Source: an uncultured Bryobacterales bacterium
GTDB lineage: Bacteria > Acidobacteriota > Terriglobia > Bryobacterales > UBA6623
Length of the DNA: 64,000 nucleotides
NCBI GenBank assembly: GCA_958295955.1
Contig: OY282420.1
Coordinates: forward strand, 726,236 to 790,235
Direction: 5' to 3'
Shown piece after piece: positions 1 through 64,000 of the stretch. The translations under genes and the position numbers were made by a program. A model generated the notes under the pieces. The model did no database searches, was not told where the DNA came from, and worked only from the letters and a program-made list of their open reading frames with translations. Position 1 is the stretch's first letter. Each line of letters starts with the position of its first letter.

Positions 1-1571
<1,571 letters not shown>

Positions 1572-1708
1572 GACATCGGAAGCGCCTTCATTGTACTGGA
1601 TTCGCCCAACGGAAAAGGATTCTTGGCGGAACCGCCCGGCGCCGCAAGCCGAGCGGCGAATGCCGCGGCCTCCGCCATGCGAAGGCCGTCGGGAAAGAAC
1701 CATCGCTC

Positions 1709-1815
1709 CTTATTAAAGGCTGCCGTTAACATGGAGGCGCCCCCGCTGCTTATTAAAGGCTGCCTTTAACATGGAACGCCAAATGCTCTATATTAAAGGC
1801 AGCCTATAACATGGA
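1709..1815 (+). repeat. Three imperfect tandem copies with an exact 40-bp period (starts 1709, 1749, 1789), each containing a 17-bp palindrome TTAAAGGCNGCCTTTAA-like core and ending in TAACATGGA
   Basis: Read directly: CTTATTAAAGGCTGCCGTTAACATGGA / CTTATTAAAGGCTGCCTTTAACATGGA / TATATTAAAGGCAGCCTATAACATGGA. Palindrome cores lie at 1713-1729, 1753-1769 (perfect 8-bp arms) and 1793-1809. The ATG of the third copy is the Fic start codon. Confidence 0.9.
1731..1809 (+). other. Two consecutive 12-codon upstream mini-ORFs (1731-1769 MEAPPLLIKGCL, 1771-1809 MERQMLYIKGSL), each separated from the next ATG by one base (TAA-C-ATG)
   Basis: Hand translation. The stop codons lie inside the palindromes. 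The second mini-ORF ends at 1809, one nucleotide before the Fic ATG at 1811. Whether they are translated is unknown. Confidence 0.35.
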
Positions 1816-2983
1816 GTCATTCGAAACGAGGGCCGGACGCTACATCAGGCAGGTCAGCGGTTACCGGGCATTCATTCCGGCGCCGCTGCCGCCCGATCCT
1901 CCGGTGCGGGTCGAAGGAGAGTTGCAAACCCTGCTCTCTGCGGCCGACCTCAGCGTAGGGCGTCTTGACGGCTCGATTCAGACGTTGCCCAACCCCGACC
2001 TCTTCGTGTCGATGTACGTGCGCAATGAAGCGGTGCTGTCGAGCCGGATCGAAGGGACGCAAAGCTCGTTGCAAGACGTGTTGGCGGCGGAAGCGAAGGT
2101 TCTTGCCCGAGGCCGGCCGCAGGACGTCAACGAGTTGCTGAACTACATCGACGCGATGCATTACGGCCTCGAGCGCTTGCCCGATTTGCCGGTCTCGGTG
2201 CGTCTCATCCGCGAAATCCATGCCAAGCTCATGCGCCGAGTGCGCGGCGCAAACCTTACTCCGGGCGAACTGCGCACCAGTCAAAACTGGATCGGCGCCC
2301 CCGGCGGCACGCTGCGCGAAGCCGCTTTCGTGCCGCCGCCGCCTCATGAAGTACCCAATGCATTGGGTAATCTGGAGACTTTTCTGCACGACCCCGGCGA
2401 TCTGCCGGTTCTCATCCGTATCGGCATGGCCCACGCGCAATTCGAGACGATTCATCCCTTCCTCGACGGCAACGGCCGGGTCGGTCGGCTGCTCATTACG
2501 TTTTTGCTTTGCGAGCGGAAAGTGCTCCTCAAGCCGGTGCTCTACCTCTCCCATTTTTTCGAGCGGCATCGGCAAGCGTACTACGAGCATCTGCAAGCGG
2601 TGCGCGATAGAGGGGCATGGGAAGAGTGGCTCGCTTTTTTTCTGCGCGGCGTTCTGGATGTAAGCGCCCAAGCTGCCGACACCGCTCGCCGGATACTCGC
2701 GCTTCGCGAGAAGCATCGCGTCCTGGTAACGGAGAGGCTGGGCTATGCCGCCGGCAACGGCCACCGCGTGCTGGAGCATCTTTACAAACACCCCGTCGTT
2801 TCGGTAGCCAACGTGCAGCGTCTGATTGGAACGACCTATGCGACAGCCAATAACTTGGTCGCCCGCATGACGGATTGCGGCATTCTGCAAGAATTCACCG
2901 GCCAAGCCCGCAACCGGGCATTCGACTATCGGGACTACATCGCCCTGTTTCACGACGCCGACGAACCGGAAAGCGCGATATGA
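1811..2983 (+). CDS. fic: Fic family protein (Fic_N + Fido + C-terminal wHTH; class II with an intramolecular inhibitory motif), probable AMP transferase
   Basis: The canonical Fic motif HPFLDGNGRVGR is at about aa 215-226. The inhibitory (S/T)xxxE(G/N) motif appears as S77-SRI-E81-G82. The N-terminus YRAFIPAPLPP is typical of Fic_N. Confidence 0.9.
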   Translation: MESFETRAGRYIRQVSGYRAFIPAPLPPDPPVRVEGELQTLLSAADLSVGRLDGSIQTLPNPDLFVSMYVRNEAVLSSRIEGTQSSLQDVLAAEAKVLARGRPQDVNELLNYIDAMHYGLERLPDLPVSVRLIREIHAKLMRRVRGANLTPGELRTSQNWIGAPGGTLREAAFVPPPPHEVPNALGNLETFLHDPGDLPVLIRIGMAHAQFETIHPFLDGNGRVGRLLITFLLCERKVLLKPVLYLSHFFERHRQAYYEHLQAVRDRGAWEEWLAFFLRGVLDVSAQAADTARRILALREKHRVLVTERLGYAAGNGHRVLEHLYKHPVVSVANVQRLIGTTYATANNLVARMTDCGILQEFTGQARNRAFDYRDYIALFHDADEPESAI

Positions 2984-3132
2984 CCGCCGGCCTCGCCTGC
3001 GAACGCCCGGCGCGCCCCAACAAGCTGCCCGGCGTCGTCATCGGCGCAGACGAGAGCGACGGAAGCCGCCATGCCTCGCGGTTGATTCAGGCGTGGTCAC
3101 GGCAGACGCTCGTTATTAAAATTTCCGCCTAA
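2980..3132 (+). CDS. Hypothetical 50-aa ORF translationally coupled to fic (ATG overlaps the fic TGA within ATATGA)
   Basis: Hand translation gives MTAGLACERPARPNKLPGVVIGADESDGSRHASRLIQAWSRQTLVIKISA. Third codon positions are strongly G/C-biased by eye, as in real genes here. No recognisable family; it could be a remnant. Confidence 0.3.
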   Translation: MTAGLACERPARPNKLPGVVIGADESDGSRHASRLIQAWSRQTLVIKISA

Positions 3133-3144
3133 AAATTTTAATAA
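3113..3144. promoter_or_regulatory. Perfect 12-bp AT-only inverted repeat TTATTAAAATTT-(8 nt)-AAATTTTAATAA between fic and hsdS
   Basis: Read directly. The arms are 3113-3124 and 3133-3144, with loop CCGCCTAA. It is an AT-rich patch in GC-rich context, so it may be an operator, a weak terminator or a recombination site; function unknown. Confidence 0.5.
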
Positions 3145-3185
3145 TATCCTCGGCTATTGCAAAAACTTAAATAAGGCATCTCGTC

Positions 3186-4583
3186 ATGCAGCGCGAAAAA
3201 ATCGGCAGGCGCGGGACAACGAACGCCGGCCGCGAACCTTACCCGGACTACAAACCCTCCGGCGTCGAGTGGCTTGGCGATACGCCGGCGCATTGGGGGA
3301 TGCGGCGGTTGAAGTTGAACGCTGAAAATGTAGTCCGCCAAACCCGCGGACGGAGGCACGAAGAAATTTATATTGCCCTTGAACACGTTGAGAGTTGGAC
3401 CGGGAAAATTCGCAAGGCCGATTCGGATGTGGATTTCGATAGCCAAGTAAAACAATTCCGAGAAGGGGACGTACTGTTCGGCAAGCTGCGTCCATACTTG
3501 GCAAAAGTGGCGCGTCCTGCCGGGAGCGGCGTATGCGTCGGCGAATTCTTGGTGTTGCGCCCCCACGCCGACAACTTGCTGCCCGGCTATCTTGAGCAAC
3601 TCCTTCGATCGAAACCGATTATCGATGTAATCGACGCCTCGACATTCGGAGCCAAGATGCCGCGCGCCGATTGGCGGTTCATCGGAAATTTGGCTTTGCC
3701 TCTCCCGCCCCTCGCAGAGCAGGCGACCATCGCGCATTATCTGGACAACGTTACCGGACGCATCCGCCGCTGCATCGCCGGTAGAGAGCGGCTCGTCGGC
3801 CTACTGGAAGAGAAGCGCCGCGCCGTTATCCATCGCGCCGTCACCCGCGGCCTCGATCCCAACGTCCGCCTGAAACCCTCCGGCGTCGAGTGGCTCGGCG
3901 ACGTTCCGGCTCATTGGGATGTCGCTGCTCTAAAGCACCGATACTCGCAATGCCTTGGCAAAATGTTGGACTCCAAGCGAATCACGGGCAACTACTTGAT
4001 CCCTTACCTCCGGAATACCGATGTTCAGTGGAATCGAATCAACATCGAAGATCTTCCAGAAATGGACATTCCTCCAAACGAGTACAGTCGCTATACAGTT
4101 CAACACGGCGACTTACTTGTATGCGAGGGCGGAGACGTAGGCCGGTGTGCGCTTTGGTCGGGTGAATTGGCCGTGTGCGGGTTTCAGAAGGCGCTGCATA
4201 GACTCCGGCCTCAGAATGTAGGTTGGGACGTGCCGCGTTTTATGTATTACGTCCTTCACGCCGCAGTGAACGGCAACGCTTTCAACGATGGCCACATGAG
4301 CACCATCGAGCACTTGACAGGGGATAAGTTTAGAACGCATCGTTTTCCATTCCCGCCCTTTGCCGAGCAAGCCGCCATCGCCGCCCATCTGGACAAGGCA
4401 ACCGCAGCCATAGACGCCGCCGTTGCTTGCGCCCGCCGCCAAATCGAGTTGCTGCGCGAATACCGCGCCCGCCTGACCGCCGATGTAGTCACCGGCAAGC
4501 TCGACGTGCGCGAAGCGACGGCCAATCTACCCGATGAATCCGGCGAATCGGTAGTCTTGTTTCCAGAGAAACGATCCAAGTAG
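3186..4583 (+). CDS. hsdS: Type I restriction-modification specificity subunit HsdS (two target-recognition domains)
   Basis: There is a duplicated conserved module KPSGVEWLGDTPAHW / KPSGVEWLGDVPAHW, central and C-terminal conserved helices LPPLAEQATIAHYLD and PPFAEQAAIAAHLD, and a C-terminus VVTGKLDVRE. No hsdM or hsdR is present anywhere in the window. Confidence 0.9.
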   Translation: MQREKIGRRGTTNAGREPYPDYKPSGVEWLGDTPAHWGMRRLKLNAENVVRQTRGRRHEEIYIALEHVESWTGKIRKADSDVDFDSQVKQFREGDVLFGKLRPYLAKVARPAGSGVCVGEFLVLRPHADNLLPGYLEQLLRSKPIIDVIDASTFGAKMPRADWRFIGNLALPLPPLAEQATIAHYLDNVTGRIRRCIAGRERLVGLLEEKRRAVIHRAVTRGLDPNVRLKPSGVEWLGDVPAHWDVAALKHRYSQCLGKMLDSKRITGNYLIPYLRNTDVQWNRINIEDLPEMDIPPNEYSRYTVQHGDLLVCEGGDVGRCALWSGELAVCGFQKALHRLRPQNVGWDVPRFMYYVLHAAVNGNAFNDGHMSTIEHLTGDKFRTHRFPFPPFAEQAAIAAHLDKATAAIDAAVACARRQIELLREYRARLTADVVTGKLDVREATANLPDESGESVVLFPEKRSK

Positions 4584-4786
4584 GGTTTTGGGCTTTCGCC
4601 GTTGTCCGCCCATTGTTTCCGCGCACGGACGCTGCAACGAGAACGCAACGTTCAGGCCGGGCGGTTACACGGCGAGCCGCGGCCTTTGCCCTTCTGGAGT
4701 CGAAACGCGCTGCACGACCGCTATGACGGGAACGGCGCCGTCCGAGAGATGGGCGGCAAGCGCACCGCGAACCGATCAAGCCGCTC

Positions 4787-7700
4787 TTAAGGTAACCGTT
4801 GCTCCAGATGCATTCTGGTATCCCACCAATCTGCCTCTTGTTTGTAACCGGCCGCGATGTCTTCCAAAACGCCACCGACATATGGAAATTCGAAGGAAAT
4901 CCGCCGCTTACATTCGCGATATGAGGCTGCTAGATCTCGTTCTTGCCTGCCGCCCCTGCCCCGCAATTGAACCCCTCTGTCGTTAGATGTCCCCATACAA
5001 AAGCCTATACCGACATCCTTCGAGGCCATCCATTCGAGAACCTCGCAGATCGAACGGCAAGGCCATGCGCCATCCTCATCTGCCGGGGCGCGAGCTAGAA
5101 GCTGACCGATCATCTGATCGCCAATTGCGGCCCGATCATACTGTTTGCAAAGCGCACGAACTTCTCGAAGCCAGTTTTTCAGTTTGTCTGTACGGATCGC
5201 GCCATGATCGCCAGTTCCTGGAATGCGCCGCATTTGATATAAAAAATAGAATGCTGCCTTCTCCATCGTCCTGCGCCGTTCAGGATCATCGATGCGCCAC
5301 TCAGACGGATCTTCTCCGTCGTCTCTACGCTTGAAGAGCAGGGTGATCATCCGCACATACAGAGCGGGTGAACCAACAACCTGCTTTTCGAGATTGGGAA
5401 TGCCGCGTTCGCTGCGCTCAAGCACCGCAAGATACGGAAATTCCAGCCGGGCCTTTTCCTCGCTCGCTACCCCAGGCCGTCTGTCCAATTCTTCGAAAGC
5501 TGCGGAGATATAATACTCTAACGGATCATGAACATACCTGTTTTCTGATGTAACTGTGGGTAGGATGTCAAGAAGGCGCATCAGCCGTGTTGTCTCGACC
5601 TTGCTCCAGCATCGGCGAGCTACTTCAAAAGCAGCCCACGGGCGCTCTACTGCCAAAAATCTGTCGATTGGTTCGTTGATGCAATCTTTCTTATAGTGCC
5701 CAAATGTTCCGGATTGACCCCAATATGAATTCCTGATTTTTTCCGGTTCGGCATCGACTCGTCGCCAAGTTTCCGCTCGGAACGGCAGGCAGAGATACAA
5801 GAAAATCAAATCGTCCTGCGAACAGGATCCGTCGCTTTTCCTGACGAACATTGCAATGGAATCGGGATCTTCCTCCCATAGAAATCCTTTAAGGCAATTC
5901 TCGTACTTCGTCTTTGATCCATCGGACGCCGCCCGCAGGCAGGACCGAACGAAATCGATTCTCGCGCTCTCCTCTTGCAGCAACTCCGCCATGAGCCCTC
6001 CGACGATGCCCGGTTCGCTTCGATCCAGCAAGGCATCTACACCGTCGAAACCGCGTTCTCGCCAGATCTCGCGCAATGCTCCGAGTTGCCGTTCACGGAT
6101 GATTGACGACCACTCGATCCAGTCCGGCAAGAATAGCTGCGCATGGCGGATGACCAAGTCTTTCGGCTCAAGCTTCGCCAATACTTGGGGCGGACACGCA
6201 AGGCTATCGGAGAGATCGTCTTGGATGTGTTGGATGCGTTGGATGCGTCGGCGCAAATCGGCTTTGGCGTCATCGGACGCATCGCCGTCCGCCCAGCCTT
6301 CGATCAGCTTCCAGACAGCCTCCCCGTACCCCTCTCCCAGTGCTTCGAGCCGTTCTACGAGCTCCCACAGGGTCTTTTCGTCATGGTCGGGCCGATTCAA
6401 GGCAAGATCAATGGCTTTGCGGACAAAGGCGCCCCTTTCAGCCTGCGATACAGGCTGTCCCGCGCCTGAAGCATCGCTCCGCCAACGCGGACGTTGATTG
6501 TAGTGCCCGACCTGCTGCCCCGGATTGAATTGCTCAATACACAACGTCCAGCCTATTTCGGGATAGCGCGATACGAGGGTTTCCAACACTCGTATTCGGT
6601 CTTCCACGGGAGCAGCGGTCTGCGGCATCCAGGATCGGAAAATGCACTGGAGCGAGTGTTCCGGCTTGTTCGCCCAGTTGTCTTTGATCTTCCGGGTGGA
6701 AAGCCGCGCGAGGATGTCGGCGACTCTCGGAAGATTTCCGGGGTTCCAGGCCAAGCGCTCCAGCGCCCACAACAAGCCTGTCCGACCAGGACGGCTGCCG
6801 AAGATCGGATCGCTTTCCGGTCGCATCAGTTCAAGAGTTGCGGGTTCGCTCTCGCGAAGGTCCTGTTCGATCAGACGCAGGAATGTCTCGGGGGCGGCTT
6901 CCGCATAGTCCGGCAGGTCGTCGTCATGCGAGAAGAATTTTTCGGCGGTAAGCGGGTCGAGCAGTTTTTGGATGAGTTCTGAAACTTCCCTTTGGGCGTC
7001 GAAACCCAGTCGTCGGGAAAAACGATCGTTGCCGTAAACAGCCAGCAAAACCAGAGTTTCACGGATGCCGCAGCGCAAGGCTTTCGAATGATTCCGCACT
7101 TTTCCGTAAACTTCAGCCATCCATTGCTTGTCATCGGGCAGGTCGAGGGCAGGGTCTTCCTCCGAAAGCATGTATTCAGCCGCAAAAAAGAAATTGTCGA
7201 GATTCGATTTGGTGATGAAACCGGCAATCGCAAACAGCGCATCGATCCTGGAGACGACGCCCCGATAGTCCCCGACCGACCAGACCGGCGGATCGTCGAG
7301 ACGCAGCAACTCCGCGGTGTTGTCTTCGACTGTTGAGTCGCCGGCATTGGCGAGCAAGCGGATAGCCTCGCGGTCACCGCGTGACCCTTCATGCCATGCG
7401 CCGGCTAACGCCATGGGTACGAGTTTCTTCGCGGTTTCCGCATCACTCGCCCACTCGGGTGTGCAAATTGGGGGGAGGCGCCTCCGCAAAATTGTCGGCG
7501 ACCGCGCGGATTCCCGCGCAAGTCTCTCTACCTCATCCCCTGCGATGTTCATCGCGCTGAGGGCTTTCTCGAAATCCTCGTAGCTCAAAAGGTTGAGCGT
7601 AATATCGGGTTGGGAATCCACGTCATTACTCGGCCTTACAACGATGCAATGAAAGCGGCGATAGAACCCTGAAAGCTCTCTTTCCACGTCCCGGCCGTGT

Positions 7701-8770
7701 ACCGCGATCACAAGAGAAGCCGGCGCCGCCGTGTCGAGACGCCGCAGCGCTTCCGGCGTATTGCAGACGATCGTCCGTTGCTCCAAAGCGTAGGTTTTGG
7801 GTTGCTCCGACTTGGCGAAAGACGCAAGGAAGGCGAGCGCTTCATCCTTCGAGTCCGCGGCGATGACGAAAGGACGGTCGGGCTTCCCCTGCAACCAATC
7901 CTCAAATTTTTTCTTGGATTCCCGAACGGCCGCGTCGAAAAGCGCTTGCGGCAGTTTCGGCTCGCTTGCCGAAGCCCAACGCGACCAGCACTGCTCAAGC
8001 GAGCGATAGTCTTGGGTCGGCTTGGCAAACCAGATTTGCACCGGCGCGGACTGCTCGATCCATTGCTCCAGGTCGCTCGCGTCATAGGCCCTGACGTCCT
8101 TCCAGTGTCCGAGAGCTTTTTTGGCTTCCGCCCATTGACGTTTGTCCGGCCAATTGCGCGGCGTCACGAAGACGAACGTGCGTCCGGCCCGGTCTTCCGG
8201 CGGTACGGATTTTATCCGCGCCGCATAGTCCCCATCGGCTTTCGACTTGAGATCTTGGCTGCAACTGAACTCCCAGCCGGACCTGCCTTCCGGTACCCAG
8301 GGCGTAGGCTCCACCGTCTCGACGAGGCCGTCCCAACCCTTCCGTTCGGCATTGTCATAGGCGGGGAAATCCACAAGTGCAAGATTCCGTCCGGTCGAAT
8401 GGATCAGTCTTCTCAGAAGCGCCGGAAGCTGCTGCCTTGCCTCGATACGGTTGGCCCAAATTTCGATCTGGTGCGCCTTGATTGTAAGGATTGTCGGCGC
8501 ATAGGTTCCAACGGCCGCGGTCTGCTGTTGCGCGGATTCCTCCCAAGAGTCGAGCCGGGCCTGAAGATCGAGAAGGTATTGACGGTCCGCGCCGAACGCC
8601 CGTTCGAGACGGCCGGCCATCTCCTGCGATAACGCCGCCTTGCCGTTCAGGAAGTTGGACAGCGCGGGGCGACCGACGCCAAGAAGCTTGGCGGCCGCAG
8701 TAACCGTCCGGCCGGGCGGAAGGACGTGTTCCCTCACGTATCGGCCGGGATGGATGGGTTTCTCAGGCAT
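4787..8770 (-). CDS. 1327-aa protein: N-terminal HigA/VapI-type XRE helix-turn-helix fused to a large uncharacterised region
   Basis: aa 1-80 read IHPGRYVREHVLPPGRTVTAAAKLLGVGRPALSNFLNGKAALSQEMAGRLERAFG, a HigA antidote-type HTH. The rest has no motif I recognise, and I saw no GxxxxGK[ST] P-loop. A segment GWDGLVE...GWEFSCSQDLKSK is vaguely nuclease-like, which is only an inference. The gene is visibly less GC-rich than its neighbours. Confidence 0.85.
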   Translation of the reverse strand: MPEKPIHPGRYVREHVLPPGRTVTAAAKLLGVGRPALSNFLNGKAALSQEMAGRLERAFGADRQYLLDLQARLDSWEESAQQQTAAVGTYAPTILTIKAHQIEIWANRIEARQQLPALLRRLIHSTGRNLALVDFPAYDNAERKGWDGLVETVEPTPWVPEGRSGWEFSCSQDLKSKADGDYAARIKSVPPEDRAGRTFVFVTPRNWPDKRQWAEAKKALGHWKDVRAYDASDLEQWIEQSAPVQIWFAKPTQDYRSLEQCWSRWASASEPKLPQALFDAAVRESKKKFEDWLQGKPDRPFVIAADSKDEALAFLASFAKSEQPKTYALEQRTIVCNTPEALRRLDTAAPASLVIAVHGRDVERELSGFYRRFHCIVVRPSNDVDSQPDITLNLLSYEDFEKALSAMNIAGDEVERLARESARSPTILRRRLPPICTPEWASDAETAKKLVPMALAGAWHEGSRGDREAIRLLANAGDSTVEDNTAELLRLDDPPVWSVGDYRGVVSRIDALFAIAGFITKSNLDNFFFAAEYMLSEEDPALDLPDDKQWMAEVYGKVRNHSKALRCGIRETLVLLAVYGNDRFSRRLGFDAQREVSELIQKLLDPLTAEKFFSHDDDLPDYAEAAPETFLRLIEQDLRESEPATLELMRPESDPIFGSRPGRTGLLWALERLAWNPGNLPRVADILARLSTRKIKDNWANKPEHSLQCIFRSWMPQTAAPVEDRIRVLETLVSRYPEIGWTLCIEQFNPGQQVGHYNQRPRWRSDASGAGQPVSQAERGAFVRKAIDLALNRPDHDEKTLWELVERLEALGEGYGEAVWKLIEGWADGDASDDAKADLRRRIQRIQHIQDDLSDSLACPPQVLAKLEPKDLVIRHAQLFLPDWIEWSSIIRERQLGALREIWRERGFDGVDALLDRSEPGIVGGLMAELLQEESARIDFVRSCLRAASDGSKTKYENCLKGFLWEEDPDSIAMFVRKSDGSCSQDDLIFLYLCLPFRAETWRRVDAEPEKIRNSYWGQSGTFGHYKKDCINEPIDRFLAVERPWAAFEVARRCWSKVETTRLMRLLDILPTVTSENRYVHDPLEYYISAAFEELDRRPGVASEEKARLEFPYLAVLERSERGIPNLEKQVVGSPALYVRMITLLFKRRDDGEDPSEWRIDDPERRRTMEKAAFYFLYQMRRIPGTGDHGAIRTDKLKNWLREVRALCKQYDRAAIGDQMIGQLLARAPADEDGAWPCRSICEVLEWMASKDVGIGFCMGTSNDRGVQLRGRGGRQERDLAASYRECKRRISFEFPYVGGVLEDIAAGYKQEADWWDTRMHLEQRLP

Positions 8771-8790
8771 GGTTGCCTCCTTTCTCGATA

Positions 8791-8819
8791 ATTATAGCCC
8801 GTAGCGCAACAGAAGTCAA
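8791..8819 (-). promoter_or_regulatory. Near-consensus sigma70-type promoter for the 1327-aa gene: -35 TTGACT (8819-8814), 17-nt spacer, -10 TATAAT (8796-8791); SD AGGAGG at 8781-8776, 5 nt before ATG 8770
   Basis: Read directly on the minus strand: TTGACTtctgttgcgctacgggcTATAATtatcgagaaAGGAGGcaaccATG. Confidence 0.6.
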
Positions 8820-9031
8820 ATTCTTGTAGTGATATTTCTAACTTTTCGCCAGAAACCCCGCCGCTCGGCTAAACTGACCTGCATGCCCAACCGGTCCATG
8901 CGTTGGTCCGCCGGTTCGATGCCGCGGGGGCGCTTTCGAGACCGCATCCCGCAGCGTCCGGCATTCGGCCTGTCGGCATACCTCCCAAAAGAACTCGATA
9001 TCCGACCTATAACCCCCACGAAAGCAACATC

Positions 9032-10600
9032 ATGCGCTCAAAACCAAAAACAAAACATATCCACGCCATGCAACCGCGTCTCCTTCCTTCCGTCCTTTTC
9101 CTCGCCCTGCTGCTCGGCTGCGGCGGGGGGGCCGAGCGGCGCCCGAACATCCTGTTCGTCATCTGGGACGACGTTTCCTATCCGCACGCCTCGGCTTACG
9201 GCTCGAAGATGGTTTCCACGCCGGCCTTCGACCGCGTCGCCCGCGAAGGCGTCCTGTTTCATAACGCTTTCGCCCCGGCGCCGGGATGCAGCCCCACGCG
9301 CGCGGCGTTCCTGACCGGCCGCCATATCTGGATGATCGAGCAGGCGGGCACGCATGCAAGCTCGTTCCCGCAAACCTACCTCTCGTACCAGGACCTGCTC
9401 GAAGAAGCCGGCTACGCGGTCGGCTTCACCGGCAAGCCTTGGGGTCCCGGCAAATGGGACGTCTCCGGGCGCACGCGAAACCCCGCCGGCCCCGAATACA
9501 ACGACGTCAAGCTCGACCCGCCCTACGACGGCATCAGCGACAAAGACTACGCCGGCAATTTCCAAGCCTTTCTCGACAGCAAGCCCGCCGACCAACCGTT
9601 CAGCTTCTGGGTAGGCGGCCACGAGGCGCACCGCAGATTCGAGCCGGGCATCTGGGAGAAAGCCGGCAAGAAGCTCGCCGACGCCGAGGTTCCGCCGTTC
9701 CTGCCCGATACGCCTGAAATCCGCGCCGACGTACTCGATTACGCCGTCGAGATCGAATGGTTCGACGCGCACCTGGGGCGCATCATGGAAACGCTCGAGC
9801 GCGCCGGAGAGCTCGACAATACGCTGCTCATCGTGACCGCCGACAACGGCATGGCCTTCCCCCGCGCCAAGGCCAACCTGTACGAGTTCGGCACGCACAT
9901 GCCGCTGGCCATCCGCCTGCCGGGCCGCGGCAAACCCGGACGCAAAGTGAACGACCTGGTGCAATTCGTCGACATCACCGCAACGATCTACGACGCGGCA
10001 GGCGTCGCGCATCCGGGCGGCGCCTCGCAGCTTGCCGGGCGCAGCATCCGCAACATCCTGGAGTCCGACCGGGAAGGCACGGTTGACGCCTCGCGCAACC
10101 GCGCTTTCAGCGGACGCGAGCGCCATTCCTCATCCCGTTGGAACAACTACACCTACCCGCAACGCTCGATACGCACGCCGCAACACCTTTACATCCGCAA
10201 TTTCAAGCCCGAGCGCTGGCCTGCGGGCGCCCCGCAAAAGTACGAGTCCGACGGGAAAACGCCGGGGCCGATGCACGGCGGCTATCACGACATCGACGGC
10301 TCGCCGTCGCTGACCTTTCTGATCGCAGGCCGCGACGACCCGGCCGGCGGCAAATACTTTCACCTGGCGGTCGATAAACGCCCGGAAGAAGAGCTTTTCG
10401 ACATCGTTGCCGACCCGGGCTGTCTCAACAATCTGGCCGCCGACCCGAACCACGAAGAAACCCGCGCCGCGCTGTGGGGCGAGTTGGCGGCCTATCTCAA
10501 GGAAACCGGCGATCCGCGGGCGACGGGCAACGGCGATATCTGGGAAGAGTACATCCGCTACTCGTCCATGCGCAAATTCCCCAAGCCTGCCGGCGATTAA
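9032..10600 (+). CDS. Sulfatase (Cys-type, formylglycine-dependent), probable lipoprotein
   Basis: CSPTRAAFLTGR matches the C-x-P-x-R sulfatase signature. The lipobox-like sequence LLLGCGG follows MRSKPK. The start was trimmed from track 8903 to the in-frame ATG at 9032; 9068 is an alternative. Confidence 0.9.
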   Translation: MRSKPKTKHIHAMQPRLLPSVLFLALLLGCGGGAERRPNILFVIWDDVSYPHASAYGSKMVSTPAFDRVAREGVLFHNAFAPAPGCSPTRAAFLTGRHIWMIEQAGTHASSFPQTYLSYQDLLEEAGYAVGFTGKPWGPGKWDVSGRTRNPAGPEYNDVKLDPPYDGISDKDYAGNFQAFLDSKPADQPFSFWVGGHEAHRRFEPGIWEKAGKKLADAEVPPFLPDTPEIRADVLDYAVEIEWFDAHLGRIMETLERAGELDNTLLIVTADNGMAFPRAKANLYEFGTHMPLAIRLPGRGKPGRKVNDLVQFVDITATIYDAAGVAHPGGASQLAGRSIRNILESDREGTVDASRNRAFSGRERHSSSRWNNYTYPQRSIRTPQHLYIRNFKPERWPAGAPQKYESDGKTPGPMHGGYHDIDGSPSLTFLIAGRDDPAGGKYFHLAVDKRPEEELFDIVADPGCLNNLAADPNHEETRAALWGELAAYLKETGDPRATGNGDIWEEYIRYSSMRKFPKPAGD

Positions 10601-11991
10601 TTGCGGTCGCCGATCTTCGCCAACTGATTCTCGACTTCATCGATGTCGAGTTCGTGCTCCTGGGCCAGCTTGCGGATGCGGGCGACGACTCCGCGGTTTT
10701 CCCGCGAGATGTCGTGCTCTTCGCCCGGGTCGCGGCCCAGGTGGTAGAGCAGCGGCGGGTTTTGCCGGGTTTCGCCGCGGTCGCGATACCCCGTCTGCGT
10801 GAAGAAGTGCGCCTTGTAATCGCCCAGCCGCGCGGCAAACAACCTCGTGCCGCGCCAGTAGAACATCTCGTTGCGGGGGCTGGGGGAGGTCATTTTCATG
10901 GCGCCGCCGAGGTCGTAGCCGTCCATCTTGCGGTCGTCGGGCATCTTCGTTCCGGTCATGGCGGCGACCGTCGCCATCAGGTCGAGCGTCGAGCCCATGC
11001 CGGTCTGCGTCGTCCCCGCCGGGATCGTGCCGGGCCGCCACACGATCGCCGGCACGCGCATGCCGCCTTCCCAGGTGGAGCCCTTGCCTTCGCGCAGCAA
11101 GCCGGCCGAGCCGCCGTGCGTATCGAAGATCAGCCACGGGCCGTTATCAGAGGTAAATACCGCGAACGTGTTCTCGGCGAGTCCGTTCCTGCGCAAGGCG
11201 TCGAGCACCTGTCCGACCGACCAGTCCACTTCTTCCATCGCATCGCCGTATATGCCGGCCATGCTGCGGTCGGTAAACTCTTGCGAGCGAAACAGCGGCA
11301 CGTGCATCATGGTGTGCGCAAGGTACAGGAAAAACGGCCTGTCCTTGTTCTTTTCGATGAACTTGACGGCCTCCTCGGTGTAGCGCTTCGTAACGGTGTA
11401 TTGGTTCGCCGGACGCTCGATCGTTTCCTCATCGCGCATCAGGGGCACGTTCCAGTAGTCGATGCGGTCGGGATGCAGCAGCGCATGCCGCCGTTTGTCC
11501 CCCGGCTGCGTGGCGTCCATGTCGTTGGAATAAGGAATGCCGTAGTAGGCGTCGAAACCCTGCTTCGTGGGCAAATAGTCGGGCAGGTGGCCGAGGTGCC
11601 ATTTACCGACGTGCATCGCGGCGTAATCCTTCTGCTTCAGCATCTCGGCGATGGTGACCTCGCTTTGCTGCAGGCCGCTCCACGATTCCGGGAACAGCAC
11701 GCGGACGCGGTCATGCATCATGCCGCTGCGGACCGGCAGCCGCCCGGTGAGCAGTCCGGCCCGGCTCGGCGTGCAGACGCTTGCGGCGGCGTAGAAATTC
11801 GTCCACTTCTGCCCTTCATGGGCCATGCGGTCGAGATGGGGCGTGCGGATCGTCGGATGTCCGAAGACGCCGATATCGCCGTAGCCGATGTCGTCGCCGA
11901 AGATAATCACGATATTCGGCGGCCGGTCTTGCGCGGCCAAAACCACGACCGCCCACAACGAAACGAAAACGAGACGCGAAAATACTTTCAT
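10597..11991 (-). CDS. Sulfatase (arylsulfatase A / GALNS-like, Cys-type)
   Basis: It carries CTPSRAGLLTGR, N-terminal PNIVIIFGDDIGYGD, and a signal-like N-terminus. Confidence 0.9.
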   Translation of the reverse strand: MKVFSRLVFVSLWAVVVLAAQDRPPNIVIIFGDDIGYGDIGVFGHPTIRTPHLDRMAHEGQKWTNFYAAASVCTPSRAGLLTGRLPVRSGMMHDRVRVLFPESWSGLQQSEVTIAEMLKQKDYAAMHVGKWHLGHLPDYLPTKQGFDAYYGIPYSNDMDATQPGDKRRHALLHPDRIDYWNVPLMRDEETIERPANQYTVTKRYTEEAVKFIEKNKDRPFFLYLAHTMMHVPLFRSQEFTDRSMAGIYGDAMEEVDWSVGQVLDALRRNGLAENTFAVFTSDNGPWLIFDTHGGSAGLLREGKGSTWEGGMRVPAIVWRPGTIPAGTTQTGMGSTLDLMATVAAMTGTKMPDDRKMDGYDLGGAMKMTSPSPRNEMFYWRGTRLFAARLGDYKAHFFTQTGYRDRGETRQNPPLLYHLGRDPGEEHDISRENRGVVARIRKLAQEHELDIDEVENQLAKIGDRN

Positions 11992-12000
11992 GGGAGCGGT

Positions 12001-12888
12001 CTATTCTAGCAGGCGGCGGGCGGGGCCGAACAGCCGCTTGAACTGCGTAATCGAGGCGCGGAAACCATCCTCGAAGCCGCCCGCTTGCGGGCGGTAAACG
12101 CTTTCCAGCGAGATCGCGCCGTCGTAGCCGTCGCGTTTGAGGGCGGCGGCGATGTCTGCGAGGTACGGCGCCATATGCCCCTTGCCGATGGCGACCTGAT
12201 CGACGCGGGACCTGGGGATAGCGACAACCGCATCCTTCACGTGCAGGTGCCCGAGATACCCTCCTCGAAGCAGGTCGTAAGCGTCGGGGAAGGGCCTTTC
12301 CGCGCAGTACAGGCTGTTCGCGGGGTCCCACAAAATCTTCAAGCTCTTCGCGCCCAACTCATCGATCAGCTTGCGCCCCAACCAGGCGGACGTAATCATC
12401 GCATTGTTTCCGGTCTCGACAACCAGCGTGACGCCGCGGTCTTCTGCAAGCCGCGCGGCGGGCTCGAGCAGCGTTTTGAGCTTGTCCCAGGCGCCGCGGC
12501 TGACGTTCCATTGCTCGGCGCCGCCGCCGCCGAAAAGAATCATTTCCTTGCGGAAGCTCATCGCGCGCACCAGCGGAGCGCCGACGGCCAGGGCCAAGTC
12601 GATGCACCTTTCAAGCTTGACCGTCTGCGCCGCGTAGGCCGCGCCGCCGACCTCGGCGCGGAAAACGTCGAGGCCGCCGAAAATATGGCGCGAGATGCAT
12701 GAAACCCGCATCTCGTAGCGGCCGAGCAAGTCCGCGATGCGCGCTACCTCGGCGTCCGTGTGATCGCCGACTTCCTTGTCCCAAACGAACTGCAACTCCG
12801 CGTGCGTCAGTCCGAACTCGCGCATGACCTCCAGCGCATGCTCGAACTCCCGGTCGATGCCGTCGGTAATCGCTCCCAGCTTGGCCAT
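12001..12888 (-). CDS. Sugar phosphate isomerase/epimerase (xylose isomerase-like TIM barrel)
   Basis: 295 aa. The general family resemblance includes LVVETGNN, ILWDPANS and HVKD motifs. Confidence 0.7.
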   Translation of the reverse strand: MAKLGAITDGIDREFEHALEVMREFGLTHAELQFVWDKEVGDHTDAEVARIADLLGRYEMRVSCISRHIFGGLDVFRAEVGGAAYAAQTVKLERCIDLALAVGAPLVRAMSFRKEMILFGGGGAEQWNVSRGAWDKLKTLLEPAARLAEDRGVTLVVETGNNAMITSAWLGRKLIDELGAKSLKILWDPANSLYCAERPFPDAYDLLRGGYLGHLHVKDAVVAIPRSRVDQVAIGKGHMAPYLADIAAALKRDGYDGAISLESVYRPQAGGFEDGFRASITQFKRLFGPARRLLE

Positions 12889-12903
12889 AGATTCCGTCTT
12901 CCG

Positions 12904-13809
12904 CTACCAGGTCGCTTGCGTACCCGCGATCCGTTCGAGCAGCTTGACGATCGCCCAGTTATCTTCGTCGGGAAAGAGCGAAACCCCCGACTGGAACATC
13001 TCGTAAACCGCGCTGGTCAAAAACATCGCCGCGCCGTTCTCGTGCGCCAGTCCCAGGCTGATGCCCAAGTCTTTATACATGGTTCCGATGCGGCTGCCCG
13101 TGTCTTTGAACTTGCGGTCGAGGATCATGCGGGCGCAATTCTCGAACATCGGGCTGCCCGCCGCGCCGGAGCCGATGACGTCGAACATTGTCCGGCCGCT
13201 GACGCCGGACTTGGAAGCCAACACGAGCGATTCGGCGGCGGCGGCGAAAGTCGCGCCGATGAAAACCTGCAGCGCCGCCTTGACCGACTGCCCTTGGCCG
13301 ATCTCTTCGCCCACGTGAAAGACCTGCTTCGATACCGCGTCGAGCGCATCCCGATTCGCTTCCAGAACCTCGGGCTTCGCCGCGGCCATCAGGGTCAGCG
13401 CGCCGCCGTCGGCGCCGGCCTTGCCGCCGCTGACCGGAGTGTCGATCATGCCGACCCCCGCCGCGGCCAAAGGCGCTTCGAGGCGCTGCGCCTCGCGCGG
13501 CATCATCGTCGCCGAAACGATCACGGTCGCGCCGGGCTTCAACCCGCGAATCAGTCCGGCGTCGCCGAGCACGGCTTCCCGCGCCTGCGCTCCGCTGAAG
13601 ACCATCACGAACACGGAATCGCATTGTCCGCCCAACTCCCGGCAACTGCCGGCTCGCCGGCCGCCGGCCGCTTCAAGCAGCGCCAACCGCTCTTCGCGCA
13701 GGTCGAACCCGACCAGGGGAAACCCCGCCTTGACGATATTTACGGCCATGGGCAGACCCATGTCGCCGAGCCCGACGAATCCGATTGTTTTCACTTGTTT
13801 CGCCTCCAT
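12904..13809 (-). CDS. NAD(P)-dependent oxidoreductase, 3-hydroxyisobutyrate / 6-phosphogluconate dehydrogenase-like
   Basis: A Rossmann motif IGFVGLGDMGLPMAVN is present. The start was trimmed to the internal Met (MEAKQVKT) at 13809, which abuts the upstream VOC gene stop at 13812. Confidence 0.8.
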   Translation of the reverse strand: MEAKQVKTIGFVGLGDMGLPMAVNIVKAGFPLVGFDLREERLALLEAAGGRRAGSCRELGGQCDSVFVMVFSGAQAREAVLGDAGLIRGLKPGATVIVSATMMPREAQRLEAPLAAAGVGMIDTPVSGGKAGADGGALTLMAAAKPEVLEANRDALDAVSKQVFHVGEEIGQGQSVKAALQVFIGATFAAAAESLVLASKSGVSGRTMFDVIGSGAAGSPMFENCARMILDRKFKDTGSRIGTMYKDLGISLGLAHENGAAMFLTSAVYEMFQSGVSLFPDEDNWAIVKLLERIAGTQATW

Positions 13810-13811
13810 TG

Positions 13812-14198
13812 CTAACCGGTAAAGAGCGTTCGCGCGTCCACGAAGCAAATCGGATTGCCGAACGGGTCTTGCCCGTAGAACAGCCGCTCGCCCCAAGGCA
13901 TCTCGGCAATACCGCCGTCAAGCGCTCGAAAGTTCAGCCGCCGGGCCCGCGCGAACAATCCATCGAGGTCTGCGACCGCAAAATAGCAGTATTGGTTCGG
14001 GTGACGCCGCCAACCGCCGCCGCGTCCGTCGCCGTCGGCCTCGGGATCGTAACAGGCGAGGATCGTACCGCCGCAGTCGAAATAGTGCCGCCCCGGCGAA
14101 ACCCGCCTTCCGGGATCGTCGAGCAGCACGGCATAGAACTTCTCGGCAACGGCGATATCGTCGACGGGGAGGATGACGCGATACAGCCGCGCAATCAT
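13812..14198 (-). CDS. VOC (glyoxalase/bleomycin-resistance/dioxygenase) family protein
   Basis: 128 aa. It reads YRVILPVDDIAVAEKFY ... WGERLFYGQDPFGNPICF, typical of the VOC fold. Confidence 0.75.
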   Translation of the reverse strand: MIARLYRVILPVDDIAVAEKFYAVLLDDPGRRVSPGRHYFDCGGTILACYDPEADGDGRGGGWRRHPNQYCYFAVADLDGLFARARRLNFRALDGGIAEMPWGERLFYGQDPFGNPICFVDARTLFTG

Positions 14199-14265
14199 AA
14201 CCGCCGCAGTATAACAGCCCTGAATCCCCGGACAAGCAATCTTTTGAGAATTTGAAACCTCTTAT

Positions 14266-14372
14266 ATATCAATGAGTTGAGAAGTTTGTTGTCGTTTCGG
14301 GGCCATGCCGTCGGTGCAGCGCGGCGGAAACCGGGCATATCAATGAGTTGAGAAGTTTGTTGTCGTTTCGGG
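14266..14372 (+). repeat. CRISPR-like minimal unit: perfect 36-bp direct repeat x2 (14266-14301, 14337-14372) separated by a unique 35-bp spacer
   Basis: Read directly. The repeat is ATATCAATGAGTTGAGAAGTTTGTTGTCGTTTCGGG (AT-rich) and the spacer is GCCATGCCGTCGGTGCAGCGCGGCGGAAACCGGGC (GC-rich). AT-rich sequence lies upstream (about 14240-14265). There are only two repeats, no third copy at a +/-71 bp offset, and no cas genes in the window. Confidence 0.9.
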
Positions 14373-14520
14373 AGATACCCTCGGGGGGCGCGGACATGGC
14401 CGGCGGCCGGCGGGAGCAATCGGCTGCGGGCGCGCCGCCGCCGCGGACCGCCTGACAGGGAATTTCCCGCATCTCGAATTTCCTGACCCGGCGCCGCGGT
14501 TTTGCTAACCTCTCGAAGAC

Positions 14521-16404
14521 ATGCGCGCGCCGACCGTTCTCGCTACGCTTCTCTTTGCCGCGGCTCTCGCTTGCGGCCCTCAGGCAGACGCTCCCGATGC
14601 CGGCAGCGTCTCGATTACGCACGGCCCCTCGCTGGGCCGCTTGGGGACAAACCATATCGGCGTCTGGGCGCGCACTTCCAGAGCGGCCGCCTTCAACGTT
14701 TTCTACGGCGACGCCCCGGACCGGCTGACGTCCGCGGCGACCGTGCAAACCGATCCGGCAAACGACAACACCGGCTGGGCGCTGATCGAAGGTCTCGCGG
14801 CCGATACCAAATATTTTTACGAAGTCGGTTTGGGGGATGCGCCGGCGGGCGACGCGGAGCGTTCCGGGACGTTCCACACGCTGCCGGACGCCGCGGCGCT
14901 CGAGAGCGAGCACAATCCGCAGGGCCGCTACAACTTCCGCTTCGAGTTCGCCTGCGGCAACAATCAGAACCCCAGCGGAAGCCCGGTCGGCGCCGCGCTG
15001 ACGACTCACGGCACGATGCTCAAAACGCTGATCGGCCGCGAAGCCAAGAGCAAGATAGACTTCGCCATCCTCAACGGCGACTGGCTGTACGAGAACGAGT
15101 CGCGGCTCTACAACCCGGAGCAATGGCGCGCGCAGGCCGGCGTTGACGAGGCGGCGACGCCGCGCGTCGTGCGCCTGATGCCCAGCATCACCGGCGTCTG
15201 GGAGAACTACAAGGATTTCTTCAACAAGGGCAAGAATCTGCGCGACTGGCACCGCAACGTGCCCTCGTACTACACCTTCGACGACCACGAGCTGCTGAAC
15301 GATATCTACGGCTCGGCGGAGCCGGGCAGGCGCAACCGCCGCGCAGTCTTCCGCGACGTGGGCGCCATGGCGTGGTACGACTACCTCGCCTGGAGCAACC
15401 CGACGCCCGAAACCCGCGGCATTGTTTACGGCAAGGCGCAGTTGCAGGCCGGCAGCGATATCCTCACCGACCCCGAAGCGGACTTCACGGGGCTGGACCG
15501 AGAAGCGGCGCTGCACGTTCACTGGGGAACCCCGAATTGGGGCATGATGCTGCTCGACCCGAACCCCGACGGCAGCGACCCCGACGAAGTCGGCGGCGAC
15601 CCGAACTCCAAGGTTTACGAAATCGTCGAAGTCATCGACAAGAACAATTTACGCATCCGCCCCCCGGCCGAAGCGGACGGCTCGGCAACCTATTCCGTCG
15701 GGCGGCGCTCGTACTTCAAGATGCGCGTCGCCAATGCCGATTTCCTCTTCGTCGATACGCGCTCGTACCGCATGATGCACGACACCGCCGACCGCCGGAA
15801 ACAAGGCCGGACGATGCTGGGCGAAACTCAGAAGGCATGGCTCAAGTCCGAGATGAAAGCCTCCGACGCCGACTTTTTCTTCGTCGTCTCGTCGGTGAAT
15901 TTTTCGATTTCACACGTCGGCGGAACCGGGAACGCCAATATCTCGGAAGTCAACAAAGACGATGCCTGGACGGCGTTCCTGTGGGAACGCGAGGACTTGA
16001 TCGATTTCTGGGACGCCCTCGGCAAGCCGGTTTTCGTCTTGACCGGCGACTTGCACAACAGCTTCGCCATCAAGGTCACCGACCGGGTATGGGAATTCGC
16101 CTCCGGACCGCATAACTCGACCAACCATCCGCTGCGTTCGGAAGGCAACCGGCCGAATTCGGGGGACTACGATTCCTTCGGACGCAAGACCGAGATTCGC
16201 TGGTCGAGCTTCATCGTGAACGGCACGCCCAACGAATGGCGCAAGCGCCCCATTTACTGCGTGGCGCAGGTCAACAACGTATTCAACAATCCGACGGACG
16301 CAGGCGACCGCTGGGTGGCGTACAAGAATCCGCAGGCGGTTTTTCAGTACTTCGACGGGCTGACCGGCGATCTGCTGTACGCCGAATCGGTCGTGTCGCG
16401 CTGA
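14521..16404 (+). CDS. phoD: PhoD-like phosphatase (alkaline phosphatase D family), probable lipoprotein
   Basis: PhoD metallophosphatase-type motifs are FAILNGDWLYE, TFDDHELLNDIYGS and VLTGDLHNSFA. The N-terminus is LLFAAALACG. Confidence 0.8.
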   Translation: MRAPTVLATLLFAAALACGPQADAPDAGSVSITHGPSLGRLGTNHIGVWARTSRAAAFNVFYGDAPDRLTSAATVQTDPANDNTGWALIEGLAADTKYFYEVGLGDAPAGDAERSGTFHTLPDAAALESEHNPQGRYNFRFEFACGNNQNPSGSPVGAALTTHGTMLKTLIGREAKSKIDFAILNGDWLYENESRLYNPEQWRAQAGVDEAATPRVVRLMPSITGVWENYKDFFNKGKNLRDWHRNVPSYYTFDDHELLNDIYGSAEPGRRNRRAVFRDVGAMAWYDYLAWSNPTPETRGIVYGKAQLQAGSDILTDPEADFTGLDREAALHVHWGTPNWGMMLLDPNPDGSDPDEVGGDPNSKVYEIVEVIDKNNLRIRPPAEADGSATYSVGRRSYFKMRVANADFLFVDTRSYRMMHDTADRRKQGRTMLGETQKAWLKSEMKASDADFFFVVSSVNFSISHVGGTGNANISEVNKDDAWTAFLWEREDLIDFWDALGKPVFVLTGDLHNSFAIKVTDRVWEFASGPHNSTNHPLRSEGNRPNSGDYDSFGRKTEIRWSSFIVNGTPNEWRKRPIYCVAQVNNVFNNPTDAGDRWVAYKNPQAVFQYFDGLTGDLLYAESVVSR

Positions 16405-16481
16405 GAACGGCCCGCGGCCCGTCCATGCGCCCCTATCCATTCGAGTTGTATGATAAATTGACCGGCTTCGGAGAATCGGCT

Positions 16482-17015
16482 ATGAAAACCGCTCGGCTTC
16501 TATCGTTTGCATTCCTTTGCGCGCTGCTGTTACAGGCGGGCGACGTTCCGCGGGACGCGCCGGACTTGAAGCTCAAAACCACAACCGGCCGAACCGTGTC
16601 CCTGGCGGCGCTGAAGGGCAAAGTGGTGGCGGTGATGTGGCTTTCGACGGATTGCTCGCATTGCCAGCAAACCTCGGAGATGATCGGGCCGATCTACGAA
16701 GAACTGGCGCCCAAGGGCCTGGAGATTCTGGGCCTTGCGGTGAATCCGAATTCGCCGGGAAACATCGACGCTTTCGTGCGCAATCACGGCGTGAAATTCC
16801 CGATCGGAGTCTCGAACCGATCCGACTGGATGCGCTTTGCCGATTTGTCGGTGATGGCGCGGGCTTACGTGCCCTACATGATGATCGTCGACCGCAAAGG
16901 CGTCATTCGCCACGAGCATCCCGGCCGGGACCGCGTTTTCTGGGCCGATCAAGAGGCCAACATGCGCAAGGAATTCAGCGATCTGCTGGCCGAGAGCTCG
17001 GGTGCAAGCGATTAA
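16482..17015 (+). CDS. TlpA-family thiol:disulfide oxidoreductase (thioredoxin fold)
   Basis: It starts with the signal peptide MKTARLLSFAFLCALLL and has the CxxC motif CSHC within VVAVMWLSTDCSHCQ. The start was trimmed from track 16236. Confidence 0.8.
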   Translation: MKTARLLSFAFLCALLLQAGDVPRDAPDLKLKTTTGRTVSLAALKGKVVAVMWLSTDCSHCQQTSEMIGPIYEELAPKGLEILGLAVNPNSPGNIDAFVRNHGVKFPIGVSNRSDWMRFADLSVMARAYVPYMMIVDRKGVIRHEHPGRDRVFWADQEANMRKEFSDLLAESSGASD

Positions 17016-18087
17016 GGCGCCGGCGGCTGCGCGGCATCCCGCCGTCTTCGACCGCGAAGATTGGCTGCTCCCTTTCGTCCCCCTGATGCGTCATGGGGAT
17101 TTGCAGACTATCGCCGGGCGGTACTGGCCGACGGCGCCGGACGAGCGCCGCCGGCCCGCGCAGTCCCGGCTCTTTCGCACCGAAGCGGATACGCAGGTCT
17201 TGGCGCGGTTGAACCTGCAACGGACGGAATCCCGCGCCGGTCCGCGTCCGACCGTCCTGGCGGTGCATGGCCTCACGGCCTGCGACCGCGCCCCGTACAT
17301 GCTTGCCGCCGGCCGGCCGGCGCGGGAAGCCGGTTTCGACCTGATTCGGCTGAACGTCCGCAACTGCGGCGGCACCGAGCATTTGTCGCCGACCCTGTAC
17401 CATTCCGGACTCACTGTCGACCTGCGCTGCGTCGTCGAGCAACTCGCGCCGCGGCCGCTTTTCCTGCTGGGTTTCTCGATGGGCGGAAACATGGCGCTCA
17501 AGCTCGCCGGCGAATGGGGCGAGAACCCGCCGGAGCACGTCCGGGCGGCGTGCGCTATTTCGGCGCCGATCCGCCTGGACGTTTGCTCGCGGCATATCGG
17601 CAAGCCGCGCAACCGGATATACGAACGGCGGTTTCTGCGCCAACTGCGGGCGACGATGATGCGCAAGAGCCGCTGCATGCCCGAGCGCTATCCCCAACCC
17701 GATTTTTCGGACGTCGATTCGATTTGGAAATTCGACGACAAGTTCACCGCGCCGAGCTTTGGGTTCCGCGACGCGGCCGACTATTACGCCCGCTGTTCGG
17801 CCGCGGGGTTTCTGGAGCGCATTCGCGTCCCCGCGCTCGCGATTCAGGCCGAGGACGACCCGTTCATTCCGTTCGACGCGTTCCGCGACCGGGTATTCGC
17901 AACCAACCCGTGGATTCGACTCTTGGCCCAGCCTCATGGAGGGCATGTCGCCTTCCTGTCCCGCCAAGGCGCGCGTTTCTGGGCGCAGGCGCAGGCCATC
18001 CGCTTTTTCGAGGCGGTCGGGCGTTCGGACCGAGACAAACCGGCTATTGAATCGTCGAGCTCCCTTCCATGCCCAGCGGCGCCGTAG
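17002..18087 (+). CDS. Alpha/beta hydrolase (YheT-like)
   Basis: The nucleophile elbow is GFSMGGN. HGDLQTI sits near the N-terminus and AEDDPFIP near the C-terminus. Confidence 0.75.
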   Translation: MQAIKAPAAARHPAVFDREDWLLPFVPLMRHGDLQTIAGRYWPTAPDERRRPAQSRLFRTEADTQVLARLNLQRTESRAGPRPTVLAVHGLTACDRAPYMLAAGRPAREAGFDLIRLNVRNCGGTEHLSPTLYHSGLTVDLRCVVEQLAPRPLFLLGFSMGGNMALKLAGEWGENPPEHVRAACAISAPIRLDVCSRHIGKPRNRIYERRFLRQLRATMMRKSRCMPERYPQPDFSDVDSIWKFDDKFTAPSFGFRDAADYYARCSAAGFLERIRVPALAIQAEDDPFIPFDAFRDRVFATNPWIRLLAQPHGGHVAFLSRQGARFWAQAQAIRFFEAVGRSDRDKPAIESSSSLPCPAAP

Positions 18088-18655
18088 TCACGTTCCGGTT
18101 CACGTGCTTGTCCAGGTCGATGACGTAGGTTTCGGGCGCGGAGAGCAACTGCGGGGAATGGGTCGCCGCCACGATGCGGAACCCCTTTTGATCGACGAGT
18201 TCCTTGAGCATCTTGAGAATGCGGCGCTGGTTCGACGGCGATAAGGCCATCTCCGGCTCGTCGAGCAGCAGCACCGAACCTTCCGGCAGAGCAGGAAACG
18301 TCTGTTGGAACAACGACAACATCACCTGGCCGTGACTGGCGCTGTGAATAAACTCGCGCATTGCCGGATCGTCGTCGAACAGTTCCGGCTTATTGCGCGG
18401 ATTGTGCTGCTCGGCATCGAATAGCAGCACCTTGGCCCAGGCTTGCCCTCGCCTGTCGAGCTTGTACGCGAAATTGTCGATGTCCTCTCCGCGCAGGGCG
18501 TAGTAGATGGAATGCAGCAGCGTCGATTTCCCCGATCCGTTCTCGCCCGCCAACATAACCAGCGGGTGCGACAAGTCCACGATCATCGGCATGTGGAAGT
18601 TGAGATTCATGAAAATCGGATGGGTCAGAATCTTGAGAAACATCTTCCCCAGCAT
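18044..18655 (-). CDS. Compact stand-alone ABC/SMC-type ATPase (about 203 aa)
   Basis: It has Walker A GENGSGKST, a signature-like SHGQ, Walker B LLLDEPE and an H-loop ATHSP. The start was trimmed to MLGKMFLK at 18655. It overlaps the convergent hydrolase gene by 44 bp. Confidence 0.75.
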   Translation of the reverse strand: MLGKMFLKILTHPIFMNLNFHMPMIVDLSHPLVMLAGENGSGKSTLLHSIYYALRGEDIDNFAYKLDRRGQAWAKVLLFDAEQHNPRNKPELFDDDPAMREFIHSASHGQVMLSLFQQTFPALPEGSVLLLDEPEMALSPSNQRRILKMLKELVDQKGFRIVAATHSPQLLSAPETYVIDLDKHVNRNVTTAPLGMEGSSTIQ

Positions 18656-18788
18656 AGCCTGTAGTCCTCTAATGAAACCGGCAGCGCGGCGGCGTCCGCT
18701 AAAATAACGGCTTCGCGTGCGATTCGGCGCCGCGCGGCATTCGCCGGCCGAGACGCGGGCGCCGTCACGCCGGCGGCACAAGACCGCG

Positions 18789-19598
18789 ATGCCGGAAAAG
18801 CTCACAATCACGGTTCTCGGATCGGGAACCAGCGTCGGAGTGCCTACCATCGGCTGCCCCTGCGCGGTCTGCCGCTCCGACGACCCCCGCGATAAACGCC
18901 TGCGCCCGTCGGTAGTTGTCGGCTACCGCTCGGGCGGCGCGCAGCGCAACGTGCTCATCGACACGACCCCCGACCTCCGCCGGCAAGCGCTCGACTCCGG
19001 CCTCAAGAGCCTCGACGCGATCCTCTATACGCACGATCACGCCGACCACATCATGGGCCTGGACGACGTCCGCCCGTTCAACTACCGGCGACGGGAGCGC
19101 CTGCCCATATACGCCGCGCAGGAGACGCTGCGCTCGTTGCGCCGCGTGTTTCCGTATGCGTTTGCGGGCGAATCCGCCCATCCCGGAGGCGTTCCGCGCC
19201 TGACGGCCAACGAGATCGACGGCTCGCTGCTCAGCAGCGGGAGCATCGACCTGTTCGGTTTGCAATTCAAGCCGGTCAAGGTGCGCCACGGCCCGAAGAA
19301 CATCGTGGGTTTTCGTTTCGGAAACGCCGCGTACATTACCGATCAGACCGGGTTCCCGGACGAATCGCTGCCGCTGCTCACGGATCTGGACGCGCTCTTT
19401 CTCGGCGCCTTGCGGCACGTCCCGCATCCGATGCACTCGACCGTCGAGCAGGCGCTGGGCTGGGTCGCGCGTCTCCGGCCGCGGCGCGCCTTTTTCACGC
19501 ATATCTGCCACGACCTGGGACACGCGGAAACCAACGCCGGCCTGCCCCCGGGCGTTGCGCTGGCCTACGACGGGCTGCGCGTTCAGGTGGAAGAGTAA
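18789..19598 (+). CDS. MBL-fold metallo-hydrolase (PhnP-like)
   Basis: It reads LTITVLGSGTSVGVP and HDHADH (the HxHxDH motif). The start was trimmed to MPEKL at 18789. Confidence 0.8.
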   Translation: MPEKLTITVLGSGTSVGVPTIGCPCAVCRSDDPRDKRLRPSVVVGYRSGGAQRNVLIDTTPDLRRQALDSGLKSLDAILYTHDHADHIMGLDDVRPFNYRRRERLPIYAAQETLRSLRRVFPYAFAGESAHPGGVPRLTANEIDGSLLSSGSIDLFGLQFKPVKVRHGPKNIVGFRFGNAAYITDQTGFPDESLPLLTDLDALFLGALRHVPHPMHSTVEQALGWVARLRPRRAFFTHICHDLGHAETNAGLPPGVALAYDGLRVQVEE

Positions 19599-19604
19599 CC
19601 GGCG

Positions 19605-20573
19605 ATGGCTGCAAATTTTTACCGCATCGAGGAGTTGCCGGCGGGGTTCGGCCCATGCTCGCTGACGATCGGAAATTTCGACGGCGTACACCGCGGGCAC
19701 CAGGCGATCTTGCTGCGCGTGATCGCGCGCGCCCGCCGGCTGAAAATCGAATCGGCGGCGCTCACTTTCGACCCGCATCCGCTGGCGGTCGTAGCCCCCG
19801 AGCAGACCCCGCGGATATTGACGACCGTCAACGAGCGCGCGCGGCGGATTCGCGAGCTCGGCATCGACCGCGTTGTCGTCCTGCCGTTCACTCGCGAACT
19901 TTCGCGACTGACTCCCGCCGAGTTCGTGCGGCAAACGATCGTGGGCAAGCTCGCGGCGCGGCACGTCACCGTCGGAGACAACTTCCGCTTCGGGCGCCGC
20001 CAGGCGGGCGATGCGCATGAGTTGCAGCGCCTGGGCAAGGAGCTCGGCTTCGCCGTCGAAGCCGTCCCCGCAATCGAAATCGCGGGCGGCGTGGCCAGCA
20101 GCTCGCGCTTGCGCGAGGTCGCGGCGCGCGGGGAGATGCGCACCGCCCGGCGTCTGCTCGGCAGGCCGTTTTCGCTCTCCGGCAGAATCGTTCGCGGCGC
20201 AGGCATCGGCTCCAGGCAAACCGTTCCCACGCTGAACCTGGAACCCGACTCGCAGGCGCTTCCCGCGGACGGCGTTTACGTCTCGCTGACCAAAGACGCG
20301 GGCGGCGGCCGCTGCCGGGAGTCAATCAGCAATGTCGGCGTGCGGCCTACGTTCGACGGCGCCGGGCGCACCGTGGAGACCTACGTCCTCAACGAGCTTG
20401 GCGGCGAATTTCCCAAAGCCATCGAGCTGTATTTCCTGCGCCGGATTCGAGCCGAGCGGCGGTTCGCATCGGCGGAGCATCTGAAAACGCAAATTTTGAC
20501 CGACGTGCGGCTTGCCGAGCGTTATTTTGCGAAGCTCCGCTCCGTCCGCAATACGCCGGCCGCCGTTTCGTGA
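19605..20573 (+). CDS. ribF: Bifunctional riboflavin kinase / FMN adenylyltransferase
   Basis: It carries [11 protein letters not shown], a C-terminal riboflavin kinase region (PADGVY, TVETY), and is 322 aa long. Confidence 0.9.
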
Positions 20574-20616
20574 CGCCGCGAACGGGCCGGCCGGTATTGC
20601 TAAACTGGCAGACGCC

Positions 20617-22377
20617 ATGCGCAGCGCAGCGATATCCGGACTGTTTCTTCTCTCGGCGGTTGCCCTGCCGCTCGGCTGCGGAGACGCGCCCCCCGCATCC
20701 GCCCGCCCCAACGTCGTGGTCATCCTCGCGGACGATCAGGGTTGGGGCGACCTCAGCATTCACGGCAACACCAATCTCTCGACGCCGAATATCGATTCGC
20801 TGGCCCGCGACGGCGCGCTGTTCGAGCACTTCTACGTTTGCAGCGTCTGCGCCCCCACCCGCGCCGAATTCCTGACCGGGCGCTACTACGCGCGAGGCGG
20901 CGTGCGCGGCGTCAGCACCGGCCAGGAGCGGCTGAACATCGACGAGCACACCATCGCCCAAACCTTCAAGGCCGCGGGATACGCCACCGGAGCCTTCGGC
21001 AAGTGGCACAACGGCACGCAGCATCCCTATCACCCCAACGCCCGCGGCTTCGACGAGTTCTACGGCTTCACCGAAGGACATTGGGGCCACTACTTCGACT
21101 ACGAGCTCGACCACAACGGAAAACTCGTGCGCGGCGAAGGCTTCGTCATCGACGACTTTACGAATCATGCAATCGCCTTCATCGAGCAGAACCGCGACGG
21201 CCCGTTCTTTGCCTACCTGCCGTTCAATACGCCGCACTCGCCGATGCAGGTCCCCGATGAGTTCTGGGAGCGGTTCGCAGCCAAAGACCTGGACAAGCGC
21301 CACCGCGACCCGGACATCGAGGACGTACCCAAAACACGGGCGGCGCTGGCCATGGTCGAGAACATCGACTGGAACGTCGGGCGCGTCCTCGCCAAGCTCG
21401 ACGAGCTGCAACTCAGCGAAAATACGATCGTTCTCTATTTCAGCGACAACGGTCCCAACGGTTGGCGCTGGAACGACGGCATGAAGGGTCGCAAGGGCTC
21501 GATCGACGAGGGCGGCCTGCGCGTCCCGTTTTTGATTCGCTGGACGGGCGCGATACCGGCCGGCCGCAAAGTCGGCAAAATCGCGGGGGCGATCGATCTG
21601 CTGCCCACGCTGGCCGACCTCGCGGGAATTCCCGTCAAGAGCGAAAAGCCGCTCGACGGCAAAAGCATCAAACCGCTTCTGCTGGGCGAAGAATCGGATT
21701 GGCCCGACCGCCTTCTTTTCTCGTTGCGGCGGGAACAGGTCAGCGTCCGCAGCGGGCGCTTTCGCTTGGACGCCGAGGGTCGACTGTTCGATCTTGAAGC
21801 CGACCCCGGTCAAGCGCTCGATGCCGCTGCCGAGCACGCGGAGACCGCCGCCGAGTTGCGCGCAGCCGCCGCCCGCTGGGGCGCCGAGGTGCTGCCCAAC
21901 GTCGGTCCCGACGACCGCCCCTTCCCGGTCGGCCATGCTGCCATGACCCTGCTGCCGGCCCGCGACGGCGTGCCGCACGGCGGCATCGAGCGCAGCGCCC
22001 GAGCGCCGAACTGCTCGTATTTCACGAATTGGACGAGCGCCGAAGACGCGATGACCTGGGATATCGAAGTCGCCCAAGCCGGCGATTACGAGGCGCAAAT
22101 CTATTTCGCCGCGGCCGAAGCCGGTTCGACGGTCGAACTCAGCTTCAACGGCGCCTCCGTATCCGCCAAGATCGACGAAGCCTACGATCCGCCGGCCTAC
22201 GGCGCCGCGGACGACCGCGTGCCCCGCGTCGGAGAGTCTCTGGTCAAAGACTTCAAGCCGCTGAGCCTGGGAACGATTTCTCTTGCCGCGGGGCGCGGCG
22301 AGTTGAAGCTGAGGGCGGAAGACGTCGCCGGCGGCGAAGTCGCCGAAGTGCGCTACGCAGCGCTCACGCGCAAGTGA
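20617..22377 (+). CDS. Sulfatase (Cys-type) with a C-terminal extra domain, probable lipoprotein
   Basis: It has [12 protein letters not shown] and [14 protein letters not shown], with lipobox LPLGCG. The start was trimmed to MRSAAISG at 20617. Confidence 0.9.
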
Positions 22378-22401
22378 CCGGGCGCCGTCTTCGGAAAACC
22401 G

Positions 22402-24759
22402 TCAGAAACCGATCTTGACGCCGAGGTTGACCTGCCGGAACATCCCCGGCTGAATGCCTTGCGGCGCCCGCGAAGCGATATAGAGCTTGTCGAACAGGTT
22501 CTTGACCGTGAAGTAGGGCTGAAGCTCCCAGCGCTCGCATCGAATCTCGTAGTCCACGATCAGGTTCGTGACGCTGTAGGCCGGCAGCAGGCCGATCGTG
22601 CCGTCCGCCGAAGGCATGAACGTTTCGTTGCGGTCGCCGAACCGGTCGCCGATGGAGTTGAGATCGAGTTGTATCCCGGGGCCGTTCGCCCGCCGCAGCC
22701 CGGCGATCAAGCCGAACGTATTGCGCGGCGCATACGGCAGCCGGTTGCCCCCGTAAAGCTCGTTTTCGCGGAACTGCGCCGTGCTCAGGCGCATGTGGCG
22801 GACATCGGTGTAGAGGCTCCAGCGGCCGAGATCGGCCAACTCGTTCCAGTTGACGCGCAGCGAGCTCTCGAGCCCCTCGTGCAGCGAGGCGCCGCCGTTA
22901 ACCAGAGTCGTCGTCGCCCCGCCCGACTCCGCCGCCGTAATGACCTGGTTCGAGAAATCCAGGCGGAAATAGCTGAACTCGCCGCTGACGGCCCTCTGTC
23001 CGCCGAATCGGATGCCCGCTTCGTAGTTCCAGGACAACTCCGCGTCGAGCTGCAGATTGTCGCCGTCGCCGTTGATCGCGATTTTTGTTCGCGGGGGAGC
23101 GAACCCGCGATGCAGGCCGGCGAAAAACGTCACCTCGTCGGTTGCGCGCAGCGCGGCGCCCAGCCCCGGAATCGCCTTCGTGATGTCGTTGTCTTGCAGG
23201 CGGTCGACGTCGGTTGGAACGCCGCTCACCCGCATGCGTAAAATATGCCGCTCCTGATTGTAGCTCTCCAGGCGCAGCCCCGGCGTCAGCGTAAGGCGCG
23301 AGCCCAACTTGAAACGGTTTTGAAAGTAGGCCGAAAACGCCCGGCCCGCGCGCTTCTCGTCGTCGCGGACAATGCCGCTTCGAGCGTTGAACGGAGCGCC
23401 GTTCACCCGTTGATCGCGCGCTTTTTCATAGACGTAGCGCAGGCCGAAATCCAGGCTGCCGTAACCGTGCTCGACGCGGGCGCCGGACTGCGCCCCGAAA
23501 ACCTGGAAGTCGCGGTTGCGGTTGCCCGCCGAGTCGCGCAGAAACAACGCGCCGCCGGGGATGGAGGGGTCTCCGAAGACACCCAGATAGTTGCGGCCGC
23601 GGTCGCTGCGGTCAAAATCCTGACGCCCCCAGAAACGCTTCGTCGCATAGGTGAAAAGCGTCGTGTTCCACACCATTCGCGGGCCGACCACGTAGGCGTG
23701 CGAGACGGACGCCGCCTTGCGCTCTACGGCGAGCGCGTCGCTCGGAACCGCGTTCTGATTCGGGTCGGCAGCGAACATGGGCTGCGTGAGGCCGACATAG
23801 GTGGAATTGGATATTTCCTCGTAAAGAGAGCCTTTGACGGCGAACGTGTGGCGCTCGTTGGGCTTCAGAATGAGCTTCCCCTGAAGGTCGTCGATGTCGA
23901 AGAAAAAGTCGCGCCAACCGTCGCCTTGCTTGTGCAAGTAATTGGCGATCCAACCGATCGTTTGACCGCGGTTGCTTCCGCCGAGCGAGCCGTTGCCGAT
24001 GAACAGGCCGCGCCCGCCGCCCTCGATATCGAAATCGCCGTGCAGCTTCGACGGCGGGTCGGGCGTGACGAAGTTGACGACGCCGCCCACGGTTTGCGGG
24101 CCGTGTACGATTTGGCCGCTGCCCTTGAGAATTTCCACGCGGCGCATGCGCTCGACCGGCGGCGAATAATACATTTCCGGCTCGCCGTAAGGCGCGAGGG
24201 CGATCGGAATGCCGTCTTCCAGCATCAGCACCTTGCGGCTGCGGTCAGGGTTGAGCCCGCGGATACCGACATTGAGGCGCATCGCCATCGGGCCGGAATC
24301 CTCGCGAACGGTCACTCCGGGCGCGCGCCGCAACACTTCGTTGGCGTCGAGCGGTTTGGAGATCTCCAGTTCGTCTTCTAAAATCAGATGCATCGACCCC
24401 GGAATTTCGGTACGCAAATCCTCGGACCGAGCGACCACTTCGATCGAAGTTGCGTGCCGCTTGAGCCTGGTCAGCCGGACGGGAAACTCGACCGTCTGCG
24501 CCGAGCCGCGAAACTCGGCCGGCTCGAAATCGGCGGCCGTCACGCGCAGCGTGAACGCCCCGGCGGGAACCCGCTCGAGGCGGTAAACGCCGAACCAGTC
24601 GGTACGCGCCCGCTCTTTCGTTTCAACGACTTCAACCACCGCGCCGGAAATCGGAAACTCGCCGGCGCCCGTAACGGTCCCCTGGAGAGCGCGGTCTTCG
24701 GCGGCGCTTGGCGAAGCCGCGGCCAGCACGGCCAGCGCAAGGAACGGCAACTTGCACAT
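22402..24759 (-). CDS. TonB-dependent receptor with an N-terminal CarboxypepD_reg-like domain
   Basis: A signal peptide is followed by GTVTGAGEFPISGAVVEVV...YRLERVPAGAFTLRV, a plug region, and a terminal beta-barrel ending in ...NLGVKIGF. Confidence 0.85.
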   Translation of the reverse strand: MCKLPFLALAVLAAASPSAAEDRALQGTVTGAGEFPISGAVVEVVETKERARTDWFGVYRLERVPAGAFTLRVTAADFEPAEFRGSAQTVEFPVRLTRLKRHATSIEVVARSEDLRTEIPGSMHLILEDELEISKPLDANEVLRRAPGVTVREDSGPMAMRLNVGIRGLNPDRSRKVLMLEDGIPIALAPYGEPEMYYSPPVERMRRVEILKGSGQIVHGPQTVGGVVNFVTPDPPSKLHGDFDIEGGGRGLFIGNGSLGGSNRGQTIGWIANYLHKQGDGWRDFFFDIDDLQGKLILKPNERHTFAVKGSLYEEISNSTYVGLTQPMFAADPNQNAVPSDALAVERKAASVSHAYVVGPRMVWNTTLFTYATKRFWGRQDFDRSDRGRNYLGVFGDPSIPGGALFLRDSAGNRNRDFQVFGAQSGARVEHGYGSLDFGLRYVYEKARDQRVNGAPFNARSGIVRDDEKRAGRAFSAYFQNRFKLGSRLTLTPGLRLESYNQERHILRMRVSGVPTDVDRLQDNDITKAIPGLGAALRATDEVTFFAGLHRGFAPPRTKIAINGDGDNLQLDAELSWNYEAGIRFGGQRAVSGEFSYFRLDFSNQVITAAESGGATTTLVNGGASLHEGLESSLRVNWNELADLGRWSLYTDVRHMRLSTAQFRENELYGGNRLPYAPRNTFGLIAGLRRANGPGIQLDLNSIGDRFGDRNETFMPSADGTIGLLPAYSVTNLIVDYEIRCERWELQPYFTVKNLFDKLYIASRAPQGIQPGMFRQVNLGVKIGF

Positions 24760-24900
24760 TATGGGAATTTCCCTCTCTGGCTCCGGGAGCAGAAGACGCC
24801 CTGCCGAAATCCCAAGCTAACAGTATTTGCAAATGGATCGCAAGTAATTTTTTTGTAACGGCATTTCAAGCCGCGGCCGCGGCTCGGTTAGCATGGTCGA

Positions 24901-25893
24901 GTGAGCCGCGCGCTGGTCATCGGCGGGACTCTTTTTATCGGCCGGGCGCTGGTGCGGCTGCTTCTGGACCGCGGCGACGAAGTCACGATTCTGCATCGCG
25001 GCAAGCAGAATCCCTTTGCCGGTCGAACGGCTGAAATTCGCTGTGACCGCAACGACGCCGCGGCCGTCGCCAAGGCCCTTGCCGGCCGCGGGTTCGAGTT
25101 GGTTTTCGACAACGTGTACGACTGGCGGCGCGGAACGACCGCCGCCCATATCGAAGCAGCGGCGGCGGCCTGCGGCCCCGGCTTGCGTCGTTACGTGTTC
25201 CTGTCGAGTTGCGCGGCATACGGCAACGGACTCGACCTGAGCGAAGACGCTCCGCTGGCGCCTGCCGACGCCCCCGATCTCTATTGCCGCAACAAGGCCG
25301 ATTCCGAGCGCCTGCTGTTCCGCCTGCACCGAGAGAGCGGCTTTCCGGCGGTAACGCTGCGGCCGCCGTACGTTTACGGCCCGGAGAACCCGTTCTACCG
25401 CGAAGCCTTCTTCTGGGATCGCCTGACGGCCGGCCGGCCCGTCATCGTTCCGGGGGACGGCAGCCGCTTGATGCAATTTGTTCTCAGCACGGACTTGGCC
25501 CGAGCCGCCCTGCTGGCGGCGGATGCGCCCGCGGCGCCCGGAAGAGCCTACAACATTGCCAACGCCGAGCCGGTTACGCAGACCGCCTTGGCGCATGCTC
25601 TGGCCGAGGCCGCCGGAGTCGAGCCCGCAATCCGCTATGTCCCTCGAAGCCGAATCGCAGCGCTCGGCGGCAACGTTTTCGCGCCTCCGCTCTACTTCGG
25701 GCAGTATTTCGATCTGCCGCCCATCACGGAGAACATCGCCCGCGCCCGCCGGGAGCTCGGGTTCGAGCCGACGCCCTTCAACGAGGGGCTGCGGCGGACC
25801 TGGGAATGGCATTCGGCGCAGCCGGACCGTCCCGCCCCCGATTTTTCGTTCGACGAAAAACTGTTGGGCGATTCATCCCCTCTGACAAACTGA
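24901..25893 (+). CDS. NAD-dependent epimerase/dehydratase family protein
   Basis: The N-terminal Rossmann fold reads ALVIGGTLFIGRALVRLL. The track gives a GTG start. Confidence 0.8.
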   Translation: MSRALVIGGTLFIGRALVRLLLDRGDEVTILHRGKQNPFAGRTAEIRCDRNDAAAVAKALAGRGFELVFDNVYDWRRGTTAAHIEAAAAACGPGLRRYVFLSSCAAYGNGLDLSEDAPLAPADAPDLYCRNKADSERLLFRLHRESGFPAVTLRPPYVYGPENPFYREAFFWDRLTAGRPVIVPGDGSRLMQFVLSTDLARAALLAADAPAAPGRAYNIANAEPVTQTALAHALAEAAGVEPAIRYVPRSRIAALGGNVFAPPLYFGQYFDLPPITENIARARRELGFEPTPFNEGLRRTWEWHSAQPDRPAPDFSFDEKLLGDSSPLTN

Positions 25894-25933
25894 CGGAACA
25901 GGTTTTCGCGCGAGCGCCTATGATGGATGGACG

Positions 25934-27028
25934 ATGAGAAGCGGAATGCGCATCGACCGCAAGACGACCTTGACCGCCGCCCTGCTCGTTTTGGGCTGGG
26001 CCGCCGTTTCGGTTGACGGCGGCCCCGGCGTCCGCGCCGCGTCAACGTCCGGGCAGGTCTCCGACACGCACGTTTTCGACGAGGTTGCGCCGGGCGTTTA
26101 TTTCGCCGCGGGCACGGGCGCGCTCAACGTCGCCAGCAACGCCATGGTCGTCGTCAACGAAGAAGACGTCGTGGTCGTCGATTCGCACATTACGCCCGAC
26201 GCGGCGCGCGCGCTGATCCAATCCGTGAAGGCCGTTTCCGCAAAGCCGATCCGCTACCTGATCAACAGCCACTTCCACTTCGACCACGCGCACGGCAACC
26301 AGGCGTTCCCCGAGGGGGTCGAGATCATCGGCCACGAGTACACCCGCGAGCGGCTGCTGGGGAACGTCCTGGACGAGCCCACCTACCGCGTGATCGGCAG
26401 CCCTCCGGCGCAGCGGAAGATCATCGCCGCCCTGGAGTCGCAACTGGACGGCGCAACGGGAAAAGCCCGCGAGTCGCTGCAACTGCGCATCGCGGCGCTC
26501 GAACGCCACGTCAAAGCTCTGGGCGAAGTGAGGCCCACGCCGCCGACGATTACGCTCAAGCACAAGATGACCCTGTTCCGCGGGTCGCGCGAAATCAGGA
26601 TTCTGCACTTGGGCCGCGCACACACGGGCGGAGACGTTGTCGTTTACCTGCCCGCCGAAAAAATCCTGTTCACCGGAGACTTGTTTTACGACGGCCCGCC
26701 CTATCTCGGGGATTCTTTCCCGGAGGAATTCGTTGCCGCGCTGGAGAGACTCAAGGCTATCGAGTTCGAGACGATTGTGCCCGGCCACGGCCCGCTGGTC
26801 CGCGACCCGCGAAAGATCGGCGTCCGCCAGGACTACATTCGACGCTACCGCAGCGAGGTTTCCGCGCTGCGCAAACAGGGGCTTTCCGCCGAAGAGGCCG
26901 CGGCGCGCCTGAGCTTTGCCGGATTCGGCCACTACCCCGGCCTCGAATCCCGCAACCGCGGAACCGTGGGACTGGAAATCCGCCGCATGTACCAAGAGCT
27001 CGAGGGCAAGCGAGTATCTGCAAGATGA
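25934..27028 (+). CDS. MBL-fold metallo-hydrolase (beta-lactamase-like), secreted
   Basis: It has INSHFHFDHAHGN (the HxHxDH motif) and a signal-like N-terminus. Confidence 0.8.
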   Translation: MRSGMRIDRKTTLTAALLVLGWAAVSVDGGPGVRAASTSGQVSDTHVFDEVAPGVYFAAGTGALNVASNAMVVVNEEDVVVVDSHITPDAARALIQSVKAVSAKPIRYLINSHFHFDHAHGNQAFPEGVEIIGHEYTRERLLGNVLDEPTYRVIGSPPAQRKIIAALESQLDGATGKARESLQLRIAALERHVKALGEVRPTPPTITLKHKMTLFRGSREIRILHLGRAHTGGDVVVYLPAEKILFTGDLFYDGPPYLGDSFPEEFVAALERLKAIEFETIVPGHGPLVRDPRKIGVRQDYIRRYRSEVSALRKQGLSAEEAAARLSFAGFGHYPGLESRNRGTVGLEIRRMYQELEGKRVSAR

Positions 27029-27504
27029 CGAAGATCCAAAGGATGCATGGGCTTTTAGCCCTTTTATTTCTGGCCGGCGCGTCGGGGGATGCAGCGATTA
27101 AGCCGGATTGGTCGAAGGTGCGGGCGATACAGCCCGGAAGAGTAGCCGTCGTGCTGTTGTACGAAGATGCGGCTCCCGCGGGAAGTCGGAAGATCAAAGG
27201 ACTCTTCAGCTCGGCCACCGACGAATCCGTCACGCTCGCCATGAAGAACGGGCAATCGCGCACAGCAGAGAAACGCGCCGTACGCAAGGTGCTGGTTCGC
27301 CGCCCGTTCGCGAAACGATACCTGGGATGGATTGCCGCGGGAGTGTCCGCCGCAGTCATAGAACTGGGATTGAGCGATGATCTGTCTGCCGAGGCTCGCA
27401 TCCTCCACGCAGCGGTCACGCTCCCCGCCGCCGCCCTTCTTTTCTACGGTTCGCGGATGGGAGGGGTTTACAATGTGCCGCCCAAGCACAGGAGTTCTCC
27501 GTAG
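27025..27504 (+). CDS. Hypothetical secreted/membrane protein
   Basis: 159 aa, with a signal-like N-terminus LLALLFLAGASG and a 4-bp ATGA overlap with the upstream gene. No family recognised. Confidence 0.55.
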   Translation: MTKIQRMHGLLALLFLAGASGDAAIKPDWSKVRAIQPGRVAVVLLYEDAAPAGSRKIKGLFSSATDESVTLAMKNGQSRTAEKRAVRKVLVRRPFAKRYLGWIAAGVSAAVIELGLSDDLSAEARILHAAVTLPAAALLFYGSRMGGVYNVPPKHRSSP

Positions 27505-27881
27505 CGGGGAGGCTCTCGATCTTGAGTTCCCCTTTCCGCGGACCCCGGGCAACACGGCGTTCCGATTGTCGGCCTGCGGGCGCTGCCCGCCGGCAGAATG
27601 CGTTGGCCGGCGGGGCGGCCGTCGTAAAGCCCTTTGAGGAAGTTCCTCCAGGCGCGGTATTTGTGGATCTCGTCGAAAAACCAGAACGCGCCCGGCGGCA
27701 GCTCGCGGCGCAGGATCCGCCCCCGGTGATCGGGGATATCCCAGTTCAGGTAGCCGCTCCGCGCGCCGGGCAACGACAGTCCCAACGTCGTCTTCCCGAC
27801 CTGCCCGGGGCCGGCAATGAAGGCCGGCTTGCCGGCAATATCCGCCTCGACCCGTTCCCGCAGGTAGCGCCGCTCCAACAC
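27468..27881 (-). pseudogene. Truncated AAA ATPase (AAA_14/DUF4143-type) N-terminal remnant
   Basis: It contains P-loop GPGQVGKTT, YLNWD and FFDEIHKYRAWRNFLKGLYD as in the about 390-aa family. The ORF ends after 137 aa, and the available space up to the neighbouring gene is too short for a full copy. Confidence 0.6.
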
Positions 27882-27972
27882 GCTTTGAATTTACAGACAA
27901 ATTCACCCTCTGGGAAATATATCCGCAGATTTTTTTGACTGGGGTGAAATTGTTTGCGCCGGGGCTAAACGC

Positions 27973-29178
27973 CTAACCCGGCAAGTCGAGTTTCGTCAAG
28001 AAGATCGGCAATCCGGCCTTGTTCGCGTAATTCGGGCGGTAGCGTTCCGTGTTGTACATCGTGGTCAGATCGACGCTGCGCGCTTTTGCTCCCGCCGCGG
28101 GAATCGGCGCATCGACGTAACGCCCCTGCTGAATCGCCGTCATCAGCCCCGAAGCGCCGTCGGCGATGCGCTCGACGGCCATGGTCGCGAAGGTCGTCGC
28201 CACCATCTTGTCGAGGAAGTCCGGCGCCCCGCCGCGCAAGTCGTAAGTCAAGTCGCTCACGACCGTGTCTTCCTTGGCGAGCCGCTTGACCTGTTGGCTG
28301 AACGCTTCGGCGATGTTGACTTTTTTCCGATGGCCGTAGGCGTCGGCCTCGCCGTATTCCTCGATTTTGCGCCCGGTCCACGTCGCGCCTTCGGAGAGAA
28401 CCACCAGCGCGTAATTGCTCGGGTTGTTTTTCTTGTCGGTCATCAACAGGTCGATTAATTTCTGGAGGTCGAAGCGGTGTTCGGGGATGCAGCAGCGGAT
28501 CGAGGAGACGTATGCCGTGTAAAGCGCCGTGAAGCCGGCGTCCCGTCCGAAGATGCGGAAAATGCCGATGCGCTCGTGCGAGCCGATGGTCGTCCGTTGC
28601 CGCTGGATGTTGTCCACCGCCCGCGTAATCGCCGTCGAAAAACCGATGCAGTACTCCGTGTTCGGCACGTCGTTGTCCATCGTCTTGGGCACGCAGATGA
28701 CCGGGAACCTCTCGTCGTGCAGCGTCCGCGCGTAGCTCAGCGTGTCGTCGCCGCCGATCGCGACGAGCGCATCCATGCCGAGTTGCTGCAGGTTCTCCAA
28801 GACCGCCGGCGTCAGATCCAAGACGCCCGGGGCGATCTCTTTGAAGGAACCCAGCTTGGGCCGCAGGTGGTCGGGGACGTCCGGCGCCTTCATCCGCGAC
28901 GGTTTCGTGCGGGAAGAGTGCAGGAAGGTTCCGCCGGTGCGGTCCACGGTGCGCGTGTTGCGGCGGTTCAGCGGGAGAATGTACTGCGGGTCCTCGCCGT
29001 TGATGAGATTGACGTGGGTCAGGCCCTTCCAGCCCCGGCGGATGCCGACCACTTCCACGTCGTGATGCGAACTGCCGTACACCACCGATTTGATGACGGC
29101 GTTGAGGCCGGGGACATCGCCTCCGCCAGTCAGAATGCCAATGCGTTTCGCTGCCATGCGATGACTCTTTGTATTCAA
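27973..29178 (-). CDS. pfp: 6-phosphofructokinase, with residues diagnostic of the PPi-dependent type
   Basis: It carries IGILTGGGDVPGLNAVI. GGDD (not GGDG) and PKTMDND (Lys, not Gly) are the positions classically separating PPi-PFK from ATP-PFK. Confidence 0.85.
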   Translation of the reverse strand: MNTKSHRMAAKRIGILTGGGDVPGLNAVIKSVVYGSSHHDVEVVGIRRGWKGLTHVNLINGEDPQYILPLNRRNTRTVDRTGGTFLHSSRTKPSRMKAPDVPDHLRPKLGSFKEIAPGVLDLTPAVLENLQQLGMDALVAIGGDDTLSYARTLHDERFPVICVPKTMDNDVPNTEYCIGFSTAITRAVDNIQRQRTTIGSHERIGIFRIFGRDAGFTALYTAYVSSIRCCIPEHRFDLQKLIDLLMTDKKNNPSNYALVVLSEGATWTGRKIEEYGEADAYGHRKKVNIAEAFSQQVKRLAKEDTVVSDLTYDLRGGAPDFLDKMVATTFATMAVERIADGASGLMTAIQQGRYVDAPIPAAGAKARSVDLTTMYNTERYRPNYANKAGLPIFLTKLDLPG

Positions 29179-29181
29179 TCC

Positions 29182-29670
29182 TTAAGAAGATTCCGGGCTT
29201 GCAGGCCGTTCCGCGCCCGTGAACGGCTCGTCCATCCGCCCCATCTCCCAGCCTAAATGATTGATGTAGAACAACACGAGCGCTTCGCCGCGCCGCTCTC
29301 GAAACTCGGCGAAGACCTTCTGCCGCCAACCGTCTTTCAGCTTTTCGCCCGGGTCGGCGTCCTTGTCGAAGAAGCCGTTCCCGTCGTGGGGTATCTCCAG
29401 AAAATCGAGAACGTTGACGACGAAGTCGATGTTCGACACCAGTACCGCCTGGGCGAAATCGCGCGCCAAGCCGCCGTCGCCGCCGGCAATCCGCTCCCAC
29501 AGCTTCGGGGACGCGCGACGGAGCCGCTGCCGATTGAGCTTGCCGAGACGGCTGCGCGCCTTGAAACCCTCGTAAACCGAGTAGGTCTTCAGCGCGCCTA
29601 TCGATACGCTGCTCACGAGAGTATCGAACCGCTGCTGCCCGAGTGCCCGGTACGCATCGGTCAGTTGCAT
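29182..29670 (-). CDS. Hypothetical protein (162 aa)
   Basis: This is the in-frame Met (MQLTDAYRALG) inside track ORF 29182..30387; the upstream part of that ORF is a shadow over the methyltransferase gene. No family recognised. Confidence 0.5.
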   Translation of the reverse strand: MQLTDAYRALGQQRFDTLVSSVSIGALKTYSVYEGFKARSRLGKLNRQRLRRASPKLWERIAGGDGGLARDFAQAVLVSNIDFVVNVLDFLEIPHDGNGFFDKDADPGEKLKDGWRQKVFAEFRERRGEALVLFYINHLGWEMGRMDEPFTGAERPASPESS

Positions 29671-38671: not shown

Positions 38672-39448
38672 CTACCTGCGTTGCCGAGCGGCCTCGTACA
38701 GAATAACCGCCGCGGCGGCGGCGGCGTTCAGCGATTCCACGCGCTCGGTCGGCACTGCGACGGCTGTCGCCGCATTGTGCAAGGCCGGCGCGACCCCGTG
38801 CGCCTCGGAGCCGATCACGACCGCCGCGGGAGCGGAGAAGTCCGCGTCGCCGATTGCAACGTCTCCGCGCGCGGCGGCCGCGTAGAGCTTCGCGCCCGCC
38901 GCGGCGGCGGCCGCCAGGAACTCCTCGCGTTCGATTCCGTACACGAACGGCAGGCGGAACAGCGAACCCGCCGCGGCGCGCAGGGTTTTGGGGTGCGCCG
39001 GACTCGCCGAGCCTTTCAGAAAGACCGCTCCGGAAGCGCCGAACGCCTCCGCCGAACGCACGATGGTTCCGGCGTTGCCCGCGTCGCGGACGGAATCGAG
39101 CACGACGGCGAGCCGGCCGAGCGTGACTTCGCAACTCGAGCGCGGCAGCTTCACCAGCGTCAGCACGCCCTGGGGGCGGACGGTTGCCGCGCACTCGGCG
39201 AACAGCTTTTCGTCGAGAATACGCAGGGTGACGTTCAAGTGCGGCGGCAGCAGGCGCTCGATCTTGGGGCGGGCCGCTTCCGTAGCAAAGACGCCGCGGA
39301 TCTCGATGCCGGCGCTCAGCGCTTCCGCCAGCAGACGCGGCGACTCGGCCAAGGCAAACCCCTGTGGGGTGGTCGTCCCGCGCGAGGACGCCTTGCGCAG
39401 CATTTTCACCAACGGGTTGCCGCGGCTGGTAATCGTTTCGACGCGCAC
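38672..39448 (-). CDS. TrmH/SpoU-family RNA 2'-O-methyltransferase
   Basis: It has an N-terminal substrate-binding region (ITSRGNPLVKMLR) and a SpoU C-terminal knot region (NAGTIVRSAEAFG, VIGSEAHG, ESLNAAAAAAVILYE). Confidence 0.85.
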   Translation of the reverse strand: MRVETITSRGNPLVKMLRKASSRGTTTPQGFALAESPRLLAEALSAGIEIRGVFATEAARPKIERLLPPHLNVTLRILDEKLFAECAATVRPQGVLTLVKLPRSSCEVTLGRLAVVLDSVRDAGNAGTIVRSAEAFGASGAVFLKGSASPAHPKTLRAAAGSLFRLPFVYGIEREEFLAAAAAAGAKLYAAAARGDVAIGDADFSAPAAVVIGSEAHGVAPALHNAATAVAVPTERVESLNAAAAAAVILYEAARQRR

Positions 39449-39505
39449 GAAAGCTTCTCAGCGTAGCAGTCCGGCGGGCGGCGGCAGGCGGAGTAAAATT
39501 ACGGG

Positions 39506-40153
39506 ATGGCGCGCTGCGAGCGGCTTGCCGTCGATTTGCTGCGACCCGAGCGGGCGGTTGTCGCGCGGGCGGCCCGCGTCATCCGCGCCGGCGGCGTCGC
39601 GGCGGTCCCCACCGACACCTTGTACGGACTTGCGGCGGACCCGTTCAACGCAGCGGCGGTCAAGAAGCTGTTCCGCATCAAGCGCCGTCCCGAGAACATG
39701 CCGATCCTGCTGCTCGTGGACAGCCTGCAGCGCATGGAAAACCTGGTCGCGCGGACGCCGGAGGGTTTCCGCTCGCTTGCCGCGCGTTTCTGGCCGGGGC
39801 CGCTAACGATGATTCTGCCGGCCCGGCCGGGAGTTCCCTGCGCCGTGACGGCGGGATCGGGAACCGTTGCCGTCCGACTGCCGCGCAGCGCATTGATCCG
39901 CTCTCTGGTCCGCCTCGCGCGCCGCCCGCTGACCGGGACCAGCGCGAATCTCTCCGGGCGCGCCGGCGGCCGCTCGGCAGACGAAGCGGACCGGCAGTTG
40001 GGCGCTCTGCTCGACCTGCTGCTCGACGCGGGTTCGGCAAAACGGGCGCTGCCGTCGACGATCGTCGATCTCTCGGGGCGCGCGCCGCTGGTCGTGCGCT
40101 CGGGCGCGATTCCCGCGGCTGCGATTTTGCAGGCCGCGGCCCGCGGCGAATAA
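39506..40153 (+). CDS. tsaC: L-threonylcarbamoyladenylate synthase (YrdC/TsaC family)
   Basis: It has PTDTLYGLAADPFN, RIKRRPENMPILLLV and TSANLSG. Confidence 0.85.
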   Translation: MARCERLAVDLLRPERAVVARAARVIRAGGVAAVPTDTLYGLAADPFNAAAVKKLFRIKRRPENMPILLLVDSLQRMENLVARTPEGFRSLAARFWPGPLTMILPARPGVPCAVTAGSGTVAVRLPRSALIRSLVRLARRPLTGTSANLSGRAGGRSADEADRQLGALLDLLLDAGSAKRALPSTIVDLSGRAPLVVRSGAIPAAAILQAAARGE

Positions 40154-40224
40154 ATCCGCCGGGGCGCGTACCCCCGGTTTGTTTTCCAGCGCCTTGTACC
40201 AGTACAAGCCTAAGGAGGGCATGG

Positions 40225-40812
40225 ATGATGATTACGAGAAGAACGTTCTGGATGAACGCCGCGGCCGTGGCTGCGGGCGCGCGCCTGCTCCGCGCGGCCG
40301 GCGTGGACGGCAAATGGGAAGCGACGATCGAAAGCCCGATGGGGTCGACGACGATGACGTTCGACCTGAAAGCGGACGGCGAAATGCTGAGCGGCGCGGT
40401 CGCCAACGAGATGATGGGAAAATCCGAGATCGCGGACGGCAAGATCGAGGGAGACAAGGTTTCTTTCGTCCAGGTCATGCAGCGCGGCGAGCGGGAAATC
40501 AGATTTAAATACGAAGGTACGGTCTCGGGCGACGCAATGGAGCTTACCCGTTCGATGGTCCGCCCTGCCGGCGGAGCCCCCGGTCAACAGGGCGGAGGCG
40601 CCGGCAGAGCGCGCGGCGGCGGCCAAGGGCCGGGGGGCGGAAACCGCGGACCCGGAGGCGGCGGACGGCCGGGCGGCGGCGGTCAAGGCCAAGGCGGAAA
40701 CCGCGGCCCCGGAGGCGGCGGACAGCCGGGCGGTCGCGGTCAAGGCCAAGGCGGAAACCGCGGCGGCGGCATGGGCCGCCCCGTGACCTTTACCGCCAAG
40801 CGCGTGCAATAG
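40225..40812 (+). CDS. Secreted hypothetical protein with a Tat-like N-terminus and a Gly/Arg/Gln-rich low-complexity C-terminal region
   Basis: The N-terminus is MMITRRTFWMNAAAVAAGA, followed by a small globular domain and then GGQGPGGGNRGPGGGGRPGGGGQGQGGNRGPGGGGQPGGRGQGQGGNRGGG. Confidence 0.7.
   Translation: MMITRRTFWMNAAAVAAGARLLRAAGVDGKWEATIESPMGSTTMTFDLKADGEMLSGAVANEMMGKSEIADGKIEGDKVSFVQVMQRGEREIRFKYEGTVSGDAMELTRSMVRPAGGAPGQQGGGAGRARGGGQGPGGGNRGPGGGGRPGGGGQGQGGNRGPGGGGQPGGRGQGQGGNRGGGMGRPVTFTAKRVQ
40621..40770 (+). repeat. Coding tandem repeat, about 2.6 copies of a 57-60 bp unit (GGTCAAGGCCAAGGCGGAAACCGCGG...)
   Basis: Read directly. It encodes the GGNRGPGGGG repeats of the 40225..40812 protein. 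Confidence 0.85.
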
Positions 40813-40828
40813 CCGCGGGGCCGCTATC

Positions 40829-41569
40829 TCAATCGGCGGCGCAAAAGCGGCAGACCTCGCTCTTCGAGCCGGTTTCGATGGCGACTTTTTCGCCCGGGAA
40901 TTGGGGTTGGGTGTCGAGCACCCAGATGTCGAGCAGCGCTTGAACGCGCGCGCCGTATTCCCGCAGCCGCGCGTTCAGGCGCATCAATGTTGTCGGGTCT
41001 GCGGCGGCATAGCCCACGACGTTGAGGCCGCGGCGGCGTCCGATATAGACGGCGCGCAGCAAATGGAACCGTTGGGAGACGACGGTGAAAGCGTCCTGTC
41101 CGAAGACCTTGTGCGCGCGAATCACCGAATCGAGCGTTCGCAGTCCGGCGAAATCCAGGGTGATTTTGCTCGCGGGGACGCCCAGGTCGATCAGGTCGGC
41201 CTTCATGAAGCGGGGTTCGTTGTAATAGCGGCTCGGGTTTGCGCCGCTGGCGATGAGCCGGTTGACTTTGCCCCGATGGTAGAGGTCGGCGGCGGCTTCG
41301 ATGCGGGCGGTGTAGTAATCGTTCTTGCTGCCCGCGCGCGCATACGGCGCAGTGCCCAAGACGACGCCGACCCGGCGGTACGGCAGCGCATCGACGGAAT
41401 CGAAAACCCGTCGGCGGGACTGGTATTCGATGTAGGCGTCCGCCGCATAGATGCCGCCGACGAAGACAGCCGCGAGGATATAGACTGCCCGGCGGACGCG
41501 CCGCGTGAAGGTCCGCCGCGCCAAGGCGGACGCTCCGGCTCGAATACCGGCTGCGGCGTTACGCGGCAC
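40829..41569 (-). CDS. sanA: SanA/ElyC/YdcF (DUF218) family protein
   Basis: It has an N-terminal TM segment, then VVLGTAPY, YYNEPRFMKADLIDLGVP and ITLDFAGLRTLDSV. Confidence 0.8.
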   Translation of the reverse strand: MPRNAAAGIRAGASALARRTFTRRVRRAVYILAAVFVGGIYAADAYIEYQSRRRVFDSVDALPYRRVGVVLGTAPYARAGSKNDYYTARIEAAADLYHRGKVNRLIASGANPSRYYNEPRFMKADLIDLGVPASKITLDFAGLRTLDSVIRAHKVFGQDAFTVVSQRFHLLRAVYIGRRRGLNVVGYAAADPTTLMRLNARLREYGARVQALLDIWVLDTQPQFPGEKVAIETGSKSEVCRFCAAD

Positions 41570-41603
41570 CGCCCTTATAATAGTGGATAGTGGTTAGCGC
41601 ATA

Positions 41604-43058
41604 GTGGATAGCAAGACTGCTTTTGCCTGTCTTGCGGCGCTGGCGGTTTCGTGCGGCGGACCGGCGCCGCCGGGCTCGCCTGCCGAAAAGCCCAACTTCG
41701 TGGTTCTGCTGGCCGACGATCTGGGCTGGACGGACCTGGGCTGCTACGGCAGCGATCTTTACGAAACTCCCCATATCGACAGGCTGGCTGCCGACGGCGC
41801 GCGCTTTACGCACGGGTATGCCGCCTGCACTGTTTGCTCGCCGACGCGCGCGGCGATTTTGACGGGGATGTATCCCGGGCGCACCCACGTGACGGATTTC
41901 ATTACCGGCGGCGTGCGGCCGAAAGCGAAGCTGCGCATCCCCGATTGGACCATGCAGTTGGACCACCGCCACACGAGCCTGGCCGAGGCGCTGCGGGCGG
42001 CGGGATACCGCACGGCGCACGTCGGCAAGTGGCACTTGATGCCGCGCAACGAGCCGGACGCGATGATGGATTTCATGCCCGAGAAACACGGTTTCGAGAT
42101 CAATATCGGCGGCAACGAGTGGGGCGCGCCGGGTAGTTATTTCCATCCCTACAGCAATGCGCGGCGGAAGGTGGGGCCGCTGCCCGCGGGCGGCGCCGAC
42201 GGCGATTACCTCACGGACCGCCTCACCGATGAAGCGCTCAAGGTTCTCGAGGGGTTCGGCGATGAGCCGTTCTTCCTGTATTTCGCCTACTACGCGGTGC
42301 ATACGCCGCTTCAGGCGAAGCCGCAAGACATTGCCCGCTTCGAACCGAAAGCGCAGGAGGACGGGCGGCACCGTAATGCGACCTATGCGGCCATGATCGC
42401 CGGCCTGGACCGCAGCGTCGGCAGGCTGCGGTCGAAGCTCGAAGAGATGGGCGCCGCCGAGCGCACGGTCATCGTCTTCACCGGCGACAACGGGGGACTG
42501 GACCGCAAAGGCCCCGACGGCCGCATGGGGCATCCGACAGAGAACCACCCGCTGCGGGCGGGCAAAGGCTCGGCCTACGAGGGCGGCGTGCGCACGCCGG
42601 CGATCTATTACTGGCCGGGAGTGACGCGGGCGGGGTCGGTGAGCGCCGAGCCCGTAATTTCGGCGGACATTTACCCGACCGTTCTGGATATCGCCGGCGT
42701 TGCGGGAACGCCCGAGCACAACGCGAACGTGGACGGCGTCAGCCTGGCTCCGCTGCTGCGGGACGGGTCGGCCCCGCTCGGCCGCGAGGCGTTGTATTGG
42801 CACTATCCGCACTATCATTCCGGCGGGGCGACGCCGCATTCGGCGGTCCGCGCCGGTGACTGGCGGCTGGTGGAATTCTACGAGGACGACCGCGCCGAGC
42901 TCTACAACCTGAAGAACGATATCGGCGAGGAACGCGACCTGGCGGCGGAAATGCCGGAGAAGACGAAGGAACTGCGGCGCAAGCTGCGCGCTTGGCGCGC
43001 CGCGGTCGGGGCGCAGGAACCGACTCCCAATCCGGACTACGATCCGCGAGCGGAATGA
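41604..43058 (+). CDS. Sulfatase (Cys-type)
   Basis: It has CSPTRAAILTGMYPGR and NFVVLLADDLGWTD. The track gives an alternative start. Confidence 0.9.
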   Translation: MDSKTAFACLAALAVSCGGPAPPGSPAEKPNFVVLLADDLGWTDLGCYGSDLYETPHIDRLAADGARFTHGYAACTVCSPTRAAILTGMYPGRTHVTDFITGGVRPKAKLRIPDWTMQLDHRHTSLAEALRAAGYRTAHVGKWHLMPRNEPDAMMDFMPEKHGFEINIGGNEWGAPGSYFHPYSNARRKVGPLPAGGADGDYLTDRLTDEALKVLEGFGDEPFFLYFAYYAVHTPLQAKPQDIARFEPKAQEDGRHRNATYAAMIAGLDRSVGRLRSKLEEMGAAERTVIVFTGDNGGLDRKGPDGRMGHPTENHPLRAGKGSAYEGGVRTPAIYYWPGVTRAGSVSAEPVISADIYPTVLDIAGVAGTPEHNANVDGVSLAPLLRDGSAPLGREALYWHYPHYHSGGATPHSAVRAGDWRLVEFYEDDRAELYNLKNDIGEERDLAAEMPEKTKELRRKLRAWRAAVGAQEPTPNPDYDPRAE

Positions 43059-43094
43059 TGGGCCGGTAACTCCCCGCAGAGGGATAGCGCCTCA

Positions 43095-46016
43095 ATGTGT
43101 GACACGCGTTCGATGACGGGCAAGGTCGTATCGCATTACCGCGTTCTGGAGCCTCTCGGCGAGGGCGGGATGGGCGTGGTGTACAAGGCCGAGGACACGC
43201 GGCTGAAACGCACGGTTGCGTTGAAGTTTCTGTCGTCGGAAGTGACCGGCGGCGGGGAATTCAAGGAACGATTCCTGCGCGAGGCGCAAGCCTCGGCCGC
43301 GCTGGACCACCCGAACATTTGCACCGTCTATGAAATCGACGAGGTCGAGGGGCAGACCTTTCTGTCGATGGCCTTTCTCGAGGGGGAAGCGCTGGACCGC
43401 ATCGTCGAGAAGGGGCCGTTGCCGCTCGACCGCGCGATTGCGATCGCCGTGCAGGCGGCGGAGGGACTTGCCGCGGCGCACGCCCAAGGCGTGGTCCACC
43501 GCGACGTCAAGTCGGCGAATATGATCGTCCGCGAAGACACGGCGGGGCGGCCGGTCGTGAAGTTGATGGACTTCGGGCTGGCTCAGATGAGCGGCCGCTC
43601 GAAGCTGACGCAGGTCGATACGCGCTTGGGCACGGTTGCCTACATGTCGCCCGAGCAGACGCAGGGCGGCACGGTGGACCGGCGCAGCGATCTCTGGTCG
43701 TTGGGCGTGGTGATTTACGAAATGGTCGCCGGGGAGTTGCCGTTCAAAGGCCACTACGACCAAGCCGTCATGTATTCGATTCTGAACGAGGAGCCGGCGC
43801 CGCTCACTTCTCTGCGGGGCGGCGTTCCGATGGAGCTCGAATGGATCGTCGAGAAGTGTCTGGCGAAGAACGCGAACGACCGCTACCAGAACGGCCGCGA
43901 GTTGGTCGTCGATCTTGAGCGTTTGCAGCGGCGGATCGATTCCGGAAAATCGGTCGTGCAGCCGCTGCCGGCCGCGGGCAGGACGGCGGTCGGCATACCG
44001 GCGCAGGCCGCGCAGCGCGGAACGCCGTTGCCGGCTGTTCTGGAGACGCAGGCGGCCGGGGAGGTTGCGGGCGCGGCGCCGCGCAGCGCCGACCGCTTGC
44101 GGATGCTGCGTCTGGAGCGGAGGGTGAAGGCGTTGGCCGCCGCGGCGGCGGTGTTGGCCGCGGCATTGCCGGCGACTTGGGCGTTGCGGTCCGGAGCTTC
44201 GGAATCTGCCGACGAGCCGCTGCGCAAGTTTTCGTTGCGGCCGGCGAACATTCTCGAACACGGGCAGAGCATCGGACACTTGGCGGTTTCCCCGGACGGC
44301 AGGCAGATCGCCTTTACAACCACCGGTTCGCGCGGGGCGTTGTGGCTGCAATCGCTGGACCGGCTGGAGCCCCGGCAAGTCGAGGGGGCCGAGGACGCCC
44401 GGTTCGTCTTTTGGTCTCCGGACAGCCTTTCCATCGGGTTTACGACCGACCGCTCCGTGAAGAAGGCGGCTTTGCGCGGCGGTTCCGTTACGACGCTTGC
44501 CGAGATCGGCACAAGGTTCTTCGGCGGCGCGCCTGCCAGTTGGAGTCCGGACGGGAATTCGGTTCTCCTGGGCCACGCCAACGGGTTTCCGTTCGAGATT
44601 CCGGCGCTTGGCGGGACCCCGAAACCGCTGTTCGATCCCGGGACGGGCGAACGCCCGGGCTACGTCCGCGCTCCGCAGATTCTCGAGGATTCGCGCGGCC
44701 GGCGGTTGCTGCTCTATTCGCAGCGCACCCTGGACGGCGAGACGATCATGATGCGCAGGCTGTCGGAGGACGGAGTCGGCGCCGCGGTGCGGCTGGCCGA
44801 GGGAAGCTATCCGACCTATTCGAACACCGGCCACGTTCTGTATCAGCCCTCGTCGGCAACCGCGGCGCTGTGGGCGCTGCCGGTTTCGCTGGATGAGGCG
44901 CAGGCGGTCGGCGAGGCGTTTCCGATTGCCGAAGACGGCAGCGCGGCGTCGGTTGCGGAAAACGGAACGCTCGTCTATCTGGACAATCCGTTCGCCGGGC
45001 CGAAGCAATTGGTCTGGCTCGACCGCTCGGGCGAGCGGGTCGGCGCAATCGGCAAGCCGCAACCCTGGATCATGGCGCCGCGGGTGTCCCCCGACGGCGC
45101 GAAACTGGTCGTCTCGGCAGGCTCCGCGCAGGTGCTGAACGTATGGGTTCACGATGCTTCGCGTCCCGTGATGAACCGCTTGAGTTTCGAAGACGGCGAA
45201 GAGACGGACGCAATTTGGTCTCCCGATGGGACCCGCGTGGCGTTCGCTCGGCGAGGGTCTCCCGATGTATTCGTTCAAAACATCGGCGGGGGGGGCAAGC
45301 AGCGGGTGATTTTTTCCGCTCCGGGAGATTTGCAGCCGCTCGACTGGTCACGCGATGGGCAATTCATTTTGTTCCGCATGCGCGTCCGTCGGGGCGCGCC
45401 GGGGCCCGGCGCTGCAAGAAAAGACGGGGCCGGACAGGAACGCGGCGACATGATCATGGATAGGTTGATGGAGAATTCCGTCGCTGCAAGAAAAGACGGG
45501 GCCGGACAGGAACGCGGCGGCGCGGGAATCTCTTCCGGGATCGGCTATCTCCGACAGGTTCCCGACGAGGAGCGCTGGGAGGCGCAGCAGTTCCTTGAAG
45601 CCGGGCGTTTCATCGCCGACGGCGCGGTGTTTTCCCCTAACGGCCGGTACGTAGCTTACGTGAGCAACGAATCCGGGGAATTCGAAGTTTATGTGAAGCG
45701 GTTCCCGGCGACGGAGGAGCGCTGGCAGATTTCAACGGACGGCGGGGGCGAGCCGCGGTGGAATCCGAACGGGCGGGAATTGTTCTTCGTGCGCGACGAG
45801 ACGCTTTACGCGGCAGCGGTCGGCACGGAGCGGAATTTTACTGTTGGCGAGACCGGCCCGCTGTTTTCCCGGGCGAGCTTGAGGCGGTCTCGGCGGTTTT
45901 CTTCGTACGATGTCGGCCCCGACGGGCGTTTTGCCGTGGTTGATCTGGCCGAAGGACCGCCGCAGCCGGCAATCCGGGTTGTCCTCAATTGGTTTGCGGA
46001 GTTTCAGCCCCGTTAA
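43095..46016 (+). CDS. Ser/Thr protein kinase fused to a TM segment and a TolB-like beta-propeller
   Basis: The Hanks kinase motifs are GEGGMGVVYKA, HRDVKSANM, DFGLA and YMSPEQ. The C-terminal repeats read SPDG/SPNGRYVAYVSNESGEFEVYV. Confidence 0.9.
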   Translation: MCDTRSMTGKVVSHYRVLEPLGEGGMGVVYKAEDTRLKRTVALKFLSSEVTGGGEFKERFLREAQASAALDHPNICTVYEIDEVEGQTFLSMAFLEGEALDRIVEKGPLPLDRAIAIAVQAAEGLAAAHAQGVVHRDVKSANMIVREDTAGRPVVKLMDFGLAQMSGRSKLTQVDTRLGTVAYMSPEQTQGGTVDRRSDLWSLGVVIYEMVAGELPFKGHYDQAVMYSILNEEPAPLTSLRGGVPMELEWIVEKCLAKNANDRYQNGRELVVDLERLQRRIDSGKSVVQPLPAAGRTAVGIPAQAAQRGTPLPAVLETQAAGEVAGAAPRSADRLRMLRLERRVKALAAAAAVLAAALPATWALRSGASESADEPLRKFSLRPANILEHGQSIGHLAVSPDGRQIAFTTTGSRGALWLQSLDRLEPRQVEGAEDARFVFWSPDSLSIGFTTDRSVKKAALRGGSVTTLAEIGTRFFGGAPASWSPDGNSVLLGHANGFPFEIPALGGTPKPLFDPGTGERPGYVRAPQILEDSRGRRLLLYSQRTLDGETIMMRRLSEDGVGAAVRLAEGSYPTYSNTGHVLYQPSSATAALWALPVSLDEAQAVGEAFPIAEDGSAASVAENGTLVYLDNPFAGPKQLVWLDRSGERVGAIGKPQPWIMAPRVSPDGAKLVVSAGSAQVLNVWVHDASRPVMNRLSFEDGEETDAIWSPDGTRVAFARRGSPDVFVQNIGGGGKQRVIFSAPGDLQPLDWSRDGQFILFRMRVRRGAPGPGAARKDGAGQERGDMIMDRLMENSVAARKDGAGQERGGAGISSGIGYLRQVPDEERWEAQQFLEAGRFIADGAVFSPNGRYVAYVSNESGEFEVYVKRFPATEERWQISTDGGGEPRWNPNGRELFFVRDETLYAAAVGTERNFTVGETGPLFSRASLRRSRRFSSYDVGPDGRFAVVDLAEGPPQPAIRVVLNWFAEFQPR
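45410..45519 (+). repeat. Perfect 38-bp direct repeat x2 (45410-45447, 45482-45519) flanking a unique 34-bp insert, in-frame inside the kinase-propeller gene
   Basis: Read directly. The repeat is CGCTGCAAGAAAAGACGGGGCCGGACAGGAACGCGGCG and the insert is ACATGATCATGGATAGGTTGATGGAGAATTCCGT. The 72-bp period equals 24 codons, and the protein shows AARKDGAGQERG twice. Confidence 0.9.
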
Positions 46017-46044
46017 ATTCGGAAGCGCGCGCCGGACTTCGTTT

Positions 46045-47691
46045 ATGCTTATGCTCATGCCTTTGCCCGTGCGTTTCCCGGCGTCGTTTTTCCTGTGCTG
46101 CCTTGCGCTGTCCGCTCAGGTCGATCAGCAGCGTCTGAACAATGCGGCCGCGGAGCCGCAGAATTGGTTGACCTACAACGGAAGCTATATGAGCCGGCAT
46201 CACAGCGGGCTTACGGGCATCGATCTTGCCAACGTCAAAGATCTGGAGCTCCGCTGGGTGTACCAGGCGGCCTCCACGGACAAGTTTCAGACGACTCCGC
46301 TGGTTGTGGACGGCGTGATGTATCTGACCGAGCCGCCGAACAAGCTGGTGGCGCTCGACCCGTCTTCCGGCCGTGAATTCTGGGTTTACGAGCACCAGTT
46401 GCCGAGCCGCATCTATCCCTGTTGCGGGGCCGTCAACCGCGGCGCGGGGATGCTGGGGAATACGCTTTATTGGGGCACGCTCGACGCCAAGCTGCTGGCG
46501 GTGGACGCCAAGACCGGCCTCAAGCAGTGGGAGACGACCGTCGTCGAGGATTACGAACGCGGCTATTCGCTGACGGTCGCTCCCCTGATCGTCAACGACA
46601 AGGTGATCGTCGGCACCGCGGGCGGCGAGTTCGGCATTCGCGGGTTCCTGGCGGCGTACGACGCCAAGACCGGCGAGGAAGTCTGGAAGTTCCATACGAT
46701 TCCGGGTCCCGGCGAGCCCGGGCACGAAACCTGGGAAAACGACGCCTGGAAGACCGGAGGCGGTTCGATCTGGCTGACGGGTTCGTACGACCCGGACTTG
46801 AATTTGACGTATTGGGGCGTGGGCAACCCCTCGCCGGACTGGAACCCCGACGTGCGTCCGGGCGATAACCTCTACACCGACTCGGTGATCGCGCTCGACG
46901 CCGACAGCGGCGAGTTGAAGTGGCATTTCCAGTTCACGCCCCACGACGAGTGGGATTGGGATTCGGTGCAAATCCCGGTGCTGGCCGATCTCGAATGGCA
47001 AGGCGAGATGCGCAAGCTGATGCTGTGGGGCAACCGCAACGGCTTCTACTACGTGCTGGACCGCGAGACGGGGAAATTCCTGCTGGGCAAGCCGTTCGTC
47101 AAGCAGACCTGGGCCGCCGGGTTGGACGAGGACGGGCGTCCGGCGAAGATTGCCGGCAGGGGGCCCAGCAAGGACGGCACATTGACTTGGCCGGGCGTTC
47201 AGGGCGGAACGAATTGGTACGCGCCTTCGTACAGCCCCGTTACCAACCTGTTCTACTTGGCGGCCTGGGAAGGGTATTACGGCATCTATTACAAGTGGGA
47301 TCAAAAATACGAACCCGGAAAGCGCTATCTGGGCGGCGTCCCGCAAGGGGTGATTTCGTCCACCACGCGGAGGCGCTTCATGAGCTTCACCAAAGAAGAC
47401 GGCTACGGCGCCGTGCGCGCCTTGAACCCCTTGACCGGCGAAAGGGTTTGGGAATTCGCCATGACCGACGTCAGCGACAGCGGGCTGTTGACCACGGCGA
47501 GTAATGTCCTGTTTTCGGGCAGCCGGGAAGGTCATTTCTTCGCCCTCGACGCGCGCGACGGGAAATTGCTCTGGCAGCGCTATCTCGGCGGGCAGATCGC
47601 CGCCTCGCCGATTACCTATGAAATAGACGGGAAACAGTTTGTAAGCGTGGCTTCGGGCCATGCAGTTTTTGCTTTTTCGCTGCCGCGGTAG
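46045..47691 (+). CDS. PQQ-dependent dehydrogenase (methanol/ethanol quinoprotein family)
   Basis: A signal peptide is followed by NWLTYNGSYMSRHHS and repeated W-motif propeller blades. The start was trimmed to 46045 (46051 and 46057 are alternatives). Confidence 0.85.
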   Translation: MLMLMPLPVRFPASFFLCCLALSAQVDQQRLNNAAAEPQNWLTYNGSYMSRHHSGLTGIDLANVKDLELRWVYQAASTDKFQTTPLVVDGVMYLTEPPNKLVALDPSSGREFWVYEHQLPSRIYPCCGAVNRGAGMLGNTLYWGTLDAKLLAVDAKTGLKQWETTVVEDYERGYSLTVAPLIVNDKVIVGTAGGEFGIRGFLAAYDAKTGEEVWKFHTIPGPGEPGHETWENDAWKTGGGSIWLTGSYDPDLNLTYWGVGNPSPDWNPDVRPGDNLYTDSVIALDADSGELKWHFQFTPHDEWDWDSVQIPVLADLEWQGEMRKLMLWGNRNGFYYVLDRETGKFLLGKPFVKQTWAAGLDEDGRPAKIAGRGPSKDGTLTWPGVQGGTNWYAPSYSPVTNLFYLAAWEGYYGIYYKWDQKYEPGKRYLGGVPQGVISSTTRRRFMSFTKEDGYGAVRALNPLTGERVWEFAMTDVSDSGLLTTASNVLFSGSREGHFFALDARDGKLLWQRYLGGQIAASPITYEIDGKQFVSVASGHAVFAFSLPR

Positions 47692-47706
47692 CCGCCGAGC
47701 CGTCCC

Positions 47707-47730
47707 GCGGGCGCGCATGGATGCGCCCGC
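47707..47730 (+). terminator. GC-rich stem-loop GCGGGCGC-(8 nt)-GCGCCCGC 16 nt after the PQQ dehydrogenase stop
   Basis: Read directly. There is no U-tract, so terminator function is uncertain. Confidence 0.3.
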
Positions 47731-47857
47731 ATCGTGTACTCTGAGAAAAGAAAAGGCTGGCGAATCGGCTTTTTGCCCGTCGCGGGCGTCTATTCAGGCA
47801 GCGAATCTACGCATAATCTGCAAATTTCCCTTTTTTATTTTTCGTTGTTGCGCAAAC

Positions 47858-48583
47858 ATGTCGTGTGATACTATCTCAATAGTGCGGGCGGCGGCAGTCC
47901 TGGGACTGTTGCCGTTCTCGGGCGTTGTCGGCGCCGCGCCTGTCGCCTCGGCAGAGGCGGACGTTGCGCGCTCGTATCTCGCACGGCGTTTGGAAGTCCG
48001 CGAGGACGCAGCGACCGGTAGGTTGGTCCGTCAGGTCCGCTACCGTCGAGGCGCTTCGCCAAAGCCGGCGGCCGGCAGGCGGCGCGGAACAGACGGTTCG
48101 GTTGTCCAAGGTCTTGATTTCGATCGTCTGATCCGTGACATCGGTAGCCGCTACGGCGTGGATCCCAAGCTGATCCATGCCGTGATTCGGCAGGAGAGCA
48201 ATTACGACCCGTTTGCGGTTTCGTCCAAAGGAGCGCTTGGGTTGATGCAACTGCTGCCGTCCACGGCGGAAAGGTTTGGGGTGAAGGATGTTTTCGTTCC
48301 CGCCGAGAACATCCAAGGCGGAGTAAAGTATCTCCGCTACTTGATGGACCGTTACCCGGGGCAAGCCGCGCTGGTTCTGGCGGCTTACAACGCGGGCGAA
48401 GGCGCGGTGGATCGGTACGGGGGCATCCCGCCGTACCGGGAAACCCAAGACTATGTCGCCCGCATCGCCAAACGGTATGGCCCTTCAAGAGAAAGCGCGT
48501 TGTCGCAAGACAACGAGACAGGCCGCCGGAGGATCGTGGCGTCGGTCGCGTCCGCAGGCGTGATCGTTCTCGAAACGCGCTGA
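47858..48583 (+). CDS. Lytic transglycosylase (SLT domain) protein
   Basis: It has AVIRQESNYDPFAVSSKGALGLMQLLPSTA and AYNAGEGAV. The start was trimmed to MSCDTIS at 47858. Confidence 0.85.
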   Translation: MSCDTISIVRAAAVLGLLPFSGVVGAAPVASAEADVARSYLARRLEVREDAATGRLVRQVRYRRGASPKPAAGRRRGTDGSVVQGLDFDRLIRDIGSRYGVDPKLIHAVIRQESNYDPFAVSSKGALGLMQLLPSTAERFGVKDVFVPAENIQGGVKYLRYLMDRYPGQAALVLAAYNAGEGAVDRYGGIPPYRETQDYVARIAKRYGPSRESALSQDNETGRRRIVASVASAGVIVLETR

Positions 48584-48637
48584 GCCGAGGTCCGCAAGGA
48601 CTTCGCCGCCGCAAACGGCGGCAGAGAGAGCGGGAAG

Positions 48638-50401
48638 TTGGCCGGAACGCGATTGGTTCTGCATACCGCGGCGTTGCTCGCGGCGTTCGTGGGGACGGCG
48701 TCTCTCCAGGCGGCGACCAGGAAGGAACTCGCCGCCGAGCATTACCGCAAGGCGGCGACGCTGCTCGAAGATCTGCAGGCCGTCCCCGCGCCCGAGCTCG
48801 AGATTGCGCAGTATCGCCTGGTCATCGACGCGTTCCGGCGCGTGCATCGGACAACGCCGGCCAGCGGTTACTGCGACGACGCGCTCTATTACGCCGCCGA
48901 GACGTACCGCGCGATGATCGAGCGTTTCGGGGCCGACCCTTACCGCGGGCAGGCGATTGCCGCCTACCGCTACATGGCCCGGCAGTACCCGCAGAGCAAA
49001 TGGACCAAGCAGGCGCTGGCGCTTGCGGACGCGCTTGAAAAAGGAAGCCCGGCGCCCAAGCGCGCCCCCGCGCCGACTGTGGAACCGGCACCCGCATCCG
49101 GCCGGGAACCCGCCGCCATACCGGTGAAAACCGCGCCGGCGAGCGGAGCCAAGCATCGCCCGCAGACGATGATCGAGCCGCCCCGTCCCTCGCCGCAAGC
49201 TCAGGGCACGGCCGCGGTCACCGACATCCGCTACCACAGCGGCTCCTACGGCACGCGCATCGTGCTGACTCTCGACCGCCAGGTGCGGATCAAATACGAC
49301 CTCCTGCAGAAACCCGAGCGCCTGTATTTCGACTTGTTCGACTCCCGCGTCGCGCGCCGCTTGCTCCAAGGCGTCACGGTGGATATCGACGACGATCTCG
49401 TCAAGACCGCCCGTCTCGCGCAGAACCGCCGCACCAAAGCGCGCCTGGTGCTCGATCTGAAGCGCTCGGTGACGATGGACCTGCTCTGGCTCGACAACCC
49501 GGCCCGGCTGGCGATCGACGTTCGCGACCCGCATGCGCCGCGAGTGCAGCGCGCCGAGCAAAGGCCGCCGGCAAGCGAGCCGCCCGCCGCGAAGGCGGAA
49601 AGCGAGCTCGCGCCGCCGCAGCCCGCCGCGGCGACAGCCGGCGGCAAGCACAGTCTGATCCGGGCCTTGGGCCTGAAAATAAGCCGCATCGTGATCGACG
49701 CCGGACACGGCGGCCACGATACCGGTTCCATCGGCCAGAGCGGTCTCCGCGAAAAAGAAGTCTCCCTGGCCATTGCGCAGCGCCTCGGCGACCTGCTTGA
49801 AGAGCGCCTCGGCGCCGGTGTCATCTACACGCGCACGAGCGACGAATTCGTGCCGCTGGAGGAGCGCACGCGCATCGCCAATTCCGAGCAGGCCGATCTG
49901 TTCGTCTCGATCCATTGCAACTCGGCCCGCAATCGCTCGGTGCGCGGCATCGAAACGTACTATCTGAACTTCACGGCGGACTCCTGGGCGCTCGACGTCG
50001 CCTCGCGCGAAAACGCGGCTGCCGACAGGTCGGTCCACGACCTGCAGGATTTGGTATCGAAAATCGCGCTGAAGGAAAAGATCGACGAGTCGAGAGAGTT
50101 CGCAACGAGGATTCAAAACGAGCTTTACAGCGGCCTCTCGCTGTATTCCGCCAATGTGAAAAACCGCGGGATCCGCAAGGCGCCCTTCGTGGTGCTGATC
50201 GGCGCGAAAATGCCGGCGGTCCTCGCCGAGATCGGTTTCATCAGCAACAAGACCGACGAGAACCTGATGAAAACCGCAGCTTACCGCGCCGAGGTCGCCG
50301 AGTATCTTTTCGAAGGGATTGTCTCCTACGCCGCCAGCCTGGGAACGATCTCGATGAAAGTTCCCGACAAGGAAACGCCTGCGGCCGCGCGCCTCGATTA
50401 G
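48638..50401 (+). CDS. N-acetylmuramoyl-L-alanine amidase (AmiC-like, with N-terminal TPR/AMIN-like regions)
   Basis: The Amidase_3 motifs are IVIDAGHGGHDTGSIG, DLFVSIHCNS and VLAEIGFISN. Confidence 0.85.
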   Translation: MAGTRLVLHTAALLAAFVGTASLQAATRKELAAEHYRKAATLLEDLQAVPAPELEIAQYRLVIDAFRRVHRTTPASGYCDDALYYAAETYRAMIERFGADPYRGQAIAAYRYMARQYPQSKWTKQALALADALEKGSPAPKRAPAPTVEPAPASGREPAAIPVKTAPASGAKHRPQTMIEPPRPSPQAQGTAAVTDIRYHSGSYGTRIVLTLDRQVRIKYDLLQKPERLYFDLFDSRVARRLLQGVTVDIDDDLVKTARLAQNRRTKARLVLDLKRSVTMDLLWLDNPARLAIDVRDPHAPRVQRAEQRPPASEPPAAKAESELAPPQPAAATAGGKHSLIRALGLKISRIVIDAGHGGHDTGSIGQSGLREKEVSLAIAQRLGDLLEERLGAGVIYTRTSDEFVPLEERTRIANSEQADLFVSIHCNSARNRSVRGIETYYLNFTADSWALDVASRENAAADRSVHDLQDLVSKIALKEKIDESREFATRIQNELYSGLSLYSANVKNRGIRKAPFVVLIGAKMPAVLAEIGFISNKTDENLMKTAAYRAEVAEYLFEGIVSYAASLGTISMKVPDKETPAAARLD

Positions 50402-51666
50402 CCGTCCGCTTCCGCCGCGCCGGCGGTCATTTCGGCTTCGATGCGCAAGAGCCTGTTGTATTTGGCCAGGCGCTCCGAGCGCGTGATCGAGCCGATTTTG
50501 ATCCGGCCGGCGCCCGAGGCCGCGGCCAGGTCGGCGAGGAAGGCATCCTCGGTCTCGCCGGAACGAGCCGAGACAACGGCCTGGAAGCCGGCTTCCCGCG
50601 CGCGGTCGATGACCTGGAACGTTTCGGTCAGCGTGCCGATTTGATTCATCTTGACGAGCACGGCGTTGGCCGCGCGTTCGCGGACCGCGCGCTCGAGACG
50701 CGCCGGGTTCGTGGCCAAAAGGTCATCGCCGATCAGCAGGCAGCGCTTGCCGAGCAGCTCGTTCGCCTGCCGCCAGCCTTCCCAGTCGTCCTGGTCGAGG
50801 GCGTCTTCGATCGCGGCGATCGGAAATTCGTCGATCCAGCGGCGGTACAGGCGGATCAACTCGCCGGCGTCCAGCGTCCGGCGCTCGCTTTCGAGACGGT
50901 ACTTTCCGCCGCGGTAAAAATGCGACGCGGCAACATCGACGGCCAGCGAAACCTGCGCGCCGGGAGCGTATCCCGCGGCTTCGACTGCGCGCATCATATA
51001 TTCGAGCGCCGCTTCGTTCGAGCGGAGATGCGGTCCCCAGCCGCCCTCGTCGGCGACGCCGGTCAGCGTGTATCCGCCGCGGCGGAGGAGTTCGCCCATC
51101 GCGCGGTGGATGCCGGCGGCCGCTTCGAGCGCTTCGCCGAGTGTCGCGAAGCCGTGCGGAACGATCAGGAAGTCCTGGAACTCGATCTGCCTGCCGGCGT
51201 GCAGTCCGCCCGAGAGGATGTTGATCATCGGCAGCGGCAGCACGGCCTCGCGTCCGGCCGCCAGGTGGCTCCACAGGGGGGCGCCGCGGGCTTGCGCGAC
51301 CGCCCGGGCGACGGCGCAGGAAACGCCGAGTATTGCGTTCGCGCCAAGCTTCGCTTTGTTTGCGGTTCCGTCCAGCTCGATCATGCGCCGGTCCACGTCG
51401 GCCTGGTTTTCGACCGGCCGGTTGTGCAGGGCGCCGCACAACGGCCCGTTGACATGGGCAACCGCTTTGGAGACGGCCTTGCCGCGATAGCCGCCGCCGG
51501 GGCCGTCGCGCAACTCCAAAGCCTCGTGGCGGCCGGTCGAAGCGCCCGAGGGAACCTGCGCGGCGGCCGTCGTGCCGTCGGAGAGACGAGCTTCGACTTC
51601 CAGCGTGGGGTTGCCGCGCGAGTCGAGGATTTGCAGGGCGGACAGTGCGGCGAGCGTGAGCGCCAT
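50398..51666 (-). CDS. eno: Enolase (phosphopyruvate hydratase)
   Basis: It has ILDSRGNPTLEVEA, VKMNQIGTLTE and SARSGETED. The start was trimmed to MALTLAAL at 51666. Confidence 0.9.
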   Translation of the reverse strand: MALTLAALSALQILDSRGNPTLEVEARLSDGTTAAAQVPSGASTGRHEALELRDGPGGGYRGKAVSKAVAHVNGPLCGALHNRPVENQADVDRRMIELDGTANKAKLGANAILGVSCAVARAVAQARGAPLWSHLAAGREAVLPLPMINILSGGLHAGRQIEFQDFLIVPHGFATLGEALEAAAGIHRAMGELLRRGGYTLTGVADEGGWGPHLRSNEAALEYMMRAVEAAGYAPGAQVSLAVDVAASHFYRGGKYRLESERRTLDAGELIRLYRRWIDEFPIAAIEDALDQDDWEGWRQANELLGKRCLLIGDDLLATNPARLERAVRERAANAVLVKMNQIGTLTETFQVIDRAREAGFQAVVSARSGETEDAFLADLAAASGAGRIKIGSITRSERLAKYNRLLRIEAEMTAGAAEADG

Positions 51667-51746
51667 TCGAATTCGGGGCGGCAACCTGCAATCGGATGCG
51701 TTCCGGCGTTGCCGCAGTGTCTAAAATGATAACCGGAGGGTAAGAA

Positions 51747-52991
51747 ATGTCTGAGAAAACGACGATCACCCGGCGCTCTTTCGTAGCCGCGGCCGCGGCT
51801 GCAAGCGCCGGAACGCAAGCGCTCACGGCCAAAAGCGCCGCCCGCGTCATCGGCGCCAACGAGCGGCTGCATGTCGGCGTCATCGGCGCCGGAGGCAATG
51901 CCAACGGCCACATGCGCGCGTTGAAAAAGCTGGCTGCGGACGATAACGTCGAGATCCACGCCGTATGCGACATCTACGACAAGCGCCGCGAGGCGGCGGC
52001 CGAGTTCACGGGCGGAAAGCCGTACAAGGATTACCGCCGGCTGCTCGAAAACCCCGATCTCGACTACGTGACGATTTCGGTGCCCGAACACTGGCACGCG
52101 CAAATCACCCTCGACGCCGCTGACCGGGGTCTGCACATCTACTGCGAAAAACCGCTGACTTACTCGATCGAAGAAGGAGTGAAGGTCGTCGAGAAAATCA
52201 AGCGGACGGGCGTCGTCCTGCAGTGCGGCATTCAGGGCATGTCGGACGATTCCTACGAGGCCGCCGCGCGCTGCATTCAGGACGACAGGATCGGTCAGGT
52301 GGTCATGGCGCAGATCGATTACTCGCGTAACCACCGGGAGGACATGTGGGCGAGAAAGCCCGACCCCGATTGCCGCCCGGGGGTGAATCTCGACTGGGAG
52401 ACCTTTCTCGGAAAGGCCAAAAAGCGCCCGTGGGAGCCCGACCGCTTTTTCTCCTGGTGCCGCTACTGGGACTATTCGGGCGGAATCGCCACCGATCTGT
52501 TCGTCCATCGGCTGGCCCGCATCGTCAAGGCTTGCGGGTTGACGACGCCCAGCCGGGTCGTGGCCACCGGGGGGTTGTACGTATTCAACAAGACCGGCGC
52601 GGAGGTGCCCGACACGTTCAACGCGATGCTCGAGTACCCCGAGGGCGTCAACGTGCTGTTGGTCTCGACCATGGCGAACCAAGCCAAAATCCGCCACATG
52701 ATCCGCGGCCGCAAAGGCACGATCGAGTTCACCAGGGAAGGATTCGTTATCGAGCCCGAGTCGTTGTTCAAAGACGATGTCGCGCCCTACGAGCACAAGA
52801 AGAGCGGCGGCGAAGACATGGCGTTGCATCACCACAATCTGCACAACGCAATTCGCCGGGGCGAAGCGTTGAAATGCGATGTCGAGTTGGGCTTCAACGT
52901 GTCGATGGCCTGCCAACTGGCGGTCGAGGCGTTCCGCAAGAAGAAGTCGCTCGGCTGGGACCGCCGGCGCCGGCGCGTCGTGAAAACATAG
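51747..52991 (+). CDS. Gfo/Idh/MocA family oxidoreductase with a Tat signal
   Basis: It has the twin-arginine motif TRRSFVAAAAAASAG and the Rossmann motif VGVIGAGGNANGH. Confidence 0.8.
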   Translation: MSEKTTITRRSFVAAAAAASAGTQALTAKSAARVIGANERLHVGVIGAGGNANGHMRALKKLAADDNVEIHAVCDIYDKRREAAAEFTGGKPYKDYRRLLENPDLDYVTISVPEHWHAQITLDAADRGLHIYCEKPLTYSIEEGVKVVEKIKRTGVVLQCGIQGMSDDSYEAAARCIQDDRIGQVVMAQIDYSRNHREDMWARKPDPDCRPGVNLDWETFLGKAKKRPWEPDRFFSWCRYWDYSGGIATDLFVHRLARIVKACGLTTPSRVVATGGLYVFNKTGAEVPDTFNAMLEYPEGVNVLLVSTMANQAKIRHMIRGRKGTIEFTREGFVIEPESLFKDDVAPYEHKKSGGEDMALHHHNLHNAIRRGEALKCDVELGFNVSMACQLAVEAFRKKKSLGWDRRRRRVVKT

Positions 52992-53062
52992 GGAAGCGGC
53001 AGCCGCGAGCCGCGGCGAGACTGCGCTGCGCCGCGAGGCGGGCGTATGCTATTGTCTGCTGC

Positions 53063-54106
53063 ATGTTGCGCGCAAACCGATACGCATTGATCTGCGCAGT
53101 CGTCGCCGCGGCCGGAGCGGCCGCGCAGACAAGCGGACTTACGAACCCCTACAGGATGGTGGACGGCTGGGCGAAAATGCCCGCAGGCCGAATTATGGGC
53201 GCCGTCGGCGGGGTGACGATCGATCCCGACGGAAAGCATATCTGGGCGATCGTGCGCTGCGACGCTACGGCGCTCGACCGCTTCGGGGACGAGTGTCTCG
53301 ACTCGGATCTCGACCCCGTGCTCAAGTTCGACATGGACGGCAACGTGGTCGAGAGCTTCGGCGGCGGGATATTCATCTGGCCCCACGGCATCGACGTTGC
53401 CCCCGACGGCAGCGTCTGGGTAACCGACGGCGCCCGTCCGGCAAAAATTCCCCCCGGCAGCAAGCGCGGGCATCGGGTCGTCAAGTTCAGCCAAACCGGC
53501 GAGGTTTTGATGGTTCTCGGAACGCCGGGCAAGGCGGGCGCGGGGCCGGATCGTTTCATGTCGCCGGCCGACGTGGTCGTTGCCGACAGCGGCGAGATCT
53601 TCGTGGCGGACGGCCATGTCGACGAGGGCAACAACCGCGTCGTGAAGTTCGCCAAGAACGGCGAGTACATCAAGGAGTGGGGCAAGACGGGCAGCGCGCC
53701 GGGCGAGTTCCGCACGTTGCACGCGATCGCCATGGACTCCAGAGGCCGTATCTTTGTTGGCGACCGCTCCAACAACCGCATCCAGATCTTCGATCGGGAA
53801 GGCGCGTTCCTTGCCGAATGGTCGCAGTTCGGGCGACCGAGCGGAATCTTCATCGACGCCGAGGATCGAATTTATGTCGCGGATTCGGAATCCGACAACG
53901 TCGAGAATCCCGGGTGGGAGATGGGCATCCGCGTGGGCGACGCGCGCACGGGCTGGGTCGAATCGTTCATTCTTTACCCGTGGAGCAACCCGCAGGAGAC
54001 CAGAGGACACGGCGCGGAGTTCGTGGCCGCCGACAGCGACGGCAATCTGTACGCCGGCGAGCCTCGCCCGCGCGTCTTGCGCAAGTACGTCCGCGTGCGG
54101 CCGTGA
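53063..54106 (+). CDS. NHL-repeat six-bladed beta-propeller protein (peptidylglycine-amidating-lyase-like)
   Basis: This is the in-frame Met MLRANRYALICAVV inside composite track ORF 52346..54106. It shows repeated NHL-like blades (IFVADGHVDEGNNRVVKF, IFVGDRSNNRIQIF, IYVADSES). Confidence 0.75.
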   Translation: MLRANRYALICAVVAAAGAAAQTSGLTNPYRMVDGWAKMPAGRIMGAVGGVTIDPDGKHIWAIVRCDATALDRFGDECLDSDLDPVLKFDMDGNVVESFGGGIFIWPHGIDVAPDGSVWVTDGARPAKIPPGSKRGHRVVKFSQTGEVLMVLGTPGKAGAGPDRFMSPADVVVADSGEIFVADGHVDEGNNRVVKFAKNGEYIKEWGKTGSAPGEFRTLHAIAMDSRGRIFVGDRSNNRIQIFDREGAFLAEWSQFGRPSGIFIDAEDRIYVADSESDNVENPGWEMGIRVGDARTGWVESFILYPWSNPQETRGHGAEFVAADSDGNLYAGEPRPRVLRKYVRVRP

Positions 54107-54132
54107 GGCGGCGCGGCTTTTGCCGCGGGCCG

Positions 54133-54723
54133 TTACGCGTCCGGCCGGTCGTCCGCGGAGGCGGTGCGGTCGGGCCGTTCGACCTCGCGCAACTGCCGGA
54201 AAATTTCTTCGACCTCGCGCTCGTCTTCCTCATTCAGCAATCTGACGGGCGCGGACGGCAAAGGCTGCGCATGCGCCCTGATCGGCGCCGCTTCGCCCCA
54301 AAATTCGCTGTACGGTTCGCCGTCGATCGTCGCCCAGCGCGCATTGCGCCGAATCCTCTGCAACAAGCGCTCCGACGAACGCACGTCTCCCGGGTGAATC
54401 AGACGCAGCTTCCGCTCGTCGTCGAGCGTCAGGCGGACGACCAGAGGCGCCCGCCACCGCGTCGAGTCCACGGCGGCGACTTCGTACCAGCGGATGGTTT
54501 CGCGGCCCGCCGACAGGCACATGTCGTTGACCTCGATAACCGGGCGGGTCCACAGAAAATAAAACAGCGCCGCGCTCAGCGCGAACAAAGCCGCCGCGGT
54601 CAGCGCCGTCGGAATGAAATATCCGTAAATCGTGCAGGCCAAAGCCAACGCCGAAGCTGCGGCGCTTCCCAAGCGGTACTGTTCAAGGGGCGCGAAGCGT
54701 TCCATGGAGCGGTTCTCAGACAT
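54133..54723 (-). CDS. Hypothetical membrane protein (196 aa)
   Basis: This is the in-frame Met MSENRSMERF inside composite track ORF 54133..56073. It has two hydrophobic segments followed by a soluble acidic tail. Confidence 0.5.
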   Translation of the reverse strand: MSENRSMERFAPLEQYRLGSAAASALALACTIYGYFIPTALTAAALFALSAALFYFLWTRPVIEVNDMCLSAGRETIRWYEVAAVDSTRWRAPLVVRLTLDDERKLRLIHPGDVRSSERLLQRIRRNARWATIDGEPYSEFWGEAAPIRAHAQPLPSAPVRLLNEEDEREVEEIFRQLREVERPDRTASADDRPDA

Positions 54724-54831
54724 CAGACTAGCGCCCCGGCGGTGCGGCGTCAACCTCATCGTCATGCGGTCTTGCGCGAAAACGGCATGAGCAGAGCAGC
54801 CGCCTTCCCCCGCCTGGAGTTTAATAAAGGA

Positions 54832-57800
54832 ATGAAAGCGATGGGGTTCCTTGCGGCAAGCGTTTTCATTGCCGGAGTTCTGTGCAGCTTGCCGGGCGCT
54901 TTCGCGCAGACCTTCCAGGGCGGAATCCGCGGCAAAATCCGGGATGCCGACGGGGCCTTCATTCCCGGAGCCGCGGTTACGCTGCGGAACGAAGAAACCG
55001 GCAGCGGCCGGCGCACGGAATCCAATGCGTCCGGTGAGTACGCGTTCGCCAATCTGCAACCCGGAACGTACACGCTGCGCGCCGAGTCGGCAGGCTTCAA
55101 CAGTTTCGTAAGCGAAGATCTGCTCGTGGGCGTCTCCGCTCTTCTCGTGGTGGACGCCGCTTTGCAGATCGGCGCCGTCGATGAGGTCATAACGGTTACG
55201 GGCGAGACTCCGCTGGTGGAGAACGGGACGGCGTCCGTTTCTTCCACGATCGACCGCACTCAGATCGAAGTGCTGCCCACTCCCGGGCGCAACGTTTTCA
55301 TCATGGCCGTGAACACGCCCAACGTGGTGCATACCGGCAACCCGGTCTGGGTGAAGCAATCGGACCAGACGAACTCTTCCCTGCTCTCGCTTGGCGGCGG
55401 CCCGCTTCGCGGCAACAACTACACCGTGGACGGCGTCTCCATGACCGATTTGAGCAACCGCTCGGTGATTGTCCCCATCTTCGAGGCGATTCAGGAAATG
55501 AAGGTGCAAACGAACGCCTACGACGCCGAGATGGGCCGTACGGGCGGCGGCGTGTTCAATACGATTCACCGCAGCGGCACGAACAAATGGGCGGGGAGCG
55601 CCCTGTATCAGTTCCGTCCGGGCAAGCTGAACACGTTCTGGCGCAAGCTGTCTTATTTCCAGCAGCAGGACTTCGACGCCGGCGTCATCGGCCAACAAGA
55701 TCTCGAAGAAGTGCCGTACAATCTGGCCGGCGGCTCGTTCGGAGGCCCGATCGCCAAGAGCCGCACTTTTTTCTGGACGGCGGCGGAAGGCTATTCCGAC
55801 AATGCGGTTTCGAATGCGACGATCGCCGTTCCCGGCGCCGGCGAGGCCGCGGGCGATTTTGCGCAGAGCGGCGGGACGATCTACAACCCCTTCGACAGAG
55901 ACGCGAACGGCGACAGACGCCCCTTTGCGGATAACCGCATCCCGGCGAATCTGGTCGACCGCACGGGGTCGGCGTTGTCGCAAATGCTGGCGAGCCTCGG
56001 CCCCGGCGGCAACCTCTCGACCTCCGGCTCTCAGACGGTGCGCGCCTTCCAGGTCACCGGAAACGTCAATCACGCATTCAACGACGCCTGGCGGATTTCG
56101 GGCACCTACCTACGCTATCTGTCGCAGGAGCCGAGGTTCGGTCATTACCGCGATCTGTTGAACGCGGACAGCGGTCCGGACTTCAGCCTCGGCGCCGCCG
56201 TGCTCGACCGCAACGTCCATGCCATAGCGATCAACAACACCTTTCTGACAGGCGCCTCTTCGGTGCTCGCGCTGCGCTACGGGCAGACGTACTTCTACGA
56301 TTCAGATGGAAACCCTCCGTTCGGCAAAGACGATGTGCAGAGCCGCCTGGGAATCCAGGGAAGCTTTCTGGACGAGATCTACGCGCAGGAGGGCTACGAA
56401 GGGCAGTTTCCGCGGATCACCGTCGCCGGTTTCGGCAACAACGGCATGACTCACGGCTCGGCGACCAGCAACAACGTAGAGTGGTCCTCGCGCGAGATCG
56501 GCGGAACGTTCTCGCAATTCAGAGGCAACCACACCCTGAAATACGGCGGGCAATGGCGGCGCCTCGGACTGAGCGCGGTGTCCTACGGCCACGGCTTTAC
56601 GCTGGACTTCGCCAGGAAGTTCACCCAGGGGCCCAACCCGGCCAATCCCGCGACCGGCTCGGGCAGCGCTCTTGCCGACCTGCTGCTCGGCATACCCGAC
56701 GGCGGCAGCGCGACGCTGGCGGCGCCGGCCGACGTTTTCCTCGATTACTTCGGCGGCTTCATTCAGGACGACTGGCGGGCGTCTTCGCGCCTGGTGCTGA
56801 ATCTCGGGCTGCGCATCGAACACGAGACGGGCCTGCACGAGCACGGCGACGACTTCGCGGTCGGCTGGGATCGGCAGAACCCCTTCCCCGTACAGGCCGC
56901 GGTTCCGCCCGGCATCGAAGAGTCCCTGCCGGGGTTCCCGCTGAAGGGCGGGCTGCTGTACGCCGGCATCGACGGCAATCCTACCCACCAATGGGAGCCC
57001 CCGGCGGTCAAGATCGGCCCCCGGCTGGGATTCTCCTACAGCCTGACCCCAAATACCGTTTTGCGCGGCGGTTATGCCGTCTTCTGGGCGCCGTACGCGA
57101 TTCCGTCCGGGACCGGCGCCTCCGAGATCGGGACGTACGGATACTCGGCGGTGACCAACGTGGCGCGAAGCGTGGACGGCATCGCCCCGCCGGAAGCCAC
57201 AGCGTCCAACCCCTTTCCCAACGGCATCCTGCGGCCGACGGGAAACGCCGCCGGACGCCTGCAGAACATCGCCGGGGACGTGTATTTCAACGAGCAATAC
57301 CGCAAGTCGCCGGTCATCCGCAAATGGTCTCTGGACGTACAGCGCGACCTCGGCAACGAAACCGCGCTCAAGATCGGGTATGTGGGCAGCAGCGGAAAAG
57401 ACCTGGCGATCGGCGGAACTTTCGACTCCGTTGTCAACATCAATCAACTTGCCGACCCATACCTGGCTCTGGGCGAGCGGCTGAACCGGCGCTACCCCAA
57501 TCCGTTCTACGGCAATGCAGACTTCGGCGCTTTCGCGGCAAGCCGGACGCTGCCGCTCGGACAGTTGCTGCGCCCCTATCCGCACTTCCGCAACGTTTAC
57601 GCCCGCCACGTCAGCTCCGGCAAATCGTTGTACAACTCGCTCAGATTCGAGTTGGAAAGGCGGTTCCGCGGCAACTGGGGGGCGAAGATCAACTACACGT
57701 TCACGCACCACAAAGACAACATTTACGAGGCCAACACGTTATTGGAGAGCCTGAGCGGCGCCGTTTACAACACCCCGGACGCCTGCGCGTTCGCCAGATG

Positions 57801-58353
57801 CCCCGTGCTCGAGGAAGATTACTCCTACTCGCTGCTCCATGCGCCGCACGTGACGAACCTGAACCTGATGTACGCGATTCCCGGCCGCAACAGGCTGCTC
57901 GGCGGCTGGACGGCATCCATGGCGGCGATCTTGCGCAGTGGTTTTCCGCTTGCCGTCACACAGAACGAGAACCCGCTGAGCGCCTACGGATTCAGCAGCC
58001 AGCGCCCGCAAAACGCGGCCGTCTCGGGCGGCGGCGACCCGGCCGGCAACGCCGCCCGCTATGTCACGGCGGGTTCGCTGGAGCCGACCCGCGGCCTGCG
58101 GCTGAGCGGCGCGCCGCGCACGACGGCGGCGGTGAGAAGCCCGGCGCTCGTAAATTGGGATTTTTCGTTCGAGAAATCCACGCCGCTCAGCGACAATCTG
58201 AACCTGCTGCTGCGCCTGGAGTTCATCAACCTTTTCAACAACGTCAACTGGCGCGGCCCGCGCACCGTGTACGGACTGGACAACTTCGGCAGCATCCCCG
58301 GGACCCGCGGGTTTCCCCGAACTTTCCAGATCATGACAAAGATAACCTTTTAG
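54832..58353 (+). CDS. Large TonB-dependent receptor-like outer-membrane protein with an N-terminal CarboxypepD_reg domain (1173 aa)
   Basis: This is the in-frame Met MKAMGFLAASVFIAGVLC inside composite track ORF 53293..58353. It reads GGIRGKIRDADGAFIPGAAVTLRNEETG...YAFANLQPGTYTLR and has a C-terminal barrel ending ...FQIMTKITF. Confidence 0.85.
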   Translation: MKAMGFLAASVFIAGVLCSLPGAFAQTFQGGIRGKIRDADGAFIPGAAVTLRNEETGSGRRTESNASGEYAFANLQPGTYTLRAESAGFNSFVSEDLLVGVSALLVVDAALQIGAVDEVITVTGETPLVENGTASVSSTIDRTQIEVLPTPGRNVFIMAVNTPNVVHTGNPVWVKQSDQTNSSLLSLGGGPLRGNNYTVDGVSMTDLSNRSVIVPIFEAIQEMKVQTNAYDAEMGRTGGGVFNTIHRSGTNKWAGSALYQFRPGKLNTFWRKLSYFQQQDFDAGVIGQQDLEEVPYNLAGGSFGGPIAKSRTFFWTAAEGYSDNAVSNATIAVPGAGEAAGDFAQSGGTIYNPFDRDANGDRRPFADNRIPANLVDRTGSALSQMLASLGPGGNLSTSGSQTVRAFQVTGNVNHAFNDAWRISGTYLRYLSQEPRFGHYRDLLNADSGPDFSLGAAVLDRNVHAIAINNTFLTGASSVLALRYGQTYFYDSDGNPPFGKDDVQSRLGIQGSFLDEIYAQEGYEGQFPRITVAGFGNNGMTHGSATSNNVEWSSREIGGTFSQFRGNHTLKYGGQWRRLGLSAVSYGHGFTLDFARKFTQGPNPANPATGSGSALADLLLGIPDGGSATLAAPADVFLDYFGGFIQDDWRASSRLVLNLGLRIEHETGLHEHGDDFAVGWDRQNPFPVQAAVPPGIEESLPGFPLKGGLLYAGIDGNPTHQWEPPAVKIGPRLGFSYSLTPNTVLRGGYAVFWAPYAIPSGTGASEIGTYGYSAVTNVARSVDGIAPPEATASNPFPNGILRPTGNAAGRLQNIAGDVYFNEQYRKSPVIRKWSLDVQRDLGNETALKIGYVGSSGKDLAIGGTFDSVVNINQLADPYLALGERLNRRYPNPFYGNADFGAFAASRTLPLGQLLRPYPHFRNVYARHVSSGKSLYNSLRFELERRFRGNWGAKINYTFTHHKDNIYEANTLLESLSGAVYNTPDACAFARCPVLEEDYSYSLLHAPHVTNLNLMYAIPGRNRLLGGWTASMAAILRSGFPLAVTQNENPLSAYGFSSQRPQNAAVSGGGDPAGNAARYVTAGSLEPTRGLRLSGAPRTTAAVRSPALVNWDFSFEKSTPLSDNLNLLLRLEFINLFNNVNWRGPRTVYGLDNFGSIPGTRGFPRTFQIMTKITF

Positions 58354-58487
58354 CGCGGCGCCCGGACAGTTGGATTGAGATAGGCGGACATTCGCTTTGC
58401 GCCGGCGGCGCGGCGCCCGAGCCGCTCGATCGTCCGTGCGATACTGGATGGGTCCTCGGGCGCGCCGAACAGGGCGTTCTTCCCACC

Positions 58488-64000: not shown

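Follow-up and report, generated by a model that had tools for sequence, protein, structure and literature searches.

Repeat-insert-repeat modules with 36-38-bp target duplications in a Bryobacterales chromosome and their possible origin by off-target integration

Three modules, each made of a direct repeat, an insert and the same repeat again, lie within 31 kb of the window (the whole stretch of 64,000 nucleotides that was analysed, from an uncultured Bryobacterales bacterium), and the question they raise is what kind of event duplicated 36-38 bp of ordinary chromosome around a short piece of unrelated DNA on three occasions. In a preliminary description of the window, modules with repeats and inserts of 36/35, 37/45 and 38/34 bp and of unrelated sequence had been listed, and integration by a CRISPR adaptation module or by another integrase with a ruler of that length had been proposed. 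All three modules (M1, M2 and M3) were recovered as exact repeats (Table 1), and their distribution among strains, relatives and more distant genomes was then used to weigh the possible origins.

Geometry of the modules and their distribution among strains

The repeats and inserts of M1, M2 and M3 were mutually unrelated, and the duplication lengths agreed within 2 bp (36, 37 and 38). The near-identical geometry pointed out earlier was even more uniform than it had appeared, since the length of the M2 insert varies among strains (35, 45 or 55 bp); with the minimal M2 allele of 35 bp (L148), the inserts measured 34-35 bp, a length inside the general range of CRISPR spacers, and the period was 71 bp for M1 and 72 bp for both M2 and M3. 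The M3 repeat could be extended to 42 nt with one mismatch (starts at 45406 and 45478). No match of at least 13 nt to the repeats or inserts was found elsewhere in the window. As genomic sequence the repeat units are unremarkable; they matched no Rfam family or CRISPR repeat family, and folded no better than shuffled sequence. When the expectation from shuffled sequence, which the preliminary description had put forward as a check, was determined for the window only, 10 shuffles yielded zero pairs with at least 29/36 matches at spacings of 50-110 nt, by which a chance origin was ruled out. In an unbiased scan of the window, no interspersed near-exact repeats were found beyond M1-M3, but only two true tandem arrays (1704-1816 and 40636-40764), and the three modules were therefore not selected for their geometry.

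Table 1. Positions of the three modules and their parts in the window
Feature	Position	Strand	Basis
M1, whole module, 36/35/36 bp	14266-14372		
M1 left copy, 36-bp duplicated target (ATATCAATGAGTTGAGAAGTTTGTTGTCGTTTCGGG)	14266-14301		exact direct repeat
M1 insert, 35 bp, 77% GC, unique	14302-14336		strain comparison
M1 right copy of duplicated target	14337-14372		identical to 14266-14301
M2, whole module, 37/45/37 bp	34361-34479		
M2 copy beside the RraA-like gene, 37-bp duplicated target	34361-34397		exact repeat; L004-L008 have one such junction
M2 insert, 45 bp in the window, 3.5 copies of the 10-nt unit TTCGCTTTCC	34398-34442		sequence and strain comparison
M2 second copy of duplicated target	34443-34479		exact repeat
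M3, whole module, 38/34/38 bp	45410-45519		
M3 left copy, 38-bp duplicated target, encodes AARKDGAGQERG	45410-45447	+	exact direct repeat
M3 insert, 34 bp, AT-rich	45448-45481	+	orthologue comparison
M3 right copy of duplicated target	45482-45519	+	identical to 45410-45447

M1 is intergenic; it is flanked by two divergent genes, one of the glyoxalase family on the minus strand (13812-14198) and one for a PhoD-like phosphatase on the plus strand (14521-16404). The segment duplicated there is AT-rich and belongs to the promoter region. The site was single-copy and without the insert in seven strains of ~99% identity (s344 (L001/L063/L154), L151 and L155-L159), and the insert was present with 1-2 SNPs in L152 and L153. 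In the JGI metagenome relatives and L160, examined as outgroup, synteny was lost just upstream of the PhoD gene, and the SNP haplotypes around M1 were mosaic and gave no polarity. For M1 the comparison thus shows within-species absence only, and a precise loss between the repeats is as possible as a recent gain.

M2 lies at an operon junction. On the minus strand, the copy beside the RraA-like gene (33689-34378) contains TAA, 8 nt and then the functional ATG of this gene, and in the second copy lie the stop codon used by the U32-like gene (34469-35371, minus strand) and a duplicate of the RraA start codon that is now orphaned. The module was filled in all nine genomes examined (listed as the window, L003, L145-L150 and L148); the insert measured 35 bp in L148 and 55 bp in L149 and L150, and the 45-bp form of the window was shared by L003 and L145-L147. 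This variation is slippage of the 10-nt unit; since the number of copies changes once the insert is in place, it is not necessarily a trace of how the insert arose. An empty site with one repeat copy and no insert was found in the relatives L004-L008 (83-91% identity).

M3 is situated within a gene for a Ser/Thr kinase with a PD40 propeller (43095-46016), in agreement with the earlier remark that such sites include coding sequence. The insert and one repeat copy together lengthen the gene by 72 bp without a shift of frame, so that 24 codons (DMIMDRLMENSV and a second AARKDGAGQERG) are added to what is a variable loop of the kinase. The insertion was present in seven full-length members of the protein cluster and in two fragments, encoded on different contigs, and the insert of L147 carried one SNP; cluster members of 949 and 943 aa were without it, and the empty, single-copy site was found in L002 and 13 more distant of 15 orthologues.

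The insertions M2 and M3 are derived: relatives at 80-91% identity have one copy of the repeat at these sites and no insert. Comparative genomics, suggested in the preliminary description for polarising the insertions, thus served for these two modules, whereas for M1 it gave within-species absence only. M1 and M3 are polymorphic, filled in some strains and empty in others. The source data are metagenome long-read assemblies, from which artefacts of assembly or sequencing might be suspected; however, all three modules were found with SNPs on several independently assembled strain contigs, which differ by ~1% and have SNPs and length variants of their own within the modules, and the M3 insertion recurs in the cluster members and fragments from different contigs mentioned above. 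The artefact reading is effectively refuted by these variant copies, and its probability is practically negligible.

When all indels of at least 6 nt were surveyed in 17 strain loci (8.5-56 kb compared), the remaining indels were short slippage, tandem copy-number changes, one microhomology deletion and island swaps, and the modules form a discrete class among them. No exact module of this geometry was found in 1.02 Mb of Bryobacterales and other Acidobacteriota relatives or in 0.95 Mb of more distant genomes (~1.97 Mb for both sets), and the modules were shown to be restricted to the lineage of the source species.

Insert donors, integrase genes and known systems

The inserts of M1-M3 gave no matches in pattern scans of IMG/VR and chance-level matches only in BLASTN searches of GenBank phages. 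A local templated origin of the inserts was rejected, there being no seed of at least 13 nt in the window and no significant match in 1.1 Mb of loci. Motifs at the repeat boundaries, named in the preliminary description as a further check, were sought at the junctions of M1-M3, and none was common to the three target sites in any orientation at either junction, a comparison that has low power with three sites; the ends of the inserts had no motif in common either. No cas gene or CRISPR array was found in the window or in ~2.4 Mb of strain and relative loci, the search for cas genes covering selected window ORFs (Pfam and PADLOC) and the called genes of the strain loci; for the selected ORFs, this bears out the earlier remark that the window is free of cas genes. 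The left end of the window is a strain-variable defence island.

A structure of related form was present in the relative L008, in which a unit of 27-28 nt occurs three times at one site, the copies being set apart by two inserts of 32-33 nt at a period of 60. At this site L005 has a single copy; the polarity of the mini-array rests on these two genomes. A geometry of 28/32 is classical for CRISPR. For the L008 spacers, the only match in IMG/VR and GenBank phages was a contiguous 22-23/33 nt for one spacer, which was judged to be chance or a shared coding motif and was rejected as a donor.

A repeat of ~36-37 bp with a spacer of ~35 bp is in the usual range for several CRISPR subtypes, and in this repeat-spacer-repeat layout the modules resemble canonical CRISPR arrays and orphan or virus-borne mini-arrays. 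They differ in that the repeat of each module is its own local sequence (promoter region, stop/start junction or coding loop) and in having two copies only, no leader, no adjacent cas genes and no Rfam match. A canonical CRISPR array was rejected on the grounds that there was no shared repeat family and no cas gene nearby. With transposons and casposons the modules have in common a direct target duplication flanking inserted DNA, which in these elements results from staggered strand transfer. The target-site duplications of these elements are 2-15 bp; those of the modules were 36-38 bp, as the preliminary description had emphasised, and the inserts of 34-45 bp had no common termini or inverted repeats and encode nothing. 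A transposable element was rejected accordingly, the inserts sharing no sequence and the duplications not being 15 bp or less. Tandem duplication produces head-to-tail copies without unique filler. Local direct repeats are a feature of slippage too, and the 10-nt unit of M2 does behave in this way, but the filler of the modules bears no relation to the sequence on either side and does not occur in the empty alleles. Simple tandem duplication was rejected for the unique filler of 34-45 bp missing from these alleles, and the argument made earlier that tandem duplications carry no such inserts therefore stands.

The closest resemblance is to neo-CRISPR loci. Off-target Cas1-Cas2 integration with duplication of a repeat length is documented in E. 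coli (Nivala et al. 2018, as presented in PMC7054753, PMC6698737 and bioRxiv 10.1101/148544). According to the same sources, the duplications measured ~28 bp in E. coli over-producing type I-E Cas1-Cas2, and the natural neo-CRISPR cases treated in that work were circumstantial only (Nivala, Shipman & Church 2018, Nat Microbiol 3:310). As far as these accounts describe them, neo-CRISPR loci share with the present modules a spacer-sized insert flanked by a repeat-length duplication of ordinary chromosomal sequence, mutually unrelated inserts and sites away from any array, the L008 site even having a second insert. Unlike the loci described there, the present modules are natural, polymorphic in a wild population and of 36-38 bp instead of ~28 bp, one is in frame within a gene and one at an operon junction, and cas genes were not seen in the searched loci.

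Candidate mechanisms

The derived state of M2 and M3, the uniform geometry of the modules, the absence of such modules from ~1.97 Mb of other genomes and the position of M3 in coding sequence together favour a ruler set by a protein over slippage or an ordinary transposon. To our knowledge, the only enzyme with such a spacing is Cas1-Cas2, the complex of CRISPR adaptation, which attacks at two sites one CRISPR repeat apart, and the modules are therefore read as ectopic spacer acquisitions. We regard it as somewhat more probable than not that they are scars of the neo-CRISPR type, left when a Cas1-Cas2-type integrase with a ruler of ~36 bp carried out full-site integration off target; which integrase was at work and where the inserts came from is what we infer in this reading. 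Each module would correspond to one full-site integration of a DNA fragment of ~35 bp, in which the integrase would attack the two chromosome strands 36-38 bp apart and repair of the two single-stranded gaps would duplicate the intervening target to give target, insert and target. The adaptation module involved would normally serve arrays in which repeats of ~36-37 bp alternate with spacers of ~35 bp. In this reading, the events that have survived are only those that do no harm: M1 is intergenic, M2 sits at an operon junction, where the duplication restores the stop codon of the upstream gene as well as the start codon of the downstream one, and M3 adds 72 bp in frame to a variable loop. After insertion the modules have evolved as ordinary DNA through SNPs, slippage of the 10-nt unit of M2 and presence or absence among strains. 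The L008 site lends independent support, with a different ruler in a different genome, as genome-specific CRISPR repeat lengths predict. As regards the adaptation hypothesis of the preliminary description, unique spacer-sized DNA with a target duplication of 36-38 bp speaks for it, whereas no cas gene or array in the searched loci, no protospacer and no shared motif was found. A further point against the Cas1-Cas2 reading is that three surviving events in 31 kb represent a density far above that reported for off-target acquisition.

The same structural evidence, namely a fixed duplication length, unique inserts and a derived state, would be produced by a non-CRISPR integrase or a nuclease-repair system that makes staggered breaks of ~36 bp and captures short DNA, be it a solo Cas1-like, a casposase-like or an undescribed enzyme. 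Such a system would agree with the negative search for cas genes and with a density unusual for a CRISPR side reaction, and the defence island at the left end of the window makes novel systems plausible in the lineage. Nevertheless, we know of no enzyme outside CRISPR adaptation that makes such breaks with capture of short DNA, the duplications of casposases are only ~14-15 bp, there was no candidate gene in the window, and the 28/32 geometry of L008, where one site has taken up two inserts in succession, speaks for genuine adaptation complexes in the clade; this explanation is considered unlikely. Accidents of replication or repair, in which template switching or end joining of breaks with filler DNA duplicated 36-38 bp three times, are to be rated as quite improbable. 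Filler-containing duplications occur in many organisms, no integrase was identified in the searched loci, and slippage-prone synthesis could yield an internally repetitive insert such as that of M2, although the copy number of its 10-nt unit changes after insertion and need not record the making of the insert. Against such accidents stand three independent events with duplications within 2 bp of each other and units of 71-72 bp, inserts not copied from nearby sequence and, in the window, the 17 strain loci and 1.97 Mb of other genomes, no filler duplication of any other length. Selection for function, as two-repeat mini-CRISPR arrays or regulatory duplications, might be suspected from the promoter-region segment in M1 and from the fixation of M2 in the nine genomes; yet there is no relation among the three repeats, no match to a CRISPR repeat family and no significant fold, M1 and M3 are polymorphic, and the positions of M3 in a protein-coding loop and of M2 at a stop/start junction fit tolerated insertions better, so that a functional role is very improbable.

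Meaning for the source species

The evidence for off-target spacer integration comes mainly from E. coli over-producing Cas1-Cas2, and the process may also shape natural genomes and found new CRISPR arrays. The window provides three natural candidate events. Related species have the empty site for M2 and M3, and strains found together in one metagenome have empty alleles for M1 and M3. What survived selection was an insertion between genes, a duplication of a stop/start junction and an in-frame insertion of 24 residues in a protein.

It is possible, though rather unlikely, that the source species carries an unusually promiscuous ruler-integrase, CRISPR-derived or not, that peppers the chromosome with units of ~72 bp and seeds new CRISPR arrays. 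If this were true and the window typical, a genome of 4.4 Mb would hold on the order of a couple of hundred units, and the integrase would create protein insertions and operon-junction duplications; the L008 site, with its second insert, may then display the next step, the birth of a CRISPR array in a wild population. If the genome were without Cas1, an unknown integrase with a 36-bp ruler would be implied, which would be still more surprising. If the species' own array has repeats of ~36 bp, the scars would be a direct readout of the cost and specificity of adaptation in the wild, and also a new source of protein indels.

Geometry and setting of the modules

The entire window was scanned without bias for near-exact direct repeats at most 200 nt apart, and only the three repeat-insert-repeat modules M1, M2 and M3 and two true tandem arrays were obtained; the common geometry was thus not due to the modules having been picked by eye, and the further instances thought possible in the preliminary description did not appear. 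The modules themselves, described there as nearly identical in geometry, were found at the same positions with exact repeats, and the likeness was strengthened by added units (insert plus one repeat copy) of 71, 72 and 72 bp for M1, M2 and M3, respectively, taking the shortest M2 allele. The M3 repeat comprises 42 nt with one mismatch when begun at 45406 and 45478. In a shuffle comparison of the kind proposed earlier, repeat pairs matching at 29 or more of 36 positions with comparable spacing were absent from all 10 shuffled versions of the window, and none of the repeats or inserts occurred a second time elsewhere in the window.

M1 is intergenic, with a glyoxalase-family gene and a PhoD-like phosphatase gene pointing away from it on either side. 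M2 lies where two minus-strand genes, U32-peptidase-like and RraA-like, meet; its repeat holds the stop codon of the former, then 8 nt, then the start codon of the latter, and both genes are still intact despite the duplication. M3, the event previously supposed inside coding sequence, adds 24 in-frame codons to the gene for a Ser/Thr kinase (973 residues, including a PD40 beta-propeller; protein recorded on a 4,441,625-bp contig in NCBI and ENA). The GACCCGGCGCCGCGGTTTTGCTAACCTCTCGAAGAC sequence directly upstream of the PhoD start codon was conserved in locus L160, and its core, TTTGCTAAYCTCTC, in metagenome relatives (74-84% protein identity) even without upstream synteny; a role in regulation or ribosome binding is likely.

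Coordinates of features in the window and in comparison loci
Feature	Locus	Position	Details
M1 repeats	window	14266-14301 and 14337-14372	36 nt, exact; insert 35 nt
M2 repeats	window	34361-34397 and 34443-34479	37 nt, exact; insert 45 nt
M3 repeats	window	45410-45447 and 45482-45519	38 nt, exact; insert 34 nt
Low-GC defence island	window	1-8800	
True tandem array	window	1704-1816	three 40-nt units
SoFic gene	window	1811-2983	defence island
Type I restriction specificity subunit	window	3186-4583	defence island
Helix-turn-helix protein	window	4787-8770	minus strand; 1327 residues; defence island
GACCCGGCGCCGCGGTTTTGCTAACCTCTCGAAGAC	window	14484-14520	
Strain-variable segment	window	27011-27694	
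AAA_14 remnant	window	27468-27881	minus strand; truncated, 137 residues
Site of 2-kb insertion in strain s344	window	29672-29695	
AT-rich intergenic stretch	window	36291-37340	1 kb
True tandem array	window	40636-40764	57-nt in-frame repeat, 2.3 copies, glycine-rich ORF
Diverged repeat pair	L055	2179-2319	
Mini-array	L008 (OZ243965.1)	6352-6499	
Single copy of mini-array unit	L005	~6320-6347	
Partial match to mini-array insert	L064 (IMGVR_UViG_3300042691_049817)	10586-10607	

Variation among strains and relatives

One long-read metagenome (ENA ERZ19489113) contained at least 10 co-occurring strains of this uncultured Bryobacterales (Acidobacteriota) species at ~99% identity, and the closest other species were Bryobacterales MAGs with 80-91% protein identity. 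M2 was present in 9 of 9 genomes examined, with an insert of 35 bp (L148), 45 bp (window, L003 and L145-L147) or 55 bp (L149 and L150), a 10-nt unit being repeated 2.5, 3.5 or 4.5 times, respectively, and one repeat copy in L148 had a point mutation. The M1 insert differed by 1-2 SNPs between carriers and the M3 insert by a SNP in one strain; the 949- and 943-residue members of the protein cluster, elsewhere at least 99% identical, had no M3. Because independent contigs carry their own variants of the modules, an assembly artefact was excluded.

The polarity of the events, for which comparative genomics had been suggested, was settled for M2 and M3, whose sites are empty in relatives. In a protein alignment with 15 orthologues, the 24-residue M3 insertion was restricted to the window and P0001, the 99%-identical protein of a conspecific strain; the AARKDGAGQERG segment was single-copy in all 13 more distant orthologues, and the relative L002 (88-90% DNA identity) had one copy of the 38-42-bp repeat without the insert. 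The M2 site in the five closest relatives (L004-L008) was a single junction of stop codon, ~9 nt and start codon. In M1, carried by three genomes (window, L152 and L153), the 36-bp sequence was single-copy and the 71-bp addition missing in seven strains of ~99% identity; gain and precise loss are indistinguishable here, since the intergenic region was kept in no outgroup examined and the flanking SNPs form a recombined mosaic.

The window was compared with 17 strain loci spanning 8.5-56 kb, and all indels of at least 6 nt were recorded. Besides M1-M3, these consisted of slippage by 6-12 nt, one microhomology deletion of 87-95 nt, swaps of whole gene islands, and gain or loss of copies in a glycine-rich tandem repeat. 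Against L002, the 72-bp M3 unit was the biggest indel over 16 kb and the sole duplication with filler. Sequence from 58 related genomes (1.02 Mb in all) and from more distant genomes (0.95 Mb) held no exact module of this geometry, and M1-M3 are a discrete indel class confined to the lineage of the window. The nearest approaches in those genomes were a mini-array in L008 and a pair in L055 (a Terriglobia MAG). The latter, diverged 37-nt direct repeats (34/37 identical) with 67 nt of unique sequence inserted between them, could represent an earlier event of this type; even with it as background, ~0.03 such modules would be expected per 64 kb by our own arithmetic.

Other parts of the window also varied or held repeats. 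The defence island at its left end is strain-variable, and in other same-species strains SIR2_2-domain (SIR2-like) proteins fill its final slot ahead of the sulfatase gene. The 40-nt tandem units, which directly precede and include the start codon of the SoFic-type Fic gene, resemble an operator or start region present in triplicate: units 1 and 2 contain a palindrome with 8-bp arms, TTAAAGGC-T-GCCNTTAA, followed by AACATGGA (palindrome exact in unit 2, with one mismatch in unit 1 and degraded in unit 3). The glycine-rich array varied in copy number between strains, deletions of 45 nt and 60 nt occurring in L146, L147 and L150. Relative to L063 and L145, the window is without the 2-kb insertion of strain s344, which carries genes for MT-A70 and N6/N4 DNA methyltransferases. 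In several strains the variable segment holds an intact AAA_14/DUF4143 gene, in place of which the window has the AAA_14 remnant and a different 159-residue ORF. The AT-rich stretch (genome 64% GC) could be what is left of a foreign gene; it shows small indels from strain to strain, and L145-L147 have a ~87-95-nt deletion there, flanked by 8-nt microhomology.

A mini-array in a relative

The L008 mini-array consists of three exact copies of the 27-28-nt GGTTCTTCCGTAGCGCCGGGGGCCGAC spaced by two unique 32-33-nt inserts (period 60 in both), and it lies immediately upstream of a small lipoprotein-like ORF. L005 has homologous flanks on both sides and one copy of the unit, which gave no Rfam family match and no significant fold; no cas genes were found within 10 kb of the mini-array. 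With polarity taken from these two genomes, it looks like the same process as in M1-M3 with another ruler (the fixed spacing between the two strand attacks of an integrase), the classical 28/32, and two successive acquisitions at this one site, and it is possibly a two-spacer neo-array. L064 contains 22-23 nt exactly matching a portion of one L008 insert; this match was judged not to be a protospacer, as it stops short of the full 33-nt insert and reads as a Gly/Ile/Ala-rich coding motif.

Origin of the modules

Repeats of 36-37 bp with spacers of ~35 bp are ordinary geometry in several CRISPR subtypes. To our knowledge, a spacing of 36-38 bp occurs among known enzymes only in Cas1-Cas2, whose two attack sites are one repeat apart. 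Off-target integrations with exactly the structure of M1-M3 have been observed in E. coli (Nivala et al. 2018, as cited in PMC7054753, PMC6698737 and bioRxiv 10.1101/148544). In the best-supported mechanism, an integrase loaded with a ~35-bp fragment would attack both DNA strands 36-38 bp apart, the target would be duplicated by gap repair, harmless events alone would be kept by selection, and the scars would drift afterwards.

The preliminary description had invoked a CRISPR adaptation module, a casposase-like enzyme or another integrase; this is supported in part, the mark of a ruler-integrase being solid. Off-target integration by Cas1-Cas2 was judged only somewhat better than an even bet, because neither a cas gene nor a native array was found in the window, as noted before, or in any fetched locus, no donor of the inserts was found in IMG/VR, GenBank phages, the window or the fetched loci, no motif was common to the three target sites when their boundaries were compared as previously advised, and the density of surviving events, three in 31 kb, is high for a side reaction. 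These same points leave room for a non-CRISPR ruler-integrase of undescribed type, which we consider unlikely, and, next in falling order of probability, for coincident repair accidents, which are doubtful; a genome-specific ruler and the reuse of a newly made repeat, as L008 appears to show, are what Cas1-Cas2 would produce, unlike a generic repair accident. That the modules are functional elements under selection is very improbable, and artefact was given next to no weight.

The names on several relatives' records presumably come from marine sponge microbiome studies. CRISPR enrichment has been reported for sponge-associated microbial metagenomes (PMC5099237), to which the lineage of the window may be linked. 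The finding is best filed as a natural case of off-target spacer integration, a kind already known but scarcely documented, with a real chance that M1-M3 are something stranger.
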